DNA of 64,000 nucleotides from a virus. Below, piece after piece: positions 1-64,000 of this stretch. The stretch is from IMG/VR virus record IMGVR_UViG_3300016665_000824, positions 70,297-134,296 of that record; one strand, given 5' to 3'. A model generated the notes under the pieces. The model did no database searches. It saw only the letters and a list, made by a program, of their open reading frames with translations, and was not told the origin of the DNA. Positions within the stretch are counted from its first letter, which is position 1. Every line of letters begins with the position of its first letter. The translations under genes were made by a program, and so were the position numbers.

Positions 1-297
1 CAAGCTTTCGCCGCAACATCTACCCTAGCGAATGTGGCTAGTAGTGCGACATCAGTTAGCTTGTTAGCTGCCAACAATAACCGCAAAACAGCAATCATTC
101 TAAATGATTCGACTTCAGATTTATACGTTACTCTCAACGCAAGCGCCGCCAGTACGACGAATTATTCATTATTTTTAGCCGCTAAAGTTGGTAACACGCC
201 ATCATTTTTAGCTATAAATGGTGATGATTATTCGGGCGAAATTCGTGGAATTTGGAGTAGTGCTAATGGTTTCGCAAGAATTACGGAGGTCGTGTAA
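1..297 (+). CDS. virion structural protein, C-terminal part (5' end lies outside the window); tail-fibre-like
   Basis: Reading frame is open from nt 1 (no stop before the GTG at 34); Ser/Thr/Ala/Asn-rich low-complexity sequence typical of fibre proteins; stop at 295-297 overlaps start of next gene. Confidence 0.35.
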   Translation, partial: QAFAATSTLANVASSATSVSLLAANNNRKTAIILNDSTSDLYVTLNASAASTTNYSLFLAAKVGNTPSFLAINGDDYSGEIRGIWSSANGFARITEVV

Positions 298-1202
298 TGA
301 TTATTGTTAATAATTCCACTAGTGCTGCTGGCATTGGGAAAAACTATTTTAAGAATCCCAATTTTCAAGTAATCCAAGGCACTGCATCAGGGACGCTCGC
401 CAATTCCACAGCATTACCCACAGCATCACTAGGATACCTAGGTGAGACTGAATGGGGTATTGCGGCGGCGGGTGGCACTCCTGCTTATGCTTTTAGCTCA
501 GCGAATGAATCTGTTACCTTTACGGGTGCAGCATCAACTACCGCTATTTATTTGCTTCAAAGACTTGAAAGCAGAGATATTACTACTCTAGCCAACAAAC
601 TGGCGACAATTACTTTTAGTGCTGAGATATCTAATTCGCTGCTTACTTCGGTAATTTGGGAAGTATTTCGCCCTACTACCACTGCTGACACTCATGGCAC
701 AATTGGCACACCTACGCAGACATTGATTGCTAGTGGAACGTTCACCGTAAACTCAACGCTGACAAAGTATAGCGCCACATTTACCCTTCCTGCATTAGCT
801 GCTAATGGACTGGAGGTAAGACTAAGAGTAGGGGCGCAAACTTCTGGAACTTGGGTGGTGTCAAGGTTGCAATTAGAAGAAGGTAGTGTTGCTACTAACT
901 TCATTTGTGATGATTATTTGACTGAATTGAATCAATGTCAAAGATACTTTAGAAGATTATCAGATTATCTATATGTTTATTTTGGTACTACTGGTGTATT
1001 AAATAGTGAACGAATGCATTTAAATATGTTTGGTACTACTAGAATTAGAAATTTAATAGCACAAAATTCAATAGGTGGAACTGGAGTTACTATATCAGCA
1101 GGACTTAATGAAGATTCAACTAGAGCTAATTATATAAATAATGCTGGAGCTGGTTACTATGGTGGCAATCCATTATATACAGTGTCAGCACACATCCCTT
1201 AA
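297..1202 (+). CDS. putative tail fibre / receptor-binding protein
   Basis: 301 aa, Gly/Ala/Ser/Thr-rich N-terminal part; C-terminal third (about nt 900-1200) is strongly AT-rich with different codon usage; ATG overlaps previous stop (TAATGA). Confidence 0.4.
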
Positions 1203-1219
1203 AAATACAAATAAAAACA

Positions 1220-1600
1220 ATGGAATTTACATATAAACTAATACAAAATCAACCAAACTCCATCATAAGACTTGAAGATGGAGCAATTATCCCAGAAGGG
1301 CATAATGGTGATTGGCAACTTTACGAGGCATGGTTAGCTGAAGGAAATACGCCTGAAGCCGCTGATGCGCTGCCTATTGTAGTGCGGGAAATCGATGCTC
1401 GTAAACTGCGATTAGCTTTGCTTCAATTAGGGCATCTATCTACCGTCACTAGCGCTATTTCTAGCCTTGGTGAGGCTGCAATCATTGATTGGGAATATGC
1501 CACAATCATTCGCGAAGATTACCCTTTGGTACTGGCTTTGGCAAGCAATTTAAATTTGGATATTAAAGCAATATTTGATTTAGCGAATTCATTGGTGTAA
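1220..1600 (+). CDS. hypothetical protein (positionally fibre-associated, possible assembly chaperone)
   Basis: 126-aa ORF directly downstream of fibre-like gene; no recognisable motif. Confidence 0.35.
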
Positions 1601-1602
1601 TT

Positions 1603-2148
1603 GTGGCAGGAGATCTAATCCCAATCTTAAAGAGCTATTTTGATTTTGCGGTGATCGCGCAAATATCGGACAATAGAGGTACGGTTGGGATACCTTCTCA
1701 ATCAAATCCCCCCGACAGCAGCATCAGCCAGATCAGCACTGCTGCTGTCGGTAGTGCTGTCGTTGTTACTGCTCTTTTTAAATTGTTTGAAAAATTTGGA
1801 ACAAATGTAATTGATGGGCAAAAAAGCAGGCTTAGCCTTGATTTAAAGGCTAAAGAGCTAGAGCTAGAATTTGAAAAGGCTGAAAAGTTGGCAGCCAGAA
1901 AAGAGGAAGAGCGCAAAACTGAACTAATCGAACAAATACTGAATAACGCACTGTCACACGTTTACAGCACAGCCAAAGAAAACAAAGAAATTTACCATGA
2001 ATTGCTTGAAAAATTCCAAAAAAGTAACGAAATTAACGAGAAAGCTTGGAGCAAAATAGAAGAACAAAGCCAAGAAATCCATTTGTTAAACCAAACTTTA
2101 AAAGATGTTTTAGCGACGCTAAGTTTGAAAGATCGTCAAAAAACCTAA
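1603..2148 (+). CDS. hypothetical membrane-anchored coiled-coil protein
   Basis: One hydrophobic segment (AAVGSAVVVTALFKLF) followed by Lys/Glu-rich coiled-coil region. Confidence 0.35.
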   Translation: MAGDLIPILKSYFDFAVIAQISDNRGTVGIPSQSNPPDSSISQISTAAVGSAVVVTALFKLFEKFGTNVIDGQKSRLSLDLKAKELELEFEKAEKLAARKEEERKTELIEQILNNALSHVYSTAKENKEIYHELLEKFQKSNEINEKAWSKIEEQSQEIHLLNQTLKDVLATLSLKDRQKT

Positions 2149-2214
2149 AACAAAAGCCCAACTCAAGCTATGGCAAGAATTGGGCGTAGGTTACGGACAG
2201 GGGTGGCTATGGGG

Positions 2215-2634
2215 TCAGGCCATTCCTACTTGATCTTGACCAGATAACGTAGCGATCGCCAACCACTCCGCTAGTCCATCGGCAAATCCTTTGTCACTGT
2301 ATTCGTCAAGGCTGTAGATAGAGTCGATGCGATCACGCACCTCTTCTAGCGTCAAACCTTCTTTTTGCCATTGTTTTAGCTTTCGCCCAATCACTTGATT
2401 GAACTTCTCGATTTGTGGCGCTAGATTTTCTCTCGCCAACTCAGAAATGCGATCGCGCAAATCATTCTCTTCGATTTCGGAGATCTCATCGTCAAACCGT
2501 TGCAGATATTCGGGATTTTCTTGAGCAATGCGAACGCGGAGTAGCTGTATCGCATCATCGAACAGGATGTCGATTTCGTTAGGTGCGATCGCGTCAGTCC
2601 TATAGCCAAGCTTTTCTAATACTTCGAGTTTCAT
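2215..2634 (-). CDS. hypothetical protein
   Basis: 139-aa ORF, last gene of minus-strand structural block; stop overlaps start of upstream gene. Confidence 0.4.
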   Translation of the reverse strand: MKLEVLEKLGYRTDAIAPNEIDILFDDAIQLLRVRIAQENPEYLQRFDDEISEIEENDLRDRISELARENLAPQIEKFNQVIGRKLKQWQKEGLTLEEVRDRIDSIYSLDEYSDKGFADGLAEWLAIATLSGQDQVGMA

Positions 2635-3041
2635 ACCTCTACCGCCTTAACACCATAATCGAAACTGAGAAGCTTGATCAAAAAGCTTGGCAACTCATCT
2701 TCAAGTCTAGTAAATCCAGTCTCTGACTGCCCTTCAAGATACGTGTAAACGTAGTAGGGAGCTTCTTCTTGGAGTAAGAAATAAAATTGATATCCTTGAT
2801 GATCGTAAAAAACAATAGCTTCGTCAGGAAGTTCCTTTAAAAACCCATCCTCTTTGAGCAAAGATTTAAAAGCTGCTTTTACTTCGGAGCAAGAGTGAAC
2901 AAGCAGGGCTATCAACTTGTTGTTCTCGCCTAGTAGTAGTTCTGTACTCATAGACTGATGGAGTCGCTCAAACTCTTCGGTAGGAGCGTCGGAAAAATTT
3001 ATTCTTAGGAGATCCTGAACCTTATCGAAAACTATATACAT
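2631..3041 (-). CDS. hypothetical protein
   Basis: ORF 2631..3146; N-terminal 35 codons look non-coding (Arg/Gly-rich), so start moved to ATG at 3041 (MYIVFDK...). Confidence 0.4.
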   Translation of the reverse strand: MYIVFDKVQDLLRINFSDAPTEEFERLHQSMSTELLLGENNKLIALLVHSCSEVKAAFKSLLKEDGFLKELPDEAIVFYDHQGYQFYFLLQEEAPYYVYTYLEGQSETGFTRLEDELPSFLIKLLSFDYGVKAVEV

Positions 3042-3256
3042 TTTAATCCTAAATCCTTGGTGGCTTTGATAGCGTCCTTTTCTGAGTCGGCGGCGTACAG
3101 GCAAAACTTGTCGGCGATCGCCTGTACCTTCCATAGCCCTGCCCATCCCTGCTCGATCTCAACTGGTTCCTGTGTATTCACAATGTTGGTGGCACGAATC
3201 AAGGTGTTGCTGAGCAGGTGGGAGTTTTGAATATCTTCGAGTGTTAATTTTGCCAT
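3032..3256 (-). CDS. hypothetical small protein
   Basis: 74-aa ORF immediately downstream of putative portal gene; 10-nt overlap with next gene. Confidence 0.3.
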   Translation of the reverse strand: MAKLTLEDIQNSHLLSNTLIRATNIVNTQEPVEIEQGWAGLWKVQAIADKFCLYAADSEKDAIKATKDLGLKCI

Positions 3257-4912
3257 TTATTTGAGTCGTCCCTCAACCCACATCTTAGCAAAGGGAGAGT
3301 CCAAATCCTTAAACAACCGAGAAGCAATTTCTACAGCCGAAACGGAATCCTGTTTAACACCTTCTTCGGGAGGTGTATCTGCTTGACCCTGATCTGCACC
3401 TTGATCGCCAAAGTAGTCGCCACCTTGATCGCCGCCATATCCCTGTAGAGCTGCAAGCTCTTGTTGCTGCTTGGCTAATTCTTCATCCTGCTTCAGTTTT
3501 TCCCACGCTTCCTTATCGAGAGAGACCTCATAGGAGTACTCTGTTCCACCGTAGAGGCTAGCGCGAACTTCATCCTTAGTAATTGCTCCCGACTGGGTTT
3601 GCAGAGCGATAAGCATATTAGTGTGAGCAGTTTGGTTGGCTACTTCATCTTTGCGACTCTCTACATAGAGGGGTTTAAACTTATAAGACCATCCTTCAGG
3701 GATCTTACCCTTCGTAGGGCCATCTTGAGCGAGCCAAATATACTTGTAAAGCATATCCAACTTGCGGTGGCGATAATTCTGCTCTTGATAGGCAGCAACG
3801 GTCTTTGACCAAACCTGATCTTCGGTTTCTCCAGTACCACCTGCCGCTAACCCTTTTGGTCCACGCCCAAAGATCATTGTGTAAGGAATCCCCACCGCAG
3901 CAACCAAATCTTCTTGAAAGCTCGCTTTCATGTCGGACAAGCCTTGGTAGTTCCGCACTAGATAAGTAAGGTCATCTTCCGAGTCTACCGACACCGCCCC
4001 CAGCTTCCGCATCTGCATCTTCATGGCGCGAAACTGTTCTGAAAGAATGGTTAAAGCTTTTGGCACTCCATTGGTAGTGGCAGCTCCACCAGCAGCTTTT
4101 TCTTGGGCAAGATTTTGTTTGATCAGGTTTTGCAGGTTCTTCATCTTGTGGAGAAGAATCGTGTGATCTTGAATCATCTCCGCCATTGCGTCGGAGACTT
4201 TTGTGTAGCGAGCAATTTCTTTGAGTGCTGAGACGATTAGCGGATCGCCCCATCCACCCGTCGATCGCAACAATCTTGGAGGTAATCGAGAACCATCAAA
4301 TCGAATAATCCGCGATTTGTGAATTAAGTTGAACGAGGTGTAGTTTGAGCCTAACTTATCTATCTTGGATTTCGATTCTTGGGAGTAAAAGACCTGATAA
4401 AAGTCGGGGTCATCAGAGGGTGCATCAAGGTTTGGGAAATACGGGCGGATATCCTGCGGGTCAAGCTCGTAGATACCCTTGATGGTTTTAATTTTTGCCG
4501 TGTTAACTGGCTCGTTTGGGGGTAGCCCATCATCGATATTGACGAGAATAGCTGCGCCGCCATAAATATTCGCTAGCCAGTCAGCCTTATTAAATTTGTA
4601 TTTCGCTTCTATCCTTTCTTCGTACTGTTCAAAGGCTGTGGCAATCTTGCGATCAGTGTCCTTAACTAAGCTAATCTCAGTCCATTTTCTTGTTGCCTCG
4701 TCAGGAAACACCGAGACAATTTTCTTTCCTAGCCAGTCCCTAGATAGTTCTTCGAGGGCTTTGTAGCTTAGTCTGCGCCGATCGCCTGTGCTATTCATCC
4801 CCAGATCATTCTGAGCGAGCAGGTTGTTGTTGTACTCAGCCTCATAGAGCGCATCGATAATGGCTCCGTCTTGTCTCACATAGACTTCGGGATAATCTGT
4901 TTCTTTGGACAT
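3257..4912 (-). CDS. putative portal protein (large virion protein)
   Basis: 551 aa, acidic, C-terminal Gly/Asp/Gln-rich disordered tail, located in structural block; size and composition fit phage portals but no diagnostic motif verified. Confidence 0.4.
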   Translation of the reverse strand: MSKETDYPEVYVRQDGAIIDALYEAEYNNNLLAQNDLGMNSTGDRRRLSYKALEELSRDWLGKKIVSVFPDEATRKWTEISLVKDTDRKIATAFEQYEERIEAKYKFNKADWLANIYGGAAILVNIDDGLPPNEPVNTAKIKTIKGIYELDPQDIRPYFPNLDAPSDDPDFYQVFYSQESKSKIDKLGSNYTSFNLIHKSRIIRFDGSRLPPRLLRSTGGWGDPLIVSALKEIARYTKVSDAMAEMIQDHTILLHKMKNLQNLIKQNLAQEKAAGGAATTNGVPKALTILSEQFRAMKMQMRKLGAVSVDSEDDLTYLVRNYQGLSDMKASFQEDLVAAVGIPYTMIFGRGPKGLAAGGTGETEDQVWSKTVAAYQEQNYRHRKLDMLYKYIWLAQDGPTKGKIPEGWSYKFKPLYVESRKDEVANQTAHTNMLIALQTQSGAITKDEVRASLYGGTEYSYEVSLDKEAWEKLKQDEELAKQQQELAALQGYGGDQGGDYFGDQGADQGQADTPPEEGVKQDSVSAVEIASRLFKDLDSPFAKMWVEGRLK

Positions 4913-4961
4913 ATTCAGTGGCGATCGCGTATGTCCATCTGACAGGCGATCGCCACTGAAT
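4913..4961. repeat. perfect 16-bp inverted repeat (ATTCAGTG+HIP1 / HIP1+CACTGAAT) with 17-nt loop abutting the start codon of gene 3257..4912
   Basis: attcagtggcgatcgc ... gcgatcgccactgaat read directly from sequence. Confidence 0.6.
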
Positions 4962-4973
4962 CAGGAGTATTTG

Positions 4974-5013
4974 CTAAAAAAGCAAAACAGGACTGCGTTG
5001 GCAATCCTGTTTT
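4974..5013 (-). terminator. intrinsic terminator for minus-strand gene 5033..5767
   Basis: 9-bp perfect stem aaaacagga/tcctgtttt with 12-nt loop; on the minus strand it is followed by a U-run (plus-strand ctaaaaaag). Confidence 0.5.
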
Positions 5014-5032
5014 AGGTGATTCAGATCGGAAT

Positions 5033-5767
5033 CTATTCTGGGATGTCTATATCCCCAAGCGCTCTTATCTTCTCTCTAAACTCTATAAATGTCCTTACCA
5101 CGCCTATGTAGTCACTAAATCGAGTCTTAAGCTCAGAGACTTCTTTCTGGCTTAGCTGTAGAGACTCAATATAGTTTTGTTCTCGATCCTTGAGGTTCGC
5201 GTTCTCTTCCTTAAGATCCGCAATCTGTCTGCGTAGATCGGCGATCGCTATTAGGATCTGATCAATCTCCTCCTTTGTTATTGCGCTTGGAGGATCTTCA
5301 AACTCCCCATTCTGTAGGGCGATCGCGCCAATCTTCCGAATAGCTTCGCGGTACTGAAGTCTTTCTTTCTGGAGGTCGTAGGCACTTTTCTCGATCTTTG
5401 TATACTCTGCGTCAGTCACGTATGGAGGGGACTCCACTTCGACACACAGAAAGTTCGTGCCAATTCTTGCTAATCTATACCCAATCTCGGACTTAGCTCG
5501 ACGGATATGATTTATCTGGGATTCCAGCTTTGTATAGAACTCGTCGGTCTCAACGTCGGACGGAGAAAAACCTTCGTCTAGCAAGAGCCTGCCAAGATAA
5601 TCAATCTTTTTAGCGAATAGCTTCTTGGTTTCTACTGCTCGTTCGTAGTCTTCTAGCTGCTCAACATAGGTCTGTGCAAGCGTCTGAATACTCTCGTACT
5701 GCGATCGCGGAACGAACCACTTGGAAAGGATGTCGTTAATTAGATTCAAATCAATCCTCCAGCTCAT
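5033..5767 (-). CDS. hypothetical coiled-coil protein (possible scaffold/assembly protein)
   Basis: ORF 5033..5824; likely start at ATG 5767 (MSWRIDLN...); heptad-rich sequence. Confidence 0.4.
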   Translation of the reverse strand: MSWRIDLNLINDILSKWFVPRSQYESIQTLAQTYVEQLEDYERAVETKKLFAKKIDYLGRLLLDEGFSPSDVETDEFYTKLESQINHIRRAKSEIGYRLARIGTNFLCVEVESPPYVTDAEYTKIEKSAYDLQKERLQYREAIRKIGAIALQNGEFEDPPSAITKEEIDQILIAIADLRRQIADLKEENANLKDREQNYIESLQLSQKEVSELKTRFSDYIGVVRTFIEFREKIRALGDIDIPE

Positions 5768-6440
5768 CTGCGTCTGGGGGTGCGGGAGTGCTAACCACAG
5801 TAAGCCAATTAGCTTTTTGCTCAACTAAAGCCGCTTGATAGTCCTGCTCCTCAAGAGTGGAGAGATCGGGGCGCAACTCGGCTAGTTTTTCGTCAGGAAT
5901 GGCAATCAATTTTTCGGCAGTTTTGACTGCGGCGATTTCTTCGGGAGTTACTTGCTGCCCAGTGAGATCTTCTAGGGTTGGCGCTTCAGGAGTTTTTTCG
6001 CCGAAGCCTTTTTTCTTGCGAGATTTCTTTTCTGGTTGAGGCTCCTCCACTGCGGCTTCCGTATTTTGAGGTAACACCGCATTGATAAATTCAATCAGTT
6101 CAGTTGCACCCAAACTTGCTGGCAAGGTGGGGATTAGCTTTCTGAGATTATTCTCCAATGCTACGCGGGGATTCTTGGCGGGGTCTGGCTCGATTTCAGG
6201 GTCTAGGTTTAGAGAGAACAAGAAAGCCGAGTCGCGATCGCTAGATTGTGTTTCCACCATTAGATCCTGAAAGGCTTTTACGGGATCTTTGGTTGTTAGC
6301 GCCGACTCATAGGCTTTGGCGGACGAAATTTTTAAAAGCGACCAAATAATCTTGGTGGCAGGATCGATCGCGGCATCGCCAGAAACGAAGGGGTACTCAA
6401 CGCCGCGCACGGTGATAGTGTTACTCAACGAATTCTCCAT
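5751..6440 (-). CDS. hypothetical acidic protein
   Basis: 229-aa ORF, Glu/Pro-rich central region; tightly packed in structural block. Confidence 0.4.
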   Translation of the reverse strand: MENSLSNTITVRGVEYPFVSGDAAIDPATKIIWSLLKISSAKAYESALTTKDPVKAFQDLMVETQSSDRDSAFLFSLNLDPEIEPDPAKNPRVALENNLRKLIPTLPASLGATELIEFINAVLPQNTEAAVEEPQPEKKSRKKKGFGEKTPEAPTLEDLTGQQVTPEEIAAVKTAEKLIAIPDEKLAELRPDLSTLEEQDYQAALVEQKANWLTVVSTPAPPDADELED

Positions 6441-6951
6441 AAATATTTAGGTTTGACTGATATCGAAAAATCACGCCGAAGGGGATATCGACTATCCATG
6501 CAGGTGACTGCTCATACTGCGTCCTTATGGGCTGTCTTGGTACAGGGGTAATATCCCGTCCGTCCCATTCGACTCCTAAGAAGTTTTTGCTGGGGATTTT
6601 AAATCTGTTGTACTTCGCGATCGCGTGAGAGATGAACGCCAGTTCGACAGGAACTTTTTGTTTGTATTCAGTCTCGTTGGCATATCCTTTGATCGCCAAA
6701 ACCTCAATCCTTTGCATTCGATAAGCCCTGTTTGGGCTGTCGGGACGCTCAGAATCTTTGCCGTGGTCGCCAATTGAAGCTATGCCGACGGTCTCGCCTT
6801 CGATCACGTTGTAGTAATCCCCACTAGTGTCTAAGTGCAGCTCACTGATAATGTGTGCGACAAAGTGATTTATCGACTCGGTTATAAGCCCTTTGTAATA
6901 GTCTTCAAAGTTCATCGTGGCGATCGCAAAATATTGCCTTGATATTACCAC
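6421..6951 (-). CDS. hypothetical protein
   Basis: 176-aa ORF, overlaps downstream gene by 20 nt. Confidence 0.4.
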   Translation of the reverse strand: MVISRQYFAIATMNFEDYYKGLITESINHFVAHIISELHLDTSGDYYNVIEGETVGIASIGDHGKDSERPDSPNRAYRMQRIEVLAIKGYANETEYKQKVPVELAFISHAIAKYNRFKIPSKNFLGVEWDGRDITPVPRQPIRTQYEQSPAWIVDIPFGVIFRYQSNLNIYGEFVE

Positions 6952-7077
6952 AGAAATGCGTTATGGTTGTTATGCGATCGCCAAGTCTCAATTGGCAGGA
7001 AGAATGTCACTGGCGACAAACATAAGGATACGCGGCGAGATACTGGCGATCATCTTAAAAGAAATCGTAAAAACCAC

Positions 7078-7509
7078 ATGAAAGAACTTGAAAACAATAA
7101 AGATCTTGAATCTTTTCTAAAAGAGCTGCGAGAGCAGGCGGTTGCGGGTGACTTTGGTGTGGATGCTCTGCTTAACGAAGTAAGGAAAGCCGCAAAAAAG
7201 TGTGAAGAATTTAGGAATACAGAGTCTAGTCAGCCCAAGGATATTGAGTTTATTCAAGCTCTAATGCGATTTGCCGCTAACCAGCCCAGTCTTGCATTTC
7301 TAACCCCTTATTTTGGCAAACAAAAATCAGAAGAAGAAGTTCAGGCTATTTTTAAATCGTTGCTGCTTAGGGAGTTAGGAGAACTCAAACTCTCTGCTAA
7401 TCACCACAAAGCCAGTATTCAGTTCTATCAATATGAACTAAAAAGGAACGAGAGATATCGAGCAGACATAGAAGAAGCGATCTCCAGAAATTATCCAAAC
7501 CTAAAATAA
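7078..7509 (+). CDS. hypothetical protein
   Basis: ORF 6967..7509 begins at TTG; first ATG at 7078 (MKELENN...). Confidence 0.35.
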   Translation: MKELENNKDLESFLKELREQAVAGDFGVDALLNEVRKAAKKCEEFRNTESSQPKDIEFIQALMRFAANQPSLAFLTPYFGKQKSEEEVQAIFKSLLLRELGELKLSANHHKASIQFYQYELKRNERYRADIEEAISRNYPNLK

Positions 7510-7754
7510 TGAACTTGTATATTTCAATTCTGTCGTACCTATCCCTTGGAGTTGCCTATACTCTTCTGAGGTACAAATACCTTGAAGACAACTGTATTAG
7601 GGCTTTGCGAGACAATTTTTCTTATCTGGATTCACGAACTCAAAATCTTCTGCTAAAACAGGTTCTTTTCTCCGTCGTCTTGACTTATCCTCTGTTTATT
7701 CTTGGAGGCATTTGGGACTGGATATGCGATCGCTTTAATCCGCCCGAAGACTAA
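7509..7754 (+). CDS. small membrane protein
   Basis: 81 aa with two hydrophobic segments; ATG overlaps previous stop. Confidence 0.3.
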   Translation: MNLYISILSYLSLGVAYTLLRYKYLEDNCIRALRDNFSYLDSRTQNLLLKQVLFSVVLTYPLFILGGIWDWICDRFNPPED

Positions 7755-8485
7755 AACCCATCGGGGAAACAAACTCCCCGATCGCGCAGAATTCCCGCAA
7801 TATCATCCTTAACCCCTTCCCAGTATTCCCGATCAATCTTGCCGACTGCGACAGTCCGAGAAGTGGTCGGGAATTTTTGATCTTTCTCGGCATCTTTAGG
7901 ATCTCGCTGGAGGTTAGCAGCTTCCTCAAGAATATCCATGACCATGCCCATGCCAAAACTCTTAAGCACCGTATCGCCAGAGCCTTTGAAATTTAGATGT
8001 ACTGCGGCAATGATGCGAGCGTCCAAATTGCCTGTCGAGAGCGGTGCGGAAGGCTTGTCTTTGGACTGTTTGGGTTGACGACTTTGCTTGGCGGGATAGG
8101 TCAAACCCATCAACAATTGCAGTTGTGATAGACCAGGCATTTCCTGCTCGTAGCCAACGGGTTTAACTGGCTCGGTACAGAAGAAAAAGTTGTGGCGGGA
8201 CTTAGTGGTGAGATTGTCGATATTTAGGAGGCAGTCTGGCTGGGTGCGGCGAAATATCAGCGCGATCGCCTCTAAATGTTTGCGCGATCGATATACCAAG
8301 AACTGATGCACCGTAATTTCATCCTTTAATACTGCGTCGGGCGGATATACTGGTACACCCCTGATGAGTTCGAGCATGTCGTCGATAACAGGGATTAACT
8401 CGGAACGGGTATGAAAAGATGGTTCGCGAATAAATTCCCACGACTCGTCTTCATAGTTAATTTTCTGAGGATAAATTAAGGGCAC
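7751..8485 (-). CDS. hypothetical protein (structural block)
   Basis: 244-aa ORF. Confidence 0.4.
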   Translation of the reverse strand: MPLIYPQKINYEDESWEFIREPSFHTRSELIPVIDDMLELIRGVPVYPPDAVLKDEITVHQFLVYRSRKHLEAIALIFRRTQPDCLLNIDNLTTKSRHNFFFCTEPVKPVGYEQEMPGLSQLQLLMGLTYPAKQSRQPKQSKDKPSAPLSTGNLDARIIAAVHLNFKGSGDTVLKSFGMGMVMDILEEAANLQRDPKDAEKDQKFPTTSRTVAVGKIDREYWEGVKDDIAGILRDRGVCFPDGF

Positions 8486-9212
8486 TTACGGCTAAATTGT
8501 TGTTATCGAAAGCTAATCTCAAGGTGATGTTCTGCGCGTCGGCATCAAAAGCCTCAATTACGGGCAAAACATCCTTGATGACAACATGGTACGGCACTTC
8601 GCTTTTTATTGCCACAAGATTTAATTCGATGGGGGGTAAGGGCTGATTAGTGTTAACAACAACATCGTCCACCAAAACAACTGCCATTTGAGAGACGATC
8701 CGTTTGCCATAAAAGCTCCTGTTAACTTGAAAAGTACCATCGGGTGCGATCGCCACATCATTCCCATCGGTGTATTTGTCAGCAATCCGTAACGAAATAT
8801 TGTCGCAAAGAACTTTGGGCTGGTCGGTTGTATCGAGCTTATAGTTAGCCGTCAATCGCTGAGTTGGTTCTAGCCTGCCCGTACCATCTTGATTGACGTT
8901 GGCTTGAAACAAGTAGCGTTGGCGGTAGTTTTTGTGGACTTTGTAATCTGAGCCAGAGGCGATCGCCACAATCTCCGCGCTATTAACAGTCTCAAATGAC
9001 AATGCGACCACAGGCATTTTTACTGGCGTACTTTCCTGTGATCGCATCTTACCGAAAAACATTTTGTCCGAGCAGGCATCTCGAAAGATCTCCTGCTCGG
9101 AGATGGCGATCGCGCCCAAGGACGGATACGCCGAAACTACTCGGCTTGGCTCCAATACAAGCCAAGCGCGGTAGAACACCATATCGTCGAGACTAGACTC
9201 CACGGGCAGCAC
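8457..9212 (-). CDS. hypothetical protein (structural block)
   Basis: 251-aa ORF. Confidence 0.4.
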   Translation of the reverse strand: MLPVESSLDDMVFYRAWLVLEPSRVVSAYPSLGAIAISEQEIFRDACSDKMFFGKMRSQESTPVKMPVVALSFETVNSAEIVAIASGSDYKVHKNYRQRYLFQANVNQDGTGRLEPTQRLTANYKLDTTDQPKVLCDNISLRIADKYTDGNDVAIAPDGTFQVNRSFYGKRIVSQMAVVLVDDVVVNTNQPLPPIELNLVAIKSEVPYHVVIKDVLPVIEAFDADAQNITLRLAFDNNNLAVSALNLSSEN

Positions 9213-9906
9213 GTAAAGCCTTGATAGACTTGGCGTGTTTAGCAGGTGCTAGGGTAACAACACCACTAGCACTTGCGGCGGTGGGTTGAGCACCGTCGAA
9301 GGACTGGAAGTCCACGCTGACTTGGAAGTAAGCATCGGCATCACCAGAAACACCAGCATTGATATTGGTGGTAAAGATCTTGCCGTAGTTGGGTACACCG
9401 CTCGCAGCCGTCGCAACGGTCGTACTGGAAATTGTAAAAGATGTGCCAGTCTCGGTAACAGCGATCGTGTGGGCTTGACCAGGAACTACCGAGGTTACGG
9501 TAATCGTGTAAGGACTAGCGACAGAAGCGGTGCTGGCGTAGAGATAAGGATTGAGGTTGATTAGAGCCAAGACAATTTCGATTACATCAGCAAGGCTGTC
9601 GCCAGACTGAACCGTGTAAGTCAACTCGCGAGTCTTGGGAGATCCAGAACCGTCGGTTGCCGAGACAATAACAGTGTCGCCTGCGGTAGGAGATGTTGCG
9701 GCAATAGTAAAGGTGGAAACTTGAGCGATCGCGCTAGGGTTGAAAGATAGGTAGTGGTCAACTGTGTTGCGCTTGTTGGAGCCTACAAAGTTGACACTAG
9801 TTTGAGCGGTCAGAGGCAGTGTTGTAGGGGTCGAAGTGGTCGCGGTTTGACCGTAAGTAATCGAAGATACTGCTTGAGCCGAAGCTTCGGGGCTGTAGGA
9901 AGGCAT
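9193..9906 (-). CDS. Ser/Thr-rich virion surface protein (decoration or fibre-like)
   Basis: 237 aa, long Thr/Ser/Ala/Val tracts typical of beta-rich phage surface proteins; first gene of minus-strand block. Confidence 0.4.
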   Translation of the reverse strand: MPSYSPEASAQAVSSITYGQTATTSTPTTLPLTAQTSVNFVGSNKRNTVDHYLSFNPSAIAQVSTFTIAATSPTAGDTVIVSATDGSGSPKTRELTYTVQSGDSLADVIEIVLALINLNPYLYASTASVASPYTITVTSVVPGQAHTIAVTETGTSFTISSTTVATAASGVPNYGKIFTTNINAGVSGDADAYFQVSVDFQSFDGAQPTAASASGVVTLAPAKHAKSIKALRAARGV

Positions 9907-10055
9907 TGAAAGTAATCCTCATGAGGGAATCCCCCGATACTTTCAGTTAAATAAGAAGGCTGTTTTTTTTTAGAGGAATTAGCGAATGTTATTCCCTATT
10001 TACCCTCGTTCTTGAGGTAGAATTACTTCAATCGATAACAAGCAGGGGTCTTCAC

Positions 10056-10334
10056 TTGGTGATTACGCAACAACTACGGGGGCTAGAAAGCTTCCTGTCG
10101 GAACTATGCCCGTCACACGGATCTGGAATTGAATTAACTTCGATAGGCGATCGCGTCGTTAAAATTGCGTGTCAATACGAGGGTCACGCAAGAATTATTA
10201 GTGATCTGCTAAAGCTGCAAAAAAACATAGCCAAGCTCGAAGGGCTTGGCTATGAAAAAGCAATAATTGTCTTTGCCAGCGCGACAAAGAAAGAAGTTAT
10301 CTTGACCGTAGAGACCTGTGACTATCTTCCCTGA
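10056..10334 (+). CDS. hypothetical protein
   Basis: 92-aa ORF in divergent region; convergent overlap with 10297..11199. Confidence 0.3.
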   Translation: MVITQQLRGLESFLSELCPSHGSGIELTSIGDRVVKIACQYEGHARIISDLLKLQKNIAKLEGLGYEKAIIVFASATKKEVILTVETCDYLP

Positions 10335-11199
10335 TTGGCTCAAAGCCTAGTGGCGTTGCTAGCAGCTCCGCCACTGAATAGGGATCTCCATTCTCTTTCT
10401 TAAGGACTTCGAGCTTTGCTAGTTGCTTAACAATGCTCCTGATTTGTCCTAGATAAGAGCTTTCAGAGATTTTGTTTATGATCAGTTCTAGCTCCATCCT
10501 CACAAAGTTTTGTCCATCTTCGTTCATCTGATCGACTAGCGATCGCAGAACCCCGTCTTGAGTTATTCCTCTTAACGTCATTTGCTCTCTAACGTACTTA
10601 CTCAGCAAGTCAGAGATGGTTGTCTCGGATTCCATGCGGTTTTCTTTTGTAGGTATTGTCTTCGACTCTATAGCCTCGACCTTCTTCCGCGAGTCGGCGG
10701 AAGGCGCTTTACTGGCAACTATTAGCGGGATCTCCTTCCTTATCCACGCATTTTTGGGTAGTTTGCCATCATCATTCGTGTCTAAATAATCAAAAACGTT
10801 GTAATCCGAATCCACACTTCCCGTCATACAGAAGAGGAGGAATAATTTAGTCCAAGCTTCGTTCACTTTCGAGTCAGAATATCTTTGTTCTATTTCAAAT
10901 CCGCGAGCCATCTCAGTAAGCTCCCCCCGCAGCCTTTCCTGAGCGGAAAATCTGTCCTTAGCTGTCAAGTTTGTGCCGTCTAGTTTGAGCAGATAGATAA
11001 TAAACTGCTGCATGTAATTACCAAACTCCGCTTGGCTCATTACCATTACATCTTTACGATAGCGCGAGAACCATCTTGAAAATGCCTTAGATCGAATTTT
11101 TGTTCTAGGGTCGTCCTTCCCCTTCTTGAGACTGCCTTGCTTTTCTTTGTCTTTCACCATAGTTGCCGAAGGCATAATTTTCCTCTTGTTTTGCCACAA
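10297..11199 (-). CDS. hypothetical protein
   Basis: 300-aa ORF, Lys-rich N-terminus; isolated minus-strand gene between plus-strand blocks. Confidence 0.4.
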   Translation of the reverse strand: MWQNKRKIMPSATMVKDKEKQGSLKKGKDDPRTKIRSKAFSRWFSRYRKDVMVMSQAEFGNYMQQFIIYLLKLDGTNLTAKDRFSAQERLRGELTEMARGFEIEQRYSDSKVNEAWTKLFLLFCMTGSVDSDYNVFDYLDTNDDGKLPKNAWIRKEIPLIVASKAPSADSRKKVEAIESKTIPTKENRMESETTISDLLSKYVREQMTLRGITQDGVLRSLVDQMNEDGQNFVRMELELIINKISESSYLGQIRSIVKQLAKLEVLKKENGDPYSVAELLATPLGFEPIREDSHRSLRSR

Positions 11200-11226
11200 A
11201 ATTAAAACATTTTTACGTTATATATG

Positions 11227-11277
11227 GTATCCTTATGAGGTGTCCATATATTGGATCAAATCCTAGTATAAGGATAC
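11227..11277. promoter_or_regulatory. 10-bp perfect inverted repeat (gtatccttat / ataaggatac) in divergent intergenic region
   Basis: Read from sequence; lies between starts of 10297..11199 (-) and 11300.. (+), next to a TGCCACAAAATT motif at 11192. Confidence 0.4.
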
Positions 11278-11299
11278 ACCAAAAAACGGAAAAACGAGT

Positions 11300-11755
11300 A
11301 TGTCTAACTCTAGTTCTGCCACAAAATTGGCGATCGCAAGATTAAAAGGATCTGACCTGCCTATTTTTGTTCCAGTTTCAGTCTCTGAGAAAGTCGCAAC
11401 CCTAGTCAGGGAGTGTATTTTACAGTCCGACAGTTTAAAGATATTAAAAGTTACTACTACAGTTTACAACGAGCTTACTAAGCATTTAAAGCAGTACGAA
11501 AAGCCAAAATATACCATTCCTCAGTATCTTTTGATGCTCCTATATACGGTTTCTACTACTTCAGAATTGATCGAAAAACACAACAAGGGTTTAATTTCAG
11601 ATGACGAGTTTATTAACTGTATCAAAAACAACAAAAACGCAAACGGGACTAAAACCTCCCGCAAAATGGGTCGGAAGAAAGCAAGCGTTGATGCCAGCGA
11701 TCGCGCAGTACTTCCCCGCGAGGTTCACAAAAGAACCAGTTCCAAGGTTTCTTGA
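11300..11755 (+). CDS. hypothetical protein (3' end uncertain; overlaps MTase gene in another frame)
   Basis: 151-aa ORF; last ~40 codons look non-coding and overlap the Dam-like ORF. Confidence 0.3.
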   Translation: MSNSSSATKLAIARLKGSDLPIFVPVSVSEKVATLVRECILQSDSLKILKVTTTVYNELTKHLKQYEKPKYTIPQYLLMLLYTVSTTSELIEKHNKGLISDDEFINCIKNNKNANGTKTSRKMGRKKASVDASDRAVLPREVHKRTSSKVS

Positions 11756-12518
11756 TTTCAAAAAGGGTGTCGGCAATTTCCACGACCCTTTCGTTGGTAC
11801 TGGTAGTGCATTTTTGTATTTTGCGGATGGATTTCGAGGCGATCGCAAGATTTTTATTAGTGACAGTAATCCTGAACTCATTAATATTTGGCTGTGCATT
11901 CAAGCCGATCCTCTAAGGCTTTTAAGATCCTTGCTTGAATACAAGCGCCCTGTATTTAACAGCGCCGAATCGTACTATCACGAAAGGCAGATCTTCAATC
12001 AGCAGTTTAAAGGTTCTTACGACTACGAGCTAGCAGCAAGAATGATCTACTTAATTCAGGCTGGTTTCAATAGCCTATGGAGGGTTAACAGCGACGGTGA
12101 AATGAACACGCCTTTTGGCTCTCAGAAGCAAATTGCCCTTCTTACCGAGAATGATTTGACCGCGCTTTCGGTTCTCCTTCAAAAAGCGACAATCAAACAT
12201 CAGCCTTTTGAAGAGTCGCTAAAAGATGTACAACCCAATGATGTCGTCTATCTCGACCCGCCATACATTGAAGTCAAAAAGAATTCCTTCAATAAATACA
12301 CCACAAAAGGTTTTAGCAGAGAGCAGCAGATACTCCTCCGCCAAGAAGCCGATCGCCTGCACGATCTAGGCGCTTATGTATACGCCAGTAATAGCGATAC
12401 CCCCTTGAGTCGCGAAATTTGGTCGGGCTGGAAAATCGCAGAACTGACGAGATCGGGCTGCATGAACTCAGATGCAACCAAGCGTCAACGGGTTGGAGAG
12501 TTGTTATTTTATAAATAA
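11601..12518 (+). CDS. N6-adenine DNA methyltransferase, Dam family (D12 class)
   Basis: KWVGRK (cf. KWAGGK), FVGTGSAF SAM-binding motif, and DPPY catalytic motif (VVYLDPPYIE) in the translation. Confidence 0.8.
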   Translation: MTSLLTVSKTTKTQTGLKPPAKWVGRKQALMPAIAQYFPARFTKEPVPRFLDFKKGVGNFHDPFVGTGSAFLYFADGFRGDRKIFISDSNPELINIWLCIQADPLRLLRSLLEYKRPVFNSAESYYHERQIFNQQFKGSYDYELAARMIYLIQAGFNSLWRVNSDGEMNTPFGSQKQIALLTENDLTALSVLLQKATIKHQPFEESLKDVQPNDVVYLDPPYIEVKKNSFNKYTTKGFSREQQILLRQEADRLHDLGAYVYASNSDTPLSREIWSGWKIAELTRSGCMNSDATKRQRVGELLFYK

Positions 12519-12542
12519 AAAAAGCCAGTCGCGGGACTGGCT
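12516..12542 (-). terminator. hairpin with U-run on minus strand
   Basis: agccagtc-gcgg-gactggct preceded on plus strand by A7; would terminate minus-strand (antisense) transcripts inside a plus-strand gene block. Confidence 0.35.
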
Positions 12543-12618
12543 ACAGGTAAAACAACAAAAGACAACTAAGCGGAAATCAACATATACCGAGCATTTGTGG
12601 AGAACAGCTCAGGCACTT

Positions 12619-13122
12619 ATGGATATTAGCACAGAATTAAAACAAATCACTGTGAGATCGATGCGAGGAGGCAGCTTTTCGTTCGGTCCTCACGATATTC
12701 GAGTCGATCGCGGGTCGATCTTAGGCAATCCCTACGAGATGGCGAAAGATGAATCCAATCGCGATCGCGTATGCCTTGCCTACAAGCACTGGCTATTTGC
12801 AAATATTCGGTACTGGCTGGACATGAAAGAAAAAGGCATTGCAAAGGCTCTCTGGTGGCATATCGATCCAAAGAGCATAGCGATCGCCTCGGATTTAAGA
12901 ATTGCTCCGTCGTGGAAGCAGTTCACTGTTGCTCAGGTGGAGAGTGAATTTACTCGCCTCTGCTATGAAGCAACCCAGCACGATATCAACCTCATTTGCT
13001 GGTGCTTTCCAAAAGCTTGCCATGCGGATGTACTGCGAGCAGCCTTGATCTGGTACTACGAGGAGCATTACTTAAAGGAGTGCTCACGGATTGAAACGAC
13101 TATTAAAGAATTTTTTAGGTAA
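12619..13122 (+). CDS. DUF4326-family protein
   Basis: GNPY and CWCFPKACHADVL motifs resemble the DUF4326 signature as recalled (GNPF ... CWC.P..CH); start moved to ATG 12619 because upstream part of ORF 12472.. contains the hairpin. Confidence 0.45.
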   Translation: MDISTELKQITVRSMRGGSFSFGPHDIRVDRGSILGNPYEMAKDESNRDRVCLAYKHWLFANIRYWLDMKEKGIAKALWWHIDPKSIAIASDLRIAPSWKQFTVAQVESEFTRLCYEATQHDINLICWCFPKACHADVLRAALIWYYEEHYLKECSRIETTIKEFFR

Positions 13123-13127
13123 ACACT

Positions 13128-13394
13128 ATGAGAAAACAAGTCCACTATGCCGTTCGCGCCGTTAAAGCCTTGATGGATGGCGATGTTGTAACAATCGATG
13201 GGATGGATTATATCTATCAAGACGGGCAGATACTGATAAGGGCTACTCGCATTGAAGACGGCGTTGAGTCTGAAGTATGGCTGGGAGGAATGTGCTCCGA
13301 AATGAGTCTCGACTACTTTTTGAATTACTGCGCCAACAAAACTTTTGAAGATCAAGTTCTCGATTTTCCCGTAAAAATTCCATCACGGTACTAA
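13128..13394 (+). CDS. hypothetical protein
   Basis: 88-aa ORF. Confidence 0.4.
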   Translation: MRKQVHYAVRAVKALMDGDVVTIDGMDYIYQDGQILIRATRIEDGVESEVWLGGMCSEMSLDYFLNYCANKTFEDQVLDFPVKIPSRY

Positions 13395-13395
13395 T

Positions 13396-13605
13396 ATGAA
13401 TACACAAATTAAGCTCAGGCATTCCGTTGTTTTACCTACACCCCTAAAAGTTGGCGATCGCGTAGAAATCGCAGGTCCATCTCGCCACGTTGGAATTATT
13501 ACGGAGATTAAAGATAGTCCATATTCGGGGCTATCCTACAGCGTCAAGTTTGGCAGCAATATCCGTCTTGACCGTATCGCCCCAGAAGCCTTGACAAAGT
13601 TATGA
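13396..13605 (+). CDS. hypothetical protein
   Basis: 69-aa ORF, tightly spaced. Confidence 0.35.
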   Translation: MNTQIKLRHSVVLPTPLKVGDRVEIAGPSRHVGIITEIKDSPYSGLSYSVKFGSNIRLDRIAPEALTKL

Positions 13606-13934
13606 TTAAGAAGCGTCCAGCGATCGGGCGGCTAGTAAGGTTGCCAAGTAAAATCGTCACTGTTGTGGGGTATAAGGATGGGGTTTTTCTAGTCCGCGTC
13701 GGCACGGGAAAGACTCAGAAAATCACGGAATCGTTTCTTATGGCGCACGGCGTTCTTGTCGAGAAGGAGTGGCGCGAGGAGAAGAAGTCTGCACCCAAAC
13801 AGGAATACGTGAACCGAGAGTTTAAACGCTTCTTTGAGGAGCGAGCCGAAAGGGACTACCAAGAAAAAGTTCTTAAGGGCTTTAAGATTGAGGATGAAGT
13901 TATCGAAGGATTTGAGGCGATCGCGGAGGAATAA
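13602..13934 (+). CDS. hypothetical protein
   Basis: 110-aa Lys/Glu-rich ORF; ends in ...AIAEE with junction motif GCGATCGCGGAGGAATAAATG. Confidence 0.4.
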   Translation: MIKKRPAIGRLVRLPSKIVTVVGYKDGVFLVRVGTGKTQKITESFLMAHGVLVEKEWREEKKSAPKQEYVNREFKRFFEERAERDYQEKVLKGFKIEDEVIEGFEAIAEE

Positions 13935-14141
13935 ATGGATATCGAAGAACTTGTTGCCGCAGCATCCGTAAGTCGGCATATATATCTTGAGCGCGTCGGC
14001 AAAGGTAGGCTACCAAAAGGATTTCCCTGTGGTGAGCTAATGTGCGTTAATTCGGACGGCAACCGAACTTATTTATTTGATTCGGCGAAAGTCTTAAAGT
14101 GGTGTCGAAAGCAAAATAATCAGGCGATCGCGGAGGAATAA
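13935..14141 (+). CDS. hypothetical protein
   Basis: 68-aa ORF; ends ...AIAEE with same junction motif. Confidence 0.35.
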   Translation: MDIEELVAAASVSRHIYLERVGKGRLPKGFPCGELMCVNSDGNRTYLFDSAKVLKWCRKQNNQAIAEE

Positions 14142-14407
14142 TGCGAAAAATAGACAAGGACTACAGTTTTACAGAACGAGAGATTCAGGCGTTAATGTTG
14201 ATATGCACTATTGGACGAGAAGACTGGCTCACTAAAGAGGTGAAGGAGATATTGTCGCAATACATAAGCAGAAAGATGTATCACAGGACTGCTTCTCAAG
14301 TCTTTGCTCACAGAAAAAGAGTTCTGGGTTCTTTCCCTAGCAATGCGGGTAAATACTTACTTGAAAGGCGAACTAGCTTTATTGAGCGATCGCGGAGGAG
14401 TGAGTAA
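14141..14407 (+). CDS. hypothetical protein
   Basis: 88-aa ORF; ends ...RSRRSE within a third copy of GCGATCGCGGAGGA. Confidence 0.35.
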   Translation: MRKIDKDYSFTEREIQALMLICTIGREDWLTKEVKEILSQYISRKMYHRTASQVFAHRKRVLGSFPSNAGKYLLERRTSFIERSRRSE

Positions 14408-14413
14408 AAATAT

Positions 14414-14450
14414 AAAAAGACGATCCGACGTGAGATCGGATCGTCTTTTT
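14414..14450. terminator. bidirectional intrinsic terminator between convergent gene blocks
   Basis: Perfect 15-bp stem aaaaagacgatccga / tcggatcgtcttttt, 7-nt loop, A/T tracts on both sides. Confidence 0.7.
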
Positions 14451-14578
14451 ATATTTTGGTAGGCTGTGAAACAACTAATACAAAAGGGTTTTAGGGTATT
14501 GGAAGGAATTTTGGTAAGGTGTGAATCTCGCTGCTTTTTAATTACGCGAATACACGTAATTCATATTTACCAATACCT

Positions 14579-16336
14579 CTAGCTAGCGATCGCCATTAAT
14601 TTAGTCAACCCAGCCTTCCGCAACATCTCTTGCTGGAGCTTGGTTTGAAAATATGGCTTATCCTCAGCACTTGCTACTCGATACAGTTCCAGCCAGTATT
14701 TCTCCCGCTTCTCGCAGTGTATATGCTGAATCTTGGCGATCGCACGGTCAACCACTGCCTTGACATCGCCAGCGATCGCCTCTTGCATTGCGTAAGGTAT
14801 GTCCGAAAAGTCATCGTTCAGGAATTTATCCCACAGCGCACAGTGATCGTCATGGGCAAATTCGATCTCTTGAAGCAGGATATACCCCCGCAAATCGGGA
14901 TGATGGACAAAGGCTTTTAGTATCTGCATTTCGGCTAGTTGCAGAGCAGTATAACTGGGTTTTGCGGCAACCTGTGGTGATTCAGATCGGAATACCGATC
15001 GCGCAAGTCGATGTAAATCCTCCTCAATGCGTACGGCAAGGCGAGCATTTCCCTGAGCTAACTTCTGAGCACACTTATGGGTATAGTGGCTACGTCGGGC
15101 ATCCATCGGCAATGGGGCGAGTATTTGCGCGATCGCTTGATTAGCTCGCTGGAAGTCGGCAGAATTGTTAAGGTCTTTGCCCTTAATCTCAAGGTCAATT
15201 AACCAGTCAAGGTATAGCGGCGCTTCGCGGAGCAGCGATAAGTACGCTTCAGAACCATAAGTGGTTAGGTACTCGTCGGCATCTTTTTTGCCCTCAATGG
15301 TTAGTATCCGTAGATTTACCGTACCATCCAGAACTAGCTCTAGGACTTGACTTACGGCTTTTTTAGTTGCCGTAACACCTGCTTTGTCCGAGTCGAAGTT
15401 GCAAACTATACGCTTCGACTCAGTATGGCGTAAAACCTGTTTAATTTGAGCGGCGCTAAGCGCTGTGCCCATTGAGCCGACTGCATGGGTAATTCCATTT
15501 TGGTGCAGGGAAATCACGTCGAGGTGTCCTTCGACAATTACCGCCTCGTCGTTCTTGGCGATCGCCTCACAAGCTTTGTCTAGTCCAAACAGTAGTTCAC
15601 CCTTTTTGAACAACTCGGTTTCGGGCGAGTTGATATACTTTGCGCCGTCGTCCTCACCGCTTAGCGATCGCGCAGAAAATCCAACCACGCGACCACGGAT
15701 ATCGGCGATCGGGATAATCAGGCGATCGCGAAATCGGTCATAGTAGCCTTCGTTTTCTTTGCGAGGTATCGCCAACCCCAATTCTTCAAGAGTTTGAACG
15801 GGGATATTTAACTCGGCAAGGTTACTCCACCCCGCAGGCGCGTAACCGAGCTTGAACTTATTGCAGGTATCTCTGGTGATTTTGCGTTTTTCTAAGTAGG
15901 CAAGGGCTTTGGTGTTGAGCTGTTGCTGGTAGTAACGAGTGACTTTAGCTATTTGATCGAAGAGGTATTCCCTGTGCGATCGCTCCTTAACGATTTGCTC
16001 GGCATGTTCTGGCTCTTCGGTTCTTACTTCAACCCCGTAACGACCAGCCAAATCTAGTACGGCATCTGGGAACGATTTATGACCAATCTCCATCATAAAC
16101 TTGATCGCACCACCCGACGCACCGCAGTTATGGCAGTAATACATGCCTTTGCTGGGGTCTACCGAGAGGGCGCTGGGATTCGTGCCGTTGTGAAATGGGC
16201 AAGCGCCACGAAATGAGTGACCCGACCGCTTAAGTACGACGTTTTCGCTAACGACATCAACGATGTCGGCTTTGTCGTTTACTGCGGCGATCGTATCAGC
16301 ATGGATTCGGAATGATTTAGGTTTGGCGGATTGCAT
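14579..16336 (-). CDS. dnaG: DNA primase DnaG
   Basis: CHC2 zinc finger (CPFHNGTNPSALSV...YYCHNCGASGGAIKF) and TOPRIM-like EGHLDVISL segment. Confidence 0.85.
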   Translation of the reverse strand: MQSAKPKSFRIHADTIAAVNDKADIVDVVSENVVLKRSGHSFRGACPFHNGTNPSALSVDPSKGMYYCHNCGASGGAIKFMMEIGHKSFPDAVLDLAGRYGVEVRTEEPEHAEQIVKERSHREYLFDQIAKVTRYYQQQLNTKALAYLEKRKITRDTCNKFKLGYAPAGWSNLAELNIPVQTLEELGLAIPRKENEGYYDRFRDRLIIPIADIRGRVVGFSARSLSGEDDGAKYINSPETELFKKGELLFGLDKACEAIAKNDEAVIVEGHLDVISLHQNGITHAVGSMGTALSAAQIKQVLRHTESKRIVCNFDSDKAGVTATKKAVSQVLELVLDGTVNLRILTIEGKKDADEYLTTYGSEAYLSLLREAPLYLDWLIDLEIKGKDLNNSADFQRANQAIAQILAPLPMDARRSHYTHKCAQKLAQGNARLAVRIEEDLHRLARSVFRSESPQVAAKPSYTALQLAEMQILKAFVHHPDLRGYILLQEIEFAHDDHCALWDKFLNDDFSDIPYAMQEAIAGDVKAVVDRAIAKIQHIHCEKREKYWLELYRVASAEDKPYFQTKLQQEMLRKAGLTKLMAIAS

Positions 16337-16565
16337 CTTGATCTTCCCTATCTACGCGAGCTTCTCCCTCTAAAACTTTTTGCAGGTCTAAAACTCTGAA
16401 GCCGACTGGGTTGCACTGAGTTAACTTGGCTGCGTCATGGATGGCATGACCATACTCTTCGTAAATCTTTCCCTCTTCTACCCCCGCTTCGGCGCAGGCA
16501 GGGCCAGAATAAGGCTCGGAGGTGTAACGACTCGATTTATTGATGATGTACTTAGGCATATTCAC
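16317..16565 (-). CDS. hypothetical protein
   Basis: 82-aa ORF overlapping primase start by 20 nt. Confidence 0.35.
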   Translation of the reverse strand: MNMPKYIINKSSRYTSEPYSGPACAEAGVEEGKIYEEYGHAIHDAAKLTQCNPVGFRVLDLQKVLEGEARVDREDQDAIRQT

Positions 16566-16600
16566 CTCTTGAGAATCTTTTGTACGATCGCTTGTTGTCG

Positions 16601-16903
16601 TTAAACAAATAGGAAGGACTGAACTTCATCAGCCTTGGTTGCGACCAACGGCAAGTGCTGACGCAGTATCTTGTACCCTTGCATCTCCCAAGTCAAAGCA
16701 ATCCTCTCCGCTAGCTCTAAAGCGTCATAACAAGGATTTAATCGATGAAAAACACCGCTCAGTAATTCGTACCCACACTCAGGGGGGAGTTGCTCAAGAT
16801 CTTGGATTAGCTGAGTAATTTTAGTACTTACCGTGATACCACCTTGATTAACAAAAATAGTCGCGTCAAATGTTTTGCTTAGACCTTTCAAATTGATTGT
16901 CAT
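16601..16903 (-). CDS. hypothetical protein
   Basis: ORF 16601..16987; start moved to ATG 16903 (MTINLKG...). Confidence 0.35.
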   Translation of the reverse strand: MTINLKGLSKTFDATIFVNQGGITVSTKITQLIQDLEQLPPECGYELLSGVFHRLNPCYDALELAERIALTWEMQGYKILRQHLPLVATKADEVQSFLFV

Positions 16904-16913
16904 TTTGTTCTTC

Positions 16914-17378
16914 CTATATCTTTTGCGCGATCGCTTGCTTATGGATGCGATCGCTATGTGTTTGCACTGCCGCCAATTCCCGCTCAAGCTGATCGAATGT
17001 CACTCCATCCCTCTTGTCGCCGTCAACCACTGGGGTTAGTACGGGGTTGATAACTGGGGAGTAGACACACCAGCAGATAGCGATCATGTCGAACTCGGAA
17101 GACAATCCTTCAGCCTTAAAGACCTCTACCGAATCAACAACCCAATCGGACTTACGAGAATGTGTAGTCCCATCGTCACGCTGATGGGACTTGAGAGACT
17201 CGGTTACTGTTACTGGGTGGATAGGTCGATCGCCTTTCTTTGGCACGGGTTTTGATGAGTAGCTAAGAACCGTGTAGAGGATGTCGGTAAATAGATTGCA
17301 GTGAGTTAGCTTGCGATCGCTAGCACCCTCAGTTTGTCCCACTTTTGCCTTATAGATAATATATTTACTCACTGTCAT
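16914..17378 (-). CDS. hypothetical protein
   Basis: 154-aa ORF. Confidence 0.4.
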   Translation of the reverse strand: MTVSKYIIYKAKVGQTEGASDRKLTHCNLFTDILYTVLSYSSKPVPKKGDRPIHPVTVTESLKSHQRDDGTTHSRKSDWVVDSVEVFKAEGLSSEFDMIAICWCVYSPVINPVLTPVVDGDKRDGVTFDQLERELAAVQTHSDRIHKQAIAQKI

Positions 17379-17586
17379 TGTCTCCGTATGTTCTGGGGAA
17401 TTTTGCTTCGCCTTTGTAGAAGCAGTTGTGTGTCAGGATTGGATCTCTTGTCAGCTCGTAATGAGAGTAATCCCAATCGTATTTCTTAGCCATTTTTATA
17501 CATCTTTCTTCGCTTGACGCGCTGTGAGTTGTATAAAACTCCTGTTCTTCGTCGTCGTCATTCTGTGGCAAAATCTCGTTAGCCAT
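17365..17586 (-). CDS. hypothetical acidic protein
   Basis: 73-aa ORF, first gene of minus block divergent from XRE gene. Confidence 0.35.
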   Translation of the reverse strand: MANEILPQNDDDEEQEFYTTHSASSEERCIKMAKKYDWDYSHYELTRDPILTHNCFYKGEAKFPRTYGDNDSE

Positions 17587-17731
17587 TAGACCTCTCAGAT
17601 AGGTTTGTTTGGTTAGAGGTGATTGCTTGTTGAGAGCAGGCGATCGCCTCGATAGAAATATTATTGCAGAAGTATTGCCAAAACGTCAACTATTGTTTTA
17701 CACTTAGAGCATATTAATTCGGTGTAGCGAT

Positions 17732-17965
17732 ATGACTAGTTCTACTTTTGTTGTTGAAGTACCTGTAGAGGTCGGAGACCTACCCCAAAAAATATGGGAG
17801 GCTCGGAGACTTTGCCGACGCAATCATGTTGATTTGTGTAGGGATGCTGGCATAACCCGACAATATTGGACACAAATTGAGAAGGGGCAACGCAAATCAA
17901 TCCCTTTACACACACTAAGAAAAATAGAAAAAGCTTTAGGCGTTGATTTTGGTATTCAGGCTTAG
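17732..17965 (+). CDS. XRE-family helix-turn-helix transcriptional regulator (Cro/CI-like)
   Basis: ...LCRDAGITRQYWTQIEKGQRKSIPLHTLRKIEKALGV is a typical XRE HTH; divergent from minus-strand block. Confidence 0.6.
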   Translation: MTSSTFVVEVPVEVGDLPQKIWEARRLCRRNHVDLCRDAGITRQYWTQIEKGQRKSIPLHTLRKIEKALGVDFGIQA

Positions 17966-17970
17966 AAATT

Positions 17971-18327
17971 ATGAAAAAGTTAGACCCCGATGAAATTATC
18001 AACATCAGCTTTGGCTGGTGCTACTTACTTAAAAATGGCGATCGCGTCTGGGAGCAGGACGACGAAGCTATCTGGGCGCATGATGGTGAGGGTGAAATTC
18101 GGTGGGATCGTGTCAAGGATATTGAGGCGATCGCTGCTCAAGACCCCACCGCCAGATACTTGCTAGTTGTAGACGGAGCCATGTATTCGCGAATATACGA
18201 GCGCTTTGCAACTGGCTGGGTGCAGATTAGGCAGATGCTCGGATTTGCGGATGACTACAGCGCTGAGCTTTTTCAAGAAGAGTTGGAGCGGATTGTTCGT
18301 GAAAAGACATTGTGTTTTGTTGAATAG
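17971..18327 (+). CDS. hypothetical protein
   Basis: 118-aa ORF. Confidence 0.4.
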   Translation: MKKLDPDEIINISFGWCYLLKNGDRVWEQDDEAIWAHDGEGEIRWDRVKDIEAIAAQDPTARYLLVVDGAMYSRIYERFATGWVQIRQMLGFADDYSAELFQEELERIVREKTLCFVE

Positions 18328-18359
18328 GCTGCGATCGCATAAAAATCGAGGAGAAAACC

Positions 18360-18806
18360 ATGAGTTACGACGGGAACATTTACGAGGATGCTATGGAATC
18401 AATTTCACAGTTATCCTCAACGGAAAATCTTTTGTCTTGGGCTAAGAAACTGCGAGAGGCGGCTGAAGTCGAAACGTATCGCAGTCAGTTTTTGATAAAT
18501 ACAGCGTGGAATCTTGAGGAGTGCGCGTGGATGCCTGAGCTATTACAGCAGCTTGAGGATATGGGGATCAAAAGAAACACAATGTTTGGCGGCGCTCCGA
18601 CTGGGAGGGGGCAGACAGGATACTGGACCCATTTAGCCCCCAAGGACTGCGATTTCGATCCTTGTATCTCACCCGTGTTTGGTAAGACTGAGTATGAGTC
18701 ACTGAAAGAGGCGATCGCGCTGGAGGTACAAATCCGAGAGTATATGACTGGTTGGAGCAAAATACCCTTTGCTTGTTCTATACCTGCGGAAGTAGGCGAT
18801 CGCTAA
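18360..18806 (+). CDS. hypothetical protein
   Basis: 148-aa ORF. Confidence 0.4.
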   Translation: MSYDGNIYEDAMESISQLSSTENLLSWAKKLREAAEVETYRSQFLINTAWNLEECAWMPELLQQLEDMGIKRNTMFGGAPTGRGQTGYWTHLAPKDCDFDPCISPVFGKTEYESLKEAIALEVQIREYMTGWSKIPFACSIPAEVGDR

Positions 18807-19170
18807 TTTTTAATCCGCAACGTAATTTTGTTGTGCTATTGTTGTAATCACCAAAGAAGCAAATGAGAGACCCACCTGCTAAAAATAAGCAAAAAATAAA
18901 AGAGCCAACCGCCAAGTCGCTCTTTCATTCTTTGAAAATGATTGTTTGTTTCACTTCAGTTTCGGTTGTTCCTTCCACCTCGTCGTTTACACGCCTTGGC
19001 TGTTTGTGTTCAACACGACACTAATTTCCTGAATACTCTAACACATGGCGATCGCTTTGTGAAGGGGAATTTACGGAATTGGTGAAAAAACTGGAAGACA
19101 AGTGGTTTCTTGGGAATCTCAAGAACGCTTTGGTTGTTTTTTACACTTTAGTTTCGTAGGAAATTTAGTT

Positions 19171-19701
19171 ATGCTCTCAAGCGAAGAATACATACGCGAC
19201 AGACAAGACTTCGGTTGCTGGGAAGCCCGTATATTTTACTCCCCAGAATTAGATGCCGTTGTTGCGGCAGGTTTTATGGATGGGTTGATCTTCAACAAGG
19301 AAGAACTCTTCCAGCTAGGCTCATTACTCCTTGATGCCTCAATTAACGTTTCGGGTAAAGACATCTGCCACCTCAATAATCGGACATCGGCGAGAGGTCG
19401 TTCTGACAAGGATTTTTGGCTACAGCGCAAGAATAGATCTGGACTCGTGTATCTAATCAAGGCGATCGGGACTAACTACTACAAAATTGGTAGAACAAAA
19501 GATATTGAGACTAGATTAGAGACCCTGCAAAAGTCATCTCCATTCGACCTCTCGCTGATTCTTGCCATAGAAACATCAGACTCTTTGGCTCTAGAGAGGT
19601 ACTTCCACGATAAGTACAATGATTGTCGAGTTAGGGGTGAGTGGTTTGAGCTAGATGAGTATGCGATCGCTGAATTTATGAGCTACGAGGAGGTCGCGTG
19701 A
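19171..19701 (+). CDS. T5orf172-domain protein (GIY-YIG-like nuclease fold)
   Basis: C-terminal GLVYLIKAIGTNYYKIGRTKDIETRLETLQ ... ERYFHDKY...GEWFEL matches the T5orf172 pattern; start set at first ATG (ORF track starts at GTG 19102). Confidence 0.55.
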   Translation: MLSSEEYIRDRQDFGCWEARIFYSPELDAVVAAGFMDGLIFNKEELFQLGSLLLDASINVSGKDICHLNNRTSARGRSDKDFWLQRKNRSGLVYLIKAIGTNYYKIGRTKDIETRLETLQKSSPFDLSLILAIETSDSLALERYFHDKYNDCRVRGEWFELDEYAIAEFMSYEEVA

Positions 19702-20924
19702 TGAAAGGATACGAACAGACCTGCCCCAAAGTCGAAGCGATCGGGCAAATCAACTTTCACGGCGACGGTGTTTTTACGCCAAACAACTGGTATCACAACA
19801 TCTGTCACAAGAACGGTAAACCCTATCTCGAAGCAATAATTCTTCTTGCGGATATTGTTTCTTGGTATTTGCCCATCTACGAAAGAGATGAAGTCACTGG
19901 CAAGACGATTGGGGTCAGGAAAAAATTCAAGGCAGACAAACTCCAGCGAAACTACGACTCTTTTGCGGACCATTATGGCATGACCAAAGATCAAGCTAGA
20001 AATGCTCTGAAACACCTAGAAAGAGACGGACTCATAGACCTAGAGCTAAGAACAGTCGAAACTTCAGTACAAAAGCTTGGAAATGTTTTGTTTATCGGTG
20101 TTTACCCAGAAAAAATCAAGGATTACACTTTCACCCTCTCGCCAAAAGAACAGACCCCTGTGCTCACAGAAACCGATAGGGGTATCGACAGAAAAGCAGA
20201 GGGGTCTGCACAGAAACAGACAGCACTCCCCACAGAAGCCCAGACAAATACAGATCAATCTACAGATCTTTCTACTGATCAATCTACTAAAAATATAAGA
20301 GCGGATGAATTTTTTGCGATCGCTCCTTCGTCGCAAATCCAAGAAAATTCTTTTCCCGCACAAACAGAAAATCCGAGAATTGAAGAAACCCCAACACCCC
20401 CTACCCCCTCTTCCCCTTCCGCGCCCGAAAATATCGGCAAGGCGATCGCGCCCTCGGTAGCCACCTCAAAACAGGCAGAAGCGTATATGCAGTTTGAGCA
20501 GCGCTTTAGCCAACCAAAACCTCAAAACCGCCACGTACCCAAACTGCTTGTGGAGGCTGGCTATGCAGAATGGCACAACGGCAAACACCCGAACGACTGG
20601 CGCAAATCCTTGATAGATGTTTGCATCCAAAGGAAGAAAAAGCGTGGCGATGAAGCGACTGTAGGTGCAGCCACCGACTTTATTTTTAACGTAATGAAAG
20701 ACTGTATTTCCCTCGGATTCTGGGGTAAGTTCCAAGAGCTTGTTGATCAAGCCCTAAAGCTCGAAGCCGTCGAAGCGATCGCCGCACAACAAAAACAAAT
20801 TGAAGATCAGCGATTCGAGCAACAGCCAGTTGAATCTAACGCCCCCACAATGACTCTTGAACTTCGCAAGCAATATGCTGCCGAATTGAGACGTAAAGCC
20901 AACAACATGAGACTAATTGCTTAA
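19701..20924 (+). CDS. candidate replication initiation / helicase-loader protein
   Basis: 408 aa immediately upstream of and coupled to dnaB (TGATG overlap with previous stop); winged-helix-like N-terminus, low-complexity linker; function inferred from position only. Confidence 0.3.
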   Translation: MKGYEQTCPKVEAIGQINFHGDGVFTPNNWYHNICHKNGKPYLEAIILLADIVSWYLPIYERDEVTGKTIGVRKKFKADKLQRNYDSFADHYGMTKDQARNALKHLERDGLIDLELRTVETSVQKLGNVLFIGVYPEKIKDYTFTLSPKEQTPVLTETDRGIDRKAEGSAQKQTALPTEAQTNTDQSTDLSTDQSTKNIRADEFFAIAPSSQIQENSFPAQTENPRIEETPTPPTPSSPSAPENIGKAIAPSVATSKQAEAYMQFEQRFSQPKPQNRHVPKLLVEAGYAEWHNGKHPNDWRKSLIDVCIQRKKKRGDEATVGAATDFIFNVMKDCISLGFWGKFQELVDQALKLEAVEAIAAQQKQIEDQRFEQQPVESNAPTMTLELRKQYAAELRRKANNMRLIA

Positions 20925-20928
20925 AACT

Positions 20929-22656
20929 ATGAAAGACCCACAACAGATCCAAAGACTCAACGCTCAGATCGAACCTAGCAACGTTGAAGCCGAACAAACG
21001 ATCATTGCGGGGGTTTTTGAAGGTGGAAGCCTTCTTAGCCTAGTCGCCGACGCAATCACACCTGAGATGTTTTTTTCGAGCCTTCTAGGGGCATTTTTTA
21101 GGGCATCGTTGTTTTTGAGAAATAGCGATCGCGACATAAACACCCTAACCTTAGCCGCCGCGCTACAGGAGATGGGTTTTAAAGACTTTTACGGCTTTGA
21201 CAGTATCTCGGCGCTAGTCCACAACACCTATGCCGACATTATGGGCAGCACGTATATTCAAAGTCCAGCCCACTACGAATCTGCCGCCGCCCTAATCCGT
21301 GAAGCCTCCGTAAGGCGAGACCTGATTAAAGCTGGCAGAGCAGCGATCGCCGCAGCCTACGATCAAGAAATATCTGTGCTTGATGCCTGTACTAAAGCTC
21401 AAGATTTGATTGGGGATGCTATGACATCATCTCAGGTTCGTAGTACCGTGTTTGAGGTTGGTACAACCTACACAAACATGTGTGCGGAACTTCTCGATCC
21501 TCAAATTGGAGAGTTCAATCCCGTAATCCCCAGTGGTTATGCGGCGTGGGATGAAATGCTTGAAGGTGGTTTTCGGGGTGCTGAACTCGCGGTTATTGGT
21601 GGAGACTCGGCGATCGGTAAGTCGATGCTCTTGTTTGGTGCGGCATGGAATATGGCGAAATTCCTTTCGGATCAAGGTAGGGTGGGTTATATCGGCTCGA
21701 TGGAAATGTCCACTCGTAGCGTTGTGCATCGCTGGATTGCTTCCGAAGCGCAAGTGGCTTTATCTCGGATGCGTCGCCGAGAATTAAGCGAAGCCGATTG
21801 CGAAAGGATTATGAAGGCATCTAGCGCTGGCGAAATGTTGAATAACCTTGTAATTGACGAGGACAACAAGGCTACTATCCCCCAAATGCTTAACCGAGCC
21901 AAAGAATTTGCACGTAAACATGCTAGAAAATATGGCGGTAGCGGCGAGCTTGGCTTTATGGTTATCGACAACATCAAGATCGCCGAAAAAGGTGGTGACG
22001 ATTTCAACTTGGTTAACCGATACCTCAAAGATCTCAAGGGGATTGCAAAGGATTACAACATCCCGATAATCTCTTTGTCTCAGCTAACTAGAGAATCCCT
22101 GTTAAAAAGTTCTGACAAACGCCCTACTGTTGAGGGGTTGTATGGCGGCAAAGCGATTGAAGAAAATGCTGACGACATTTTTGGCTTGTATCGAGGTGTT
22201 AAGTACGACGATTTCTCTATCCCCACAAACCGAGCTGAGATTATTCGTCTGAAAGGTCGAAACTCAGACCAGTCAAAGGAAAATAGAACGATTTTGCTTG
22301 GCTTCAATGGCGCTCTTTCTACTTTTTACGACCTTGGCGAACCAAAACTAGCCCAAAAATCGGAGCAAAAACAAGCGATCGCCACACCAGTCACCGAAGA
22401 CATTAACTACTTCGGCGATCTCGAAGATGGATGTCAAGTTGTTCTGGATATTTCCTACTCAACACCTGAAGAAAAATCGGAGATCAGCGATCGTATCAAC
22501 GCAAAGCAGCTACCAAAGCCCAATGAAGTCTGTGGAGTAACCCGCCTAAGCGTTTGCGAAACTCCTGAAGTAGGTAAATTTGGGGTTGCCCACCTAATAC
22601 TGCCCGACAACTCCGAAATGAAGGTTGCAGTAGACGAATTGCGCCGAGTCAGTTAG
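20929..22656 (+). CDS. dnaB: replicative DNA helicase DnaB
   Basis: DnaB-like N-terminal domain (NVEAEQTIIAGVF), Walker A GGDSAIGKS, RecA-like core; start set at ATG 20929 (ORF track TTG 20917). Confidence 0.75.
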   Translation: MKDPQQIQRLNAQIEPSNVEAEQTIIAGVFEGGSLLSLVADAITPEMFFSSLLGAFFRASLFLRNSDRDINTLTLAAALQEMGFKDFYGFDSISALVHNTYADIMGSTYIQSPAHYESAAALIREASVRRDLIKAGRAAIAAAYDQEISVLDACTKAQDLIGDAMTSSQVRSTVFEVGTTYTNMCAELLDPQIGEFNPVIPSGYAAWDEMLEGGFRGAELAVIGGDSAIGKSMLLFGAAWNMAKFLSDQGRVGYIGSMEMSTRSVVHRWIASEAQVALSRMRRRELSEADCERIMKASSAGEMLNNLVIDEDNKATIPQMLNRAKEFARKHARKYGGSGELGFMVIDNIKIAEKGGDDFNLVNRYLKDLKGIAKDYNIPIISLSQLTRESLLKSSDKRPTVEGLYGGKAIEENADDIFGLYRGVKYDDFSIPTNRAEIIRLKGRNSDQSKENRTILLGFNGALSTFYDLGEPKLAQKSEQKQAIATPVTEDINYFGDLEDGCQVVLDISYSTPEEKSEISDRINAKQLPKPNEVCGVTRLSVCETPEVGKFGVAHLILPDNSEMKVAVDELRRVS

Positions 22657-22681
22657 TAAAAAGCCCACGAGACCCATTCTT

Positions 22682-23263
22682 GTGGGCAAAAACACACAAA
22701 ATTACAACAAAACTATGCAAGAAGAAATCTCACAACAGGAAATCGCTGCGATCGCAGCCGCAAAACTGAAAAGAATGCAGCGATCGCAACAACAAGAGCC
22801 GATAACGAAGGTCGAGCCAAAAACTCCAAGTCCCGCACCAGCAAAACAGTCAAAATCAGCAACAAACAGCTACTGGAACAAACCTCAAAGCAGCATCGAC
22901 ATCGTGAAAAACCCCAAGCACGTTGCCGATATTTACACCATGACCCCGTGGATACCCCAGCCACAGGTAGATGATATCTGCGCGATCGCCGAAAGACCCT
23001 ACGGCGACTGGATAGACCTCGAAGCGCAGCATATCGAAGGCAAGTGGGATAGGCAAAGATTCATTGAGTCAGCCTATAACTGGCCTTTCCGCGCCAAGAT
23101 GCGATGTGTTGAAATTTCTGAGGACGGACTGATGGCAACAGTATCCGTCTCAGGAGTCCGCAAACGATTACCACTAGTGTGTTTATGGGAGATGAATGAA
23201 ATAGTTGACACTATGACTAATAGTGAGTATGATGAATCTTGGTTTCAGGTAAGACAATTATGA
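22682..23263 (+). CDS. hypothetical protein
   Basis: 193-aa ORF; its 3' end contains an internal promoter-like element. Confidence 0.4.
   Translation: MGKNTQNYNKTMQEEISQQEIAAIAAAKLKRMQRSQQQEPITKVEPKTPSPAPAKQSKSATNSYWNKPQSSIDIVKNPKHVADIYTMTPWIPQPQVDDICAIAERPYGDWIDLEAQHIEGKWDRQRFIESAYNWPFRAKMRCVEISEDGLMATVSVSGVRKRLPLVCLWEMNEIVDTMTNSEYDESWFQVRQL
23205..23233 (+). promoter_or_regulatory. sigma70-type promoter (TTGACA-N17-TATGAT)
   Basis: Canonical -35 and -10 hexamers with 17-nt spacer about 27 nt upstream of ATG 23260. Confidence 0.45.
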
Positions 23264-23574
23264 CAAAGACTTTAATCTGTAGAGAGATTAAGTGCCTGTA
23301 TTTCGACGTTTCAGACCCAATGAGTTCTGGTTGTAAATTCTACGAAAGCGCTCGTCAATGTCACCTACTGTCTGGGATGCTTTCTACTGAAAAGACAGCA
23401 CTGGCGACTGACTACGAAATAATTGCTGAAGATTTGTATACGGCTGAAGACCTGATCAGGGTTGAAAACGATTTTTACATTAAATGTTCTGAAAAGTATT
23501 TACGCGATTGTGAGCTTCAGGGGCTTACACCTGAACCCGTAAGAGAAAATGTTCGAGCATGGTTTCGTAGATGA
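23260..23574 (+). CDS. hypothetical Cys-containing protein
   Basis: ORF 23239..23574; start at ATG 23260 downstream of promoter. Confidence 0.4.
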   Translation: MTKTLICREIKCLYFDVSDPMSSGCKFYESARQCHLLSGMLSTEKTALATDYEIIAEDLYTAEDLIRVENDFYIKCSEKYLRDCELQGLTPEPVRENVRAWFRR

Positions 23575-23661
23575 CTCCAGCAACTAAAGCAAGATTCACA
23601 AATAGGCGATCGCCTTCTCTGCCTCGTTTTTTAACATTTTGTGGCAGTTAAAAGAAAATGT

Positions 23662-23690
23662 TTGACAGTATGCCTAGTAGTGTGTATGAT
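23662..23690 (+). promoter_or_regulatory. sigma70-type promoter (TTGACA-N17-TATGAT), second copy
   Basis: Same hexamers and spacing as 23205-23233; about 80% identical 50-bp context; 26 nt upstream of ATG 23716. Confidence 0.45.
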
Positions 23691-23715
23691 GGTATTTAGT
23701 TTCAGGTAAAACAAT

Positions 23716-24234
23716 ATGACGAATAGCTTGGCTGTGACCTACCAATCGCTCCCACAGAAAGAACAGCTTGAGATACTAGCAGGAGTATCACACCTTATGA
23801 TAAAGGTAATGGCAGGTAAAATCCCAACAACAGAAGAGATGGACTTGGCTTCAAAAGCCCAGACCCATCCAAGCCTATTTTTAAAATGCTTCTCTGCCGA
23901 ACTTATGGGAGAGGAGTGGAGACCAAAGCTATTGCCTCAAGGCGGAGAAGGGTATATTATTCGCTGGAAATCCGATGAATACGAAGAGGTAGAGACCGAC
24001 TCCTATCCCTTTAAAAAGAGGGTTTACAAAGAAGAGGGCAATGGACTTGAAATCCAAAGCTACGAGCAGGCGATCGCCAATTGTGAATTTCTAAATAAGC
24101 AATACCCAGAGAGGACTTACTGGCACTTCTGGGTAAACCAAGACATCCTCAACAACGCAGAAAGCGAGGGTCTTCAACTCATAGACACTGTTGCTCAGCA
24201 TCTCTTTGAGGCTCTATCACAGGCTCATGGTTAG
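23716..24234 (+). CDS. hypothetical protein
   Basis: 172-aa ORF downstream of promoter copy 2. Confidence 0.4.
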   Translation: MTNSLAVTYQSLPQKEQLEILAGVSHLMIKVMAGKIPTTEEMDLASKAQTHPSLFLKCFSAELMGEEWRPKLLPQGGEGYIIRWKSDEYEEVETDSYPFKKRVYKEEGNGLEIQSYEQAIANCEFLNKQYPERTYWHFWVNQDILNNAESEGLQLIDTVAQHLFEALSQAHG

Positions 24235-24237
24235 TTT

Positions 24238-24528
24238 ATGACCCCAGAAACTAGAGCGCGATTCAAAGAATGGGCGATCGCCTACTGGAAGAAAAATCCA
24301 AAGTTACTGAAGCCACCCGATGACTTTCTCACGCAAGGACAGCAGTTGGCGATCGCTATCTACCATGCCATTCCCGCCGATGGGAAGTTTATTAAAGCTG
24401 ATGCGATCGCTACTAAGCTCAAACGCAAAACCAGACAAATAGAAGAGATTCTGGGGCTAATCAAAGAGCCGTGGCATCTCAAGTCAAGTAAAAACAACAA
24501 GGAAGGAGGATATACGAGAAATGAGTGA
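24238..24528 (+). CDS. hypothetical protein
   Basis: 96-aa ORF. Confidence 0.35.
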   Translation: MTPETRARFKEWAIAYWKKNPKLLKPPDDFLTQGQQLAIAIYHAIPADGKFIKADAIATKLKRKTRQIEEILGLIKEPWHLKSSKNNKEGGYTRNE

Positions 24529-24793
24529 CACAGTTGGTTTGATTTTTGGTAAGGAAGATAGCAGGACAGAGCAGGAAATCTCTGAGCTTGCGGAGGTCGT
24601 AAAAGCGGCTGGAATTAAGAGAAACCCTGCCATGTTTGCAAGATTTATTTACACACTCGACAAGACAAAAACCTGTCACCCGTCGATTGACCGTGAAGCC
24701 TTTCTGCTAACACTTCAAGAAGTATGGGAAGAGAAGGGACTCCAAGGACTTTCTCTCGCTGAAGAAATATATCAAAGAGGTTTTACAAGATGA
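24521..24793 (+). CDS. hypothetical protein
   Basis: 90-aa ORF. Confidence 0.35.
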   Translation: MSDTVGLIFGKEDSRTEQEISELAEVVKAAGIKRNPAMFARFIYTLDKTKTCHPSIDREAFLLTLQEVWEEKGLQGLSLAEEIYQRGFTR

Positions 24794-25527
24794 TTGAAAG
24801 GCAAGTTAAACTGCTGGTTCTAGACAAAGACGGTACACTCGTTCGCCCCAAATCTGGCAATACCTTCGTCCAGCACCCCGAAGATCAGGAGCTAATCGAA
24901 GGAGTGGCTGAAGCTATTCAGAGGTATGTTGCTGATGGATGGCAGTTGGCGATCGCGTCAAATCAGGGTGGATGCGAAGTGCGATGGTGTCACCCCGCCG
25001 AATTACCTGTAGGTAGTTACTGCAATGTAGATAACATTGCCATCAAGGTTGAATACCTTCAAGACACTGGTGAGTTTATACTCGTAAATGGGCATCACCC
25101 ACTACCAAAAACTAGGTTTGCGAAGTTCCAATACAAGACTCTCGGCATAGCGATCGCAGAGATGCAGTATGCGATGAAGCTGATCGGCATTCAGTATCAT
25201 GGTCTATTCTGTCCAGACATGCAAGGGAATGAATGCTACATGACTTCGGACTTTGCTGCTCCGCCATTACACAAGGTTGATAGATACAAACACTTAATAG
25301 GCTCGTTCCGTAAGCCCAGTGGTGGAATGTTGCTAGCATTAAAGCAGCACTTTGAAACACATCTTGATGATGTTGATCGGCTGCTCATGATCGGCGATCG
25401 TCCCGAAGATTTGGGATCGGCTCAAGCCGCAGGATTCGATTTTGTGTGGGCAGAAGACTGGCGAAATAACGAACTAGACAAAGTTCTGCCCTACAGGAGC
25501 GAAGAATGGATCGCTCTGAACTCCTAA
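24790..25527 (+). CDS. HAD-superfamily (subfamily IIIA-like) phosphatase
   Basis: Motif I LDKDGTL, motif II ASNQGG, conserved Lys in FRKPSGGML, motif IV MIGDRPED; same fold as polynucleotide 3'-phosphatases and GmhB. Confidence 0.6.
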   Translation: MIERQVKLLVLDKDGTLVRPKSGNTFVQHPEDQELIEGVAEAIQRYVADGWQLAIASNQGGCEVRWCHPAELPVGSYCNVDNIAIKVEYLQDTGEFILVNGHHPLPKTRFAKFQYKTLGIAIAEMQYAMKLIGIQYHGLFCPDMQGNECYMTSDFAAPPLHKVDRYKHLIGSFRKPSGGMLLALKQHFETHLDDVDRLLMIGDRPEDLGSAQAAGFDFVWAEDWRNNELDKVLPYRSEEWIALNS

Positions 25528-25805
25528 CTCGCATCCAAGTCCAGCGAATGTGGCTAGAGGACATCCGTGGCAAGTCTCTAGCTCCTCAGTTGGAGATTTG
25601 GAAGAACAAATACCTTGCCGCAAATAATCTCACGCATCTGGATGCTCAGGGGCTGGAGCAACTGCTTAAGGCTCTTGAGTCTATGACTAAGGCTACGGTG
25701 AGTAACGCCGAGGAATTGGATAGTCAGATGCGCGAGAGGATTAAGAGTGGCGACTACTCGATTCGATTTGTTGAAAAGATTGTTGAAGATGATGAATATT
25801 TTTAG
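25506..25805 (+). CDS. hypothetical protein
   Basis: 99-aa ORF; 3' end carries 29-bp repeat R1. Confidence 0.35.
   Translation: MDRSELLTRIQVQRMWLEDIRGKSLAPQLEIWKNKYLAANNLTHLDAQGLEQLLKALESMTKATVSNAEELDSQMRERIKSGDYSIRFVEKIVEDDEYF
25776..25804. repeat. 29-bp direct repeat R1 copy a (aagattgttgaagatgatgaatattttta)
   Basis: Identical copy at 26321-26349. Confidence 0.7.
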
Positions 25806-25824
25806 GAGGAGGTAAACCCCAACC

Positions 25825-26040
25825 ATGCGAAACGCCTACTTAACACTTTTTGTGATCAACACCCGTTCAGGACTCGCAGTTAATTATTCAATCAATACCG
25901 CAGCCGACCAGAAGGAGGCTAGAGCCGATGCTCTACTACTCATCGATGAGAGATATCGAGGTCAAAATATTCAGGTTCTAGAAACATCTATTATTCCAAA
26001 CGAAGTTATCGATCAGGTTTATGAGTCTCGACACGAGTAA
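25825..26040 (+). CDS. hypothetical protein
   Basis: 71-aa ORF. Confidence 0.35.
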   Translation: MRNAYLTLFVINTRSGLAVNYSINTAADQKEARADALLLIDERYRGQNIQVLETSIIPNEVIDQVYESRHE

Positions 26041-26059
26041 ACTCGATCGCCACTTTTTC

Positions 26060-26088
26060 AGATCTGAATTACCACAAAAGCACAATGA
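26060..26088. repeat. 29-bp direct repeat R2 copy a (agatctgaattaccacaaaagcacaatga)
   Basis: Identical copy at 26801-26829; both include a start codon. Confidence 0.7.
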
Positions 26089-26318
26089 TTTTAGAGGCCT
26101 ATTATGAAACGTGGGTATCTCGCCCCATTCAAAAGAGAGCTAAAGGTCGAGCCACCTATAGTAAGCCGCAGTGGGAGCATACCTCAGACACAGAAGAAGA
26201 GGCGATCGCTCACAACAAGATGCTTTCGGCTTACTACCCCGACTGGAAGATTGAAATCAGGGCTGTCGAACAAAAACGAGAATACTGGGATGTCAAGACT
26301 GCGGCAGTTCGAGATTAA
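26085..26318 (+). CDS. hypothetical protein
   Basis: 77-aa ORF starting inside R2 copy a. Confidence 0.35.
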   Translation: MILEAYYETWVSRPIQKRAKGRATYSKPQWEHTSDTEEEAIAHNKMLSAYYPDWKIEIRAVEQKREYWDVKTAAVRD

Positions 26319-26320
26319 AG

Positions 26321-26349
26321 AAGATTGTTGAAGATGATGAATATTTTTA
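26321..26349. repeat. 29-bp direct repeat R1 copy b
   Basis: Identical to 25776-25804. Confidence 0.7.
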
Positions 26350-26359
26350 AGAGGTTAAT

Positions 26360-26851
26360 ATGGCAAGTGTCAAGCATTATTTAAGTTGCCCAGCTAAGCC
26401 CTACGAAGAAGGGATACCCTTATACTCCGATCGCCTGAGAGAATGGTTTCACGATATCGGTGATGTCTGGGAATACTACGAAGATCAGATCGGAGAAGAT
26501 GAGGATATTGATCTTGAATGGGCGGAAGCCAAGCAATCGCCTCAAGGTATTTGTGAAATGGCTCGTCTTTTCTTAGGTAGACCAGTTTATTTGCCGTGGG
26601 CTGAGATTCCTGAATTTGATCTACCTGATGGTGTTGACGATATCTCGGAAATACTGCCGCCAAGCCACGAGATCAACATAAAACTTGCCGAGTTAAACAA
26701 GCTTATCGAAGAAACAAAGCTGGTTGTTTGCTACGAGGAGTCTAGCTACCGCCCAGATCCAGAAACCTTGGACTTTAAGTGCGCGATCGTCGCTTTTTTT
26801 AGATCTGAATTACCACAAAAGCACAATGAAAGCTCGACAGTTCGAGATTAA
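26360..26851 (+). CDS. hypothetical acidic protein
   Basis: 163-aa ORF; 3' end runs through R2 copy b. Confidence 0.35.
   Translation: MASVKHYLSCPAKPYEEGIPLYSDRLREWFHDIGDVWEYYEDQIGEDEDIDLEWAEAKQSPQGICEMARLFLGRPVYLPWAEIPEFDLPDGVDDISEILPPSHEINIKLAELNKLIEETKLVVCYEESSYRPDPETLDFKCAIVAFFRSELPQKHNESSTVRD
26801..26829. repeat. 29-bp direct repeat R2 copy b
   Basis: Identical to 26060-26088. Confidence 0.7.
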
Positions 26852-27080
26852 ATTTAGAAACCATCCAGAGTGCGATCGCCTAGTCGAAGCCACCAGTCAT
26901 GCCAAAGCCAAGATGAAGCTCGCCTACGAGTTGGTTGAGGCGGGAGTATTTAATACTTTTGGAGAGGCTTTACTGGCGATCGCCACCTGCCGAGTCTTAC
27001 AGCCAATGAAGCGAGGGAAACCCGAAGGGTGGTATCGGGTGAACCCTAAACGAAAAACAACAAGGAACAAAAAGCAGTGA
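26826..27080 (+). CDS. hypothetical basic protein
   Basis: ORF 26724..27080; start moved to ATG 26826 inside R2 copy b (MKARQFEIKF...). Confidence 0.35.
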   Translation: MKARQFEIKFRNHPECDRLVEATSHAKAKMKLAYELVEAGVFNTFGEALLAIATCRVLQPMKRGKPEGWYRVNPKRKTTRNKKQ

Positions 27081-27643
27081 TTGACAAAACAAGATTAGAA
27101 ATAGCGAACAAGGTCTTAGCAGTACTCAGTGAGTCTTATCGTAAGACTGAGTTTGTAGTTAGCGATCGCAACCGACTTTACCTGAACTGGTTCGATTATT
27201 ACGGCAAGGCATATAGTCGTCCTTGGGCAACAAGATGTGGCTCGGCGTATCCAAGCTGGAGCGACAAACTGTCTTGCGGCGGCACGATGATGACGGCGAT
27301 CGCGCAGTTGGCTTTATGGGTTCGCGGATTGCCTTGCTACCCCATTCAGACTTGGGAGTATTGGTGCGGAGAGACGGTTGGAATGAGAGGTGGGGAGAAA
27401 ATTCTTCCACTCTTAAGGGACAGTGGCTGTTATCCCGATGGACTTAGTTGTGCTTTTTGTGGGGCTAGGGATGTCGAGAGGGATTGGTATTGGTTCTCGC
27501 CTCACCCTAAGCACTCTGGGTTTGGATGCCAGCGCCCAGAATGCCAGCCAATTATAGATCTTAGGAATAGTTTGGACGTAAAACAACAAAATCGCGTCAA
27601 AAGAATTTTATCCTCGCAACGTATCCCTGCTTCCGTAAAATAG
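27077..27643 (+). CDS. hypothetical Cys/Trp-rich protein
   Basis: 188 aa with many Cys and Trp (CGSAYPSW, CAFCG, CQRPEC); GTG start. Confidence 0.4.
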   Translation: MIDKTRLEIANKVLAVLSESYRKTEFVVSDRNRLYLNWFDYYGKAYSRPWATRCGSAYPSWSDKLSCGGTMMTAIAQLALWVRGLPCYPIQTWEYWCGETVGMRGGEKILPLLRDSGCYPDGLSCAFCGARDVERDWYWFSPHPKHSGFGCQRPECQPIIDLRNSLDVKQQNRVKRILSSQRIPASVK

Positions 27644-27790
27644 TTTGATCGGTAACGTAAATTTGTGGCAATATTAACAGAAGCGTTTCAAGAACAATGA
27701 ACAAACTAATTGCCTATCTGGTAAACAAAATCGAATCTGCTTACCACACTGCAAGATTCCTGCTATCTATACTTAAATTGGAGTTTCCCC

Positions 27791-28105
27791 ATGCTAGACC
27801 CCATAGAGCTACAGGTCAGTATTTTCGAGATGGAGTTCACGCAGGCGATCGCGCACCAATCCCTCCCAGAAGCAAGAAAGGCAGTAGCCGATTATTTGCA
27901 GCTACTGGAGCACAAGAAGGACTCGACAATCAGGCTGAGACCCCAAGTGACATCCTTGGTTTCTGGGCTGGAGACCCTCTCGATAGATTTACTAATTCAA
28001 TCAACCGAAAGTCGGGAGGAACTCAAGGCGATCGCGGTAAGGATTTGCAGGATGTTGCTGAAACTAAACACGCTGCTCAAGGAAGCGGTGAGCGGGATCT
28101 GCTAA
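27791..28105 (+). CDS. hypothetical helical protein
   Basis: 104-aa ORF; overlapping 212-aa ORF 27697..28335 in another frame looks non-coding through this stretch. Confidence 0.35.
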   Translation: MLDPIELQVSIFEMEFTQAIAHQSLPEARKAVADYLQLLEHKKDSTIRLRPQVTSLVSGLETLSIDLLIQSTESREELKAIAVRICRMLLKLNTLLKEAVSGIC

Positions 28106-28331
28106 CCCAGCAGGACATTATCCTAGACAAGATGCGTCGGAAGCAATCGGAATTTGAAGACTACTACGTTTTTAGCACTCACGACATAGTGACCCTATGT
28201 GAGGACAGTCATCTGGACTGGGACTTGGCTTTTGACCAGCTAATAGCTTTAAACAAGAGGAATCTAGTTGCTATAAATCCGACATATTGCGATCGCACAG
28301 GCAAATTTATCGGATTGTTGTGGGGTTTAAA

Positions 28332-29276
28332 ATGAGTAAAACCGTAGCCACGATGTATTCTGGCTTTGGCGGAGTTGATCAGGGTTTCGTTTTGGCAGGG
28401 TATACGCCAGTCTTTGCGATCGATAACAATCCTGATGCAGTAGCGGTTTATATCGAGAATTTTGGCAACCACTGTCTAGAGAAGGACGTTTGTGAGTTTG
28501 ATTATTCAAGAGTTAAAGCAGATCACCTCCATGCTTCTCCAAGCTGCAAAGAGTTTAGTAGCGCCAATCACCGTAGTAGCGAAACCGATCTCGATATTCG
28601 ATGCGCCCAAGCTACGGTTAAGGCGATCGCACAGATAAACCCTCAAACATTTTCCCTCGAAAATGTAAAGCAGTACGCTAAGTCTAAGTCTTTTGATTTG
28701 ATTAGGCGATCGCTACGAGAAATGGGCTACGCCTGCAACGTAACCGTAGTCAACGCGAAGGATTTCGGTGTATCCCAATCACGAGAAAGGCTAATTCTTC
28801 GAGCATGGGTTAAATCCCGCAAACGCCCTAGACCTTTGGCGTTGTACAAACAGTGTTTAACAATGGGGTGGCATGACGCGATCGCCGATTTAATCCCCAC
28901 TCTCAAACCACAACCATTGAATAATTGGCAGCTAGCCTCTCTTGAGGAGCAGGGTATAGACCCCACCAACCTAACTGCACTGGTTAGCAAAGATGGGTCT
29001 CGCAAGAAAAAAGGCTTTAAAAATACTTTTGCCTTGGTAATCCCCTCGTCCAAGCCTTGCCCAACCCTCAAGGCAATGGGGCATAATCAGCACTGTCAGC
29101 AGTATTCGATTGTGGTTAACGGTGTTGGTTATCGGATTTCTACCGAGGCGATCGCGAGACTAATGAGCTTTCCCGACTCATTCAAATTCTCAGGAGTGAA
29201 TTATAAAGACTGTATGGGTTTAGGTAATGCAGTACCGCCATTATTGGTAAGAGCGATCGCGGAAAGTTTTGCTTAA
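28332..29276 (+). CDS. DNA (cytosine-5)-methyltransferase
   Basis: Motif I YSGFGG, motif IV PSCKEFS (Pro-Cys catalytic dipeptide), ENV, QSRER, GNAV; start at ATG 28332. Confidence 0.8.
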   Translation: MSKTVATMYSGFGGVDQGFVLAGYTPVFAIDNNPDAVAVYIENFGNHCLEKDVCEFDYSRVKADHLHASPSCKEFSSANHRSSETDLDIRCAQATVKAIAQINPQTFSLENVKQYAKSKSFDLIRRSLREMGYACNVTVVNAKDFGVSQSRERLILRAWVKSRKRPRPLALYKQCLTMGWHDAIADLIPTLKPQPLNNWQLASLEEQGIDPTNLTALVSKDGSRKKKGFKNTFALVIPSSKPCPTLKAMGHNQHCQQYSIVVNGVGYRISTEAIARLMSFPDSFKFSGVNYKDCMGLGNAVPPLLVRAIAESFA

Positions 29277-29309
29277 AAATCCATAAAACTACCACAAAAT
29301 CGAGTTATC

Positions 29310-29579
29310 ATGAAGGAATCTGATTTAGACAATGCGATCACGCAGGCAGAACAGTTTTTAATTCTCGCAAAAGAGCTAAAAGCTGGCTTTCAAGCTCAGA
29401 AGAAGGTGATCGCCGAGGCAGAAGCCGAGGTGATTCGCGAAAATCTATCTGAGACATACGCGGAAAATAAAATCTTTTTCGCCCGTTACAACAACAAGAT
29501 GGAGGGAACGAGACTAATGGGTGCAGTAAAGCATTCCTGTGTTACCCTCTCCCTCTTTTTAGCAAAGCTGAGGAAATAA
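29310..29579 (+). CDS. hypothetical protein
   Basis: 89-aa ORF. Confidence 0.35.
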   Translation: MKESDLDNAITQAEQFLILAKELKAGFQAQKKVIAEAEAEVIRENLSETYAENKIFFARYNNKMEGTRLMGAVKHSCVTLSLFLAKLRK

Positions 29580-29821
29580 TGACCCAGTATATACAGACCG
29601 AATTCTGCCTTGATTTAAGGCAAGGTGATACCGAATCACTGCCTACATGGATGAAAAGCGTAGGCGATCGCCCACCGATTCTCCCTTTAAAACCACTCTC
29701 AATTCAATTGCCACTATTCGATACAACACCCTATGCCTCAACCCAAGCTCCTGCTAAAACCAAAACCGCCAGAGGCGATCGCTATAAGCAAGTTGCTATT
29801 TCGACCCCGCAACACCTCTAG
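29579..29821 (+). CDS. hypothetical protein
   Basis: 80-aa ORF coupled to previous (stop/start overlap). Confidence 0.3.
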   Translation: MTQYIQTEFCLDLRQGDTESLPTWMKSVGDRPPILPLKPLSIQLPLFDTTPYASTQAPAKTKTARGDRYKQVAISTPQHL

Positions 29822-30179
29822 CCCCAACCAGTCCCGCAGATTGATGTCTGATGGTCTGGTTGCTCACTATCCCGTACACGCCGAAGCAAGCTTGGTAATT
29901 ACTGAATATACCTCCGAGATACTTCAGGAGCACCAGTCTTGCTTGGGTAAGGGTATTGATCACTTCGCGATCGCTATCTACTGGGGTAACAAAATCCGTA
30001 TTGAGGCTAAACCCCTTGAGTGATTGCGCTGGCTACAGGATTCTAATTGGCGTACTGCTTTTTGGAAAGAGTTAGGCGATCGGGCGGAGAGCTATAACCC
30101 CACCACCCATCTCAATATCGGGTACATCTCTGGAGATGGGTTGGGATGCACAAAATTACAGGCGATTTTGGAGGTGTGA

Positions 30180-30686
30180 TTGATACTTGTAGACAGGCAA
30201 ATAAGAAGGTTGTGCGAACAAGGAATGGTAACACCTTTCGACCCATCCCTTCTCAACTCTCACTCTATCGATGTCCGAATAGGCGATCGCGCCAAGATTG
30301 AAGACGGAGAAGATCTTAAGGATATTCACTTGGATTGGTACGACAAGGAGAACCCCTACAAGGTTAGACCCAACCAGTTCTTCCTATCCTGTACCCTAGA
30401 ACTTGTTGACATCCCCCCTAATATCGCGGCAGAGTTTCGACTCAAATCTACCAGAGCGAGAGAAGGTTGGGTTCATGCTCTGGCGGTATGGATAGATGGT
30501 GGGTTTAACGGCTCTATTACTCTTGAGTTGGGCAATGCTCGTCAACACAAAAGCCTACCCATATACACGGGTATGAAAATTGGTCAGTTGATATTTCACG
30601 AAACTGAGACCCCTGACGTTAGCTACGCAGAAGTCGGGAGGTATAACGGCTATACCACGGTGCAGGAGGCTAAGCCAGATGCCTAG
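30180..30686 (+). CDS. dcd: dCTP deaminase family protein (dUTPase superfamily)
   Basis: N-terminal LVDRQIRRL...VTPFDPSLLNSHSIDVRIG resembles Dcd; TTG start 6 nt after GGAGGT. Confidence 0.65.
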   Translation: MILVDRQIRRLCEQGMVTPFDPSLLNSHSIDVRIGDRAKIEDGEDLKDIHLDWYDKENPYKVRPNQFFLSCTLELVDIPPNIAAEFRLKSTRAREGWVHALAVWIDGGFNGSITLELGNARQHKSLPIYTGMKIGQLIFHETETPDVSYAEVGRYNGYTTVQEAKPDA

Positions 30687-31071
30687 ACGTAAAAACTACT
30701 CTGTTCCAGAACCACCACCGATCGCAACCGATGAACCCGCAATCATCGACCTAGCAATCGAGGATATTGAAACCTATGGTGGTGAATTTAAGATACTTAT
30801 TCCCCACCTGCGCGATCGCCTAGCTATGGGCATAGCTAAACATGGTACTCCCCTCCAGAAATCCAACGGGCGAAACCATAGGGTCGATGGATTTCAAGAG
30901 CTTGAAGACTTTATTGCTTACATGAAGCAAGGTCTTGAGCGAGGGGATGAGGAGATGAGGTGGTTTTATTATCAAGGGCTTATCCTTGCCACCGATTTCG
31001 CCAAGCTCCTAGAGGGCAAGCAATTTAACTACAACGTCAAGAAGAAAACCGTACTAAGACCAAACGAATAG
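30679..31071 (+). CDS. hypothetical protein
   Basis: 130-aa ORF. Confidence 0.4.
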   Translation: MPRRKNYSVPEPPPIATDEPAIIDLAIEDIETYGGEFKILIPHLRDRLAMGIAKHGTPLQKSNGRNHRVDGFQELEDFIAYMKQGLERGDEEMRWFYYQGLILATDFAKLLEGKQFNYNVKKKTVLRPNE

Positions 31072-31077
31072 GAGCCA

Positions 31078-31410
31078 GTGATGACCACAAAGAAGACAAT
31101 CCCGCAAGAGCCAAAGATTGATTTTGCCTTAATTGCAGAGGCGATCGCCTTTAAAACCCACGATGCTATACGAAGCGCCTTGAGATCTACCGATTCTCTA
31201 TATGTGGAGAAGGCTTCCGAGGTAGCGATCGGGGACTTGGTGGCAAATATTTCCGATCTAACCGTGGGTGCTAGCTGTCTAGATAGCGTCGGCACGGTAC
31301 TGGAGATTCGGGATGGCGAAATCGAAGTTCGCCGCATAGATGGAGTTACTTGGTGTGTGCTCCCTGCGATCGGTACTTATGTTGCGGCAAAAGGGGTTAG
31401 TAATGGTTGA
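31078..31410 (+). CDS. hypothetical protein
   Basis: 110-aa ORF. Confidence 0.4.
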   Translation: MMTTKKTIPQEPKIDFALIAEAIAFKTHDAIRSALRSTDSLYVEKASEVAIGDLVANISDLTVGASCLDSVGTVLEIRDGEIEVRRIDGVTWCVLPAIGTYVAAKGVSNG

Positions 31411-31615
31411 TTTTTTTGGCGTAGCGATCGGTAAATACTATCGCAATATTAAAACTGGAGACATATACCAAGTAGTTCTTCTTTCATTTTCATCTGAGTT
31501 GGGTACGGAACTTCTAGTTAGCTATAAGAAACAAGGAGACGCGCTTCCTTGGACTCGTCCCTTAGCTCTTTTTATTATTAAATTTGAGGAGGTCGGAAGT
31601 AATGTTCCAGCCTAA
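31403..31615 (+). CDS. DUF1653-like small protein
   Basis: GKYYRNIKTGDIYQVV ... LPWTRPLALF resembles the DUF1653 pattern; start at ATG 31403. Confidence 0.35.
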   Translation: MVDFFGVAIGKYYRNIKTGDIYQVVLLSFSSELGTELLVSYKKQGDALPWTRPLALFIIKFEEVGSNVPA

Positions 31616-32456
31616 AGTAACGATTATTGCCGACAGCGTAAATCCGTGGGGGACGAGGCTGACCTCCTTTGCTCTTACCTATCCACGGTTTATACATGCA
31701 GAAATGTTGCGGCACAGAGTCTTTTCTCGCTGTGTATCAAGTTCACGGGCTATTCCGATCGCCAAGATGATCAAAGCTGTCGAAGAAGCCGATCTGTATC
31801 CAGTCTTTTGGGGTGCAGCGCAAAAAGGCATGGCGGCTGACCACGAAATTAAAGAGGAAGATAAATGGTACGCGATCGCTATATGGGACGAACACAGAAA
31901 AGCGACCATAGAAGCGGTCAAAAAGCTCTCCGACTTGGAACTGCACAAGCAAATTCCGAATAGACTGCTAGAACCATTTGCGCCAGTAACCGAACTGGTC
32001 ACGGCAACTGAATATCAAAATTTCTTTGAGCTGCGAGATCACCCTGCGGCTCAGCCAGAAATTCAGGCGATCGCCAAGCTAATGCGTAAAGCATATACGG
32101 AAGGCAAACCCAAAGAGTGCGAGCTAGGTCAATGGCACATCCCGTTCATAGACCCAGAGAAAGACAAGGATTTAGATCCTGAAATTGTACTTAAGGTTGC
32201 GGTCGGTCGGTGCGCCAGAGTGAGCTATCTAACTCATGACGGCATTCGAGATCCACAGGAGGATGTCAGATTGTGCGATCGCCTATGGAATAGCAAGCCA
32301 AAGCACCTGTCTCCGTTTGAACACGTAGCAAGGGTCGCTCCTTGGAAAACCAAGAACGATAACTTTGATGAATGGGCTAGCCTACGCCATGAGCTAAAGG
32401 TTGGCGCATTAATTTATGAGAATGGAAAAATCAAGGAGGGTCGTCGTGCTAAATAA
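31602..32456 (+). CDS. thyX: FAD-dependent thymidylate synthase ThyX
   Basis: ThyX signature RHRxxSxxxxSxR present (LRHRVFSRCVSSSRAIP); GAGGAGG upstream of ATG 31602. Confidence 0.85.
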   Translation: MFQPKVTIIADSVNPWGTRLTSFALTYPRFIHAEMLRHRVFSRCVSSSRAIPIAKMIKAVEEADLYPVFWGAAQKGMAADHEIKEEDKWYAIAIWDEHRKATIEAVKKLSDLELHKQIPNRLLEPFAPVTELVTATEYQNFFELRDHPAAQPEIQAIAKLMRKAYTEGKPKECELGQWHIPFIDPEKDKDLDPEIVLKVAVGRCARVSYLTHDGIRDPQEDVRLCDRLWNSKPKHLSPFEHVARVAPWKTKNDNFDEWASLRHELKVGALIYENGKIKEGRRAK

Positions 32457-32895
32457 CGAACAGATTGAAGCGATCGCCGAATCTCTTTATTGTAAAACCA
32501 GTGACGGTTTTTGGGAAGACTCACCTCCCGAAAAGAAACAATCAGTCAAGGAGGGAATAGCTTTTATCGCAAACAGAGCGATCGCTATCCAATCAGAGCA
32601 AGACCGCCGCAGCTTCATCGCCGTCGGGAAGTATATCGGCGTTACATTCACCTCTGAGACCGACGTGGTTTCCGCAGTCTACGACAAGCTCGACGAAATC
32701 ATGACGGTGTTTAGAGAGCATAGTCAAGAGATTGCGATCGCGCAGCAAATTAAAACCTTGAACAATCTACTGGAGAAATATGTCAAGCAACAGGAAGCCT
32801 CGCCTATTTGTACAGGGGCAGTGGGTGAAGAAACGGGAAGATCCTTTTGTGCTGGAGAAGAGTGCGTCGGAGGCTCTGAGGATTCAAACCTCTAG
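32416..32895 (+). CDS. hypothetical protein
   Basis: 159-aa ORF; 3' portion overlaps next ORF. Confidence 0.3.
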   Translation: MRMEKSRRVVVLNNEQIEAIAESLYCKTSDGFWEDSPPEKKQSVKEGIAFIANRAIAIQSEQDRRSFIAVGKYIGVTFTSETDVVSAVYDKLDEIMTVFREHSQEIAIAQQIKTLNNLLEKYVKQQEASPICTGAVGEETGRSFCAGEECVGGSEDSNL

Positions 32896-33100
32896 GAGAG
32901 GTGAATCCAACTACGGCGTTGTTATTTCGTCAACAGAAAACAACAAAATTAACACAAAACTACGGATTTTATTTTACCCTCAAGGTAAGATAGAGGAGGT
33001 TGCAAAGAGTCGGCTAGACTTTGCGATCGCCCCTACTGATATCAATAGCGCTAGCCATAAATTTTTGGATACTTACAATGAACGAATTAGAACTGCTTAA
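32780..33100 (+). CDS. hypothetical protein
   Basis: 106-aa ORF, overlapping neighbours; true boundaries uncertain. Confidence 0.3.
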   Translation: MSSNRKPRLFVQGQWVKKREDPFVLEKSASEALRIQTSRRGESNYGVVISSTENNKINTKLRILFYPQGKIEEVAKSRLDFAIAPTDINSASHKFLDTYNERIRTA

Positions 33101-33515
33101 CCAAAAGGTCGCAGAAAAAGCTGGCTGGATTGACATTCACGAATGGAGTCCTAACCCTAAATACCCGCGTCCGCGAAAATCTTACAAAGGAACAAACCCT
33201 GCCCATCCTGAACTAGGGGCTTTTATCCCAAACTATGTCGAGGACTTGACCGCGATCGCAAAGGTATTCACCTCCCTAGGTATTGAATGGACTCTCTCCA
33301 GCATTGGACACGCAAACACCGTAGACCCAGAAGAGATAATAACTTCTGGACTGTGTGACAGTCCCGCGATCGCACTTTGCCAACTCCTAATAAACATTGA
33401 TCCCGAACCGATAAAACCCAAAGTCGAATGCGAAAAGTGTAAGACTGCTCCTAGAGACTTTCAGGCAGAAGCAGCGAAAAACAATTCTGGAGTTATCGAG
33501 GTGAGTTTTGGATGA
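33078..33515 (+). CDS. hypothetical protein
   Basis: ORF 33021..33515; start moved to ATG 33078 (MNELELLNQ...). Confidence 0.4.
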   Translation: MNELELLNQKVAEKAGWIDIHEWSPNPKYPRPRKSYKGTNPAHPELGAFIPNYVEDLTAIAKVFTSLGIEWTLSSIGHANTVDPEEIITSGLCDSPAIALCQLLINIDPEPIKPKVECEKCKTAPRDFQAEAAKNNSGVIEVSFG

Positions 33516-33769
33516 TGACTGTCGAGTATTCCATGCCCTGTCCACATTGCGGCGAACCTGCAACCCATAAGATTGGATTCACAAAGAAGACTGGTTATCG
33601 AAGATTCAGGTGTCCTACATGTGGCAAAAACTTTAGTAACTCTCCCCATCCCAAGGGTAGCCGCCCTCACGGAGAGGAGCCTAAGCCTAAGTCTGTAATT
33701 GCAATGCGATCGCGTCAAAAGAAAAAACAAGAAGCTCTGCTCGCAAAAGAAAATCATGAAATTAGCTAG
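33512..33769 (+). CDS. C4 zinc-ribbon protein
   Basis: CPHCGEPATH ... CPTCGKNF followed by basic tail. Confidence 0.4.
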   Translation: MMTVEYSMPCPHCGEPATHKIGFTKKTGYRRFRCPTCGKNFSNSPHPKGSRPHGEEPKPKSVIAMRSRQKKKQEALLAKENHEIS

Positions 33770-34043
33770 ACTACAAAAAATATTCGAGGAATTACAGACG
33801 GCTCAAAAGGAGGAGTGCGGGTTTGGGGATACCACTCCTTACTCACTCCTGATTGAGCGGATGCTTCAAGACGAAGATTCTGATTTCTGCCTAATGATTG
33901 TCGAGAGAGCGATCAACATCGGAAGAAAGAAAGAAGGGATCTTTGATCGCCAAAACCCTGAACCTGTTGTGCCAGTGATTGCTCCTGTTAAGAGAGGGCG
34001 GAAGCCCAAGGCTCAAGCAATATATGGAGCGACGGATGGCTAA
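33756..34043 (+). CDS. hypothetical protein
   Basis: ORF 33699..34043; start at ATG 33756. Confidence 0.35.
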   Translation: MKLARLQKIFEELQTAQKEECGFGDTTPYSLLIERMLQDEDSDFCLMIVERAINIGRKKEGIFDRQNPEPVVPVIAPVKRGRKPKAQAIYGATDG

Positions 34044-34503
34044 GCGATCGCAACCTCAACCACTTCTATCCGACGAAGAATTAAGGGACTATGCGATCGC
34101 CAAGTATATCGGGAACTTGCTTAAAGCGGAGAACGAGTCAATTGTTTTTCGCTTGCAAGGCTCGGTAGTACCCAAAGCACGACCAAGAGTGACTAAAACT
34201 GGTCAGGCATATATACCCCCGAACTATCGAGCATGGAAAGAAGAGGCGATCGCGTGTTTGAGAGGGATTAAGTTTCTCTACCCGCAGCACACTTTCCCGC
34301 TCGAACAAGCTAACGCCATGTTCACCCTTGACGGCAAGCATAGCCGAGGCAGTGACGGAGACAATATTTCTGGGGCATTAAATGATGCTCTAGTACAGGC
34401 AGGGATAATGAAGGAAGACAATCTACTCCATATTCCTGAGCAGGCGGTTATTTTGAATTATGACAAGACGCGATCGCCATCCACATTAATTGTTTTGTAC
34501 TAG
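34036..34503 (+). CDS. rusA: Holliday-junction resolvase RusA-like
   Basis: VPKARPRV ... DGDNISGALNDALVQAGIMKEDNLL resembles the RusA catalytic-core pattern (DxDN...K...D.L). Confidence 0.5.
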   Translation: MAKRSQPQPLLSDEELRDYAIAKYIGNLLKAENESIVFRLQGSVVPKARPRVTKTGQAYIPPNYRAWKEEAIACLRGIKFLYPQHTFPLEQANAMFTLDGKHSRGSDGDNISGALNDALVQAGIMKEDNLLHIPEQAVILNYDKTRSPSTLIVLY

Positions 34504-34507
34504 AACT

Positions 34508-34864
34508 ATGTCTATAAAAGTAAAAATCCTCCCAAAAGATGTTCTATGGCCACCCGAATTAGAGGGCTATGGTTTTGATGTTACTTCTGCCGACGTAGGT
34601 ATCTGTGGAAAGAATGCCTATTGCCGTCTTCGGCGCTCTAAAATGAAGGCTGTTGAAGCGCTGTTTAGGGCGATCAAAGGCCAACAGAATTGTTCCGCGA
34701 TATCAAGCGTGAATTTTGGCAGCTACTTTAGCGCTTCCTATAACGCGGACGGATCTATAACCTCAAGACCAAGAACAATGATGATCGATGGTGAGGAATA
34801 CCTTGAATCATACATAGAAATCAATTACAGCTATCCGATCGCGATCATTGATCCCGTCGATTAA
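34508..34864 (+). CDS. hypothetical protein
   Basis: ORF 34490..34864; start at ATG 34508. Confidence 0.35.
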   Translation: MSIKVKILPKDVLWPPELEGYGFDVTSADVGICGKNAYCRLRRSKMKAVEALFRAIKGQQNCSAISSVNFGSYFSASYNADGSITSRPRTMMIDGEEYLESYIEINYSYPIAIIDPVD

Positions 34865-34944
34865 CTGACGTATATTTGTGGTAGTATTATTTTATTAGGC
34901 GATCGCCACAAGAATCGCATTAAACTTTTATCAGGTGAATAAAT

Positions 34945-35301
34945 ATGAGTTATCCCCAAGACAGGGAGACTGCTAATGACTATCAAGAGTATGTCGTGAA
35001 GTATTCTAAGGGTTATGCTATCTATGGAACCGCAAATGCGTTGCCAGTCTATTCGCTCGGACTTGCTGGAGAAACTGGAGAAGTCTCAGAACTGTTGAAG
35101 CGGCATTTTAGAGGTGACGATGTTAGCCCTGAAGCCTTTAAGGAAAAACTAACGCTCGAACTGGGTGATGTAATTGCCTATGCAGCGCTAATTGCCCATT
35201 CTTTTGATATCCGCTTGGATGACGTGCTTCAGGCTAATCTGCACAAGGCGGCTAAACGAAACGCCGCAAATACTCAACTAGGATCGGGAAGCGATCGCTA
35301 A
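34945..35301 (+). CDS. MazG-like nucleotide pyrophosphohydrolase
   Basis: AGETGEVSELLKRH and ELGDVIAYAALIA motifs typical of the MazG/all-alpha NTP-PPase fold. Confidence 0.5.
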   Translation: MSYPQDRETANDYQEYVVKYSKGYAIYGTANALPVYSLGLAGETGEVSELLKRHFRGDDVSPEAFKEKLTLELGDVIAYAALIAHSFDIRLDDVLQANLHKAAKRNAANTQLGSGSDR

Positions 35302-35303
35302 CT

Positions 35304-35657
35304 ATGGCTACACAACTAGTCCACTATGAATATCTCTGTCACGGTAAGGCGTGGAAGATGCTCGCAGTAATTGGTGAACAGTTACTAAGCTACGATCAGC
35401 TATCAAGAAAGTACTTGGAGTTTGAGGGCGATTTCACTGGCGTTGTTACTACACCTGAAAAATGGGATATAGACACAACCTTGGAGGAGTTCACAAGGGC
35501 TGGAGCTATTTGTCAACGAAACACATTACTTGGAGTCAAATATTCACTCCCTCCTGAAGTCCTCGCCCTGAGCACTGACCCTCATTCTTACGAAGCTTGG
35601 GCGACCGTATTTAGCCGAGCCTCCTTTGACGACTGGAAGACGTTACCCAAAAACTAA
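35304..35657 (+). CDS. hypothetical protein
   Basis: 117-aa ORF. Confidence 0.4.
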   Translation: MATQLVHYEYLCHGKAWKMLAVIGEQLLSYDQLSRKYLEFEGDFTGVVTTPEKWDIDTTLEEFTRAGAICQRNTLLGVKYSLPPEVLALSTDPHSYEAWATVFSRASFDDWKTLPKN

Positions 35658-35663
35658 CTAACT

Positions 35664-36119
35664 ATGAACAAACTTATATTGTCGCCCCTGACGCTGTTGG
35701 AGGGGAGAGCATCTAACACTAAAGACTCTACCCGATTTGATGGCGTGGGGTCATTCCATGAAGCCTATGGCGATCGCGCAGTTCGCCAGATTCACATCCT
35801 TGCATTTGGCAAGACGGCTGAGCGATTGAAGGATATCGTGATCGGTAGCAAGCTGGAAACCTCTGGTGAATACCGTAGCGAGACAAGAGATCTTGGTAAT
35901 GGCAGAAAAGAATATCTGAATATATTCTTGATCAACAAAATCACTAGGGTTGGCAAACCATCTGAGGTTAGCGAAGCCATTGAAGTCGAACAAGAGGCGA
36001 TCGCGCCAGTAGTTGAGGCTAAGAAAGTGGCGCAGAAGACAAAGGTTGCTCCTGTTTATACACCACCCGCAGTAACAGACAGTACTGCCGACATAGATCT
36101 AGGGGACATCCCCTTTTAA
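35664..36119 (+). CDS. SSB-like protein (divergent OB-fold paralogue)
   Basis: Ends with the SSB-type C-terminal tail ...DLGDIPF; sits immediately upstream of canonical ssb. Confidence 0.4.
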   Translation: MNKLILSPLTLLEGRASNTKDSTRFDGVGSFHEAYGDRAVRQIHILAFGKTAERLKDIVIGSKLETSGEYRSETRDLGNGRKEYLNIFLINKITRVGKPSEVSEAIEVEQEAIAPVVEAKKVAQKTKVAPVYTPPAVTDSTADIDLGDIPF

Positions 36120-36133
36120 TTCAGGAGAATATA

Positions 36134-36496
36134 ATGATAAACGAAGCTATTTTTGTTGGCAGAGTAGGCAGAAATCCCGATATCAAATATTTTGAATCGG
36201 GCAAGTGTAACGCGACGTTATCGATCGCTGTTAATCGTAAAGGCAAAGACCTCCCTCCCGACTGGGTGAACCTTGTTGCATGGGAGAAGACCGCCGAAGT
36301 CTTTGCTCAGTACGTTCGTAAGGGCGACCTTATCGAGGTTGAAGCTAATCTAAAATTTGAGACATGGGAAGATCGCCAGACAGGGGAGCCTAGATCTAAA
36401 GCCGTGTTCCAAGTCGAGAGGTTAGGCTTGCTAGGTAAATCAAGAGGCAGTAGCCAGAATGATGCCGACTACGGAGACTATGACGACGACTTCTAG
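36134..36496 (+). CDS. ssb: single-stranded DNA-binding protein
   Basis: OB-fold N-terminus (AIFVGRVGRNPDIKYFESGK...), acidic tail ...DYGDYDDDF. Confidence 0.8.
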   Translation: MINEAIFVGRVGRNPDIKYFESGKCNATLSIAVNRKGKDLPPDWVNLVAWEKTAEVFAQYVRKGDLIEVEANLKFETWEDRQTGEPRSKAVFQVERLGLLGKSRGSSQNDADYGDYDDDF

Positions 36497-36677
36497 TCCA
36501 TGCGATCGCTGCCGACACAACAGCGATCGCTACTGCAAGATTCTTGATGTGGCGATCGCTGAATATCCTCCCTGCCAGTATTGGTATCACAAAGCCCCTC
36601 ATAGCAGGGGTATAGAATTACAACTAACAACAATTGAGGAGTTAATTAATGCACACAAAGCTAAAGCTCTCGCATGA
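36480..36677 (+). CDS. small Cys-rich protein
   Basis: ORF 36459..36677; CDRCRH...C...C pattern; overlaps ssb 3' end. Confidence 0.3.
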   Translation: MTTTSSPCDRCRHNSDRYCKILDVAIAEYPPCQYWYHKAPHSRGIELQLTTIEELINAHKAKALA

Positions 36678-36960
36678 TGAGATGGTGGTATTGGCGGCGA
36701 TCGCTGATCAGGAATTAATGTTCTCCGAAATAAAAGAAGAAATAGGCGAATCCTGTCAAGAGGTCTTTGGTGGCAGCAACCTAAATGGGATGGTTCTTCT
36801 TCAGGGATTGATTGACAAGGGACATGTACTAAGAACATCTCCATTCAGATCGTCTCTCTTCCGTCCCTACCCACACTATTACTATAAGATCGCACCAGAA
36901 ACCCTCTCGCTAAACCATCCGCCATATTCTTATGAAAGCTGGAGAAACTTAAGTGAGTAA
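36649..36960 (+). CDS. hypothetical protein
   Basis: 103-aa ORF. Confidence 0.35.
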   Translation: MHTKLKLSHDEMVVLAAIADQELMFSEIKEEIGESCQEVFGGSNLNGMVLLQGLIDKGHVLRTSPFRSSLFRPYPHYYYKIAPETLSLNHPPYSYESWRNLSE

Positions 36961-37183
36961 AAAGTCTGTCTACTGGCTAGATGAAGAATACTATCTTTAT
37001 GAACTGGAGGAGTGTGACTCTGACGAATATTTCGCCACTCTAGAAATAGACGAAGACTTTCTTCAAAAGTATCGTGACATCAAAAAGGAGTGTCTTGAGA
37101 TGCAAAACCAAATTTCAAGAATGATCTGCAAGCAACATCCGCAGGAATGCCCTATCGTGAATTACAAGCCCGAAGATGAATAA
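36953..37183 (+). CDS. hypothetical acidic protein
   Basis: 76-aa ORF. Confidence 0.35.
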   Translation: MSKKSVYWLDEEYYLYELEECDSDEYFATLEIDEDFLQKYRDIKKECLEMQNQISRMICKQHPQECPIVNYKPEDE

Positions 37184-38372
37184 AATTATTTGGAAAGGCG
37201 ATCGCTTTGAATGCAGTAGCCCCGAACTAGAAGGCGCAAAATGGCAAGTCCTAGCTTCTAACCATTTAAAGCTAAGGGATTTCATGGTTTGCTACGATTT
37301 GCGTCTCGACGAGTTTATATGCCACGCTGATCGCAGTATCACAATTCTTAAACTCAAGGAGGATCTGTCTTTTGCGGAGTTTCCGATCGCCGATGAAGGC
37401 GCAGGTTTTAATATTTGCTTTCACTTGGGAGCTTATGCGATCGCGTCAATGAATCTCGGTCAAAAGCTTGAGATCTGCGCGTACTCATTTAAGCCCTTAC
37501 TGCATCCAGTACTGTTTCAAGGTTTGGGTAAATGGTTTCGCGATCGCAGATCTTCTACTATTGATAGGAAATGTCCTTATTTTAGTGGCAGTTACGAGCT
37601 TAAGTGCGCGGTCAATCCTTCGTTGCCTTGTAATGAATGTGCCGAGGCTTCTGCAAGCTTCAGAGAGAATCTATTCGTATGGACTGCCGCCGATTTAGGC
37701 GATCGCATCCCTAGTGGCTTTGATTGGTTTAAAGCCATTGAGGATACCGTTAATCAAGGTCGAGGTTTCGACGAGATGAGACAAGCTTTTTGGGCAGCAC
37801 AAGAATCAATGCGATCGCAGATGGTAGAGATTCCTCGTATGGTCATAGGCGTAGATGAGGGTTCTGGGCAGGATACTACTGCGATCGCAATGGGACTCAC
37901 TACTGAAGATGGAACTATTCTTACTGACGGTCTTGAGATCCGAGCAAATATTTCCGAGGCTGAGGCAAAAATAGAGGTAGCGATTACCAAACTTCAAGTC
38001 GCGGCTCATAAACTTCTCGATCAAAGATTGTTGGATGTATGTCAGCACGGACTAAGCGATCACATTACACCTCTACCGCCCAGACTTGAGGAGGAACGTC
38101 AACGGTATACGGAGGAGAGGAAACGGGCGAGGATCTGGTCTCACTTTGAAGGAGTAGTGGTATATCCTCAGCCCCACAGAATGCCAACGCCTCAAGAACT
38201 TTATGGCTTGTCAACGAATACCGAGGAAGACCTCTCTAGTCGGCTAGGACTATCCCCAGAAGAGATGGCGGAGCATAAGGCTAACGGGACATTGTTTGCT
38301 GAATTGCATAGGCGATGGCTACTAAAAAGAAACAATAGGCTTGATATTCACGATGAAAATATTCAAGGATAA
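37176..38372 (+). CDS. hypothetical protein
   Basis: 398-aa ORF, Cys-containing N-terminal half; no motif recognised. Confidence 0.45.
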   Translation: MNKIIWKGDRFECSSPELEGAKWQVLASNHLKLRDFMVCYDLRLDEFICHADRSITILKLKEDLSFAEFPIADEGAGFNICFHLGAYAIASMNLGQKLEICAYSFKPLLHPVLFQGLGKWFRDRRSSTIDRKCPYFSGSYELKCAVNPSLPCNECAEASASFRENLFVWTAADLGDRIPSGFDWFKAIEDTVNQGRGFDEMRQAFWAAQESMRSQMVEIPRMVIGVDEGSGQDTTAIAMGLTTEDGTILTDGLEIRANISEAEAKIEVAITKLQVAAHKLLDQRLLDVCQHGLSDHITPLPPRLEEERQRYTEERKRARIWSHFEGVVVYPQPHRMPTPQELYGLSTNTEEDLSSRLGLSPEEMAEHKANGTLFAELHRRWLLKRNNRLDIHDENIQG

Positions 38373-38501
38373 AGAAACCTTTGGTGAACCTACGTGGATT
38401 TGTTTCCACGACTGTTACATGTACACAGATGCGACATTCTGGGGCTTGATCGCTCAGATGCTGCGTGAGTGGAATGACGGCAAAAATCTTATAGGGTAGA
38501 T

Positions 38502-38864
38502 ATGGGTACTTGGACTGCATTTGTATTTAACGCGGTAATCAAAGATGATTCTGCCGCTAGTAGTTGGTTCTTGATTGAGCTTGATAATAAATTAGAGCAA
38601 TTTCGCGATCGCCGAAGCTGTTACTTTCCTGCGGTAAAGCATTACGCCGTATTTAAGCAAGAGCCTACCGAGTGCTACGAAGTTGAGAATACTGTGTCGA
38701 TTTGCTGTTCGACTAAAAACTATCACAACAAAATTGAAGGCTTCTTGGATTGGATTAATCCCCATCTTGCGGAATGGCAAAAGCCGACTCAGTGTCTTGG
38801 CTATAAGCAGGTTATGGAGAACGAAAATCCGCCAGAGTTTATTTTTCGGAGGGTCTATGACTAG
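38502..38864 (+). CDS. hypothetical protein
   Basis: 120-aa ORF. Confidence 0.4.
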   Translation: MGTWTAFVFNAVIKDDSAASSWFLIELDNKLEQFRDRRSCYFPAVKHYAVFKQEPTECYEVENTVSICCSTKNYHNKIEGFLDWINPHLAEWQKPTQCLGYKQVMENENPPEFIFRRVYD

Positions 38865-39090
38865 AGAAGATGCTGAAGAATGCTTAGCTAAAAATCTAAA
38901 GGTTGTAACGCGCTATGGGCTAGGCGAAATTATTTCGATCGCCAAGAAAAGCGACCCAGTACAATGGGCAGAGATAAAACAACTTGACCGCGATCGCCAG
39001 TTTGAAGTACCCAGATGTCTATACCTATCGAGCATCAGCAGATATACTGCTGTTTTGGTTGAGCAAAGTGAAGTAGAAAGTATTTTTTAA
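38857..39090 (+). CDS. hypothetical protein
   Basis: ORF 38683..39090; start at ATG 38857 overlapping previous stop; last plus-strand gene before packaging block. Confidence 0.35.
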   Translation: MTREDAEECLAKNLKVVTRYGLGEIISIAKKSDPVQWAEIKQLDRDRQFEVPRCLYLSSISRYTAVLVEQSEVESIF

Positions 39091-40715
39091 TATCCCGATC
39101 GCCACACGATATCCATCAGAGTTTCCCTACCAGCGAAAGCAATAACACAAGCGTCACTACAATTAGGCGATCGCCCCAATCTACGAATAGTTTTAGAAGC
39201 CTTATCCTCAATGCGTAACTTCGCGTTGGGGGTTTCTTCGTAGTAGACGTTACTAAAGTCCGTCATCAGATATTCTTCCTCCTCTAGTGGTGCGATCGCC
39301 GATATATCGTCATTGCCATCGGCAGCAGCAAAGAATTCACGCAGTTTCCAATACCATTGAGCCTTCCAGTTCATATATAGCTGATCGAAGTCTTGGTTGG
39401 CATCTTCTTCTACCGCATCACCAAAGTTAGCTGCCCATACTTGCGCTCCCCATCCGCGATCGAGCAAGTAAGCTAATGTACCCGAACCAACACCCGTGGC
39501 ATCTATACCCACTTTACAGTTAGGATAGACGCGCAGATATTCTTCCTCAATGATTTGGGCAATACGAATAACGTCTTTGCGATCGCCTACACAGGGGATA
39601 ACCCTCGCGATCTTAAGCACATTACCTTGAAACCCACAAATAGCATGGTCATCACTCATGGAGCCGACATCTACACCAAAACTCCAAGGTGTATTGACAT
39701 TGATAATTGTTTCCCACAGATCGGGATTGAGATCGTATCTTGCCCGTGCCGCAACAAAGTAGCTCTTGGGAAGTATAGACGCGCCACCCGATTCCGAGAA
39801 CAAGCCCTCAATACGAGTCAGCCAGAAAGGTGAGTTTTCACCCTTCTTGATACGCATCCTTTCAATCCATGCGATCGAGATAGCACCCTTGATTACATCT
39901 CTGGGTAAGTCAGCATCCCATTCGGATTGAGGTTTGATTGGCTCGTCGCGAGAGTTGGGGTCATTAGGCGATCGCTTAATCTTTGCCTCGACCTCTGGTT
40001 TAAGTCGGTGCATCCCATCAAGATGCAGGTCGTAAGCCCATTCAACATTTGGGTGCTGCCATGCACTGCATCTGATATGGCTGAGGTTGCAAGCAGTATA
40101 GAAAGGGGAGTCACATCTGGTTGGGTTGCCAATACGAAGAATCTTATTTTGTTCCCCTGTAAGACAGCTTTCTAGGGAGGTATCTACGGCAGGACTGATA
40201 CCACAGGCTTCATCTTCAATAATAAGCATTCGTTCTGAGTGGATACCCTGCGCTGCCGAATCATTATGGTCACTACTGGAAAAGCCGTATGCCTCAACCC
40301 CTTCTTCGAGGAATACCCGCAGCTCATTTCTCTTGCCGCCGAGCTTCTTCTTGTGTTTGTCGTATAGACGACGGACAACGCCCCAAAGCAACTTAGTAAC
40401 CTGTCGGTGAGTTGGTGCGGTAGAGATAACAAGCGATCGCACAGCAAATACCGCCCAGAGGACTAACCACCCACTCAAGTATGTCTTGCCTAAACCGTGG
40501 CAGGCGGCAACATTGGTAACACGCTTGTTCTTGACCGATTCAAGAATGGTGATCTGTTGTCCCGTGATAACAATATCGGGTTCAAGGTATCGAATAAATC
40601 CTTCGGGGTCGTCGGCAAATCGGGTTAAGTCTTCACCGATCGCCACATCCCCCTCATTACCTGATACCAGCTTAATCTGCGTATTACAGCTCGTCTTCAG
40701 TCTCGCAAAGCCCAC
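39087..40715 (-). CDS. terminase large subunit
   Basis: Walker A ACHGLGKT, Walker B LIIEDEA, C-terminal RNase-H-like nuclease segment (FGVDVGSMSDD ... VGIDATGVGSG). Confidence 0.7.
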   Translation of the reverse strand: MGFARLKTSCNTQIKLVSGNEGDVAIGEDLTRFADDPEGFIRYLEPDIVITGQQITILESVKNKRVTNVAACHGLGKTYLSGWLVLWAVFAVRSLVISTAPTHRQVTKLLWGVVRRLYDKHKKKLGGKRNELRVFLEEGVEAYGFSSSDHNDSAAQGIHSERMLIIEDEACGISPAVDTSLESCLTGEQNKILRIGNPTRCDSPFYTACNLSHIRCSAWQHPNVEWAYDLHLDGMHRLKPEVEAKIKRSPNDPNSRDEPIKPQSEWDADLPRDVIKGAISIAWIERMRIKKGENSPFWLTRIEGLFSESGGASILPKSYFVAARARYDLNPDLWETIINVNTPWSFGVDVGSMSDDHAICGFQGNVLKIARVIPCVGDRKDVIRIAQIIEEEYLRVYPNCKVGIDATGVGSGTLAYLLDRGWGAQVWAANFGDAVEEDANQDFDQLYMNWKAQWYWKLREFFAAADGNDDISAIAPLEEEEYLMTDFSNVYYEETPNAKLRIEDKASKTIRRLGRSPNCSDACVIAFAGRETLMDIVWRSGY

Positions 40716-41271
40716 CGCTTAGTACCTCCCTGATAGTTGTTTGCGCTTGATCGGCGATCGCCATAATCGTCTCGGCTTTGGACTGCGGTAGTATTCCCTC
40801 GTTAGCCATTTGCGTCGCTAGTACATCGATTGTTGTCCGAGGTATCGCTGGCATAATCATCTCGATAATCTTGGGAGGGCAGCGCAGGATAACCTCGTTA
40901 GTAGTCTCTACCTCGTCAATGCAATCTAAGACTAATTCATCGGGCTTTTTCTTGTTTGGGACATACCGAGTCCTTTTAGTTCGAGAGGTGGTAGTCCTTG
41001 GAGACTTGTGGCAGGTTAAATAGTCTTCTACGCAAGCCTTAGCTAAGTTAATAAAGTAATCGGGCTGCGATCGCCTGTAGGCTAGTAGCGCGTCGTCAAT
41101 TTCTTCGCTCAGAGTTGGACACTCCTGTCTCAATCTGAGATACGTGTCTTTCGATAGAATACGAGGATCGTTTTTATAAATGGATTCGACCTCACCAGTT
41201 ATCCTGATGCGGTCTTTTATCTCCTTTATTAATGCGGGAGTTACCTGCTTGATTACGCCTTTCTTAGCCAT
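40684..41271 (-). CDS. candidate terminase small subunit
   Basis: 195-aa basic protein directly upstream of and overlapping the TerL gene; assignment by position only. Confidence 0.35.
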   Translation of the reverse strand: MAKKGVIKQVTPALIKEIKDRIRITGEVESIYKNDPRILSKDTYLRLRQECPTLSEEIDDALLAYRRSQPDYFINLAKACVEDYLTCHKSPRTTTSRTKRTRYVPNKKKPDELVLDCIDEVETTNEVILRCPPKIIEMIMPAIPRTTIDVLATQMANEGILPQSKAETIMAIADQAQTTIREVLSGGLCETEDEL

Positions 41272-41302
41272 TCATCGACGAAAGCATGTCCTAACGCAGA
41301 TT

Positions 41303-41551
41303 CTAGCCGATTTTGTGGTAATAGCGATCGCATTCTGCTAATTCTGACTCAATATACTTAAGATCGGACTCAAGATGAGGGGACAGAGGATTTAGATGGG
41401 CGTATCTCATCTCGGCGGAATATCTTCTATAGAGGATCTTAAGCTCTTCCTTTGTTGGCTCAGGTAGCGATCGCCTAGCTCTGTCCTTGATCATTACATC
41501 GGAATACTGTTCAAAAGCCAATTTATTCATTACTGATTCTGCTGATCGCAT
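41303..41551 (-). CDS. hypothetical protein
   Basis: 82-aa ORF. Confidence 0.35.
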   Translation of the reverse strand: MRSAESVMNKLAFEQYSDVMIKDRARRSLPEPTKEELKILYRRYSAEMRYAHLNPLSPHLESDLKYIESELAECDRYYHKIG

Positions 41552-41829
41552 AACACCACATTGTCAAAAGAAAATGGGACTAACTCCCCGTTGTCGAAGC
41601 GAATCCACACCCTCTCACAAGCGATCGCCACTGTCTCTACGGTTGCCTCAAGCCCATACTTGCCATTGCCAGGGTATAGGCATACTACGCGATCGCCTTC
41701 TTCGGGAGTATATCTTCCGAGGCGTTTTAGAACTGTCTTTAGCTTGTGTATCATATTTTGCTTATTACTAACGGCAAGCCTGTTAGGAGATCGCATATTA
41801 ACGACAAACTTCAAGCTATAGACTTTCAA
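41530..41829 (-). CDS. hypothetical protein
   Basis: 99-aa ORF. Confidence 0.35.
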   Translation of the reverse strand: MKVYSLKFVVNMRSPNRLAVSNKQNMIHKLKTVLKRLGRYTPEEGDRVVCLYPGNGKYGLEATVETVAIACERVWIRFDNGELVPFSFDNVVLCDQQNQ

Positions 41830-42169
41830 AAGTTACAGCTTGATTAGCAAACATCCTGATCTGCTGAATCAACATCATTTTGTTTTCAGGGTTCGATTCT
41901 GCTTTGAGTTGATCATGCAGATTTAAAATCCACTCAGTAACCTTGACTGTGGATTCTTTTGCGGGGCTATCAAACAACCCTATGATTTGTGCGATCGCCT
42001 CCTTAGAGATTTCGTCCCACCCCATAGAGTCAATACTGCTAGCCAAAACAAAACTCAGCCTATTAACCGCTTCGTGTTTAGCTTTTCTATCCTCGGTTGT
42101 GGGCGGATGATATTTAAACCAATCACTCAACGGGATACCTAGATATAGTGCTTCCATAATTCTCCTCAA
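41816..42169 (-). CDS. hypothetical protein
   Basis: 117-aa ORF; first gene after the 0.65-kb ORF-free region. Confidence 0.4.
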   Translation of the reverse strand: MRRIMEALYLGIPLSDWFKYHPPTTEDRKAKHEAVNRLSFVLASSIDSMGWDEISKEAIAQIIGLFDSPAKESTVKVTEWILNLHDQLKAESNPENKMMLIQQIRMFANQAVTFESL

Positions 42170-42186
42170 ATGCTTTATAAAGGTAG

Positions 42187-42287
42187 GTTAAAACCCATCA
42201 GTTAAACCTTCAAGCACTGCCTTCAACAATATACGCGGCGCGTGTATCTCTGGCTTAGCTCTATTGATTTAACTGATGGGTTTTGCA
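42187..42287. repeat. 17-bp perfect inverted repeat (AAAACCCATCAGTTAAA) with ~60-nt spacer in leader of minus-strand operon
   Basis: gttaaaacccatcagttaaacc at 42187-42208 and gatttaactgatgggttttgc at 42267-42287. Confidence 0.6.
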
Positions 42288-42826
42288 GAGAGTGGATTTT
42301 GCCTTTTTAGGAGCGCCAAGTAATTAGTTTTGGAAGAACAATTACTAACAAACTTTTATGCGATCGCACAACATGGCTTTTTCCTGATTCCTACATAGGC
42401 TTTTACCCTGTAATGCCATGAATTTATAGGTTCAGCGATCGCATGGTAGACAGATTACTCTGTCCGCACTTTCTCTGGACAAGAAAGTAGTGGGATAATC
42501 AACCGCCAGCACCATATCTGGCATTCGTCACCACGAGGGCTTAAGGTGTGTGTTGCCACAGTTGATTGTTTGCTAGCGTACTGGAAAGGCGATCACTATT
42601 GCCTCATGACCACCTAAAACTCGCTCATATATTAAGGTTAGGCTTCGAGCAAGGCTTAATCTCAGGTCTAGCACCCCCTGTTCGACACCTTACTGCCGCA
42701 GGGACGGTGCGATCGCCTACCAACTAGGGAAATTTATTCAATAACCACACGGAGAGACCCCGACGTTCATTGATAGTGCGATCGCAACATAATTCTAACA
42801 CAGTCTTGTGGTGGTTCAGATCGGAA

Positions 42827-43309
42827 TTAGTTGGCTGCTCGACCACCACATCTAGTACCATCTGCGGCAGTCTGCCATGAGTATTGACAGTTTCCAGAGT
42901 ATCCAGAAGTGTTTGAGGGTGGATTGTCTAGCAAATAAACAGGCTTTTGCTGACAAGTTAAAGAAGCACTATCAAAGGTTGAATCCGTCGGGCAGGGGGC
43001 AGTACAAAGAGTCCCATCCCCACGTCTGTCGATAGTTCCTTTTGGGCAAGCACTACCAACCAGAAACCCTTGACTTGGAGAAGTTTTTTGTGATGAGGTT
43101 GGGATGCTTCTTGATTCGCTAGTCGTATTGATAGAAGTCCCATTGTTGCCCGTACATAGATGGTCCAGATTTACCAGAACCCCTCGGCTGTTGACCATAT
43201 AACACAAGGGCAAGTTGCTGGGTAGCCCCTCAAAAGGATCTTTAGCGATCGCTAGTTGAGGCAAGGCAAAAATAGTAACAAGAGACAACAAGACACCGAT
43301 CTTTTTCAA
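42827..43309 (-). CDS. secreted Cys-rich protein
   Basis: N-terminal signal-peptide-like segment (MKKIGVLLSLVTIFALPQLAIA), many Cys; a 42-nt inverted repeat (gtggtggt / accaccac) spans its stop codon. Confidence 0.45.
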   Translation of the reverse strand: MKKIGVLLSLVTIFALPQLAIAKDPFEGLPSNLPLCYMVNSRGVLVNLDHLCTGNNGTSINTTSESRSIPTSSQKTSPSQGFLVGSACPKGTIDRRGDGTLCTAPCPTDSTFDSASLTCQQKPVYLLDNPPSNTSGYSGNCQYSWQTAADGTRCGGRAAN

Positions 43310-43375
43310 GATTTCTTCCTCTTTTTAGAATATATAAATGATTATTTCACTAAAGCCCGATCATTGGGTAGGCAT

Positions 43376-44035
43376 CTAGCCTCCGTAATAGTCAGCACAT
43401 AAATACTCAAGCGATCGCCCTATTTTAACCGAGTAATTCTCACCCTCGATACTAGCTTCCTGCATCACCTTTTCTAAAGCCGCTCTCACGATCTCCACAG
43501 CGTCCGTAGGAACACTAAAGATCATTCGAGTGAATTCATCACTGGCTTCGGGAGGAGCTTTCTCCTTGGCGGCTTCGAGCATCTTGGCGAGACTTTCCTT
43601 TGTGTGAGGTGTGGGGAGATAAGCGCGATCGCCTAATTTCTTTTCAACCCTTTTGAGGGAAACACTTAGCTTAACTGGATCTTCTTCGCCGTGAGCCTTG
43701 GATGCGGAGGTGTATAACTCGTATTCTTCATCCTGTAAGCCCGTAATGACATTGCAATAGTAGTATTCCAGCCCCTCTAAGTATCTATGTTCGCCATTTA
43801 CAATCTCGTACTCACCCTCAATATGCGGATGGGGGCGAACAACAAGCGGCTCAATTTGGGTAAACATCTTTAAGCTCTCCCCCAAAGCCTTTTGGTGGTG
43901 AGGCTGCAAAACGTTTGAGTTCCAAGAGTTCGGATGTATCTTTGAGGTCTCAATCTTTACATTCCACTCTTTCTGGATTCGTTGCGCGATCGGTAGCGAA
44001 TAATCAATCTTCTTCGTCATCTTCATCCTCTTCAA
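43376..44035 (-). CDS. ParB-like nuclease-domain protein
   Basis: N-terminal segment (IHPNSW ... QIEPLVVRP ... YEIVNGEHRY) resembles the ParB N-terminal domain. Confidence 0.4.
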   Translation of the reverse strand: MKRMKMTKKIDYSLPIAQRIQKEWNVKIETSKIHPNSWNSNVLQPHHQKALGESLKMFTQIEPLVVRPHPHIEGEYEIVNGEHRYLEGLEYYYCNVITGLQDEEYELYTSASKAHGEEDPVKLSVSLKRVEKKLGDRAYLPTPHTKESLAKMLEAAKEKAPPEASDEFTRMIFSVPTDAVEIVRAALEKVMQEASIEGENYSVKIGRSLEYLCADYYGG

Positions 44036-45185
44036 ATTTCTTGGGCATAATTACCGATGTCAGGAATGATTCCTGCTCTACTCCGTCGCAAGGGCTAACC
44101 ATTACTAGCGGTCGAGTTCCCTCGTATACCTCCAGCTTAATGTGTTTTGATTTTGTGGTATCCAAAATATGCTGCAAGTATTTTATGTTGAACCGAGCAG
44201 CAAATCCTGACACGCCAACATCGCATGGCAGTGATTCTTCCACCCTGCCAACACCCGCAACTTCAGCAACAAGTATCAACTCATCACCCTTGATAGTGAT
44301 GTCAACCAAGTAGCTAGTAATCTCACCCTCACACAACGAAGCAACGGTCTTCAAGCTGGTAATCAGCTCTTTGCGATCGCACTTTACCGACCCAGACATC
44401 TCTTTGAGCCGTACGTTAACGAGACTCGATCGTACTGGTGGAAATGGTTGAGCAATTAGTGGTGAGATGATGGTTAGCGCGTGGCTATAAAACCAAATAT
44501 GGTTACTGGCTAAACGCACTTCAGTCTCTGCTTGGGTGATGTGCAGAACCTCTTTGAGCGATCGCGCAGGTATTGTCGCATTAATCAGCTTTTCACTCAA
44601 TTCGGGGTGGACAAATCTGATACAAGATCCTCGACAGCCATCGGTTGCTGTGAAGGATAGGAATCTCGTCGGGTCATCTTCACCATCAATGATTTCGTCG
44701 TACTCCGCTAGGTTCACACCCGTAAGTGCAGGCTTAGTTTCGTCGTTAGATACGAGCTTTAAGGTAGCCACAATGCCGTCCCGCAGTATATCTGTGGCGA
44801 TCGCAAAGGTGTCAGCATCAGTAATCTTGGGGGTGCTTGGGTATGAGTCGGCGCTGATAGTTGGTAGTGAGATTTTACTCTTACCACACTTAATAGTGGC
44901 AATACCTTCGGATACCTTGATTAAAACCTCTTCACCGTTGAGGGACTTTACCGCGTCGGAGAATCGCTTGGCATTGAGCGCGATCGCGCCCTCTTCTTTG
45001 ATACTATCGGAATCCTCTCTGCGGATTAGCCAAAGCTTTAGGTCGGTAGCTGTGATGGTGAAGAGATCGTTCTTCGCTTCGAGTCGAAAGTTTGTTAAGA
45101 TTTCCTGCGGTGGAGACTTAGAAACAGCTTCCTTTACTGCGTCCACCATCGATTTCAACGTTTTGAGAGGGAGTGTTAGTTGCAT
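44004..45185 (-). CDS. dnaN: DNA polymerase III beta sliding clamp
   Basis: 393 aa; N-terminus (LKTLKSMVDAV ... FTITATDLKLWL) matches DnaN pattern and length. Confidence 0.75.
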   Translation of the reverse strand: MQLTLPLKTLKSMVDAVKEAVSKSPPQEILTNFRLEAKNDLFTITATDLKLWLIRREDSDSIKEEGAIALNAKRFSDAVKSLNGEEVLIKVSEGIATIKCGKSKISLPTISADSYPSTPKITDADTFAIATDILRDGIVATLKLVSNDETKPALTGVNLAEYDEIIDGEDDPTRFLSFTATDGCRGSCIRFVHPELSEKLINATIPARSLKEVLHITQAETEVRLASNHIWFYSHALTIISPLIAQPFPPVRSSLVNVRLKEMSGSVKCDRKELITSLKTVASLCEGEITSYLVDITIKGDELILVAEVAGVGRVEESLPCDVGVSGFAARFNIKYLQHILDTTKSKHIKLEVYEGTRPLVMVSPCDGVEQESFLTSVIMPKKFEEDEDDEED

Positions 45186-45210
45186 TTAGTATTATTACCA
45201 CAAGATTGCG

Positions 45211-45444
45211 TTACAAAAAGTTATCAATAACATTCTTCGCTCTGGCGATCGCCGCTCCAGAAGTTGTTTCTCCGCAGTCATGGGTATTGTCGCTGAGAAC
45301 CCCCTTAAAGGCGCGATCACATACAAACCAGAAGTAGTGCGGAGGGTATTGAGGTGAAGCCTGCTCCGTAATAACAATGCCTTTCTTTTTGTATTTTTCG
45401 ACGGCAACAACGTGGACGGATTTAAACAGGTCTGGCGGTTTCAT
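45211..45444 (-). CDS. hypothetical protein
   Basis: 77-aa ORF. Confidence 0.3.
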   Translation of the reverse strand: MKPPDLFKSVHVVAVEKYKKKGIVITEQASPQYPPHYFWFVCDRAFKGVLSDNTHDCGETTSGAAIARAKNVIDNFL

Positions 45445-45479
45445 TTTCTGCTCCTAAACTCTTTGGATGATTGTTATCG

Positions 45480-45983
45480 CTATTCAAAAACCGAGTGGCA
45501 AACGAGACATACATAAGCAGCGATCGCGTAGACATACTTATACTCCGATGGGAGGAATGTCGGTTGCAATAGGGCATATCCAAAGACTCCTGTGAAAACA
45601 AAGGCGATCGCTGCCACCATCTTTTTACCGATCAGTTTTGCCCATAGGTTGGCAAGACCTAAAACCAGCAACCAGAAAAGTAGTGACGGACGGAGCAACA
45701 GCCAGTTAACGAAGAATCTAACCGCATGGATGTCATGCCTGCGATGGAATAATCTAGAAACAGGGTGGACTATGCCGTGGTGAACGAAGTTACTTAAGGG
45801 TATGCAGTCTCGAAGTAGTAACTCGCGAGAAAGATTAGCGTAGGTCATGTGATGGGTCTGATTAGATTTTAGGAACGGGAATACAGCACACCTGTCGAAC
45901 ATAATGCTACGAAATTTTCGAGACTTCTGCTGCCAATCTTTTGAATGAATGTAGGCTTGATAATCTACTCTTACTTTTGTCAT
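45480..45983 (-). CDS. integral membrane protein with His-box-like motifs
   Basis: Hydrophobic C-terminal half; HHGIVH and HRRHDIH motifs; last gene of coupled operon. Confidence 0.4.
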   Translation of the reverse strand: MTKVRVDYQAYIHSKDWQQKSRKFRSIMFDRCAVFPFLKSNQTHHMTYANLSRELLLRDCIPLSNFVHHGIVHPVSRLFHRRHDIHAVRFFVNWLLLRPSLLFWLLVLGLANLWAKLIGKKMVAAIAFVFTGVFGYALLQPTFLPSEYKYVYAIAAYVCLVCHSVFE

Positions 45984-47128
45984 TGTTTTTTGAATCTCTT
46001 ATAAACAGTTTCTGTATACTCAGCAATACTGGGGTAGGAGTTTCCACCATAGGTTTGGGGACGAGTGTTGTTAAATAGAGCTGGATCTCCCGAATACCAA
46101 ATCGAAGCAGCCTTCCGAATTTGTTCTTCTTCGGATTTCGATGTTGGGGCGACCTGTTTTAGAGCTTCCTCTAACTTGCAGTCAATGATCTTGACCTGCT
46201 TAGTCTTGTCTTTAAGGAATTCCTGTTCGGTTAATGGAGAGCCGAGGCATTGAGTACTCCACGACTTGATGTTTTCAGGCATTATCTGCCCATAACCCAA
46301 TGCGCCGCTATCTGCATTGATAGCTTTATGGTCGTGGTTTGATTCTTGACCAGCGATCGCATTACGAAGTCTCTCAACGACAGGTTTGGCTGGAGCCTTG
46401 GTCGGCTCTGTCCCCTGCAATAACCACGAGACAATACCTCTTGGAGGATTAATCAACTCGCCCTTGAACTTAACTCCGACGTGCAGGTGTGGACCGCTAG
46501 ATGCTCCCGAATTTCCAGATTTGGCAATCATCGATCCGACGGGATGCCTACCTGAATAGCACTCGTTTAAGTGGAATAACTGGATTTCATATTCGGGTAG
46601 CAGAGGGCTGGTTACATAAGCTGCCACCCCTTCTGGCGGATTGAATGGGCTGAACGGGCAGGCAACATCTACAAAACCGTCATGAAATGCACTTTTAGAG
46701 CCTAATTTCCCGATCGCGTAAACAGGAGTTCCAACTGGAGTTGCGATGTCAACGCCTTTGTGGTCTTCGCTACATGATGGGCATGGTTTTTCTCTCTTAC
46801 CAAAGCCAGAAGTGACTTCATAGCCAAGTATTTTGTCCCCAACTTTAAGTGGCTCGTTAAAGTCCTCATCGGGCTTGAAGTTAACTTCAAGAGATGTCTT
46901 TGCGACTGTTGGTAGTCCCAGAAACCTGTAAGCCCACTTAACCGAATCGTTTGCTGGCTTGTAGAGGATCGCGATCGCAATTAACGCGATCGCGAATAAT
47001 TTACCGTTTCTCCAGCGAGTCTCCTTTGCTTCGAGCTTCTCGTGGTAAACGATCTGAAACTCTTTGCTGGTTTCCTCCAGTTTCGGTTTTGGTGGTAGAA
47101 GGGGTCTCTTCTGGTGGCTTAAAACCAT
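45980..47128 (-). CDS. membrane-anchored bifunctional peptidoglycan hydrolase (M23 peptidase + lytic transglycosylase)
   Basis: N-terminal TM segment (LFAIALIAIAILY); M23 motifs HKGVDIATPVGTPVYA and SGPHLHVGV; SLT-like segment GQESNHD ... GALGYGQIMPEN. Confidence 0.7.
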   Translation of the reverse strand: MVLSHQKRPLLPPKPKLEETSKEFQIVYHEKLEAKETRWRNGKLFAIALIAIAILYKPANDSVKWAYRFLGLPTVAKTSLEVNFKPDEDFNEPLKVGDKILGYEVTSGFGKREKPCPSCSEDHKGVDIATPVGTPVYAIGKLGSKSAFHDGFVDVACPFSPFNPPEGVAAYVTSPLLPEYEIQLFHLNECYSGRHPVGSMIAKSGNSGASSGPHLHVGVKFKGELINPPRGIVSWLLQGTEPTKAPAKPVVERLRNAIAGQESNHDHKAINADSGALGYGQIMPENIKSWSTQCLGSPLTEQEFLKDKTKQVKIIDCKLEEALKQVAPTSKSEEEQIRKAASIWYSGDPALFNNTRPQTYGGNSYPSIAEYTETVYKRFKKQ

Positions 47129-47567
47129 ATCTAATAGGCTCGTCTAGACCTTGATCGAGTTGCACGTAAAGTTGTTTGGTTGAGTTGGTAAGGAATTTAA
47201 GATAAGTAACCGATCCTTTCTTGCCTTCACAAAAATAGTTGGGGAATTCTTTGAGAACCTGTCTTGTTGTTTTACCTTCAAGCTTGAGGGCTTGACTCAT
47301 TGGTACAGGTATTGTCTGAGATGAAGTGGTAAGGCAATCTTCGGTGTTGCCATCGAGTACTTTTGCTAGCTGTGTCTCCGCGATCGGGCGGAGATCTACG
47401 AAGGCGAGATAGCCTTCTTCTGGAAGATTTAAAGAAATAGCGATAAGCGCACCTAGCAGCAATGCGTTTATCGCTATGTCACGTTTTTTCATTGGTTTAG
47501 CGACGCTCAGCCCTTGCTTGACGAGGAGAAAATGCCACATCGTCATTTTTTTTAGTGTTCTCGGCAA
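47001..47567 (-). CDS. hypothetical exported protein
   Basis: Signal/TM-like N-terminus; 3' part overlaps hydrolase gene in another frame (boundary uncertain). Confidence 0.35.
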   Translation of the reverse strand: MPRTLKKMTMWHFLLVKQGLSVAKPMKKRDIAINALLLGALIAISLNLPEEGYLAFVDLRPIAETQLAKVLDGNTEDCLTTSSQTIPVPMSQALKLEGKTTRQVLKEFPNYFCEGKKGSVTYLKFLTNSTKQLYVQLDQGLDEPIRYGFKPPEETPSTTKTETGGNQQRVSDRLPREARSKGDSLEKR

Positions 47568-48015
47568 CGATGTCGTTAACCTTTTTTTCTGCGATCACAC
47601 CAGTAAACTCTTTAACCGCAGAAACTCCGTTAAAAGCCCATGCGTTAGGCATTCCACCAGCTTCCGAGGTAGTGAGATAACGAGGCGTGGGATTGAAAAA
47701 ACTAAGAAGAGCCATAATGCCCATAGGAATAACCACGATCGCTGTGCATCCGTATAGAAGCGCCCATCGTTTGTTGCTCAAAACAGAGTCTATAAATGCT
47801 CTAGCGGAAACGATGATTGCCTGATGCTGATCTTTGTCGATCAAGTAAACTCTTTTACCTGATTCAAGTCCATCAACAAGACCATCACCGTTGATATCGC
47901 CACTAAAAGCCGTCTTACCTGCTTTCCCGTAAACAACAATATCGCATTCTGCTCGTTTCATTGTCATTGGTTTTCCTCCTCCACCGCCCTGTGGCGGCAT
48001 ATTTCCTGCGTTCAT
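47497..48015 (-). CDS. hypothetical membrane protein
   Basis: Gly-rich N-terminus and one TM segment (WALLYGCTAIVVIPMGIMALL). Confidence 0.4.
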   Translation of the reverse strand: MNAGNMPPQGGGGGKPMTMKRAECDIVVYGKAGKTAFSGDINGDGLVDGLESGKRVYLIDKDQHQAIIVSARAFIDSVLSNKRWALLYGCTAIVVIPMGIMALLSFFNPTPRYLTTSEAGGMPNAWAFNGVSAVKEFTGVIAEKKVNDIVAENTKKNDDVAFSPRQARAERR

Positions 48016-48018
48016 GTT

Positions 48019-49362
48019 TTAAGCCGTTCTTGGAAACAGCACTAGGTTGTCTTTACCGATCGCGAGGATTCTATCAAGAGCTTCCTCCACCGATTCTTCA
48101 GTGACTTCCGACTTCTCGGAATCAAACCTGAAGCCGTCCAGATGCTTGAGATCTGGCATTAATGCAATCTTGGGTATACCCATTGTGGTTAGCAATACTG
48201 GGCGATCGCCTTGCTTCTTAGCCATTGCGATCGCATCTCCAAGCATCCCCGCAAGAGATAATCTTTGCTGCTTATTAGGGAATAGTTTTGCATCGGCAAG
48301 AGCTGCTTCAATGGGCCTATAGCCAACATCATTCTTTTCACCCATGCGACCTAGCGCAAGAACTGAGAAGCAGCCTCGCACTGGGTCGCTGAAGCCAATT
48401 TGAGTACAAAGGTGAGTTTGCGCGACAAGAATAAGGCGAACACACATCTCTCTTCCCATAGCAACTATCTGATTGAGCATTCCAAAAAATTCTGCCTCTC
48501 TTTTTGAGGAAGCAATCATGTCTTGTAGTACCCACCACTCGTCAAGGATTAGATATTGAGGGGCAAAGACTGGGCGCTTCCCGCCTTCTCGTAATATCTT
48601 TTGTACTGCGCGAATCCTATTCTTCATGATCTTAAAGGCGCGGCTAATCTGCTCGGAAGCAGCATCAAGCTGCTCGTCTTGCGTGTCTTGATCTAAGTAG
48701 GTGACGATGCCATCTTCGCTTTGAAGCCCTAGCCAGTCCGTTGTCTTTGGATCGACAATACCGAATTTAGAAGCGGGGTTGATCTTCTTTATTCGCTGGA
48801 TAAGCGCCTTTAGCAAGGTAGACTTACCCGCGCCAGACTTGGTGGCAATCAGTACATGAAGATCTGTGTGAGCCACCTCGCCGATAATATCTCCAGTAAA
48901 CACTCCTTTCGAGTACTCGGTAACAGCTATAGGCTCTTCGTCCGTATAAGGCTCGTCATCAAACTGAGGAGGTCTAACTGCTGCTACTGGTTGAGGGCGA
49001 GGCGCGGATGTGCGCTGAACATTGGTATTGCGAATAATTACTGGGGCAGCAACTTGCTGTTGAGCGTGAGGCAGAGCTACTGGAGTCTCCTCGCCTTTGG
49101 GTTGTTCATCTTCAAGGTTGCTTGCCAAGCCGACACCTGACGCGATCGCCATGCCAAGAAAAGCCAAAGTAGCAATAGGATTATTGTAGGAACTGGGCTG
49201 AAGTACAGCCTGTTGCCCATGATCGTTAACACTTGAGTCTACCCTCCTGTATTCGTCTGCGGACTTAAATAGGACATCTCTCGGTAATACCGACCATCCA
49301 GCAGCTCCTAGCCATGCTGCACAGCTAATGCCTAATAGTAGGTTTACTGTTGACTTCTTCAT
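48019..49362 (-). CDS. membrane-anchored P-loop ATPase, FtsK/SpoIIIE/VirD4-like
   Basis: N-terminal TM segments, Pro/Gln-rich linker, Walker A TKSGAGKST, Walker B YLILDEWW. Confidence 0.55.
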   Translation of the reverse strand: MKKSTVNLLLGISCAAWLGAAGWSVLPRDVLFKSADEYRRVDSSVNDHGQQAVLQPSSYNNPIATLAFLGMAIASGVGLASNLEDEQPKGEETPVALPHAQQQVAAPVIIRNTNVQRTSAPRPQPVAAVRPPQFDDEPYTDEEPIAVTEYSKGVFTGDIIGEVAHTDLHVLIATKSGAGKSTLLKALIQRIKKINPASKFGIVDPKTTDWLGLQSEDGIVTYLDQDTQDEQLDAASEQISRAFKIMKNRIRAVQKILREGGKRPVFAPQYLILDEWWVLQDMIASSKREAEFFGMLNQIVAMGREMCVRLILVAQTHLCTQIGFSDPVRGCFSVLALGRMGEKNDVGYRPIEAALADAKLFPNKQQRLSLAGMLGDAIAMAKKQGDRPVLLTTMGIPKIALMPDLKHLDGFRFDSEKSEVTEESVEEALDRILAIGKDNLVLFPRTA

Positions 49363-50093
49363 AGCTTCTTGTTCAGTTTTCCAGCTTGGGCATTGGGGCT
49401 GGACTCGATTAGGTCTAGCCTTATTCTTTGAAGCTCGTCAAGATTGCTTCTTACTACTTCTGGAGCGGTTTCAACCAGTTCAACTCTTCCCTCGCGAGCC
49501 GCCTCAATAGCTAAAAGATTTGCGTTTGCGAGAATCATCTCCTTGGCATCTCTAGCGCGAGAAGCAGCTTGCTGGCGAGCTAGCCAAGCGTCTCGTTTTC
49601 TGTTTAGATCGCAGTCAATCCCTTTCTCGGATCGAAGGCAGTCTTTATCGTTTTTATCCTTGACCGCTTTGTTTGCGGCTTGGAGATAATCATTCGCTAG
49701 AATTTTTATTGCAGCGTCCGTGTCTTTGTCTAAGGCTGCTTTAGCACCAGCTTTCGCCTCGCTAAAACTAATCTTTTTGCCTTCTAAAGATTTTTGGAGC
49801 AACTCCTCGGATCTTTGGTCAAAGGATTTAGGAACGAAAGGATCTATTCTTTCTGCGGGTTTGGGTTGGCTGTTGACCACTGCCGCGATCGCAATAACAG
49901 TAGAGACAACGCCTAGCCCGATATATATTAAGTTTTTTGGAGTAGCCCAAGCGAGGTTCGACTGAGCGGGTGCTGTAGCTGCGGGTGTCGTGGGAGCAAG
50001 TCGGCTGGGCTGTCTTTCTGTGATTCGAGGGGTAGCGATTGGAGTATCCGCTACTTCCTCAAACTCATCTTGCATTGCGGCAGTGTCAAGCAT
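49359..50093 (-). CDS. membrane-anchored coiled-coil protein
   Basis: Pro-rich N-terminus, TM segment (IYIGLGVVSTVIAIAAVV), Lys/Ala-rich coiled coil. Confidence 0.4.
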   Translation of the reverse strand: MLDTAAMQDEFEEVADTPIATPRITERQPSRLAPTTPAATAPAQSNLAWATPKNLIYIGLGVVSTVIAIAAVVNSQPKPAERIDPFVPKSFDQRSEELLQKSLEGKKISFSEAKAGAKAALDKDTDAAIKILANDYLQAANKAVKDKNDKDCLRSEKGIDCDLNRKRDAWLARQQAASRARDAKEMILANANLLAIEAAREGRVELVETAPEVVRSNLDELQRIRLDLIESSPNAQAGKLNKKL

Positions 50094-50095
50094 AT

Positions 50096-50458
50096 CTACC
50101 TCCCCGCCGAAGGAAGAAATTGACTGATTGGGCGGTTCGTAGGAAGAAAAGGATTGTCTTCCGAGTTGTTCACGCCAGTAAAAAAATCACCGAGAACTTC
50201 TCCGCTATAGGCGATCGCGTCAGGGAGTTTTTGAATTACGTTGAGCGCAATCTGTTCTCCAACCGCAAAGGCGATCGTTCCTGCGATTTCATTGCCGACT
50301 TGAGTTCCGACTGTGCCAACCTGAGTGCGAACCTGCATTTGTACCTGTTCTGGGGTTAGAAGGGCGGACTGGGGAGCAGTAGCCCTAACATCTTCTACAG
50401 GAGTTACATCTAGCAAGGCTTGCTCTTCTTCGGTTAAATGAGCGTTATCTTTGGACAT
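50096..50458 (-). CDS. hypothetical protein
   Basis: 120-aa ORF, coupled. Confidence 0.35.
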   Translation of the reverse strand: MSKDNAHLTEEEQALLDVTPVEDVRATAPQSALLTPEQVQMQVRTQVGTVGTQVGNEIAGTIAFAVGEQIALNVIQKLPDAIAYSGEVLGDFFTGVNNSEDNPFLPTNRPISQFLPSAGR

Positions 50459-50720
50459 CTTCGTATGTACTCTCTAAAAAATCTGAACATTTTTGGTAAT
50501 TAGACAGGGCAGCTTTTTTTGTAAAACCTCTTGCTTTGAGGCTGGTCTCTTTTCCGATTGCGGCTATCTGTCTTGCAGTTTTAAGACCGCAAGGAGATTT
50601 GATTCTTACTCCTCTCTTCTTTAAAAGGCGGTATCCCCAATCCTTAAAAGTCCCAAAAGGTATGCCAATCTGCTCTGCCCACTCGTGAAGGTGGCGTTCT
50701 ACTTGGCTTGTTTGCGTCAT
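50445..50720 (-). CDS. hypothetical basic protein
   Basis: 91-aa ORF, coupled. Confidence 0.35.
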   Translation of the reverse strand: MTQTSQVERHLHEWAEQIGIPFGTFKDWGYRLLKKRGVRIKSPCGLKTARQIAAIGKETSLKARGFTKKAALSNYQKCSDFLESTYEDVQR

Positions 50721-50908
50721 AGGTCTTCAAAGTTTTCTGGAACAAGGTCGAACGAATCAAAGTTTGCGAGCTGAGATTCTACCTGTTCTAGTTCCAAGCT
50801 AAGATTCTGGGCATCTTCTCCTTGACTCTGTAACTCAGAGATAGACCTCTTAAGTTGATACTTTCTATTAAATAATGATCTAATCAACTCGTCTTGGGCG
50901 TTTTGCAT
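50717..50908 (-). CDS. hypothetical coiled-coil protein
   Basis: 63-aa ORF, first gene of coupled operon. Confidence 0.3.
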   Translation of the reverse strand: MQNAQDELIRSLFNRKYQLKRSISELQSQGEDAQNLSLELEQVESQLANFDSFDLVPENFEDL

Positions 50909-50930
50909 AAGCTTTATGGATAAATATTCG

Positions 50931-50986
50931 TCTGATTAGACTGTCCGATCACCTGTCCAATGGACATCTGATTAGACTGTCCGATC
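50931..50986. promoter_or_regulatory. two 20-bp direct repeats (TCTGATTAGACTGTCCGATC), candidate operator
   Basis: Copies at 50931-50950 and 50967-50986 in the divergent region between the operon start (50908) and RHH gene (51089). Confidence 0.45.
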
Positions 50987-51088
50987 AGAATAAAATTAGT
51001 GTACTTAAGTTATTCGCACTTGTCAACAAAATAGTAGAAACTCGTTTTGAATGCGCTAATATTGGGCAATTCAACCTATTAAGACCTT

Positions 51089-51352
51089 ATGAGCGTCACT
51101 CAGACTGCGCGTTTCCCCGATGATTTACATGCTGCATTGAAAGAACACTGCGATCGCACAGGAAATAGCGCCAACGCAGAAATAATCCTCGCAGTGCGAA
51201 AACATCTGGGTATGCCAACAGTCGAAGATCGTCTCGATAGTCTTGAAGAGGGATTGAGAAAATGTATTGATAGGTTGAATAGGCTAGAGGCTAGCGCGAT
51301 CGCCACTCAGCAATCTTCCGACACCGATATTCGGTCCAGTGCGGATGATTAG
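51089..51352 (+). CDS. ribbon-helix-helix (Arc/MetJ/CopG-type) transcriptional regulator
   Basis: N-terminal TARFPDDLHAALKEHCDRTGNSANAEIILAVRKHL fits beta-strand/helix/helix RHH pattern. Confidence 0.45.
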   Translation: MSVTQTARFPDDLHAALKEHCDRTGNSANAEIILAVRKHLGMPTVEDRLDSLEEGLRKCIDRLNRLEASAIATQQSSDTDIRSSADD

Positions 51353-51593
51353 TCGGCGTGTACCAATTTTCATATTTGTAAGTACCCTTTGACCTGTTGC
51401 AAGGCGTACAAGCTGGTACGGTATTTGCAAAGTCGTCGCTACCCGAATCATGGCGCGGAATGATATGGTCTAGTCCGTTTGCCTCGTTACCGCAGTAGGC
51501 ACATTTATAGTCAAACTCTTGGAACGTATAATCTCTAATCTTTTGCAAAACATCTTTTTTCCTAATGCAGTCAGATAGGGATATATAGAGCAT
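51291..51593 (-). CDS. HNH endonuclease
   Basis: CAYCG ... LDHIIP ... ACTPCNRSKG HNH motif; start set at ATG 51593 (ORF track 51638). Confidence 0.7.
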   Translation of the reverse strand: MLYISLSDCIRKKDVLQKIRDYTFQEFDYKCAYCGNEANGLDHIIPRHDSGSDDFANTVPACTPCNRSKGTYKYENWYTPTNHPHWTEYRCRKIAEWRSR

Positions 51594-51709
51594 ATTCAAT
51601 ACCCATGTTTTGACAATGCTGCCACAAAATTGAAACAAGTGCGGCGATCGCTACAGATTTGGCGAACCAAATATCGCTATACTGACACAAGAAGATTTTT
51701 AAAAACTAA

Positions 51710-51916
51710 ATGCTTAAGTACAAACAAGCTGAAGTGGCGATCGCTCCCAACGGTTCGTGCGAAATTCTTTGGGGAAATAACCACCCCACAATGGCTGGAA
51801 TGAAGCAAGATGTACATCTGCCTGAAGAGATCAAGGGCCACCTTGTTGCAGTAAATCAGTACGTCAGTCAGTACATTGATATCGTGACGGAGCCAGCAGA
51901 TGTCTTGGACTTATAG
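51710..51916 (+). CDS. hypothetical protein
   Basis: 68-aa ORF. Confidence 0.35.
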   Translation: MLKYKQAEVAIAPNGSCEILWGNNHPTMAGMKQDVHLPEEIKGHLVAVNQYVSQYIDIVTEPADVLDL

Positions 51917-52145
51917 AGTCTGCCGTGATTTTGAACCTAATGGGGAAGAGTTCCTCAGTATTCGCGAATGCTGGGTTAGAGAGGGCGCTTCCCCTCCCTA
52001 TAAAGACGAGGACTATACTTCTTGGTCTGCCGAGCCTATTTCTGTGGTCGGAGATAATCTTGAAGAGCTGGCATGGAAGCTAGAGAAGATGGCGATCGCT
52101 CTGAAGAAAAACATTCTTGATATACCACGCGATCGCCCTGAGTAA
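51900..52145 (+). CDS. hypothetical protein
   Basis: 81-aa ORF. Confidence 0.35.
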   Translation: MSWTYRVCRDFEPNGEEFLSIRECWVREGASPPYKDEDYTSWSAEPISVVGDNLEELAWKLEKMAIALKKNILDIPRDRPE

Positions 52146-52188
52146 ATGCACAAGAAATCCCGAAATCGTGTGCATGTTTATTCAATAT

Positions 52189-52241
52189 ACACAAGCAACC
52201 CGCCAAGCCTCTCTACGATGCTGAAACTGGCGGGTTGCTTG
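52189..52241. terminator. stem-loop between convergent genes
   Basis: cacaagcaacccgcc ... ggcgggttgcttgtg, ~14-bp stem with ~23-nt loop, followed by T-rich tgttgtg. Confidence 0.45.
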
Positions 52242-52249
52242 TGTTGTGA

Positions 52250-52633
52250 TTATACCTGAGTGGCGAAGTATTTAGAGGCGATCGCGATAAGCCTTAATTG
52301 TTCGCTGGGATAAATCCCTGAAGGTCCAACTGCCTCATATAGTCTCTTTAGCACCTCAGCTTTGCCGTACTCGGAAATCAGTAAAGCCCATCCAAGTACA
52401 TGTAGCTGGAACAAAAGCTCTTTCTGGAGCCGTTCCTTATGAGCTGTACTCTTACCCTTAAACGTCGGATGTCGAACCTCTCGTACTCGCAGCTTGTTTT
52501 TCGGGAAGGAAATGTAGAGACTTGAGGTTAGGTATTCATCTATCAGAACGAGAAGTTCTTGGCGATCTTTTTGTAAGAGTTCTGCTTGCATAGACATACT
52601 CAAAAACCTTTGTATTTCTGCCAAGAAGTCCAA
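52250..52633 (-). CDS. hypothetical protein
   Basis: 127-aa ORF. Confidence 0.4.
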   Translation of the reverse strand: MDFLAEIQRFLSMSMQAELLQKDRQELLVLIDEYLTSSLYISFPKNKLRVREVRHPTFKGKSTAHKERLQKELLFQLHVLGWALLISEYGKAEVLKRLYEAVGPSGIYPSEQLRLIAIASKYFATQV

Positions 52634-53190
52634 AGGTTTTTTACTTCAATACCCTTTTTCTTGGCATATTTCACACAGTTAGCCGTACCACCTCTCGACC
52701 CGTCCCATAGTGCGAGCATTCTGTTAGCCCGATCGCACATCCACTCATTCCTAATCTGCATCGCCGCAGCCGAGTATGGCACATCAGGGCAATGCACGGC
52801 GATCGCCTTGTCGCAGATATACTGCCATTGGTCTTGCTGCGACTGACTCCACTTAAATGAGTGGTTTAAGCAAGGTACTGCGGCGACGAGAGGTATTTCT
52901 AATTCGATCGCTGCTAATGCGATCGCGGTGTCCCATCCCAAAGCCATGCCAGAAATAACAATTACAGGTCTTTCTTGCATCAAGGCATTCTTAGCAAGGG
53001 TAGTAAGTCTGGGCAGGGTTAAGGATTCGTATTGACTCCACGTACTTTGCAGCTTCTGGGGGCGATGTCCTGTGCCAGCAACGACTAATTGCCCGTCGGT
53101 AAGATCGAGTTTAATGTCGGAGGAGTCTGATTCGCTACCTATAGGAATATTAACTTGGAGCCAGTGATCGGTGATTGATATTGTTTTCAT
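52600..53190 (-). CDS. SLOG-superfamily protein (DUF1273/YpsA- or DprA-like Rossmann fold)
   Basis: VVAGTGHRP, VIVISGMALGWDTAIALAA and GSRGGTANCV motifs. Confidence 0.4.
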   Translation of the reverse strand: MKTISITDHWLQVNIPIGSESDSSDIKLDLTDGQLVVAGTGHRPQKLQSTWSQYESLTLPRLTTLAKNALMQERPVIVISGMALGWDTAIALAAIELEIPLVAAVPCLNHSFKWSQSQQDQWQYICDKAIAVHCPDVPYSAAAMQIRNEWMCDRANRMLALWDGSRGGTANCVKYAKKKGIEVKNLWTSWQKYKGF

Positions 53191-53465
53191 TCTAAAATCC
53201 CTGCGCTTACTAGGTCTGGTTTTAGATCTCTGACGGCTTCGCTCATGGTTTTTACGATTTTATTTCGTTTCACCAAGAGGGATCTAATCTCGCCTGCTTT
53301 GGTTGTTGAGTCGTATAGAGCGAACCTCCCCCCTTGCAAGAGTTCGTCAGCGATCGCTTCAAATTCTGCGGACAAAACCCTGAAGTCCTCAGCTAAAAGC
53401 TTTGCCTCGGCAACAGCTTCTAGAAACTCGTCAAGTCTCTCAAGCCTCCAGTCTTTTTGTGTCAT
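53187..53465 (-). CDS. hypothetical protein
   Basis: 92-aa ORF. Confidence 0.35.
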   Translation of the reverse strand: MTQKDWRLERLDEFLEAVAEAKLLAEDFRVLSAEFEAIADELLQGGRFALYDSTTKAGEIRSLLVKRNKIVKTMSEAVRDLKPDLVSAGILE

Positions 53466-53836
53466 TGCTTCTTAAAACCTTCAAAAGGGATATAAGGCTC
53501 TTGCTCCATCCACTGCTTAAGGCGATCGCGGGCAAAAGCTTCTCGATATTGCGGTGGAACAAGACTAACTTCCTGTGCTGCTGCTTCGTACTTGTCTAAC
53601 TCGGCGATCGCATCATCAGCCGACATTCTCCCAAACAGTACTTCCTGATTAAGTAACGCATACTGAAGTTCGTACATTAATTCAGGATCTGTGGGCGTAT
53701 ATTCGGGAACAAGCTTGGACAGGTCTTCAATCGCACTGCACCAGTGTTGGTCGCTGGAGCAAGGTGCATCATCGGCTTTGACTCGTGACCATAACAAGTT
53801 GACAAGGATTAATTCGAGTTGTTTAGGATCTGCCAT
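53462..53836 (-). CDS. hypothetical protein
   Basis: 124-aa ORF. Confidence 0.4.
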   Translation of the reverse strand: MADPKQLELILVNLLWSRVKADDAPCSSDQHWCSAIEDLSKLVPEYTPTDPELMYELQYALLNQEVLFGRMSADDAIAELDKYEAAAQEVSLVPPQYREAFARDRLKQWMEQEPYIPFEGFKKQ

Positions 53837-54344
53837 GTGGGTAATACGAAAAACTATTGGGGAATATAGAACCTATTAGCAAGGAAATACCTGTATCGAC
53901 GTAGTTGCAAATAGCAAATACTTCTTTCTTATTTAGGTCTAAGAATGGCAAGTCTTCCTTGAGAAACGCCTCAATACGCTTGGTAAAGATTACGCAGTTA
54001 TCGGGGCAAAAACGCTCAATATTGCCTGCGTCTACTGCTATATATCTTTTATGGTCGGCAAAGAAGAAGCTTTGGGCGTTATAAGCGCTACCAAAGTCAA
54101 TAACCGTCCAGTGCGTCGGGATTATCTTGGATAAGTAGTAGTAAGTATCGACAAACCCAAGAAAGCTTGGTTCGATATCGACGTATTCTTGGTTGAACAC
54201 GCGATCGCCCTGCTCTTTAGGCAGCAAAGCCAACAGTTTGGCATTGATCGATTCAGCTTCTTGCCAGCGAAGGGCATTGTCATTAGGTATTATCATCGTC
54301 ATACTCCTCACGATCGCGTGCTTCTTGTTCTTGGTAGCCACCAA
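53823..54344 (-). CDS. hypothetical protein
   Basis: 173-aa ORF. Confidence 0.4.
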   Translation of the reverse strand: MVATKNKKHAIVRSMTMIIPNDNALRWQEAESINAKLLALLPKEQGDRVFNQEYVDIEPSFLGFVDTYYYLSKIIPTHWTVIDFGSAYNAQSFFFADHKRYIAVDAGNIERFCPDNCVIFTKRIEAFLKEDLPFLDLNKKEVFAICNYVDTGISLLIGSIFPNSFSYYPHGRS

Positions 54345-54522
54345 AAGTCAGCAACATCCCACGGATTACGGACAGATTAACTTCATTGGATGAATACTTT
54401 TTAGTCGGGAGGGATTCTTCTAAGTGATCAAGGGTGTCCCGAACCCTGTAAATTAGCCGCAGCCACTCAGGAATTTCTAGAATTATTGCTGACGCGATCG
54501 CGTAAAGGACTATTAGGTTCAT
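54283..54522 (-). CDS. hypothetical protein
   Basis: 79-aa ORF, overlaps neighbour. Confidence 0.3.
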   Translation of the reverse strand: MNLIVLYAIASAIILEIPEWLRLIYRVRDTLDHLEESLPTKKYSSNEVNLSVIRGMLLTFGGYQEQEARDREEYDDDNT

Positions 54523-54942
54523 TTACAGAAGCTCCTTAGAGAAGAAAGTTGTTTCTTTAGCCACGTCGATATCGACAGGATGAAGACCAACCGCCAACGA
54601 CTCTAAAGCCTCACTCGCGTTACTAGGATCTACTACCCACGTTTTTGCGTCAACTTCGGGCACTTGAGACCAGTATCTTTGCAACCACTTTAACCAGCCG
54701 TTGCGAGAAAACGGTTTAGGCGGATCGATTGCCGCCAATTTTTCAACAGCTTCTTTTACAAGGATCGCATCCTCTTCTAGGCTTGCTGAGTCAATCCAGA
54801 AACCGCATTTTTTGCAGTAAACAATATAGTTGCCACTGCGCTTTGAGATCTGAATCCCCAAAGAAATGGTCTTGCGAGCAAATCCTTGACTAACTTTTCC
54901 GTAGTTAGGATCGATCGCTTTCCGTCTTTTAGCTTCACCCAT
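54523..54942 (-). CDS. hypothetical protein
   Basis: 139-aa ORF with CKKCG pattern. Confidence 0.4.
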   Translation of the reverse strand: MGEAKRRKAIDPNYGKVSQGFARKTISLGIQISKRSGNYIVYCKKCGFWIDSASLEEDAILVKEAVEKLAAIDPPKPFSRNGWLKWLQRYWSQVPEVDAKTWVVDPSNASEALESLAVGLHPVDIDVAKETTFFSKELL

Positions 54943-55192
54943 TAAATTTCTCCCTTGATGTTAATTCGTATAGTCCCATCTCTTCAGTTATCCTAACCAA
55001 CTCACTCAAAGCGTCCATCCTCGCAACCTTCTCCTTGGCTCGCTCAACTTCTTCAAGCATTTCACCATAGGCGAATGGTTCGTATTGCTCAATCGCCTTT
55101 GCGAGGCGATCGCGATCTAATTCATCCAAGGCAGACTTAAATTTGAGATAGGCGATCGCCTCGTTTAGATTGCTTGGTAGTTGGGTTCTCAT
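54935..55192 (-). CDS. hypothetical protein
   Basis: 85-aa ORF. Confidence 0.35.
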   Translation of the reverse strand: MRTQLPSNLNEAIAYLKFKSALDELDRDRLAKAIEQYEPFAYGEMLEEVERAKEKVARMDALSELVRITEEMGLYELTSREKFNG

Positions 55193-55295
55193 TGCGATAC
55201 CACTTATTTATTATTAAAAAATACATAGAAGAAATGCGGCAATTCATATTAAATGAATTACGCTCAACTCCTGAAAAGTGCAAGATATTTCGTAG

Positions 55296-56387
55296 TTAAT
55301 TATGTGTTAAGGGGGTTATCTTGGAGGTTTTAGCACCCTCCTCAGAAAGCCTTGCTAGGTAAGCAGACACCCGCCGTCGCAAACTTTTTTTCGACAGTAA
55401 ATCATACTCTTTTTCAAAGATACAGCAAAGTGATTTGTAAAACAAGTTTTTATACTTGAAATAATGAGTATTCACCCTTTCTGCATCAGCAAAATGTCGA
55501 GACAGATAATAGGAATAGTTTACTTCCGCATTGGAGTCTGTTTGACAAATATGTACTCGTCTCAATCTACTGAGAGACCTGCGATCGCGTACTTCTTCGT
55601 CAATGGCTCGAATCGCATCAAGGATCTCAAGGTCATCGCTAAATGGTTCGGCGGCTTGATGGATCTCTTTTAAGTAGGAGTCCCATCGCCGAGTTAGCGA
55701 TCGCTCCTTGAGATGATTTGATATGGTTCGAGCTGTGACTCCCAATGACTTAGCTATTTCTAGCTGAGAAGCGCCATAAGGTACGAAGTTCTCGTTAGTA
55801 TAAATCCTGTCCTTAGATACTGCCTCAACACCCTCAATCCCCATAGAACATAATTCAGAGGCTTGGAGTTTTAGCAAGTCCTTTGCAGGTACTAACCTGA
55901 GTTTTTTCTTTACTTTGCGCTGCTTGTTTTTTTCTTTTTCTGCCAGTCCAGCAGCAAATTTAGAACGAGCTTGTTTTGCAAGTAATTCGGCGCGAGTACA
56001 GTGATACTTAACTTGAGTGATCTGAATCGGACTTAGTTCGACTATCGACCCAAGTTTGGCAACATCATGTTGTTTGCAGACCTTGCCAATACTTGTGTAT
56101 CGCACCCATGCTCGACCTTCTGGTAGCCACCGATAATCGATAAGCAATCCAGCTTTGTGAGACTCCCTAATCCATTTTTTGAGTGTGTCGGGTTTTACGC
56201 CGCAATCACTCGCCAAATGACTGATATTGAATTTAACCCAGCCTTTCCCGCGATCGCTTCTAGATGAAAACTGATCTAGCCCACGCACGACATGCCAAAT
56301 ATTTACTGCGCCGATCGCATGATTTTTGATCACGGCGTAGAGAATATTTGTGTAAGTTGTGGCAATTATGGGGTAATATAGTTTCAT
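55296..56387 (-). CDS. winged-helix/HTH DNA-binding protein, candidate plasmid-type replication initiator
   Basis: 363 aa with two HTH-like segments (IWHVVRGLDQFSS... and SQLEIAKSLGVTARTISNHL); Rep role inferred from neighbourhood (par genes, tandem repeats). Confidence 0.3.
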   Translation of the reverse strand: MKLYYPIIATTYTNILYAVIKNHAIGAVNIWHVVRGLDQFSSRSDRGKGWVKFNISHLASDCGVKPDTLKKWIRESHKAGLLIDYRWLPEGRAWVRYTSIGKVCKQHDVAKLGSIVELSPIQITQVKYHCTRAELLAKQARSKFAAGLAEKEKNKQRKVKKKLRLVPAKDLLKLQASELCSMGIEGVEAVSKDRIYTNENFVPYGASQLEIAKSLGVTARTISNHLKERSLTRRWDSYLKEIHQAAEPFSDDLEILDAIRAIDEEVRDRRSLSRLRRVHICQTDSNAEVNYSYYLSRHFADAERVNTHYFKYKNLFYKSLCCIFEKEYDLLSKKSLRRRVSAYLARLSEEGAKTSKITPLTHN

Positions 56388-56526
56388 CTGAGCGCTACTA
56401 TCGCTTGGGTCTGCATCTCATCAGGTTGATTAAGGAATTGAGCCTCCTTAGCCAACTGGCAGTAAAAACAATATAACACAAAACCCCCGCAAACAACTTA
56501 TTCTTGTGGGGGTTTTGTTGTAAAAT

Positions 56527-57237
56527 ATGTTTATGCGATCGCGTATCTCACTACCGATCGCTGACCATCCAACCATACTGGACAGTAAAAATATTATGTC
56601 ATACATAGACAGCCTGAAAGTAACTGCGAAGAAACATGCAATAATACAGGATATTATTTCTAGGTGCTGGAATTACTGTGTTCAACCACCCAAGAGACTC
56701 AATTCTGAGATACTTAACCATCCTGACATCATCAGCCTTATTGACCATAGCTGGGATAGCAGTATTGTTGGGCTAAACGAGTACCAAAAGCTTGTATTTT
56801 CCCTTGTCAGTGAAGGGGTAAGCGTTAGAAGCGAGTACCCTCTTTGTTTTCACGACATCTTTGTTAGGTTTCTATCGGAGATGTGCCCACTAAGCCAAAG
56901 GATTTCGATAGAGGAGAACTCTATCGACGAGATACACTTAAAATTTCCAGCCAAAAGAGGGATTTATTTTTGCTTGCGTACGGTTATTGGCTTTCGCCTT
57001 GACGGTTTTAAAAACGAAGTTTGGTATGTCGGGAAGTCGGGAAATTTTAGAGAGAGGTGGAAAAGTCACCACAAGTTTGAGGCTTTAAAGGCTATCAAGA
57101 ACGTTGCAGTGTGTTGGCTGCCCCTCGAAGATTACTCTGATGAGCAGCTAAGCTACGCAGAAGAAGTATATATTTACATGCTTCAACCCGTATTTAATGG
57201 CACTTCCAAGCCTGAAAGGTGTCTAGTGGTTAACTAA
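56527..57237 (+). CDS. GIY-YIG nuclease-domain protein
   Basis: C-terminal KRGIYFCL ... VWYVGKSGNFRERWKSHH ... EEVYIYMLQPVFN fits GIY-YIG. Confidence 0.5.
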   Translation: MFMRSRISLPIADHPTILDSKNIMSYIDSLKVTAKKHAIIQDIISRCWNYCVQPPKRLNSEILNHPDIISLIDHSWDSSIVGLNEYQKLVFSLVSEGVSVRSEYPLCFHDIFVRFLSEMCPLSQRISIEENSIDEIHLKFPAKRGIYFCLRTVIGFRLDGFKNEVWYVGKSGNFRERWKSHHKFEALKAIKNVAVCWLPLEDYSDEQLSYAEEVYIYMLQPVFNGTSKPERCLVVN

Positions 57238-57250
57238 CAAACAGTCTAAT

Positions 57251-57296
57251 AGCCAGACAAAAAAAGATCCGAAACTGGATCTTTTTTTGTCTGGCT
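57251..57296. terminator. bidirectional intrinsic terminator
   Basis: Perfect 20-bp stem agccagacaaaaaaagatcc / ggatctttttttgtctggct with 6-nt loop, between convergent genes. Confidence 0.7.
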
Positions 57297-57342
57297 TGGT
57301 TTTCAACAAAAAAGCACCCCGCCTAAACGAGATGCTTTTCAC

Positions 57343-57912
57343 TTACCTTGGCAGATCCCTCACGATCGCCCTAACAATCCCCTCGAACTCTCGTTCTATA
57401 AGCATGAAAGACTCCTGCCTCGACTCCGCTCGCCTAGCCATAACGGCATCAAATATCTCCGCGTCGCGTTGCTTCAATACTAATGCTGGCTCAGTATTCG
57501 GCGAGAAGCCCCTAACGTAATACGGGAAATAATCAACCCTCCAGTACCGCACTAAGCCATCGTCGGGATTGAGGAAATCTACAGGCGCGATCACCGTGTA
57601 AATAAAGTCCAAATTAATCCCGTCTAGCTCGACCTCCTCCTCGCATTGAGGGCAGATCCATCCCCGTTGAATGGTTGCATTGTCAGGTATTGAGGTGACT
57701 GGGGCTTCAGAACAGATGTGATAGACCAAATACTTGCGGGTAAACCTTCTAGGGTAATCCTTTACAAAGCTATCTAGTAATGCGATCGCCTCTACTCTTT
57801 TTAATCCCAATCTTTGGGCTGCGACATGCGGCTGAGTCCAATCTCCCACCGAACGGAAGATATCTTGGAGGGCGCTCCTCTGGCTATCGGTCAAGCTGGT
57901 TTCGATATACAT
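57343..57912 (-). CDS. hypothetical protein
   Basis: 189-aa ORF with CPQCEEE pattern. Confidence 0.4.
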   Translation of the reverse strand: MYIETSLTDSQRSALQDIFRSVGDWTQPHVAAQRLGLKRVEAIALLDSFVKDYPRRFTRKYLVYHICSEAPVTSIPDNATIQRGWICPQCEEEVELDGINLDFIYTVIAPVDFLNPDDGLVRYWRVDYFPYYVRGFSPNTEPALVLKQRDAEIFDAVMARRAESRQESFMLIEREFEGIVRAIVRDLPR

Positions 57913-57985
57913 AAAATTTTGCTACAGTGAATACATAAAATTGCCACAAATCTGCGATAATTCGACATCGTTTCAAAATAAACCC

Positions 57986-58195
57986 ATGTCAATTTGCGGA
58001 ATCTGTGGCGCGGAAGAAGATAACGGCAACATTTCTTTGGAGTTCGATCGCAAGCGAGGTCTCATCACCTCCAACAGAGATGTTCACTTTACGAAATGCT
58101 GCCAACACGCGATCGCCAAGGGTCGAACAGGATGCCCAAATAAAAAGGGCAAAGTCCTTGACCTGCCCTATCTACGTGTCCGACCTATTGTTTAG
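57986..58195 (+). CDS. small Cys-rich protein
   Basis: ORF 57941..58195 starts at TTG; first ATG at 57986 (MSICGICGAEED...); TGCCACAAA motif upstream. Confidence 0.35.
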   Translation: MSICGICGAEEDNGNISLEFDRKRGLITSNRDVHFTKCCQHAIAKGRTGCPNKKGKVLDLPYLRVRPIV

Positions 58196-58440
58196 CTCCA
58201 CGCCAGCTTGTAGCCACAACCCTTGGCGATCGCTCCAGCTTGGTCAAGAGTATCAAAGCCACAAACATTGCGAATGTTCAAATCTGTGTGACTGATCAAG
58301 CCGACTAAATAGTAGCGATCGTCTGGTCCTAGTTCGTAGTTCAAAGTCCCTTGCATAGCCTCCTCCTCGCGAATATCACGCGCTTTTGTGCTAAATTTAT
58401 GGCAATACTAACACAATAGGCGGAATACTGCCACAAAAAA

Positions 58441-58692
58441 ATGCCAAAAGGGATTAAGAAAATTAAAAGAGGGGTGGGGCAGCCTCGGAAGTACAGAAAG
58501 TCGAAGTGTCCACACTGCAAGTCGCACTGGCATACCAGTAATGGAGGCGGGCGCGAAAAGTGTAATGACTGCGGCAAGACATGGGCTAAGAGGAAGGGTG
58601 ATGACGAGCTATTGGCAGCACCACCCGCATCCGTCACCACAAAGAAAAAGGAAGCCCCCGTCAGTATCGCAGATCAAAGACCTGCTGCTTGA
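58441..58692 (+). CDS. C4 zinc-ribbon protein
   Basis: CPHCKSHW ... CNDCGKTW; CTGCCACAAAAAA directly before the ATG. Confidence 0.4.
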   Translation: MPKGIKKIKRGVGQPRKYRKSKCPHCKSHWHTSNGGGREKCNDCGKTWAKRKGDDELLAAPPASVTTKKKEAPVSIADQRPAA

Positions 58693-58757
58693 AAACCACG
58701 ATATTGTCGCTGAGGCGATCACACAAATAACTATTGAAGAAGGTCAAGTAAAAGGCT

Positions 58758-59033
58758 ATGTCAAGGAAGAAGGCAGGTGGTACAAGTTCACCATCTATAA
58801 GTGTTGATCCACTCCGCGCTGAGTTGGACGAGATTTTTAGCGAGTTTCCGAGCGGGGCGGCGATCGCCTATGGATTCCTAAAAACAGAAAGCTCTAGCCC
58901 GTTTATCCAGATTGGTGATGGGGTGAATGTCTGGAGGGTGCGAAGAAATGCCGTCGATTTCTATATTAATGGTGTTAGCGATCGCGTAGAACTCAAATGG
59001 ACGAAGAACAGCAACCAGAACATCGAACCATAA
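58758..59033 (+). CDS. hypothetical protein
   Basis: 91-aa ORF; overlaps next ORF. Confidence 0.3.
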   Translation: MSRKKAGGTSSPSISVDPLRAELDEIFSEFPSGAAIAYGFLKTESSSPFIQIGDGVNVWRVRRNAVDFYINGVSDRVELKWTKNSNQNIEP

Positions 59034-59575
59034 CGCAGATGTGGAATACCCTTCTTGAACAAGACCCAAGGTTCAAGATGGTAGTGGACTTAGCAACCCC
59101 ACGAGGTAATCGCAAAAATGTGATGCCCCTCACCCGCGAGAATGTTCGGATTGCCTTCGCCGCATTTAATGACGGTATTGCTGAGCAGTTAACCGACTTG
59201 GCGATCGCCTGTTTTAACCGTTCCCACTCTCCTCGATTCGTCACCACCGATGAAGGTGATGAATTTATTGAAACTAGCGAAGAAGAAATCTATTATCAAT
59301 GGGAGCCTGAAGCGGCTTTGAGGATCTGCAACCAACGCCTTGATGGGTTTCTAATTGAGATCAGCGATCGTGGCACTATTACCAAATTTAAGTACGAGCG
59401 ACCACCTTTCCTGTATCCTCACGGCTGGGCCTATCAACCAACCATGCCCGAAGTTCCCGACGATCCTGAATGCTGCACGTTATTTGATCGAAGAAGCCAT
59501 GCTCGTCGCCGTCGAAGATTTGGGAATGTCGGCGACAAGTATGACCTGCATGGTAAAGCGTGGAAGAAGGGTTAA
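58997..59575 (+). CDS. hypothetical protein
   Basis: 192-aa ORF. Confidence 0.35.
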   Translation: MDEEQQPEHRTITQMWNTLLEQDPRFKMVVDLATPRGNRKNVMPLTRENVRIAFAAFNDGIAEQLTDLAIACFNRSHSPRFVTTDEGDEFIETSEEEIYYQWEPEAALRICNQRLDGFLIEISDRGTITKFKYERPPFLYPHGWAYQPTMPEVPDDPECCTLFDRRSHARRRRRFGNVGDKYDLHGKAWKKG

Positions 59576-59823
59576 GGCAGTATCCTGTCCAGCAGGTAGA
59601 TAATTAAGTGCATAGCCTTAACATTCCTGTTCGCGCAGTATATCTTCAGGCGAGTATGCAGTGAAGCAGGTAGATCAACCGTGATCCGCACAGTCCGCTC
59701 CTTCTCCCCTTCCACGGGCAACCCATCCAAAATATTTCCCGCAGTATTGTTTGTGTTCAGATCGGAATTAGCCTTGATAAAATTCTGCTCAATTGTTTCG
59801 GTAAGAGGTATACGCTTAGACAC
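59572..59823 (-). CDS. ParG-like ribbon-helix-helix protein (candidate centromere-binding partner of ParA)
   Basis: C-terminal RITVDLPASLHTRLKIYCANRNVKAMHLIIYLLDRIL is RHH-like; immediately downstream of and overlapping parA. Confidence 0.45.
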   Translation of the reverse strand: MSKRIPLTETIEQNFIKANSDLNTNNTAGNILDGLPVEGEKERTVRITVDLPASLHTRLKIYCANRNVKAMHLIIYLLDRILP

Positions 59824-60448
59824 AGCTCAGCACCTCCTCAAATAAAGCTTCGTACTCTGCCGCCGAATCTTGGGCGGCTTTGCTGTTTAATCCCCAGACA
59901 GTTGTGCGTTGACCAGACGAGTCGGCGATCGCCTGTTTCTGGTGAATCACTGTTTCTAACAATGGGATAACCGATATGGCTTTTAAGGTGGCGATCGCCT
60001 CTTCCTTGAGCATGGTTCGAGGGACTGCGCGGTTTAAAAAGAATGCGGCTCTGGGTAAACCCCCTCGCACTGACTGAGCTTGCAGTATTAGCTTTACTGA
60101 GTCCATTGCCGAGTTGAGGTCTAACCTTGTTGGTTGACATGGAACAATTGCTAGATCAGTTCTTAGTAGGATTGCGCGAGTTACCTCCGACAAGTTGGCG
60201 GGACCATCGAGGATTAAGTAGTCGCTCTTTAGGGCTGGTATTTTGTCGAGAATGCTGTCGGAATCGGACATGATTGTATATGCGATCGGAGTGGCGATCG
60301 TGCCTGCCCATTTACTTGAAGATTGCTGACCATCGGCATCGACCAGGATTACGTCTTTATCGTGGCGGCGCAGATACTCTGCCAAGTGGACTGAAGTGGT
60401 GGACTTGCCACAACCACCTTTTTGATTGACCAACGAGATTACAGTCAT
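59816..60448 (-). CDS. parA: partition ATPase ParA (small, type Ib-like)
   Basis: Deviant Walker A NQKGGCGKST, 210 aa. Confidence 0.8.
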   Translation of the reverse strand: MTVISLVNQKGGCGKSTTSVHLAEYLRRHDKDVILVDADGQQSSSKWAGTIATPIAYTIMSDSDSILDKIPALKSDYLILDGPANLSEVTRAILLRTDLAIVPCQPTRLDLNSAMDSVKLILQAQSVRGGLPRAAFFLNRAVPRTMLKEEAIATLKAISVIPLLETVIHQKQAIADSSGQRTTVWGLNSKAAQDSAAEYEALFEEVLSCV

Positions 60449-60597
60449 AGTTATTCGTGGGAGTATTACCTCCGCGCATTAAACCATGATCGTTGCGATA
60501 CTGCAATCAGTAAGTACTGAAGGTGTCCGCGCAAACGTTATTTGTGATGCTGGAAGCTTTACTGGGAAAGGGTTTTAGAATGTCCTTGCAAATAAGA

Positions 60598-60798
60598 TTA
60601 GTTGACTGACCTTATTTTAAAATGCTTGCAATTCACTGGGCAGCGATCGCCTAACCAAGATGCTTCGGTATGGACGTGGAGATCGCTAGTTTTCCAGATT
60701 TGTGGGTTATAGCAATGGTCGGCGCAATCGGGGCTGTACGACTCCCACTTCGGATTAACCCCGTTCCAGTAACAGTCGAGTCGGGTTTCGGTGTGCAT
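60598..60798 (-). CDS. hypothetical Cys-rich protein
   Basis: 66-aa ORF. Confidence 0.3.
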   Translation of the reverse strand: MHTETRLDCYWNGVNPKWESYSPDCADHCYNPQIWKTSDLHVHTEASWLGDRCPVNCKHFKIRSVN

Positions 60799-60801
60799 GT
60801 C

Positions 60802-61050
60802 CTACCAGAACCAATTATCGTAGAAAGTTATAGTCAAGCAAAAAGCAAGTAGTTCAAGCCCAAACTGGATCTCTCCAGTATCGTCATAACAAAATATCCT
60901 AAGCCATGTCTCTGGATAGGAATGTGTGATTTGAAAATCTAGCTTAACCAACGGGATCTGACTAGGCTCAATCAGTATCCAAGCATTGTCCTGATATGGC
61001 AGCTCGTATGGATTGTTGTGGTCGTATTCAAATTTTTTGATTTTGAACAT
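60802..61050 (-). CDS. hypothetical protein
   Basis: 82-aa ORF. Confidence 0.3.
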   Translation of the reverse strand: MFKIKKFEYDHNNPYELPYQDNAWILIEPSQIPLVKLDFQITHSYPETWLRIFCYDDTGEIQFGLELLAFCLTITFYDNWFW

Positions 61051-61250
61051 AAATATTAAAAAGCGATCGCCAATAGGCTATGTGATTTTTACGATTCTAA
61101 ACTTGATATCTCGATATGTCCGACGCAAAGATGACAGCTCCACCTTGGCTTCTTTCTTGTCGTACTGATACTTATTTTGTCTAACCCATACGTTAGGCTG
61201 CTCAAACTTTGTTACTAACTTTTCAATTGCGTACATCGTTGTAACTGGTT

Positions 61251-61440
61251 TAAAAAGCGATCGCTATCCTGAAGAGAGGTGGATAGGCGATCGCAAAATG
61301 TACATCATGAAAAATCCTCTCCCCACAATCTTAACTTGGATTCGCATTAAAAAGCGATCGCTATCCTGAAGAGAGGTGGACAGGCGATCGCTAAAATGAT
61401 TATCTAACATGACCTCTCCCCACAATTTTAACTTGATTTT
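61251..61440. repeat. two tandem ~97-bp repeats, each with a pair of HIP1 sites
   Basis: taaaaagcgatcgctatcctgaagagaggtgga(t/c)aggcgatcgc ... cctctccccacaat(c/t)ttaacttg at 61251 and 61348; ORF-free region upstream of the par operon. Confidence 0.6.
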
Positions 61441-61594
61441 GTGGCAAAAAAATACCGACGTCCTGTGGAGTGGTGGACGACGGGCTATGTAATCTCGATG
61501 GTCTGGAAATATTCTACGCGGTTTTGTGGCGCTTTTATTATCGAATCCCGCATTTAATCGATAATAACGAGAAAATTATTCCTAGATATTATCA

Positions 61595-62068
61595 GTGCCA
61601 ATAACAACCACCATGACTCTCGACTACACCCTCGGATATCTCACGGCAACCTTTGACTCCAACGATTCCCACGGCAAGAGTAGCTCGCCCGAATATGCCG
61701 TGTGGAAATCAATGGTGAACCGATGTACCAATAAGTCGAATAACAACTACGTCAACTATGGCGGTAAGGGTGTCACGGTATCAAAGGAGTGGCGAGACTT
61801 CGAGCAGTTCTACAAGGACATGGGGAAGAAGCCTGCGGGGGCATCGCTGGATAGAATTGACCCGAAGAAGGGCTACAGCAAAGGTAATTGCCGATGGGCT
61901 GAAGCTGGCGATGCTGGCGCGAGGACAAACGATGTGTATATCAAGGTGGGCGGGAAGAAAAAACGGCTCAAGGATGTTGCTGCGGCGAAGGGGTTGAAGG
62001 AGGATACCCTGCGGAAGCGGGTTAATCGAGGGATGGACATGAAGACTGCGGTGACGAAGAAGGCGTAA
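61595..62068 (+). CDS. phage-family DNA-binding protein (HNH_3/AP2-like fold)
   Basis: YAVWKSMVNRC ... YGGKGVTVSKEW ... SLDRIDPKKGYSKGNCRWA motif common in phage genes; G-rich codon usage and no HIP1, unlike surroundings. Confidence 0.4.
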   Translation: MPITTTMTLDYTLGYLTATFDSNDSHGKSSSPEYAVWKSMVNRCTNKSNNNYVNYGGKGVTVSKEWRDFEQFYKDMGKKPAGASLDRIDPKKGYSKGNCRWAEAGDAGARTNDVYIKVGGKKKRLKDVAAAKGLKEDTLRKRVNRGMDMKTAVTKKA

Positions 62069-62892
62069 ATACGTTTTAAATCTCAAGAAAGCTCTCATTT
62101 GTTAACAGTAACTGGAAGATTTCTTTGTAAAAGACCTAATAAAAAAGACCTAGCTCGATCCGTGATCCAGAGATCCAAAATCTCCACGTCCAAAACAGTT
62201 AACTTTTTGAGTGATTCAGGGGGTTGCTATTGGGAATTTTCGCGCGTGTGCATAGAAATAGCAAATTTGACCGTCAAAAAAATAAGCTTTATAGTGTCAT
62301 CACTTAGCTGTGTGACAGGCATCTAAGTAAGGGCTTTACAGTTCTCTAGTCACTTATATATGGCTAGCAAGCGTAAACAAAGGAATAGTAAAGACAGCTA
62401 ACAAGCTGTTTGTAACTAGGGTAGAAATTCGGTTAAGTAGCTACGAAGAAACATAGCTACTTTGAACTTAAGAAAGAGTTTTTTGTTTGCGGGTTTTAAT
62501 GCCTCACTTGCAAGGTAGATAGGATGAACAAAGAGATTAAACAGTGAATTAACACGGTATAGGCTGTAACTAGTAGATAAAGCACTCTAAGCTCAAACAA
62601 CGATCGCACTAAGTTAAACGGTTACTTAGTAAAGCGATCGCACTCATTCCCATTGCTTACGAGATAGGCAAAAAGTGAGGGAATAAAGCGATCGGCGATC
62701 GGGTAGTTCGATCCCGTCATGGGTAAGGACTACAGCACTTAGGAATAGCTCTAAAGTAGCTAGGGTTAAGTGAGTTAGTAGCTATTTGCGAGTAATAGCT
62801 TAAGCGTAGGTACTAATCACTTCATACGCAAATTAGATCAAAGAGATAAACCGTTAAAACTATTCACACTATATTTTTTGAGGGTTAAAACC

Positions 62893-63405
62893 ATGTCTAA
62901 TCTTAATACTGAGTTTTCCGAATTGATTGCGATCGCTGATTTTCACGGTGTAAGCATTGATGAAGCAGTTGCGCTAAAAACTGCTAGCGAAAGCGCTAGT
63001 AAAAAGCTTACTCGTAATCTTTCTACAGCGATCGCTGATCGTCTTGTTGCGACAATCGAAAATGATTGGAGCGCTACTAACTCTAATTATCTTGATGTGC
63101 TAACTCGTAGAATGCAACGCGCTAACCGTAAAGAACGCTTAGCCGATCCTGTTGCAAAACTTGAAGCACCCGTTGAAGTAGTAGTTGAAGCACCCGTTGA
63201 GACTGAAAAAGTTACCGTTGAAGCACCCGTTGAAGTAGTAGTTGAAGCACCCGTTGAGACAGCTATCGACAGATCACCAACGCAGGCACGCCGCAAACGT
63301 GGCGCTACAGTTGCAACGGTTGAAGCACTCGCACCCGTTGAGACTGAAAAAGTTACCGTTGAAGCACCCGTTGCGAGAAAAACTAGATCACGTAGAGCTA
63401 AGTAA
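62893..63405 (+). CDS. protein with tandem EAPVE(V/T) peptide repeats
   Basis: ORF 62878..63405; start at ATG 62893; nucleotide tandem repeats at about 63166-63380 encode repeated EAPVEVVVEAPVETEKVTV units. Confidence 0.45.
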   Translation: MSNLNTEFSELIAIADFHGVSIDEAVALKTASESASKKLTRNLSTAIADRLVATIENDWSATNSNYLDVLTRRMQRANRKERLADPVAKLEAPVEVVVEAPVETEKVTVEAPVEVVVEAPVETAIDRSPTQARRKRGATVATVEALAPVETEKVTVEAPVARKTRSRRAK

Positions 63406-63414
63406 AGCTCTTAG

Positions 63415-63455
63415 CACCCCGATCGCTTATCCTATGGCGATCGGGGTGTTTTTTT
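63415..63455 (+). terminator. intrinsic terminator
   Basis: 12-bp stem caccccgatcgc / gcgatcggggtg, 10-nt loop, followed by T7. Confidence 0.75.
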
Positions 63456-63479
63456 GTTAGCCCCTACCCTATTAATCCA

Positions 63480-63980
63480 ATGAGAAACAAAGCAAAAGAA
63501 ATTAACTCTCTGAAGTCACAAGGCTTTACACTTCACACCGATCGCAAGTTTTCTAAACACCAGCTCCCCGATCGCTCTGATGTCTCTCTATCTCAAAACA
63601 GCAAAAAATCATCACACAATAAACCCGTCCATGCTAACGAAATTTCTACGGTAGTAGACAGCTTTAATACCTCCATAGGTCAGTTTGTGATCCTGCGATC
63701 AGGCAGGATCTCTTTCTATATCAAGGGGATATCTAGGGATGTAACAGTCATTATGTCATCTCTAAGAGATGAAGAAAGCGCTATTGCTGAATACAAAGGA
63801 TTGCCAATTACTCCTATACATATAGGAGGAAAACTTAGAATTAACCCTAGCAAGGTAGTAGAGCGTTACAACCACGCGATCGCTAGATGTCAAGAGTCAT
63901 ATTTCCTTTACTTAGCAAGTATAGGAAAACAAGTTAACCCAGAAAGGGAATTACTAAGATCTTTGATGAGATTAGGGTAA
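63480..63980 (+). CDS. hypothetical protein
   Basis: 166-aa ORF. Confidence 0.4.
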   Translation: MRNKAKEINSLKSQGFTLHTDRKFSKHQLPDRSDVSLSQNSKKSSHNKPVHANEISTVVDSFNTSIGQFVILRSGRISFYIKGISRDVTVIMSSLRDEESAIAEYKGLPITPIHIGGKLRINPSKVVERYNHAIARCQESYFLYLASIGKQVNPERELLRSLMRLG

Positions 63981-64000
63981 ACAAGGCAATAAAAAAAGCA

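What the first reader, a model, noticed from the sequence alone, without database searches (positions are those of the whole stretch)
11192..61446. Recurrent (C)TGCCACAAAA(TT) motif near gene starts
Exact or near-exact copies lie close to start codons in both orientations: 11192-11201, 11317-11326, 51620-51629, 57942-57950 and 58429-58440 forward; 23637-23646, 27662-27670 and 61437-61446 reversed; variants ACCACAAAA at 26071, 26811 and 29291, and TTTTGTGGTA at 34875 and 41311. Several copies sit 0-20 nt before an ATG. This looks like an element-specific regulatory site (operator, activator site or translational leader element). No regulator is assigned to it.
Basis: seen in the sequence. Interest (0 to 1): 0.55.

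Follow-up and report, generated by a model that had tools for sequence, protein, structure and literature searches.

The report
Conserved promoter-region DNA motif of cyanophage
A 10-16 base DNA word (TAATAYTGCCACAAAA) is repeated in the promoter regions of a large, uncultured cyanobacterial phage and its relatives, and is most likely the docking site of a phage-encoded gene regulator: a real but ordinary kind of feature.

Summary
TGCCACAAAA occurs 6 times in the window against 0.28 expected, with 0 of 100 shuffles reaching 6. Five of the six copies are non-coding. A 43-kb relative has 8 exact copies, 5 of them at non-orthologous places. Copies inside genes are mutated in relatives, so they are chance.

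The strongest site is the 15-mer AATACTGCCACAAAA at 58424-58438. It is invariant in five lineages, abuts the start codon of an 83-aa zinc-ribbon gene, and lies in an 84-nt divergent region holding 4-5 copies.

Sites occur in both orientations, 0-200 nt from start codons. They overlap or flank promoter-like elements and sometimes form perfect inverted pairs. That fits a DNA-level operator of a phage-encoded regulator, functionally like the dispersed C1 operators of phage P1. It does not fit a ribosome-binding or leader element.

The regulator is not identified. The adjacent zinc-ribbon protein is the best candidate. The ParA-linked ribbon-helix-helix protein is less likely, because the parA upstream region carries a different repeat.

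A rival I could not exclude is that the word, with its -10-like 5' flank TAATAY, is itself part of a phage-specific core promoter.

Verdict: a new member of a known kind, of modest interest.

The parts
58424..58438 (+). Master site: AATACTGCCACAAAA, 2 nt before the ATG (58441) of the zinc-ribbon gene
   Evidence: 15 of 15 bases are identical in five lineages (window, rel, L045, L170, L173), although the flanks and the adjacent protein are only about 55-65% identical.
58384..58404 (-). Two degenerate copies in the opposite orientation (TTTTGTGCTA 58384-58393, ATTTATGGCA 58395-58404), 11 nt apart, in the same 84-nt divergent region
   Evidence: Relatives have better copies at the same place: TTTTGTGGTA / ATTTGTGG.
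58442..58451 (+). Degenerate tandem copy (TGCCAAAAGG) overlapping codons 1-4 of the zinc-ribbon gene
   Evidence: In rel the same position is an exact copy, giving TGCCACAAAAGATGCCACAAAAGG with 12-nt spacing.
51620..51629 (+). Exact copy between the HNH gene (51291-51593, -) and the gene at 51710 (+)
   Evidence: The 10-mer and a -10-like flank (AATGCT / AATCCT / TATCCT) are kept in rel and L170, within a region about 75% identical.
61437..61446 (-). Exact copy in the third unit of a 97-nt x3 tandem repeat, in the divergent region between the operon containing parA and the HNH gene
   Evidence: Conserved in rel. Degenerate partners CCCCACAAT lie at 61321 and 61418.
61522..61531 (-). One-mismatch copy (CGCCACAAAA) about 80 nt upstream of the HNH gene ATG at 61614
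   Evidence: The core GCCACAAA is kept in rel, which reads TGCCACAAAG there.
11192..11201 (+). Exact copy in the divergent region 11179-11299. It lies 13 nt from the ATG (11178) of the leftward structural operon and overlaps TTGCCA-17-TACGTT pointing right
   Evidence: The ortholog in L048 is TGCCATAAAA.
11317..11326 (+). Exact copy in codons 6-9 of ORF 11300-11755. Function doubtful
   Evidence: L048 has TGCCACAAGG here, and the substitutions around it follow a coding pattern.
23637..23646 (-). Exact copy 15 nt upstream of the -35 of a TTGACA-17-TATGAT promoter-like site for gene 23716-24234
   Evidence: (D10). No relative covers this spot.
27661..27670 (-). TGCCACAAAT, 26 nt before the ATG at 27697, opposite orientation
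   Evidence: rel has TGCCATAAAT (C to T).
57942..57951 (+). TGCCACAAAT in the divergent region 57913-57994
   Evidence: GCCACA(A/G)A is kept in rel and L045.
34874..34891 (+). A-type island ATTTGTGGTAGTATTATT upstream of the MazG gene. It reads as an extended -10 (TGnTAGTAT)
   Evidence: 17 bases (34875-34891, TTTGTGGTAGTATTATT) are identical in rel, L002 and L004 within a 78%-identical region.
29290..29300 (+). A-type copy TACCACAAAAT, 9 nt before the ATG at 29310
   Evidence: Conserved in rel.
26070..26079 (+). A-type copy inside a duplicated block of about 35 nt (also at 26811-26820). Probably not a functional site
   Evidence: The single copy in rel reads CCGCAAAA.
41311..41320 (-). Coding-region copy, chance (same for 44151-44160)
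   Evidence: Mutated in L002, L004 and rel while the flanks are 96% identical.
58441..58692 (+). 83-aa basic zinc-ribbon protein (KRGVGQPRKYRK, then CPHC...CNDC). Top candidate for the motif-binding regulator
   Evidence: Always adjacent to the site cluster in five lineages, with a near-invariant N-terminal 50 residues. The AF2 zinc-ribbon core has pLDDT about 85. The only fold matches are generic and not significant.
58192..58356 (-). 54-aa gene transcribed divergently from the cluster
59572..60448 (-). Type Ib ParA (59816-60448) plus an 83-aa ribbon-helix-helix protein (59572-59823). Second candidate binder
   Evidence: The parA upstream region carries a different repeat (CAGTA-N2-TACTG, 60508-60519) and not the motif.

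Best explanation
The word is a double-stranded-DNA recognition site, about 16 bp long (TAATAY-TGCCACAAAA). It belongs to a clade of roughly 134-140-kb HIP1-rich cyanobacterial phages, possibly phage-plasmids.

A phage-encoded sequence-specific protein binds it at about ten promoter regions. Binding controls, most likely represses, transcription initiation. The sites lie over the -35, over the -10/+1, just upstream of the -35, or in pairs bracketing a promoter.

The densest and most conserved cluster lies between two divergent small genes. That cluster would be the regulator's own autoregulated switch, which makes the adjacent 83-aa basic zinc-ribbon protein the best candidate binder.

Shown: enrichment, non-coding location, conservation, turnover between lineages, and site geometry.

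Inferred: that a protein binds, that the effect is repression, and which protein it is.
For: Enrichment:
- 6 exact copies against 0.28 expected in the window.
- 8 against 0.04 expected in 15 kb of the relative.

Out-of-sample copies in the same 134-kb contig, outside the window:
- A perfect 15-nt inverted pair around GTGGCA-18-TATAAT, between two genes.
- A 12-nt-spaced doublet, AATACTCCCACAAAATCGCCACAAGA, upstream of a pRha-family regulator gene.

Location: 5 of 6 exact copies and 7 of the 8 best PWM hits are non-coding. Five of about eight divergent promoter regions carry a good site.

Selection:
- Coding copies decay in relatives, while intergenic copies at 51620, 58429 and 61437 are kept.
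- The 15-mer at 58424-58438 is invariant in five lineages.
- Five of the relative's 8 copies are at non-orthologous places.

Geometry, which fits a DNA-binding protein rather than an RNA signal:
- Both orientations occur.
- Tandem copies are spaced 11-13 nt apart.
- Inverted pairs sit about 31-36 nt centre to centre in three lineages.
- Distance to the ATG varies.

Overlap with promoter-like hexamers is seen.

No Rfam family overlaps any site.
Against: - No binding or expression data exist. The regulator is nominated only by adjacency and conservation.
- The zinc-ribbon protein has no family assignment, and its only fold matches are generic and not significant: RNA-binding ribosomal zinc ribbons at E > 0.2.
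- A 10-bp invariant asymmetric core is long for one small domain.
- The 5' flank is -10-like (T13 A13 A12 T12 A11 Y17 of 19 independent sites). The word could therefore be part of a core promoter rather than a separate operator.
- Single sites between co-directional genes show an orientation bias of 4 to 1, which a pure orientation-free operator does not predict. The numbers are small.
- Sigma-70-like matches in the region are not above chance overall: 16 found against 21 expected.
Confidence: 0.45

Rival explanations
1. Core-promoter element. The unit TAATAY + TGCCACAAAA is a phage-specific promoter: a -10-like hexamer followed by a conserved discriminator and start region. It would be read by host RNA polymerase, perhaps with a phage-encoded or particular host sigma factor or co-factor, and transcription would start in CACAAAA. 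The zinc-ribbon gene would then be nearly leaderless. Copies pointing back into upstream genes would make antisense RNAs.
For: The -10-like flank is present at most of the 19 independent sites.

The flank hexamer is kept at the 51620 site in three lineages: AATGCT, AATCCT, TATCCT.

AATACT is invariant before GCCACAAAA at the zinc-ribbon gene in five lineages, 9-11 nt before its ATG, and that gene has no Shine-Dalgarno sequence.

The right arm of each inverted pair follows TATAAT, TATACT or AATACT.

Most divergent promoter regions carry a copy.

Read on the other strand, A-type copies form TGnTAnnnT extended -10 elements that are conserved at 34874 and in the middle of the switch region.
Against: Either reading direction leaves several exact copies pointing the wrong way.
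- Read as TGCCACAAAA->, the copies at 23637, 27661, L005 9323 and L005 13444 are antisense to both neighbouring genes.
- Read as TTTTGTGGCA->, the copies at 11192 and 45196 lie too close to the ATG, and half of them lack a T at -7.

Some exact copies have no -10-like flank: TGTTTT at 11192 and TTTTTT at 61437.

No sigma factor or RNA polymerase gene was found among the roughly 90 window ORFs scanned. About 50 kb of the genome was not seen.
Confidence: 0.28
2. Centromere-like or replication-related binding sites. The word would be bound by the ParA-associated ribbon-helix-helix adaptor, giving dispersed centromeres as in plasmid-prophage N15 or the omega sites of pSM19035. Alternatively it would be bound by the replication initiator or DnaA.
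For: - A type Ib ParA + RHH cassette is present and conserved.
- ParA is 55-59% identical to ParA of cyanobacterial plasmids.
- One copy sits in a 97-nt x3 tandem repeat upstream of the operon containing parA.
- rel and L173 have a copy upstream of the par genes.
- The GCAGTA found in plasmid parA operators also occurs in the best motif copies, as GGCAGTAT.
- CCACA is the core of DnaA boxes (my own knowledge).
Against: The region immediately upstream of parA has no copy in four lineages. It carries a different conserved repeat instead: CAGTA-N2-TACTG and TTGCAGTATCGCAA.

L170 has no copy within 600 nt upstream of parA.

Most copies lie at promoters of unrelated genes.

The word differs from TTATCCACA / TTTTCCACA at the positions that define a DnaA box. 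It has G where T is required and an extra base.
Confidence: 0.1
3. RNA-level signal. The word in the 5' leader would act as a translational enhancer or as the operator of a translational repressor. The zinc-ribbon protein could then bind its own mRNA at AAUACUGCCACAAAA-AUG.
For: Sense-strand copies lie 2-12 nt before the ATG at 58429, 26071, 26812 and 29291.

The site abuts the ATG of an SD-less gene in five lineages.

The best fold matches of the zinc ribbon, though weak, are RNA-binding ribosomal proteins.
Against: Exact copies lie on the non-transcribed strand relative to all neighbouring genes (23637, 27661, L005 9323, L005 13444), upstream of -35 hexamers, or would be sequestered in 14-15-bp inverted pairs.

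The 26812 copy is mutated in the relative.

The word has no complementarity to the 16S 3' end (my own knowledge of the anti-SD sequence).
Confidence: 0.07
4. Non-functional repeat: a compositional or mobile-repeat artefact, like HIP1 or host hairpin repeats.
For: The genome is saturated with HIP1. Cyanobacterial genomes carry hairpin repeats that contain the same 10-mer in their stems.
Against: The word is not linked to HIP1. It is restricted to non-coding DNA. It is conserved where the flanks diverge and is lost from coding DNA. The window copies do not share longer repeat units, except 26070/26811.
Confidence: 0.03

Closest known systems
C1 repressor operators of plasmid-prophage P1 (my own knowledge, not tested here)
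   Same: A short asymmetric operator word is scattered over many promoter regions of a large phage genome that also carries a ParA-type partition system. Copies occur singly or as overlapping or inverted pairs, in either orientation, and one regulator would control many dispersed operons.
   Different: The sequence is unrelated (P1: ATTGCTCTAATAAATTT, 17 bp). No C1 homologue was found. The candidate binder here is a small zinc-ribbon protein. Lysogeny or plasmid carriage of this phage is not shown.
Ogr/Delta/B zinc-finger late activators of P2/P4/186 and their promoter-upstream sites (my own knowledge)
   Same: A small phage-encoded Cys4 zinc protein acts at several dispersed promoters through a short conserved DNA element near -55. 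The copy at 23637 is centred at about -55 of a promoter-like site.
   Different: Ogr sites are dyad-symmetric (TGT-N12-ACA) at a fixed position. Here the word is asymmetric and its position varies from upstream of -35 to +1. The Cys spacing differs (CX2C-X14-CX2C), and there is no Pfam match to that family.
Omega (RHH) heptad operators/centromeres of pSM19035 and ParG sites of TP228 (my own knowledge)
   Same: Short asymmetric repeats, in direct and inverted arrangements at several promoters, serve a ParA partner. An RHH + type Ib ParA pair is present here.
   Different: The parA upstream region carries a different repeat. Isolated single copies are common here, whereas omega needs at least 2 adjacent heptads.
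Extended -10 (TGn / TRTGn) sigma-70 promoters
   Same: Read on the other strand, the word gives TGTGG(C/T)A..., that is TRTG-n followed by a hexamer. A-type copies give TGnTAGTAT or TGnTATTAT, conserved at 34874 and in the middle of the switch region.
   Different: G-type copies put C at -12, and about 40% lack T at -7. The invariant TTTT and GG are not explained by that consensus.

Membership tests
Shine-Dalgarno / translational leader element | Lies on the mRNA sense strand at a narrow, fixed distance (about 5-12 nt) upstream of start codons | tested here: not met
   Copies occur on both strands and 0 to about 200 nt from the ATG. Several are antisense to all neighbouring genes.
Shine-Dalgarno / translational leader element | Complementary to the 3' end of 16S rRNA (CCUCC) | tested here: not met
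   TGCCACAAAA and its complement contain no GGAGG-like stretch (read from the sequence). Real SDs are visible elsewhere, for example GGAGGAGG before the ATG at 58356.
Sigma-70 type promoter (-35/-10) | TTGACA-like and TAnnnT hexamers 16-18 nt apart, at a fixed register relative to the word | tested here: inconclusive
   GTGGCA-18-TA(T/G)nAT is found only at inverted pairs and in the switch region. A -10-like flank TAATAY occurs at most sites. No register fits all sites, and consensus matches are not above chance.
DnaA box | 9-mer TT(A/T)TNCACA (cyanobacterial TTTTCCACA) | tested here: not met
   The best register, (T/C)TGCCACA, has G at the required T4 and variable bases at positions 1-3.
Type Ib partition centromere/operator (RHH adaptor sites) | Repeats of the word immediately upstream or downstream of the parA-adaptor operon | tested here: not met
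   The 220 nt upstream of parA in win, rel, L170 and L173 lacks the word and has CAGTA-type repeats instead. Related plasmid loci have GCAGTAA repeats.
Type Ib partition centromere/operator (RHH adaptor sites) | The adaptor protein binds the repeats | not testable with these tools
   Needs EMSA or footprinting.
Dispersed phage repressor operators (P1 C1-like, functional class) | The same asymmetric word at many promoter regions, overlapping core promoter elements, in either orientation | tested here: met
Dispersed phage repressor operators (P1 C1-like, functional class) | A cognate repressor encoded by the element that binds the word and silences the promoters | not testable with these tools
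   Only candidates can be named: zinc-ribbon 58441-58692, RHH 59572-59823, RHH 51089-51352, HTH 55296-56387. No homologue of C1 was detected in the Pfam, PHROG or NCBIfam scans.
Known RNA families (Rfam 15) | Covariance-model match at the gathering score overlapping a copy | tested here: not met
   The only hit in the window is abiF RNA at 52199-52235, which does not overlap any copy.

The most novel reading that the evidence does not exclude
The word is the operator of a previously undescribed class of phage master regulator: an 83-aa zinc-ribbon protein with an AT-hook-like basic arm (KRGVGQPRKYRK). This protein would autoregulate from an invariant site at its own, nearly leaderless, start. 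Through about 10-20 dispersed copies it would control the lytic versus plasmid-carriage decision of a clade of ~134-140-kb cyanobacterial phage-plasmids.
Probability: 0.2. Interest if true: 0.55.

Novelty: new member of a known kind. Interest (0 to 1): 0.36.

Why it matters
Gene regulation in freshwater cyanophages outside the T4- and T7-like groups is almost unknown. This clade has no cultured member.

A validated operator or promoter word with a mapped set of target promoters would give three things. It would provide a first regulatory map of the clade. It would offer a handle for pulling out the regulator, by DNA affinity capture with TAATACTGCCACAAAA. It would also give a marker for recognising related phages and their transcription units in metagenomes.

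If the element is a phage-plasmid, as the plasmid-type ParA/RHH cassette suggests, the motif could be its maintenance switch.

In kind, however, repeated operator or promoter words are routine in phage genomes.

Tried and rejected
- **Sigma-70 -35 reading (TTGCCA/CTGCCA).** Only the copy at 11192 has a TAnnnT at 17 nt.
- **Fixed -10 at 18 nt downstream of GTGGCA.** It holds only where the partner copy supplies it.
- **Promoter scan.** Matches are not above the shuffled expectation.
- **Known isolates.** Megablast of 15 kb against phage genomes found nothing. The closest portal proteins are only 28-31% identical: S-CBS4, Aphanizomenon CL131 and PaV-LD. The closest DnaB is 28% identical.
- **Genome collection.** There is no relative of DnaB.
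- **Literature string search.** The word turns up only in primers.
- **Scan for TTTTGTGGCA-N0-30-TGCCACAAAA.** It returned mostly unrelated hairpins and arrays: phage L033, Bacteroidota, and Pseudanabaena/Synechococcales hairpin repeats. None shares a protein with the window, so I judged these uninformative coincidences of a palindrome search.
- **Regulator identification.** Pfam, PHROG and NCBIfam scans of about 90 ORFs found no sigma factor, CI/Cro or C1 homologue.
- **Zinc-ribbon protein.** PDB sequence search, AF2 and Foldseek gave only generic zinc-ribbon matches.
- **P0002.** It was returned as a homologue of the zinc-ribbon protein but is a fusion sharing only the C-terminal tail. I excluded it from the alignment.
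- **Recognition-residue conservation.** I hoped it would discriminate the two candidates, but both have invariant DNA-binding segments.

Full report
**What the window is**

The window carries 186 copies of the cyanobacterial HIP1 palindrome GCGATCGC. It also carries phage genes:
- portal (3257-4912)
- a terminase-like large subunit (39087-40715)
- a tail-fibre-like protein
- DnaG, DnaB, a RepO-like initiator, SSB, RusA and the pol III beta clamp
- thymidylate synthase, dCTP deaminase and MazG
- two DNA methyltransferases and two HNH endonucleases

The window is identical over the three genes looked up, and over the window ends checked, to part of a 134,398-nt metagenome contig, ENA ERZ27292652 k141_20893. 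No cultured phage is close: the portal is at most 31% identical and DnaB at most 28%.

I found relatives in public collections:
- a 43-kb IMG/VR contig that I call 'rel' (L001/L003/L005, about 80% DNA identity)
- L048
- L045
- L170, from a 140,681-nt contig
- L173

**The observation**

TGCCACAAAA occurs 6 times against 0.28 expected, and 0 of 100 shuffles reach that count. After HIP1-containing words are removed, it is among the most over-represented 10-mers in the window.

Five of the six exact copies are non-coding, as are 7 of the 8 best position-weight-matrix hits. About 17% of the window is non-coding by my crude gene map. The binomial p values are 7e-4 and 3e-5.

**Is it under selection?**

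Four observations say yes.

1. Copies inside genes (41006, 41311, 44151, 60406) are mutated in relatives even where the flanks are 86-96% identical. Intergenic copies at 51620, 58429 and 61437 are intact although their flanks are as low as 77% identical.
2. The relative has 8 exact copies in 15 kb against 0.04 expected. Five of them are at places with no counterpart in the window. The word is therefore gained and maintained independently.
3. In a five-lineage alignment of the region between the 54-aa gene and the zinc-ribbon gene, the 15-mer AATACTGCCACAAAA (window 58424-58438) is invariant, while the neighbouring sequence is heavily diverged.
4. DNA of the same contig just outside the window serves as an out-of-sample test.
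   - It holds a perfect 15-nt inverted pair, TTTTGTGGCAATATT...AATATTGCCACAAAA, between two co-directional genes.
   - It also holds a 12-nt-spaced doublet upstream of a pRha-family regulator gene.

Nineteen independent sites give the consensus T A A T A Y T G C C A C A A A A t T.

**Which copies count**

The G-type copies are the real set. They lie at 11192, 23637, 27661, 51620, 57942, 58429 (with its neighbours at 58384-58404 and 58442), 61437 and 61522.

The copy at 11317 lies in codons 6-9 of a gene whose substitution pattern in L048 is clearly coding, and the word is not kept there.

The A-type variants (TACCACAAAA) are mixed:
- 34874-34891 is a conserved island that reads as an extended -10 (TGnTAGTAT) before the MazG gene.
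- 29290 is conserved.
- 26070 and 26811 belong to a duplicated block of about 35 nt whose single copy in the relative reads CCGCAAAA.
- 41311 and 44151 are coding and chance.

**Anatomy**

Copies occur on both strands. The distance from a copy to the nearest start codon it points towards ranges from 0-3 nt (the zinc-ribbon gene) through 10, 16, 26, 26, 29, 61, 69 and 82 nt to about 200 nt.

Five of about eight divergent promoter regions hold a good copy.

The 84-nt region 58357-58440 holds two copies pointing right, a degenerate middle copy, and one or two copies pointing left. Spacing is 11-13 nt within each pair.

Inverted pairs with 23-26 nt between the 10-mers occur in three lineages, right after a stop codon. 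They bracket GTGGCA-18-TATAAT, -TATACT or -AATACT.

Other placements:
- At 11192 the word overlaps TTGCCA-17-TACGTT pointing right and lies 13 nt from the ATG of the leftward structural operon.
- At 23637, and at rel 33259, it sits 13-15 nt upstream of a consensus-like -35, in opposite orientations.

**Interpretation**

A signal read in RNA, such as a ribosome-binding or leader element, cannot explain exact copies that are antisense to all neighbouring genes. Nor can it explain copies upstream of -35 hexamers or copies locked in 14-15-bp inverted pairs.

A purely directional promoter element fails in either reading direction for several exact copies.

A sequence-specific DNA-binding protein that sits on or next to core promoter elements explains all copies. 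Because several sites cover the -35 or the +1 position, repression is the simplest effect.

The functional analogue I know best is the set of dispersed asymmetric C1 operators of plasmid-prophage P1.

I put this explanation at about 0.45.

**Candidate binders**

The densest and most conserved cluster is always next to an 83-aa basic zinc-ribbon gene (58441-58692).
- Its N-terminal 50 residues (KRGVGQPRKYRK, then CPHC...CNDC) are nearly invariant in five lineages.
- It has no family assignment.
- Its fold matches are generic and not significant.

The second candidate is the RHH protein (59572-59823), encoded downstream of a type Ib ParA.
- Its beta-strand ERTVRITVDLP is invariant in 8 homologues.
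- The region immediately upstream of parA lacks the word in four lineages and carries CAGTA-N2-TACTG and TTGCAGTATCGCAA instead.
- Related ParA-RHH loci on cyanobacterial plasmids have GCAGTAA repeats.
- The RHH therefore probably has its own, different operator.

Other possible binders are the RHH at 51089-51352, which has its own 21-nt direct repeat at 50931/50967, and the HTH protein at 55296-56387.

**Main rival**

The 5' flank TAATAY is -10-like. It is kept at the 51620 site in three lineages, and it is invariant (AATACT) before GCCACAAAA at the zinc-ribbon gene, which has no Shine-Dalgarno sequence.

The word could therefore be the discriminator and start region of a phage-specific promoter class (about 0.28). 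This overlaps with the operator model, since an operator placed over -10/+1 would look the same. Only 5'-end mapping and binding assays can separate the two.

Lesser rivals are centromere or replication sites (about 0.10), an RNA-level signal (about 0.07) and a non-functional repeat (about 0.03).

**Novelty**

I found no literature or database record of the word. The clade is uncultured. The kind of feature, a repeated operator or promoter word in a phage, is well known. I class it as a new member of a known kind, with interest about 0.36.

Noticed in passing
window 59572-60448 (- strand); plasmid loci L176, L177: A type Ib ParA + ribbon-helix-helix cassette lies inside a phage genome. ParA is 55-59% identical to ParA of Crocosphaera, Nostoc, Dolichospermum and Planktothrix plasmids, whose partner genes are RHH proteins too. 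This suggests the ~134-kb element may be a cyanobacterial phage-plasmid. No integrase was found in the window.
   Followed up: partly
window 60493-60519: Conserved CAGTA-N2-TACTG and TTGCAGTATCGCAA palindromes lie about 50-70 nt upstream of parA in four lineages. Related plasmids have GCAGTAA tandem repeats in the same place. This is probably the par operator/centromere, distinct from the motif.
   Followed up: partly
window 50931-50951 and 50967-50987: A perfect 21-nt direct repeat, TCTGATTAGACTGTCCGATCA, occurs twice, 36 nt apart. It lies in the divergent region upstream of the RHH gene 51089-51352 and next to a TTGACA-17-TACACT site. It looks like a second, different operator.
   Followed up: no
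window 61219-61478: Three tandem 97-nt units, each with a HIP1 site and a CCCCACAAT element. Only the third carries the exact motif. They lie between the operon containing parA and an HNH gene.
   Followed up: partly
window 23199-23258 and 23656-23715: A 60-nt duplicated promoter-plus-leader block, 80% identical, with TTGACA-17-TATGAT and the leader TTTCAGGTAAAACAATATG. It precedes two successive genes. Only the second copy has the motif upstream.
   Followed up: partly
window 11226-11277: A conserved inverted repeat, GGTATCCTTAT...ATAAGGATAC, lies in the putative 5' leader of gene 11300. The single arm change in L048 (C to T) would keep a G-U pair, which hints at an RNA structure.
   Followed up: no
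window 52199-52235 (+): An Rfam abiF RNA motif matches at 46.9 bits (gathering score 37), in a convergent intergenic region.
   Followed up: no
whole window: HIP1 (GCGATCGC) occurs 186 times in 64 kb, one per 344 bp, in coding and non-coding DNA alike. This density is well above that of the cyanobacterial (e.g. Pseudanabaena) loci fetched (3-16 per 8 kb).
   Followed up: partly
L046 1154-1390, L047 302-538 (protein P0002): In two short contigs from different assemblies, the N-terminal 45 residues of the 54-aa protein are fused to the C-terminal tail of the zinc-ribbon protein. The genes downstream of the zinc-ribbon gene reappear in inverted order on the other side of the switch. This is either an inverted duplication centred on the motif cluster or an assembly chimera.
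   Followed up: partly
L033 13100-13750 (IMGVR_UViG_3300042258_000145); L110, L116, L130, L146, L169: Unrelated genomes carry arrays of palindromes built from the same word. L033 is a phage with GC 56%; the others are Chitinophagaceae and other Bacteroidota. In L033 the palindrome CTTTTGCCACAA-GGTT-TTGTGGCAAAAG repeats with a 97-bp period. No protein is shared with the window.
   Followed up: partly
L058, L092, L095, L111, L117, L119, L155 (Pseudanabaena and related); L051, L094, L099, L121 (Synechococcales MAG): Cyanobacterial genomes contain a family of long hairpin repeats with the inner stem TTTTGTGGCAYGGC...GCCRTGCCACAAAA. Whether this relates to the phage word or to its host range is unknown.
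   Followed up: no
window 62878-63405; rel L005 11094-11822: An ORF has tandem coding repeats, (V)EAPVE(VVV) in the window and ATTVEA in the relative. These arise from 12- and 45-nt DNA repeats at 63149-63377.
   Followed up: no
window 14407-14457 and 57251-57296: Perfect 22-nt and 20-nt inverted repeats sit at convergent gene ends. They are likely bidirectional terminators.
   Followed up: no
L045 4272-5450: A relative carries an IS605-type TnpB (OrfB_IS605 / Cas12f-like) gene inserted close to the switch module.
   Followed up: no

What the first reader, a model, noticed from the sequence alone, without database searches (positions are those of the whole stretch)
11601..29276. Two orphan DNA methyltransferases in an element saturated with HIP1 sites
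A Dam-family N6-adenine MTase (DPPY motif) and a C5-cytosine MTase (PC catalytic motif, ENV, QxRxR) are encoded with no recognisable restriction endonuclease next to either. HIP1 (GCGATCGC) contains both GATC and CGATCG. In model cyanobacteria these subsites are methylated by host Dam-like and C5 MTases, so these genes may reproduce host-type HIP1 methylation as self-protection or epigenetic control. Target specificity is an inference.
Basis: partly seen in the sequence, partly recalled or inferred. Interest (0 to 1): 0.5.

Follow-up and report, generated by a model that had tools for sequence, protein, structure and literature searches.

The report
Two solitary methyltransferases in HIP1-rich cyanophage
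A roughly 134-kb uncultured freshwater cyanophage, packed with the cyanobacterial HIP1 palindrome, encodes a GATC-type adenine methylase and a cytosine-5 methylase of unknown target, neither with a restriction partner; this is an ordinary phage anti-restriction arrangement in an unusual genome.

Summary
A D12/Dam-type N6-adenine methyltransferase lies at 11601-12518 (+). A complete C5-cytosine methyltransferase lies at 28332-29276 (+). HIP1 occurs 186 times in 64 kb, where about 1 is expected. One detail is wrong: motif IV of the C5 enzyme reads SPSC, not PC.

The element is a tailed phage on a 134,398-bp metagenome contig, possibly a phage-plasmid.

GATC specificity for the Dam enzyme is well supported. 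The E. coli Dam contact residues K9, N120, L122, R124 and P134 are conserved and Y119 is F; only Y138 is lost.

CGATCG specificity for the C5 enzyme is not supported, and not excluded. It belongs to a cyanophage-borne clade. The best match in GTDB genomes is about 31% identical. Sister phages carry an unrelated 424-433-aa C5 methyltransferase at the same slot.

No restriction gene was found beside either methyltransferase. The conserved upstream neighbour stays in place when the C5 gene is swapped and is absent beside an identical one.

The genome has shed most restriction-type palindromes: CCGG 0 of 170 expected, and 25 of 64 six-base palindromes absent. It keeps GATC, CGATCG and HIP1. The most likely function is protective self-methylation that complements site avoidance.

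Verdict: new member of a known kind, modest interest.

The parts
11601..12518 (+). Dam-type (D12, alpha-class) N6-adenine DNA methyltransferase, 305 aa; predicted target GATC
   Evidence: PF02086 E=6.9e-43. TIGR00571 E=1.5e-55. Best solved relatives are DpnM (GATC) at 2e-37 and E. coli Dam at 3e-24. The GATC-contact residues are conserved. Contains 2 HIP1 sites.
28332..29276 (+). C5-cytosine DNA methyltransferase, 314 aa (the open frame starts at TTG 28287); target unknown
   Evidence: PF00145 E=9.7e-40. Identical to P0001 on the 134,398-bp contig. Motifs I, IV (SPSC), VI (ENV), VIII (QSRER), IX and X are present. Contains 5 HIP1 sites.
27697..28335 (+). 212-aa protein of unknown function; its stop overlaps the start of the C5 gene by 4 nt; not a restriction enzyme as far as can be told
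   Evidence: No hit in Pfam, PHROGs, PADLOC or NCBIfam. Only one database homologue, P0196 at 68%. That homologue sits beside an unrelated 424/433-aa C5 methyltransferase. 29-33% homologues occur in L002 and L004, but none in L003 beside the identical methyltransferase. The AF2 model is mostly disordered with a small C-terminal helix/strand domain (pLDDT 46.9).
12472..13122 (+). DUF4326 protein downstream of Dam; the pairing is conserved in related phages
   Evidence: PF14216 E=1.6e-13. phrog_464, function unknown. The same neighbourhood occurs in L005 and a second contig.
11300..11755 (+). 151-aa ORF upstream of Dam, overlapping it by 155 nt; unknown function
   Evidence: No family hits. A 153-aa counterpart is called upstream of Dam in L005. 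The full-length Dam frame with KWVGRK is also intact there.
10297..11199 (-). 300-aa protein, divergent from the Dam operon; unknown function
   Evidence: No significant family hits. Conserved as a 295-aa gene in L005. The single-sequence AF2 model is all-helical but unreliable (pLDDT 41.8).
29310..29821 (+). Two small ORFs (89 and 80 aa) downstream of the C5 gene; unknown function
   Evidence: No family hits. Sister phages have a 68-70-aa DUF7167 gene here instead.
2252..63883 (.). 186 HIP1 (GCGATCGC) copies: the likely substrate landscape. Each contains one GATC and one CGATCG.
   Evidence: 186 observed, 1.1 expected. 524 GATC in all, of which 249 lie in CGATCG. 159 of the 186 HIP1 copies are inside ORFs.

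Best explanation
The window is part of a roughly 134-kb tailed cyanophage, possibly a phage-plasmid, of a HIP1-rich and restriction-rich freshwater cyanobacterium. It escapes host restriction in two complementary ways. First, it has purged nearly all restriction-type palindromes from its sequence. Second, it methylates its own DNA with two solitary methyltransferases. The Dam-type enzyme methylates the adenine of GATC. That covers all 524 GATC sites, including the 186 inside HIP1. The C5 enzyme methylates a cytosine-containing site the phage has not purged. CGATCG is one candidate; GCGC, CGCG, GCNGC and AGCT are others. The C5 gene sits in an exchangeable slot that related phages fill with a different, non-homologous C5 methyltransferase. 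Shown: the gene identities, the motifs, the absence of a detectable restriction partner, the site statistics and the slot polymorphism. Inferred: GATC specificity, with strong support. Also inferred: the protective function and the C5 target, which remains open.
For: The element is a phage: portal, large terminase, DnaB and ThyX, DnaG, and a tail-fibre gene. It lies on a 134,398-bp contig.

Dam. The best solved relatives are the GATC enzymes DpnM and E. coli Dam. In alignment A2, K9, R95, N120, L122, R124, N126, N132 and P134 of E. coli Dam are conserved, and Y119 is F as in DpnM. PMC4417163 assigns these residues to GATC recognition.

C5. All catalytic motifs are invariant in the family. The gene carries 5 HIP1 sites, so it has been resident for a long time.

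Solitary status. No restriction-enzyme model hits any neighbour. The 212-aa neighbour persists beside an unrelated C5 methyltransferase and is missing beside the identical one.

Restriction pressure. CCGG 0 of 170 expected, GGCC 10 of 170, CCWGG 4 of 93, GGNCC 16 of 170, GRCGYC 1 of 43. Twenty-five of 64 six-base palindromes are absent. GATC outside CGATCG is at expectation (275 against 246), and GCGC, CGCG, AGCT and GCNGC are not depleted.

Conservation. Dam and the 314-aa-type C5 gene probably co-occur in a second phage lineage about 75% identical in DNA, inferred from matching gene order between L005 and a separate contig that carries the C5 gene.
Against: No methylation data exist, so neither target is demonstrated.

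Y138 and R137 of E. coli Dam are not conserved, so recognition of the first base pair could be relaxed.

The host probably already methylates GATC and CGATCG (PMC4390886, PMC6105098). Protection of these particular sites by the phage may therefore be redundant unless host methylation lags behind phage replication.

The two phage types with different C5 enzymes show no difference in k-mer avoidance. If the two enzymes had different targets a difference might be expected, although power is low with about 20 kb of sister sequence.

Restriction enzymes diverge fast. The 300-aa and 212-aa neighbours have no assignable fold.
Confidence: 0.6

Rival explanations
1. One reading: the pair reproduces host-type HIP1 methylation. 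Dam methylates GATC, and the C5 enzyme methylates the first cytosine of CGATCG as DmtC/M.Ssp6803I does. Every HIP1 in progeny DNA would then carry the host pattern.
For: GATC specificity is supported. CGATCG is 20-fold over-represented and not purged. In cyanobacteria, GATC and CGATCG methyltransferases usually co-occur (PMC6105098). The closest relatives of the C5 enzyme in IMG/VR sit on contigs enriched in CGATCG. One of them has CGATCG at 5.4 per kb with no HIP1 flank preference (L006). The two alternative C5 enzymes leave the avoidance profile unchanged, which fits their having the same target.
Against: The C5 enzyme is not an orthologue of the host enzyme. No genome-encoded protein exceeds about 31% identity (scan truncated). 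No NCBI-sourced protein exceeds 38%. Identity in the target-recognition region to the next clade is only about 30%. More distant family members sit on contigs with no CGATCG at all (L018-L022). The association with CGATCG-rich contigs may only reflect host range.
Confidence: 0.27
2. A regulatory role rather than defence. As in phage-plasmid P1, phage Dam methylation would time packaging, replication or partition. HIP1/GATC sites would be the read-out.
For: The window encodes a ParA-type partition ATPase (NF041546, E=9e-45), a ParB-N-like protein and a beta-clamp, which suggests plasmid-like maintenance. HIP1 positions are conserved between phages only 75% identical: 29/33 and 31/37 sites, against 15-17% for any 8-mer. 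This suggests the sites matter. The role of Dam in P1 packaging is from my own knowledge, not tested here.
Against: No pac or ori element with clustered GATC was identified. HIP1 sites are spread evenly. The C5 slot is exchangeable, which fits arms-race genes better than core regulators.
Confidence: 0.2
3. The phage methyltransferases help to create or maintain HIP1 in the phage genome, through the methylation-biased mismatch-repair ratchet proposed by Elhai.
For: HIP1 density is 2906 per Mb, at or above the host range of 500-2500 per Mb. One-off HIP1 variants concentrate at positions 1 and 8 (62 of 80), the signature described for host genomes. Both alternative C5 genes are themselves full of HIP1.
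Against: Host enzymes acting on a resident element would give the same pattern. The repair system the model postulates is hypothetical (PMC5861425). The C5 target is unknown.
Confidence: 0.1
4. One or both genes belong to a cryptic restriction-modification system whose endonuclease is too divergent to recognise.
For: The unknown ORFs at 27697-28335, 10297-11199 and 11300-11755 have no assignable function. The 212-aa gene is translationally coupled to the C5 gene.
Against: The 212-aa protein is mostly predicted disordered. It stays beside a non-homologous methyltransferase and is absent beside an identical one. No nuclease motif or model hit was found.
Confidence: 0.05

Closest known systems
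Phage-encoded solitary Dam methyltransferases (T4/T2 Dam, P1 Dam/Dmt) and the bacterial GATC enzymes DpnM and E. coli Dam
   Same: Same D12 alpha-class fold, with the N-terminal KWxGxK, then FxGxG and DPPY. The beta-hairpin contact residues for GATC are conserved. No restriction partner.
   Different: Only 31-37% identical to any characterised enzyme. There is a 15-residue insert between motifs X and I. Y138 and R137 are replaced. It is not fused to a C5 domain as in P1 Dmt; that fusion is from my own knowledge.
Cyanobacterial orphan methyltransferases DmtA/M.Ssp6803III (GATC) and DmtC/M.Ssp6803I (m5CGATCG)
   Same: The same pairing of an adenine and a C5-cytosine methyltransferase in a HIP1-rich replicon, without restriction enzymes (PMC4390886, PMC6105098).
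   Different: The phage genes are not close relatives of genome-encoded enzymes. The CGATCG target of the C5 enzyme is unproven.
Phage anti-restriction C5 methyltransferases (for example those of Bacillus phages SPR and phi3T; from my own knowledge) and the methyltransferase of Planktothrix phage PaV-LD
   Same: A solitary phage-borne PF00145 enzyme in the early/replication gene block. PaV-LD is the best GenBank phage match (31%).
   Different: A single small target-recognition region, so not a multispecific enzyme. Motif IV has SC instead of PC. Specificity is unknown.
Restriction-site avoidance in phages and in Microcystis genomes
   Same: Palindromic 4- to 6-mers are depleted, as described for phages (PMC6286503, found; only its title and abstract were seen) and for Microcystis (PMC2442094). 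15 of the 21 rarest Microcystis palindromes occur at most once here.
   Different: The extent is extreme: 25 of 64 six-base palindromes are absent and CCGG is absent. This coexists with a 280-fold excess of one 8-base palindrome.

Membership tests
D12/Dam-family N6-adenine DNA methyltransferase | PF02086/TIGR00571 domain above the curated cut-off, with motif order X, I, then IV (DPPY) | tested here: met
   147.6 bits against a cut-off of 22. 188.8 bits against a cut-off of 114.85. KWVGRK, DPFVGTGS and DPPY are present.
GATC-specific subgroup of Dam enzymes | Recognition-hairpin residues equivalent to E. coli Dam Y119 (aromatic), N120, L122, R124 and P134, plus K9 | tested here: met
   F156, N157, L159, R161, P171 and K22 align with them. 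Their roles are given in PMC4417163.
GATC-specific subgroup of Dam enzymes | Y138, the second contact to the first base pair | tested here: not met
   Replaced by Q in the window enzyme and not kept as Y in any of its close relatives (Q, H, G, N or T). R137 is replaced by S in the window enzyme.
GATC-specific subgroup of Dam enzymes | Demonstrated m6A at GATC | not testable with these tools
   Needs an expression or methylome experiment.
C5-cytosine DNA methyltransferase (PF00145) | Conserved motifs I, IV (catalytic Cys), VI (ENV), VIII (QxRxR), IX and X | tested here: met
   Motif IV is the variant SPSC; P70 and C72 are invariant in the family.
DmtC / M.Ssp6803I / M.XorII clade (m5C at CGATCG) | Orthology with the coherent group of chromosomal cyanobacterial enzymes | tested here: not met
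   Indirect. The best GTDB genome match is 30-31% and hits are scattered over unrelated phyla (scan truncated at 600 stretches). NCBI-sourced hits are at most 38%. No reference DmtC sequence could be obtained for a direct comparison.
DmtC / M.Ssp6803I / M.XorII clade (m5C at CGATCG) | CGATCG methylation activity | not testable with these tools
   Needs a PvuI protection test or bisulfite sequencing.
Type II restriction-modification system | A cognate endonuclease gene adjacent to the methyltransferase | tested here: not met
   No hit in four libraries. Synteny argues against the 212-aa neighbour. The structure models are too poor to exclude a new fold.
P1-type Dmt (fused Dam and C5 methyltransferase of phage-plasmids) | A single polypeptide with both domains | tested here: not met
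   The two genes lie 16 kb apart. Only the alternative 424-aa C5 enzyme of the sister phages resembles C5 methyltransferases of roughly 95-kb enterobacterial plasmids that are annotated as Dam family (32-34%). Reading those plasmids as P1-like is my own.

The most novel reading that the evidence does not exclude
HIP1 is a functional, methylation-dependent element in the phage itself. The phage-encoded Dam and C5 pair would methylate GATC and CGATCG within HIP1. That methylation would either drive the accumulation of HIP1 (Elhai's ratchet) or be read by phage replication, packaging or partition machinery. This would explain why HIP1 sites are at host-maximal density and positionally conserved between phages that have diverged to 75% identity. 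A 134-kb virus would then be a tractable system for the 25-year-old question of what HIP1 is for.
Probability: 0.12. Interest if true: 0.75.

Novelty: new member of a known kind. Interest (0 to 1): 0.35.

Why it matters
Solitary phage methyltransferases are common, so the genes themselves are not surprising. The setting has some value. This is a virus whose HIP1 density matches or exceeds the densest host genomes. Its HIP1 sites are positionally conserved. It has removed almost every other restriction-type palindrome, and it carries its own GATC methylase plus an exchangeable C5 methylase. If the C5 enzyme proved CGATCG-specific, this phage lineage would offer a small natural system for testing whether methylation creates or uses HIP1. 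The lineage includes sister phages with a different C5 gene. If the C5 enzyme is not CGATCG-specific, this is a clean example of combined site avoidance and self-methylation against a host rich in restriction systems.

Tried and rejected
- **DNA similarity.** Megablast of 11000-30000 against GenBank phages and PLSDB plasmids gave no match.
- **Reference CGATCG enzyme.** I tried to obtain a DmtC, M.Ssp6803I or M.XorII sequence for a direct comparison of the target-recognition region. No tool retrieves a protein by name. The GTDB scan returned only relatives that carry the family-specific motifs and was cut at 600 stretches. Membership in that clade could therefore be judged only indirectly.
- **Inferring the C5 target from phages with different C5 enzymes.** No 4- to 6-mer differs between the window and L167. 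Only about 20 kb of sister sequence was available, so power is low.
- **Inferring the target from site statistics across 80 IMG/VR contigs that carry family members.** Target-recognition identity to the window enzyme is only about 30%, so specificities cannot be transferred.
- **Looking for an m5C deamination signature in HIP1 variants and in HIP1 differences between relatives.** Changes occur at positions 1/8, 2/7 and 3/6 with no decisive bias.
- **Structure prediction of the 300-aa and 212-aa neighbours.** pLDDT was 42 and 47, too low for a fold search.
- **tRNA scan.** None found.
- **Host assignment to Microcystis from shared rare palindromes.** Suggestive only.


Full report
**Observation.** The interval is bounded by two real methyltransferase genes.

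- ORF 11601-12518 (+), 305 aa, is a D12/Dam-class N6-adenine methyltransferase. It matches PF02086 at E=6.9e-43 and TIGR00571 at E=1.5e-55. It has the N-terminal KWVGRK, DPFVGTGS and DPPY.
- ORF 28287-29276 (+) is a complete C5-cytosine methyltransferase (PF00145, E=9.7e-40). The start that gene callers use is 28332, giving 314 aa identical to database protein P0001.
- ENV, QSRER, motif IX and GNAVPP are present and invariant in the family.
- HIP1 occurs 186 times in 64 kb against 1.1 expected. By my count of that list, 56 copies lie in the interval.
- A six-frame motif scan found no third methyltransferase.

**What the element is.** The window is part of the 134,398-bp metagenome contig ena:ERZ27292652:k141_20893.

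- It encodes a portal protein, large terminase, DnaB, a replication initiator and ThyX.
- It also encodes DnaG, a beta-clamp and an M23/SLT lysin, and a tail-fibre protein.
- Precomputed Pfam hits on the called genes add a DCD-family protein, RusA, MazG and SSB.
- It is therefore a tailed phage.
- A ParA-type partition ATPase (NF041546, E=9e-45) and a ParB-N-like protein hint at a phage-plasmid lifestyle.
- It has no DNA-level relative among GenBank phages or PLSDB plasmids. Its terminase is under 30% identical to any GenBank phage.
- Related contigs of 139-141 kb come from other metagenome samples.

**The Dam-type enzyme.**

- Its best solved relatives are the GATC enzymes DpnM (2e-37) and E. 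coli Dam (3e-24).
- I aligned it with its relatives and with E. coli Dam. It agrees with the PDB alignment over residues 32-266 apart from one residue.
- K9, R95, N120, L122, R124, N126, N132 and P134 are conserved. Y119 is F, as in DpnM.
- PMC4417163 assigns R124 to the fourth base pair, L122 and P134 to the third, Y119 to intercalation, N120 to a base hydrogen bond, and K9 with Y138 to the first base pair.
- Y138 and R137 are not conserved here.
- I conclude that GATC is the target with high probability. Discrimination at the first base may be looser.
- The apparently truncated 250-aa homologue in L005 is a gene-calling artefact; the full frame is intact.

**The C5 enzyme.**

- Close relatives (67-89% identity) exist only on metagenome contigs of the same phage group. 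The next tier is at most 48%.
- IMG/VR holds nothing closer than 39%. GenBank phages hold nothing closer than 31% (Planktothrix phage PaV-LD).
- In 185,579 GTDB species genomes the best hit is 30-31%. Hits are scattered across Bacteroidales, Clostridia, Planctomycetota and three cyanobacteria. That scan was truncated.
- Host CGATCG enzymes form a coherent orthologous group found in most HIP1-rich cyanobacteria (PMC4390886).
- If the phage enzyme belonged to that group, many cyanobacterial proteins should rank high. They do not, so I do not file it there.
- Its target cannot be read from sequence. Identity in the target-recognition region to the next clade is about 30%.
- Some distant family members sit on contigs with no CGATCG at all, while the nearer ones sit on CGATCG-rich contigs.

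**Slot polymorphism.**

- I searched with the 212-aa gene that overlaps the C5 start by 4 nt. This led to sister phages L166-L172, about 82% identical in DNA.
- In them the homologous 216-aa gene (68% identity) is followed by an unrelated 424/433-aa C5 methyltransferase. The gene order is otherwise unchanged (DUF7167, DCD, ThyX).
- BLASTP between the two C5 enzymes gives E=0.004.
- The 424-aa enzyme resembles C5 methyltransferases of enterobacterial plasmids of about 95 kb that are annotated as Dam family, and those of diverse phages. Reading those plasmids as P1-like phage-plasmids is my own.
- Both alternative genes carry 4-5 HIP1 sites, so both have been resident for a long time.
- In L003 the identical 314-aa enzyme lacks the upstream gene. 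In L004 a TnpB element sits next to the slot.
- The slot therefore behaves like an exchangeable accessory locus.

**Solitary status.**

- None of the neighbours matches any restriction-enzyme model in Pfam, PHROGs, PADLOC or NCBIfam. The neighbours are 10297-11199, 11300-11755, 12472-13122 (DUF4326), 27077-27643, 27697-28335, 29310-29579 and 29579-29821.
- The 212-aa protein is predicted mostly disordered, with a small C-terminal helix/strand domain (pLDDT 46.9).
- Its linkage pattern is independent of which methyltransferase follows it.
- The 300-aa protein gave an unreliable all-helical model (pLDDT 41.8).
- A cryptic endonuclease cannot be excluded formally but is unlikely.

**Genomic context that bears on function.** The phage shows extreme avoidance of restriction-type sites.

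| Site | Observed | Expected |
|---|---|---|
| CCGG | 0 | 170 |
| GGCC | 10 | 170 |
| CCWGG | 4 | 93 |
| CCNGG | 4 | 170 |
| GGNCC | 16 | 170 |
| GRCGYC | 1 | 43 |
| CYCGRG | 0 | 43 |

- Twenty-five of the 64 six-base palindromes are absent and five more occur once.
- Fifteen of the 21 rarest palindromes of Microcystis PCC 7806 are among the 30 that are absent or occur once. This is a hint at a restriction-rich bloom-forming host, not proof.
- The sites not purged are GATC (275 outside CGATCG against about 246 expected), CGATCG (249), GCGC, CGCG, AGCT, TCGA and GCNGC.
- These are either sites the hosts do not cut or sites the phage protects. The C5 target should be among them.

**HIP1 in the phage.**

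- Density is 2906 per Mb, at or above the 500-2500 per Mb that Elhai gives for high-frequency host genomes.
- 159 of the 186 copies lie in ORFs, most often read as Ala-Ile-Ala.
- One-off variants concentrate at positions 1 and 8 (62 of 80), the pattern described for hosts.
- HIP1 positions are conserved between phages about 75% identical: 29/33 and 31/37 sites, against 15-17% for any 8-mer. BLAST anchoring inflates this somewhat.
- The first 2.25 kb has no HIP1. It has 40% GC and contains a tail-fibre gene.

**Mechanism and rivals.**

- My best reading (0.6) is protective self-methylation by two solitary enzymes that complements site avoidance. Dam acts on GATC and the C5 enzyme on an unpurged site.
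- A P1-like regulatory role for Dam gets about 0.2. It is not exclusive of the best reading.
- A role in generating HIP1 gets about 0.1.
- A cryptic restriction-modification system gets about 0.05.

**Comparison and novelty.**

- Phage-borne solitary Dam and C5 methyltransferases are well known. This is a new member of that kind, from an uncultured cyanophage lineage.
- What is unusual is the genome around them, recorded under the things noticed in passing.
- Interest is 0.35.

Noticed in passing
window 1-64000: Extreme avoidance of restriction-type palindromes at 45% GC. CCGG 0 (170 expected), GGCC 10 (170), CCWGG 4 (93), GGNCC 16 (170), GRCGYC 1 (43), CYCGRG 0 (43). 25 of 64 six-base palindromes are absent and 5 more occur once. 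GATC, CGATCG, GCGC, CGCG, AGCT, TCGA and GCNGC are not depleted. 15 of the 21 rarest palindromes of Microcystis PCC 7806 occur at most once here.
   Followed up: partly
window 4242-43548 compared with L002, L003, L005, L167, L171: HIP1 sites are positionally conserved between phages that have diverged to about 75% DNA identity: 29/33, 10/13 and 31/37 sites, against 15-17% for an arbitrary 8-mer. HIP1 density (2906 per Mb) is at or above the range reported for host genomes. One-off variants concentrate at positions 1 and 8.
   Followed up: partly
L166-L172 (for example L169:7427-8701) compared with window 28332-29276: Sister phages carry an unrelated 424/433-aa C5 methyltransferase at exactly the same slot, downstream of the conserved 216-aa gene. 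In L003 the 314-aa enzyme lacks that upstream gene. In L004 a TnpB (OrfB_IS605) element lies next to the slot.
   Followed up: partly
window 1-2250: A HIP1-free stretch: 0 sites where about 6.5 are expected, 0 CGATCG, GC 40%. It contains a tail-fibre-like gene (297-1202) and two small ORFs. It looks like a recently exchanged host-range cassette.
   Followed up: partly
window 59816-60448 (-), 43376-44035 (-), 44004-45185 (-), 48019-49362 (-): A ParA-type partition ATPase (E=9e-45), a ParB-N-like protein, a DNA polymerase III beta-clamp and an FtsK-like ATPase sit in a genome that also has a portal and a terminase. This suggests a phage-plasmid lifestyle. No integrase was seen among the ORFs scanned.
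   Followed up: no
L006 and L008 (IMG/VR contigs 3300032431_000029 and _000227): These phage contigs carry a 38%-identical C5 family member. The 6-mer CGATCG is hyper-abundant in them (114 in 21 kb) with no preference for the HIP1 flanks. CGCG is almost absent (2 against 54 expected).
   Followed up: no
window 19102-19701 (+): A T5orf172/MUG113 (GIY-YIG-like) homing-endonuclease-type gene lies just upstream of the replication initiator. Sister phages have an HNH-domain-containing 463-aa gene in the corresponding place.
   Followed up: no
L049, L053, L077, L085: Other viral contigs that carry distant members of the same C5 family have almost no GATC (0-2 sites in 11-21 kb against 43-80 expected). 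This is the opposite GATC strategy from this phage.
   Followed up: no

What the first reader, a model, noticed from the sequence alone, without database searches (positions are those of the whole stretch)
12619..13122. DUF4326-like protein immediately downstream of the Dam-like MTase
The protein carries GNPY and CWCFPKACH motifs reminiscent of DUF4326, a domain of unknown function. Its placement after an orphan adenine MTase and before a run of small genes suggests a role linked to DNA modification or anti-restriction.
Basis: partly seen in the sequence, partly recalled or inferred. Interest (0 to 1): 0.4.

Follow-up and report, generated by a model that had tools for sequence, protein, structure and literature searches.

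The report
Phage DUF4326 protein beside Dam methylase
The gene is a real, well-conserved cyanophage member of the widespread but experimentally untested DUF4326 family, probably a small cysteine-dependent enzyme acting on phospho-ribose nucleotides, and its position next to a Dam methylase is a habit of this one phage lineage rather than a family rule.

Summary
ORF 12619-13122 (+, 167 aa) matches Pfam DUF4326 at 53.9 bits (cutoff 25) and carries the GNPY and CWCFPKACH motifs. It follows a D12 Dam-like methyltransferase (11601-12518). The gene is under purifying selection (dN/dS 0.09) and sits in the early/replication region of a roughly 134-kb cyanophage.

The proposed link to DNA methylation is not supported as a family property. 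I sampled about 80 independent DUF4326 loci outside this lineage. None has a D12 methylase nearby, 5 have an N6_N4 methylase within 2 kb (p about 0.12 against farther flank), and no Pfam family recurs in more than 2 of 149 immediate neighbours.

Other evidence points elsewhere:
- Relatives are fused to SLOG and Macro domains.
- Members give sub-threshold matches to DUF488 models.
- The invariant residues lie at the C-terminal edge of a small alpha/beta sheet.
- The same phage carries a separate YpsA-like SLOG gene (52600-53190, -), homologous to the partner in a SLOG-DUF4326 fusion.

This fits the published prediction of a rhodanese-phosphatase-like enzyme acting on NAD+/ADP-ribose-derived phosphates. 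That mechanism is inferred, not shown, and no solved structure resembles the protein.

Verdict: an ordinary new member of a known, uncharacterised family.

The parts
12619..13122 (+). DUF4326-domain protein gene (167 aa plus stop)
   Evidence: PF14216 at 53.9 bits, E 2.9e-14. Sixteen close homologues at 61-100% identity. dN/dS 0.09. AF2 model with pLDDT 89.8.
12706..12735 (+). Conserved loop after strand 2: D30-R31-x-S33-x-L35-G36-N37-P38-Y39 (family signature DRxSxLGNP[FY])
   Evidence: Each position is conserved in 82-96% of 167 family representatives: D, S and L in 82-90%, R, G, N and P in 94-96%, F/Y together in 96%. The same positions are nearly invariant in alignment A2.
12760..12762 (+). 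R48, an invariant arginine at the N-terminus of helix 1
   Evidence: R in 163 of 163 aligned representatives. Invariant in A1 and A2. Helix 48-72 in the model.
12814..12927 (+). Helical insertion of about 40-45 residues (roughly residues 66-103) that the Pfam model and minimal 100-aa members lack; contains the sub-family motif GL.IA..WK
   Evidence: Residues 24-139 map onto profile positions 10-80 of 82. The segment is a gap in P0018. About 105 of 167 top representatives have residues in these columns.
12997..13023 (+). C127-W-C129-F-P131-K-A-C134-H135: the invariant Cys/His loop between strand 3 and helix 3, and the putative active site
   Evidence: C127 in 166/167, C129, C134 and H135 in 167/167 representatives. 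Strand 123-127 and helix 135-166 in the model.
13054..13119 (+). Lineage-specific C-terminal extension of helix 3 (residues 146-167, YLEEC.KIETTI.EFF)
   Evidence: Present only in the roughly 16-18 lineage members of 167. Lower pLDDT, 65-79.
11601..12518 (+). D12-class (Dam-like) N6-adenine DNA methyltransferase, upstream neighbour
   Evidence: PF02086 at 147.6 bits. PADLOC MTase_II and oMTase models. DPPY and FxGxG motifs conserved.
12523..12542 (.). Perfect 8-bp-stem hairpin (AGCCAGTC-GCGG-GACTGGCT) in the 100-nt MTase-DUF4326 spacer
   Evidence: Terminator-like only on the minus strand, where a T-run follows it. The region folds better than shuffles, z -2.98.
52600..53190 (-). Stand-alone YpsA/DUF1273-like SLOG-domain protein in the same phage, homologous to the fusion partner of DUF4326 in protein P0125 (possible functional partner; inferred)
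   Evidence: 38% identity, E 3e-35 to the N-terminal SLOG domain of the SLOG-DUF4326 fusion P0125. Sub-threshold Pfam hits to DNA_processg_A and YpsA. Phage relatives are annotated DUF1273/SLOG, and one is a DUF4326-SLOG fusion in Myxococcus phage Mx1.

Best explanation
The ORF is a genuine, selected gene for a stand-alone DUF4326-domain protein of the insertion-bearing sub-family. It is encoded in the early/replication region of a large cyanophage.

Shown:
- Family membership.
- A compact three-strand, three-helix alpha/beta core with a helical insert.
- An invariant residue set: D30, R31, S33, G36-N37-P38, R48, C127, C129, C134, H135 and an acidic residue at 137.

Inferred: all of these residues lie in loops or helix starts that follow the strands, which is the usual ligand pocket of Rossmann-like folds. 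The domain therefore most likely binds an anionic phospho-ribose ligand. Candidates are an NAD+/ADP-ribose-derived nucleotide or a phosphorylated nucleic-acid end. The two arginines and the N-termini of helices 1 and 3 would hold the ligand, and one cysteine of the CWCxPxxCH loop (probably C127 or C129), with H135, would remove or transfer the phosphate.

This is the activity Burroughs, Iyer and Aravind predicted for DUF4326 as a divergent branch of the rhodanese-phosphatase superfamily. In the phage it would help process or destroy host NAD+/ADP-ribose-based signals or damage, possibly together with the phage's separate SLOG protein.

Its position after the Dam-like methylase reflects shared membership of an early-gene cassette in this lineage, not a mechanistic partnership.

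The confidence of 0.42 is for the whole statement. Family identity alone is about 0.97, an enzyme or ligand pocket rather than a structural role about 0.6, and the specific phospho-ribose/ADP-ribose substrate class about 0.35.
For: - Identity: PF14216 at 53.9 bits. Foldseek against viral models returns DUF4326 proteins (E 4.5e-5 to 6e-5, TM up to 0.76 on the target).
- Real gene: dN/dS 0.09 and full-length conservation.
- Conserved residues.
- Topology: strands 10-14, 26-28 and 123-127; helices 48-72, 104-120 and 135-166. The same core appears in the minimal homologue. This places the DRxSxLGNP loop right after strand 2, R48 at the start of helix 1, and CWCxPxxCH between strand 3 and helix 3.
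- Link to NAD/ADP-ribose biology: relatives are fused to YAcAr, cpYpsA, YpsA and DprA-type SLOG domains and to Macro. Viral structural neighbours include DUF2493 (SLOG) and a NADAR protein annotated with a tyrosine phosphatase. The window itself encodes a SLOG protein homologous to a DUF4326 fusion partner, and a Dolichospermum contig has both genes 2.3 kb apart.
- Link to the DUF488 clade: 35 of 80 family members hit PF22751 (DUF488-N3a) and 20 of 80 hit PF04343 (DUF488) at E<=0.05, while no other family is hit by more than 1.
- Literature: PMC9503650 and PMC7824862 predict exactly this.
- Genomic setting among replication and nucleotide-metabolism genes.
Against: - No experiment exists for any DUF4326 protein: 8 papers mention it and none is functional.
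- No solved structure is similar. Best Foldseek PDB hits have E 6 for the full model and E 1.7 for the minimal model. RapZ appears only at E 3.2-4.1 with TM 0.38-0.49.
- No PDB sequence relative appears even with a profile.
- The canonical CX5R phosphatase signature is absent. Position 133 is Ala, and R140 (C134+6) is K, R or A across the family.
- The window protein itself gives no DUF488 hit at E<=0.1, and E. coli YeaO (DUF488) aligns to the family profile at only 7.6% probability.
- Three Cys plus one His, all invariant, would equally fit a zinc site.
- The SLOG gene is 39 kb away and the two genes rarely co-locate (1 of 80 loci).
Confidence: 0.42

Rival explanations
1. Zinc-stabilised nucleic-acid- or protein-binding module. 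C127, C129, C134 and H135 chelate a structural zinc ion. The protein acts non-enzymatically, for example by binding DNA ends, replication proteins or a host factor during early infection.
For: Four invariant potential ligands (C, C, C, H) sit within nine residues. Neighbours across the family are mostly replication proteins such as PolA, DnaB, SNF2, primase and RNR. In the window it lies near DnaG and DnaB. No structural match to any enzyme was found.
Against: A second invariant cluster far away in sequence (DRxSxLGNP and R48) is hard to explain by a zinc knuckle alone, and it sits where Rossmann-like enzymes bind ligands. C134 and H135 are adjacent, which is awkward geometry for two ligands of one ion. 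The related DUF488 protein YeaO keeps the DR motif and the His but has no Cys at these positions (weak alignment), so the fold probably does not need a metal site. The fusion partners are ligand-processing domains, Macro and SLOG.
Confidence: 0.17
2. Functional partner of the adjacent Dam-like methyltransferase. It modulates, extends or protects phage DNA modification, or acts as an anti-restriction factor co-expressed with the methylase.
For: The order MTase then DUF4326 on the same strand is conserved in all lineage relatives, down to 61% protein identity. Five other loci have an N6_N4 MTase within 2 kb, always on the same strand, and one has a C5 MTase adjacent. PMC7824862 mentions fusions to replication or R-M components.
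Against: No D12 MTase lies near DUF4326 in about 80 independent loci. MTases of any class make up about 1-2% of the +-1 and +-2 neighbours, with no significant distance enrichment (p about 0.12). There are no MTase fusions among the 120 best relatives. The closest out-of-lineage relatives and related cyanophages lack the adjacency. In several lineage members another ORF separates the two genes, and in the window a hairpin-containing spacer does. There are no PADLOC hits.
Confidence: 0.1
3. Thiol-redox or sulfur-transfer protein serving nucleotide metabolism, for example a reductant or accessory for ribonucleotide reductase. It would use the CWC...C cysteines as a disulfide relay, as arsenate-reductase or rhodanese-type members of the same superfamily do.
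For: Ribonucleotide reductase is the single most recurrent neighbour: 5 loci within 3 kb, all on the same strand, and 4 of 135 genes at +-2. The C-terminal motif hits a PHROG annotated NrdA-like. Three cysteines are invariant.
Against: RNR adjacency is still only about 6% of loci. No RNR was found among the window ORFs that were scanned, though only part of the window was scanned. The invariant arginines and the GNP loop suggest an anionic ligand rather than a protein disulfide substrate. The fusion partners are SLOG and Macro, not redox domains.
Confidence: 0.07

Closest known systems
Pfam PF14216 (DUF4326) proteins of phages, giant viruses and bacteria, e.g. Nodularia phage vB_NspS-kac68v161 gp061 (YP_009844870.1)
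   Same: Above-threshold HMM match. The same DRxSxLGNP[FY], R and LxCWCxPxxCH signature. The same predicted fold. About 32% identity to the Nodularia phage protein.
   Different: Carries a helical insert of about 40-45 residues that the Pfam model lacks, although about 60% of the best-scoring representatives share it. It also has a lineage-specific C-terminal helix extension. The Nodularia and Pseudanabaena phage genes are not next to a methylase.
SLOG-DUF4326 and Macro-DUF4326 fusion proteins (e.g. P0125, P0037, P0088, P0093, P0160; Myxococcus phage Mx1 'DUF4326 and YspA-like SLOG domain protein')
   Same: Homologous DUF4326 domain, including the insert in P0125, P0043 and P0093. The window phage also has a SLOG protein 38% identical to the SLOG half of P0125.
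   Different: Here the two domains are separate genes 39 kb apart on opposite strands. The window protein is single-domain.
[quoted passage not shown]
   Same: Family-level sub-threshold sequence similarity to both DUF488 models (also P0080). A small alpha/beta core with a conserved DR motif after a strand, and a Cys/His loop before the last helix. RapZ is among the highest-TM (but non-significant) PDB hits for the minimal model.
   Different: The window protein itself does not hit DUF488 models. Foldseek similarity to RapZ is not significant (E 3.2-4.1). RapZ-C is an RNA- and sugar-phosphate-binding domain with no shown catalysis.
Classical cysteine phosphatases and rhodaneses (PTP, DSP, Cdc25, LMW-PTP/ArsC) with the C-X5-R P-loop
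   Same: A cysteine at the end of a beta-strand, followed by a loop leading into a helix N-terminus, with conserved arginines nearby. This is where those enzymes bind phosphate.
   Different: There is no C-X5-R: the loop is C-W-C-x-P-x-x-C-H, and the only Arg at +6 (R140, from C134) is not conserved. The sheet has three strands rather than four or five. No significant structural or sequence match exists to any such enzyme.

Membership tests
Pfam PF14216 DUF4326 | HMM score above the curated gathering threshold | tested here: met
   53.9 bits against a cutoff of 25, E 2.9e-14. All 16 close homologues carry the precomputed PF14216 annotation.
Pfam PF14216 DUF4326 | Signature residues DRxSxLGNP[FY], the invariant Arg of helix 1, and LxCWCxPxxCH | tested here: met
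   All are present in the window protein (D30, R31, S33, L35, G36, N37, P38, Y39, R48, L125, C127, W128, C129, P131, C134, H135). They match columns conserved in 82-100% of 167 representatives.
Pfam PF14216 DUF4326 | Predicted fold matches other family members | tested here: met
   Foldseek against BFVD: most of the 50 listed hits are annotated DUF4326 proteins, the best annotated one at E 6.1e-5 with TM 0.71 on the target.
[quoted passage not shown] | Detectable sequence relationship to DUF488 | tested here: inconclusive
   At family level, 35/80 members hit PF22751 and 20/80 hit PF04343 at E<=0.05, with a best E of 1.5e-5. The window protein has no such hit at E<=0.1, and YeaO against the family profile gives only 7.6% probability.
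[quoted passage not shown] | Structural similarity to a solved member (RapZ-C, PTP, rhodanese) | tested here: inconclusive
   There are no significant PDB matches. RapZ 8b0j_A has E 3.2 and TMq 0.49; RapZ-C 5o5s has E 4.1 and TMq 0.38; no PTP or rhodanese chain appears among the 50 listed hits.
Classical Cys phosphatase / rhodanese active site | C-X5-R (or C-X4-R) P-loop signature | tested here: not met
   C127+6 is Ala and C129+6 is His135. C134+6 is R140 in the window, but that position is K (81), R (35) or A (19) across 167 representatives.
Classical Cys phosphatase / rhodanese active site | Catalytic activity dependent on the conserved cysteine | not testable with these tools
   No biochemical data exist for any DUF4326 protein in the searched literature.
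Methylase-linked DNA-modification or anti-restriction module | Conserved gene-neighbourhood or fusion association with DNA methyltransferases beyond one lineage | tested here: not met
   A D12 MTase occurs in 0 of about 80 independent loci. An N6_N4 MTase lies within 2 kb in 5 loci and a C5 MTase is adjacent in 1, which is not significantly enriched. There are 0 MTase fusions among 120 relatives.
Known anti-phage defence or anti-defence families | Match to a curated defence-system model | tested here: not met
   No PADLOC hit for the DUF4326 protein. The only anti-defence mention in the literature is DUF4326 as a C-terminal domain on amoeba-virus homologues of the anti-Avs protein ORF83.
Structural zinc-binding domain | Four ligands positioned to chelate one zinc ion; metal present | not testable with these tools

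The most novel reading that the evidence does not exclude
The stand-alone DUF4326 protein, alone or with the phage's separate YpsA-like SLOG protein (52600-53190), is a new type of phage counter-defence enzyme. It would use a cysteine/histidine loop unlike any characterised phosphatase to dephosphorylate or cleave a host immune nucleotide. Candidates are a TIR-, SIR2- or ADP-ribosyl-cyclase-derived ADP-ribose signal, or an ADP-ribosylated or phosphorylated DNA end. This would make the first biochemically tractable entry point into a family with thousands of members across phages, giant viruses and bacteria.
Probability: 0.15. Interest if true: 0.7.

Novelty: new member of a known kind. Interest (0 to 1): 0.27.

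Why it matters
DUF4326 is large: 5,766 representative clusters at E<=0.001. It spans phages, giant viruses, bacteria and archaea and has no experimentally known function. Comparative-genomics work places it in NAD+/ADP-ribose conflict systems.

This particular copy adds little that is new:
- It confirms the family signature in a cyanophage lineage.
- It shows that the tempting 'Dam partner' reading is a local synteny effect.
- It supplies a Rosetta-stone-style hint, with SLOG and DUF4326 fused elsewhere but separate in this phage.

Its value is as one more clean, single-domain, well-modelled (pLDDT about 90) candidate for the biochemical test the family still lacks.

Tried and rejected
1. PDB sequence search with the single protein and with an 80-sequence profile gave no relative.
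2. Foldseek against PDB with the full model and with a minimal 100-aa homologue gave nothing significant. RapZ appears only at E>3, so the rhodanese-phosphatase/RapZ-C relationship could not be confirmed structurally.
3. The 'CHADVLR = C-X5-R' idea is rejected, because R140 is not conserved across the family.
4. E. coli YeaO (DUF488) against the family profile gave only 7.6% hhalign probability.
5. The Burroughs and Aravind 2023 paper could not be retrieved by DOI, by a guessed PMC id or by text search. Its content is cited from memory only.
6. The search for related loci with the broad alignment A2 failed because no stretch was conserved enough. It was replaced by a degenerate DNA pattern for CWCxPxxCHx[DE].
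7. DUF4326 as the cognate restriction enzyme of the Dam-like MTase is rejected. It has no nuclease motif or family hit, and the family occurs overwhelmingly without MTases.
8. A search for an 81-83-aa ORF, or for the Cys-less DUF4326 paralogue seen in relatives, found both absent from the window.
9. A search for a SLOG gene on the 92-kb relative contig carrying DUF4326 found none among the top 80 of 229 SLOG loci. This is uninformative, because the contig is partial and the list truncated.
10. PADLOC gave no defence-system hit.
11. Megablast of 11 kb of the window against phage GenBank records gave no match.

Full report
**Observation.** ORF 12619-13122 on the + strand encodes 167 residues.
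- GNPY is residues 36-39 (nt 12724-12735) and CWCFPKACH is residues 127-135 (nt 12997-13023).
- hmmscan gives one Pfam hit, PF14216 DUF4326, at E 2.9e-14 and 53.9 bits against a gathering score of 25. PHROGs gives phrog_464, function unknown, at E 1.4e-18.
- The gene directly upstream (11601-12518) is a D12-class Dam-like N6-adenine methyltransferase (PF02086, 147.6 bits) with the FxGxG and DPPY motifs conserved.
- Both parts of the observation are therefore correct.

**Start codon and selection.**
- The start at 12619 is the right one. Homologues begin at the same place, and the closest relative has a TTG at the homologous codon.
- The longer reading frame from 12472 overlaps the methylase, and its extension is not conserved.
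- Against the 88%-identical relative, dN/dS is 0.09, so this is a functional protein-coding gene.

**Setting.** The window is part of a large cyanophage genome.
- It encodes a portal protein, DnaG primase, DnaB helicase, a DNA polymerase III beta clamp, an M23/SLT lysin-type protein and HNH and GIY-YIG nucleases.
- The identical DUF4326 protein is recorded on a 134,398-bp metagenomic contig. Relatives occur on IMG/VR viral contigs.
- The cyanobacterial HIP1 octamer GCGATCGC occurs 186 times against 1.1 expected.
- The nearest isolated phages with a homologue, at about 32-36% identity, infect Nodularia and Pseudanabaena.
- There is no near-identical DNA among the GenBank phage records.

**The protein.**
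- Sixteen close homologues (61-100% identity), all metagenomic, form the lineage.
- A profile search of 1.84 billion representatives finds 5,766 clusters at E<=0.001, so the family is very large.
- Across 167 representatives the conserved residues are D30, R31, S33, L35, G36, N37, P38, F/Y39, E45, R48, L125, C127, W128, C129, P131, C134, H135 and D/E137.
- R140 would make 'CHADVLR' look like a C-X5-R phosphatase motif. It is K, R or A in other members, so it is not a defining residue.

**Predicted structure.**
- AlphaFold2 gives a confident model (pLDDT 89.8, pTM 0.84) with strands 10-14, 26-28 and 123-127 and helices 48-72, 104-120 and 135-166.
- A minimal 100-aa homologue gives the same three-strand, three-helix core.
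- Compared with the 82-position Pfam model, the window protein has an extra helical segment of about 40-45 residues (roughly residues 66-103). About 60% of the best-scoring representatives share it.
- It also has a C-terminal helix extension found only in its own lineage.
- Every invariant residue falls in a loop or helix start that follows a strand. This is where Rossmann-like enzymes, including Cys phosphatases and rhodaneses, bind their ligands. That reading is an inference from topology, because I could not access the model coordinates.

**Structural and sequence relatives.**
- No solved structure is detectably related by sequence, whether searched with the single protein or with a profile.
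- None is related by fold either (best E 6; best E 1.7).
- In the minimal-model search, RapZ and its C-terminal domain appear with relatively high TM scores for that list (0.49 and 0.38) but non-significant E-values (3.2 and 4.1). This is compatible with the published claim of a relationship but does not confirm it.
- Against predicted viral structures, the hits are DUF4326 proteins. They include fusions with DUF2493 (SLOG) and a protein annotated as NADAR with a tyrosine phosphatase, plus one DUF488 protein.
- At family level, 35 of 80 members give sub-threshold hits to PF22751 ('Active DUF488-N3 subclade') and 20 of 80 to PF04343 (DUF488). No other family is hit by more than one member.
- The window protein itself gives no such hit, and E. 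coli YeaO aligns to the family profile with only 7.6% probability.

**Literature.**
- Eight held papers mention DUF4326 and none reports an experiment.
- Iyer et al. [quoted passage not shown] They predict an enzyme bridging NAD+-based signalling with DNA modification.
- Iyer et al. [quoted passage not shown] - A 2025 preprint notes DUF4326 at the C-terminus of amoeba-virus homologues of the anti-Avs protein ORF83.
- The dedicated paper (Burroughs and Aravind 2023, cited) is not held. From memory, it defines a RapZ-C-DUF488-DUF4326 clade.

**Fusions re-tested here.**
- Among multidomain representatives, the partners are YAcAr, cpYpsA, YpsA and DprA-type SLOG domains and Macro.
- Among the 120 best profile hits in the 5.8-billion-protein set, one is fused to SLOG and none to a methylase.

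**Methylase co-occurrence: within the lineage.**
- The order MTase then DUF4326 on one strand, followed by two conserved small ORFs and a convergent DnaG, is kept in every locus.
- Several relatives insert an 81-83-aa ORF between the two genes.
- Two relatives carry a Cys-less degenerate DUF4326 paralogue just downstream.

**Methylase co-occurrence: outside the lineage.**
- I collected 250 DUF4326-bearing loci from IMG/VR and GTDB genomes. They collapse to 82 clusters at 60% identity.
- A D12 methylase was found near DUF4326 only in the window's own lineage.
- An N6_N4 methylase lies within 2 kb in 5 of about 80 loci, always on the same strand. Two more lie at 5-9 kb.
- Relative to the flank DNA available (276 kb within 2 kb, 371 kb beyond), this is a 3.4-fold excess with binomial p about 0.12.
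- Pfam scans of 149 immediate neighbours and 135 second neighbours found no family in more than 2 and 4 genes respectively.
- The recurring themes are ribonucleotide reductase, DNA polymerase A, SNF2 and DnaB helicases, ThyX and primases. Single cases of C5 methylase, SAM synthetase, SIR2 and Macro also occur.
- The three closest out-of-lineage relatives lie beside DNA polymerase A, an integrase and DUF5131.
- The Nodularia and Pseudanabaena phage genes have no annotated methylase nearby.
What remains is lineage synteny within an early-gene cassette.

**An additional lead.**
- The non-DUF4326 parts of the fusion proteins were searched against all window ORFs. One strong hit came back: ORF 52600-53190 (-), 195 aa, is 38% identical (E 3e-35) to the N-terminal SLOG domain of the SLOG-DUF4326 fusion P0125.
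- Its Pfam hits are just below threshold: DNA_processg_A at 28.2 bits against 29.6, and YpsA.
- Its phage relatives (262 records) are annotated DUF1273, YpsA-like, SLOG or 'GTP-binding domain'. One is a 'DUF4326 and YspA-like SLOG domain protein' in Myxococcus phage Mx1.
- This phage therefore carries, as two separate genes 39 kb apart, the two domains that are fused elsewhere.
- A Dolichospermum contig has the same pair 2.3 kb apart on one strand, but that is 1 of about 80 loci. The hint is real but weak.

**Most likely mechanism (inferred).** The protein is probably a small thiol-dependent enzyme.
- It would bind a phospho-ribose-containing ligand, either an NAD+/ADP-ribose derivative or a phosphorylated nucleic-acid end.
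- R31, R48, the GNP loop and the N-termini of helices 1 and 3 would hold the ligand.
- A cysteine of the CWCxPxxCH loop, together with H135, would remove or transfer the phosphate.
- In the phage this would serve counter-defence or nucleotide salvage.
- I put about 0.97 on family identity, about 0.6 on 'enzyme or ligand pocket', and about 0.35 on the specific substrate class.

**Rival explanations.**
- A structural CCCH zinc site in a non-enzymatic binding module: 0.17.
- A genuine methylase partner: 0.10.
- A thiol-redox role linked to ribonucleotide reductase: 0.07.

**Verdict.** The functional interpretation is not supported beyond lineage synteny. This is an ordinary new member of a known but experimentally uncharacterised family. 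Its interest lies in the family as a whole rather than in this copy.

Noticed in passing
window 52600-53190 (-): Stand-alone YpsA/DUF1273-like SLOG-domain protein (195 aa). It is 38% identical to the SLOG half of a SLOG-DUF4326 fusion protein (P0125). Its Pfam hits are just below threshold.
   Followed up: partly
whole window: The cyanobacterial HIP1 palindrome GCGATCGC occurs 186 times in 64 kb (1.1 expected), about one per 344 bp. GATC occurs 524 times against 277 expected. The phage genome mimics a HIP1-rich host, and every HIP1 copy contains a GATC site that the phage's Dam-like methylase would presumably target.
   Followed up: partly
window 12523-12542: Perfect 8-bp-stem hairpin (AGCCAGTC-GCGG-GACTGGCT) in the spacer between the MTase and DUF4326 genes. 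It is flanked by an A-run upstream, so it looks like an intrinsic terminator only on the minus strand, although both flanking genes are on the plus strand.
   Followed up: partly
window 14410-14454: A 20-bp-stem palindrome (ATATAAAAAGACGATCCGATC...) at the convergent junction between the plus-strand small-gene run and the minus-strand DnaG gene. It looks like a terminator, possibly bidirectional.
   Followed up: no
window 11300-11755 and 11601-12518: The 151-aa ORF upstream of the methylase overlaps the methylase ORF by 155 nt. The methylase N-terminal KWVGRK motif lies inside the overlap. A similar overlap of about 128 nt is present in the closest relative L009, whereas gene callers truncated the methylase in L001.
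   Followed up: partly
L002 6504-6899, L006 2044-2439 (also L003, L004, L010): Directly downstream of the DUF4326 gene, some relatives carry a 131-aa degenerate paralogue. It lacks the N-terminal strands and all three conserved cysteines (hhalign probability 93%). This may be a pseudo-enzyme partner. It is absent from the window.
   Followed up: partly
L001 5675-5920, L002 5658-5909: An 81-83-aa ORF lies between the MTase and DUF4326 genes in part of the lineage. It is absent from the window, L006 and L009, which shows the cassette is mosaic.
   Followed up: partly
window 13128-13394 (+): 88-aa ORF just downstream of DUF4326. It has no homologue in the lineage relatives examined and only a weak PHROG hit. 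It occupies the slot where relatives carry the degenerate paralogue.
   Followed up: no
L002 7630-8823; L007 3105-4292 and neighbours: IS605-family OrfB/TnpB (Cas12f1-like TNB domain) transposase genes are inserted near the DUF4326 gene in a lineage relative and in Nodularia phages. This indicates mobile-element traffic in this region of the cyanophage genomes.
   Followed up: no
L216 2509-2892 and 5211-5828: A Dolichospermum sp. MAG contig has a DUF4326 gene and a YpsA-like SLOG gene 2.3 kb apart on the same strand. It is the only such case among about 80 loci.
   Followed up: no
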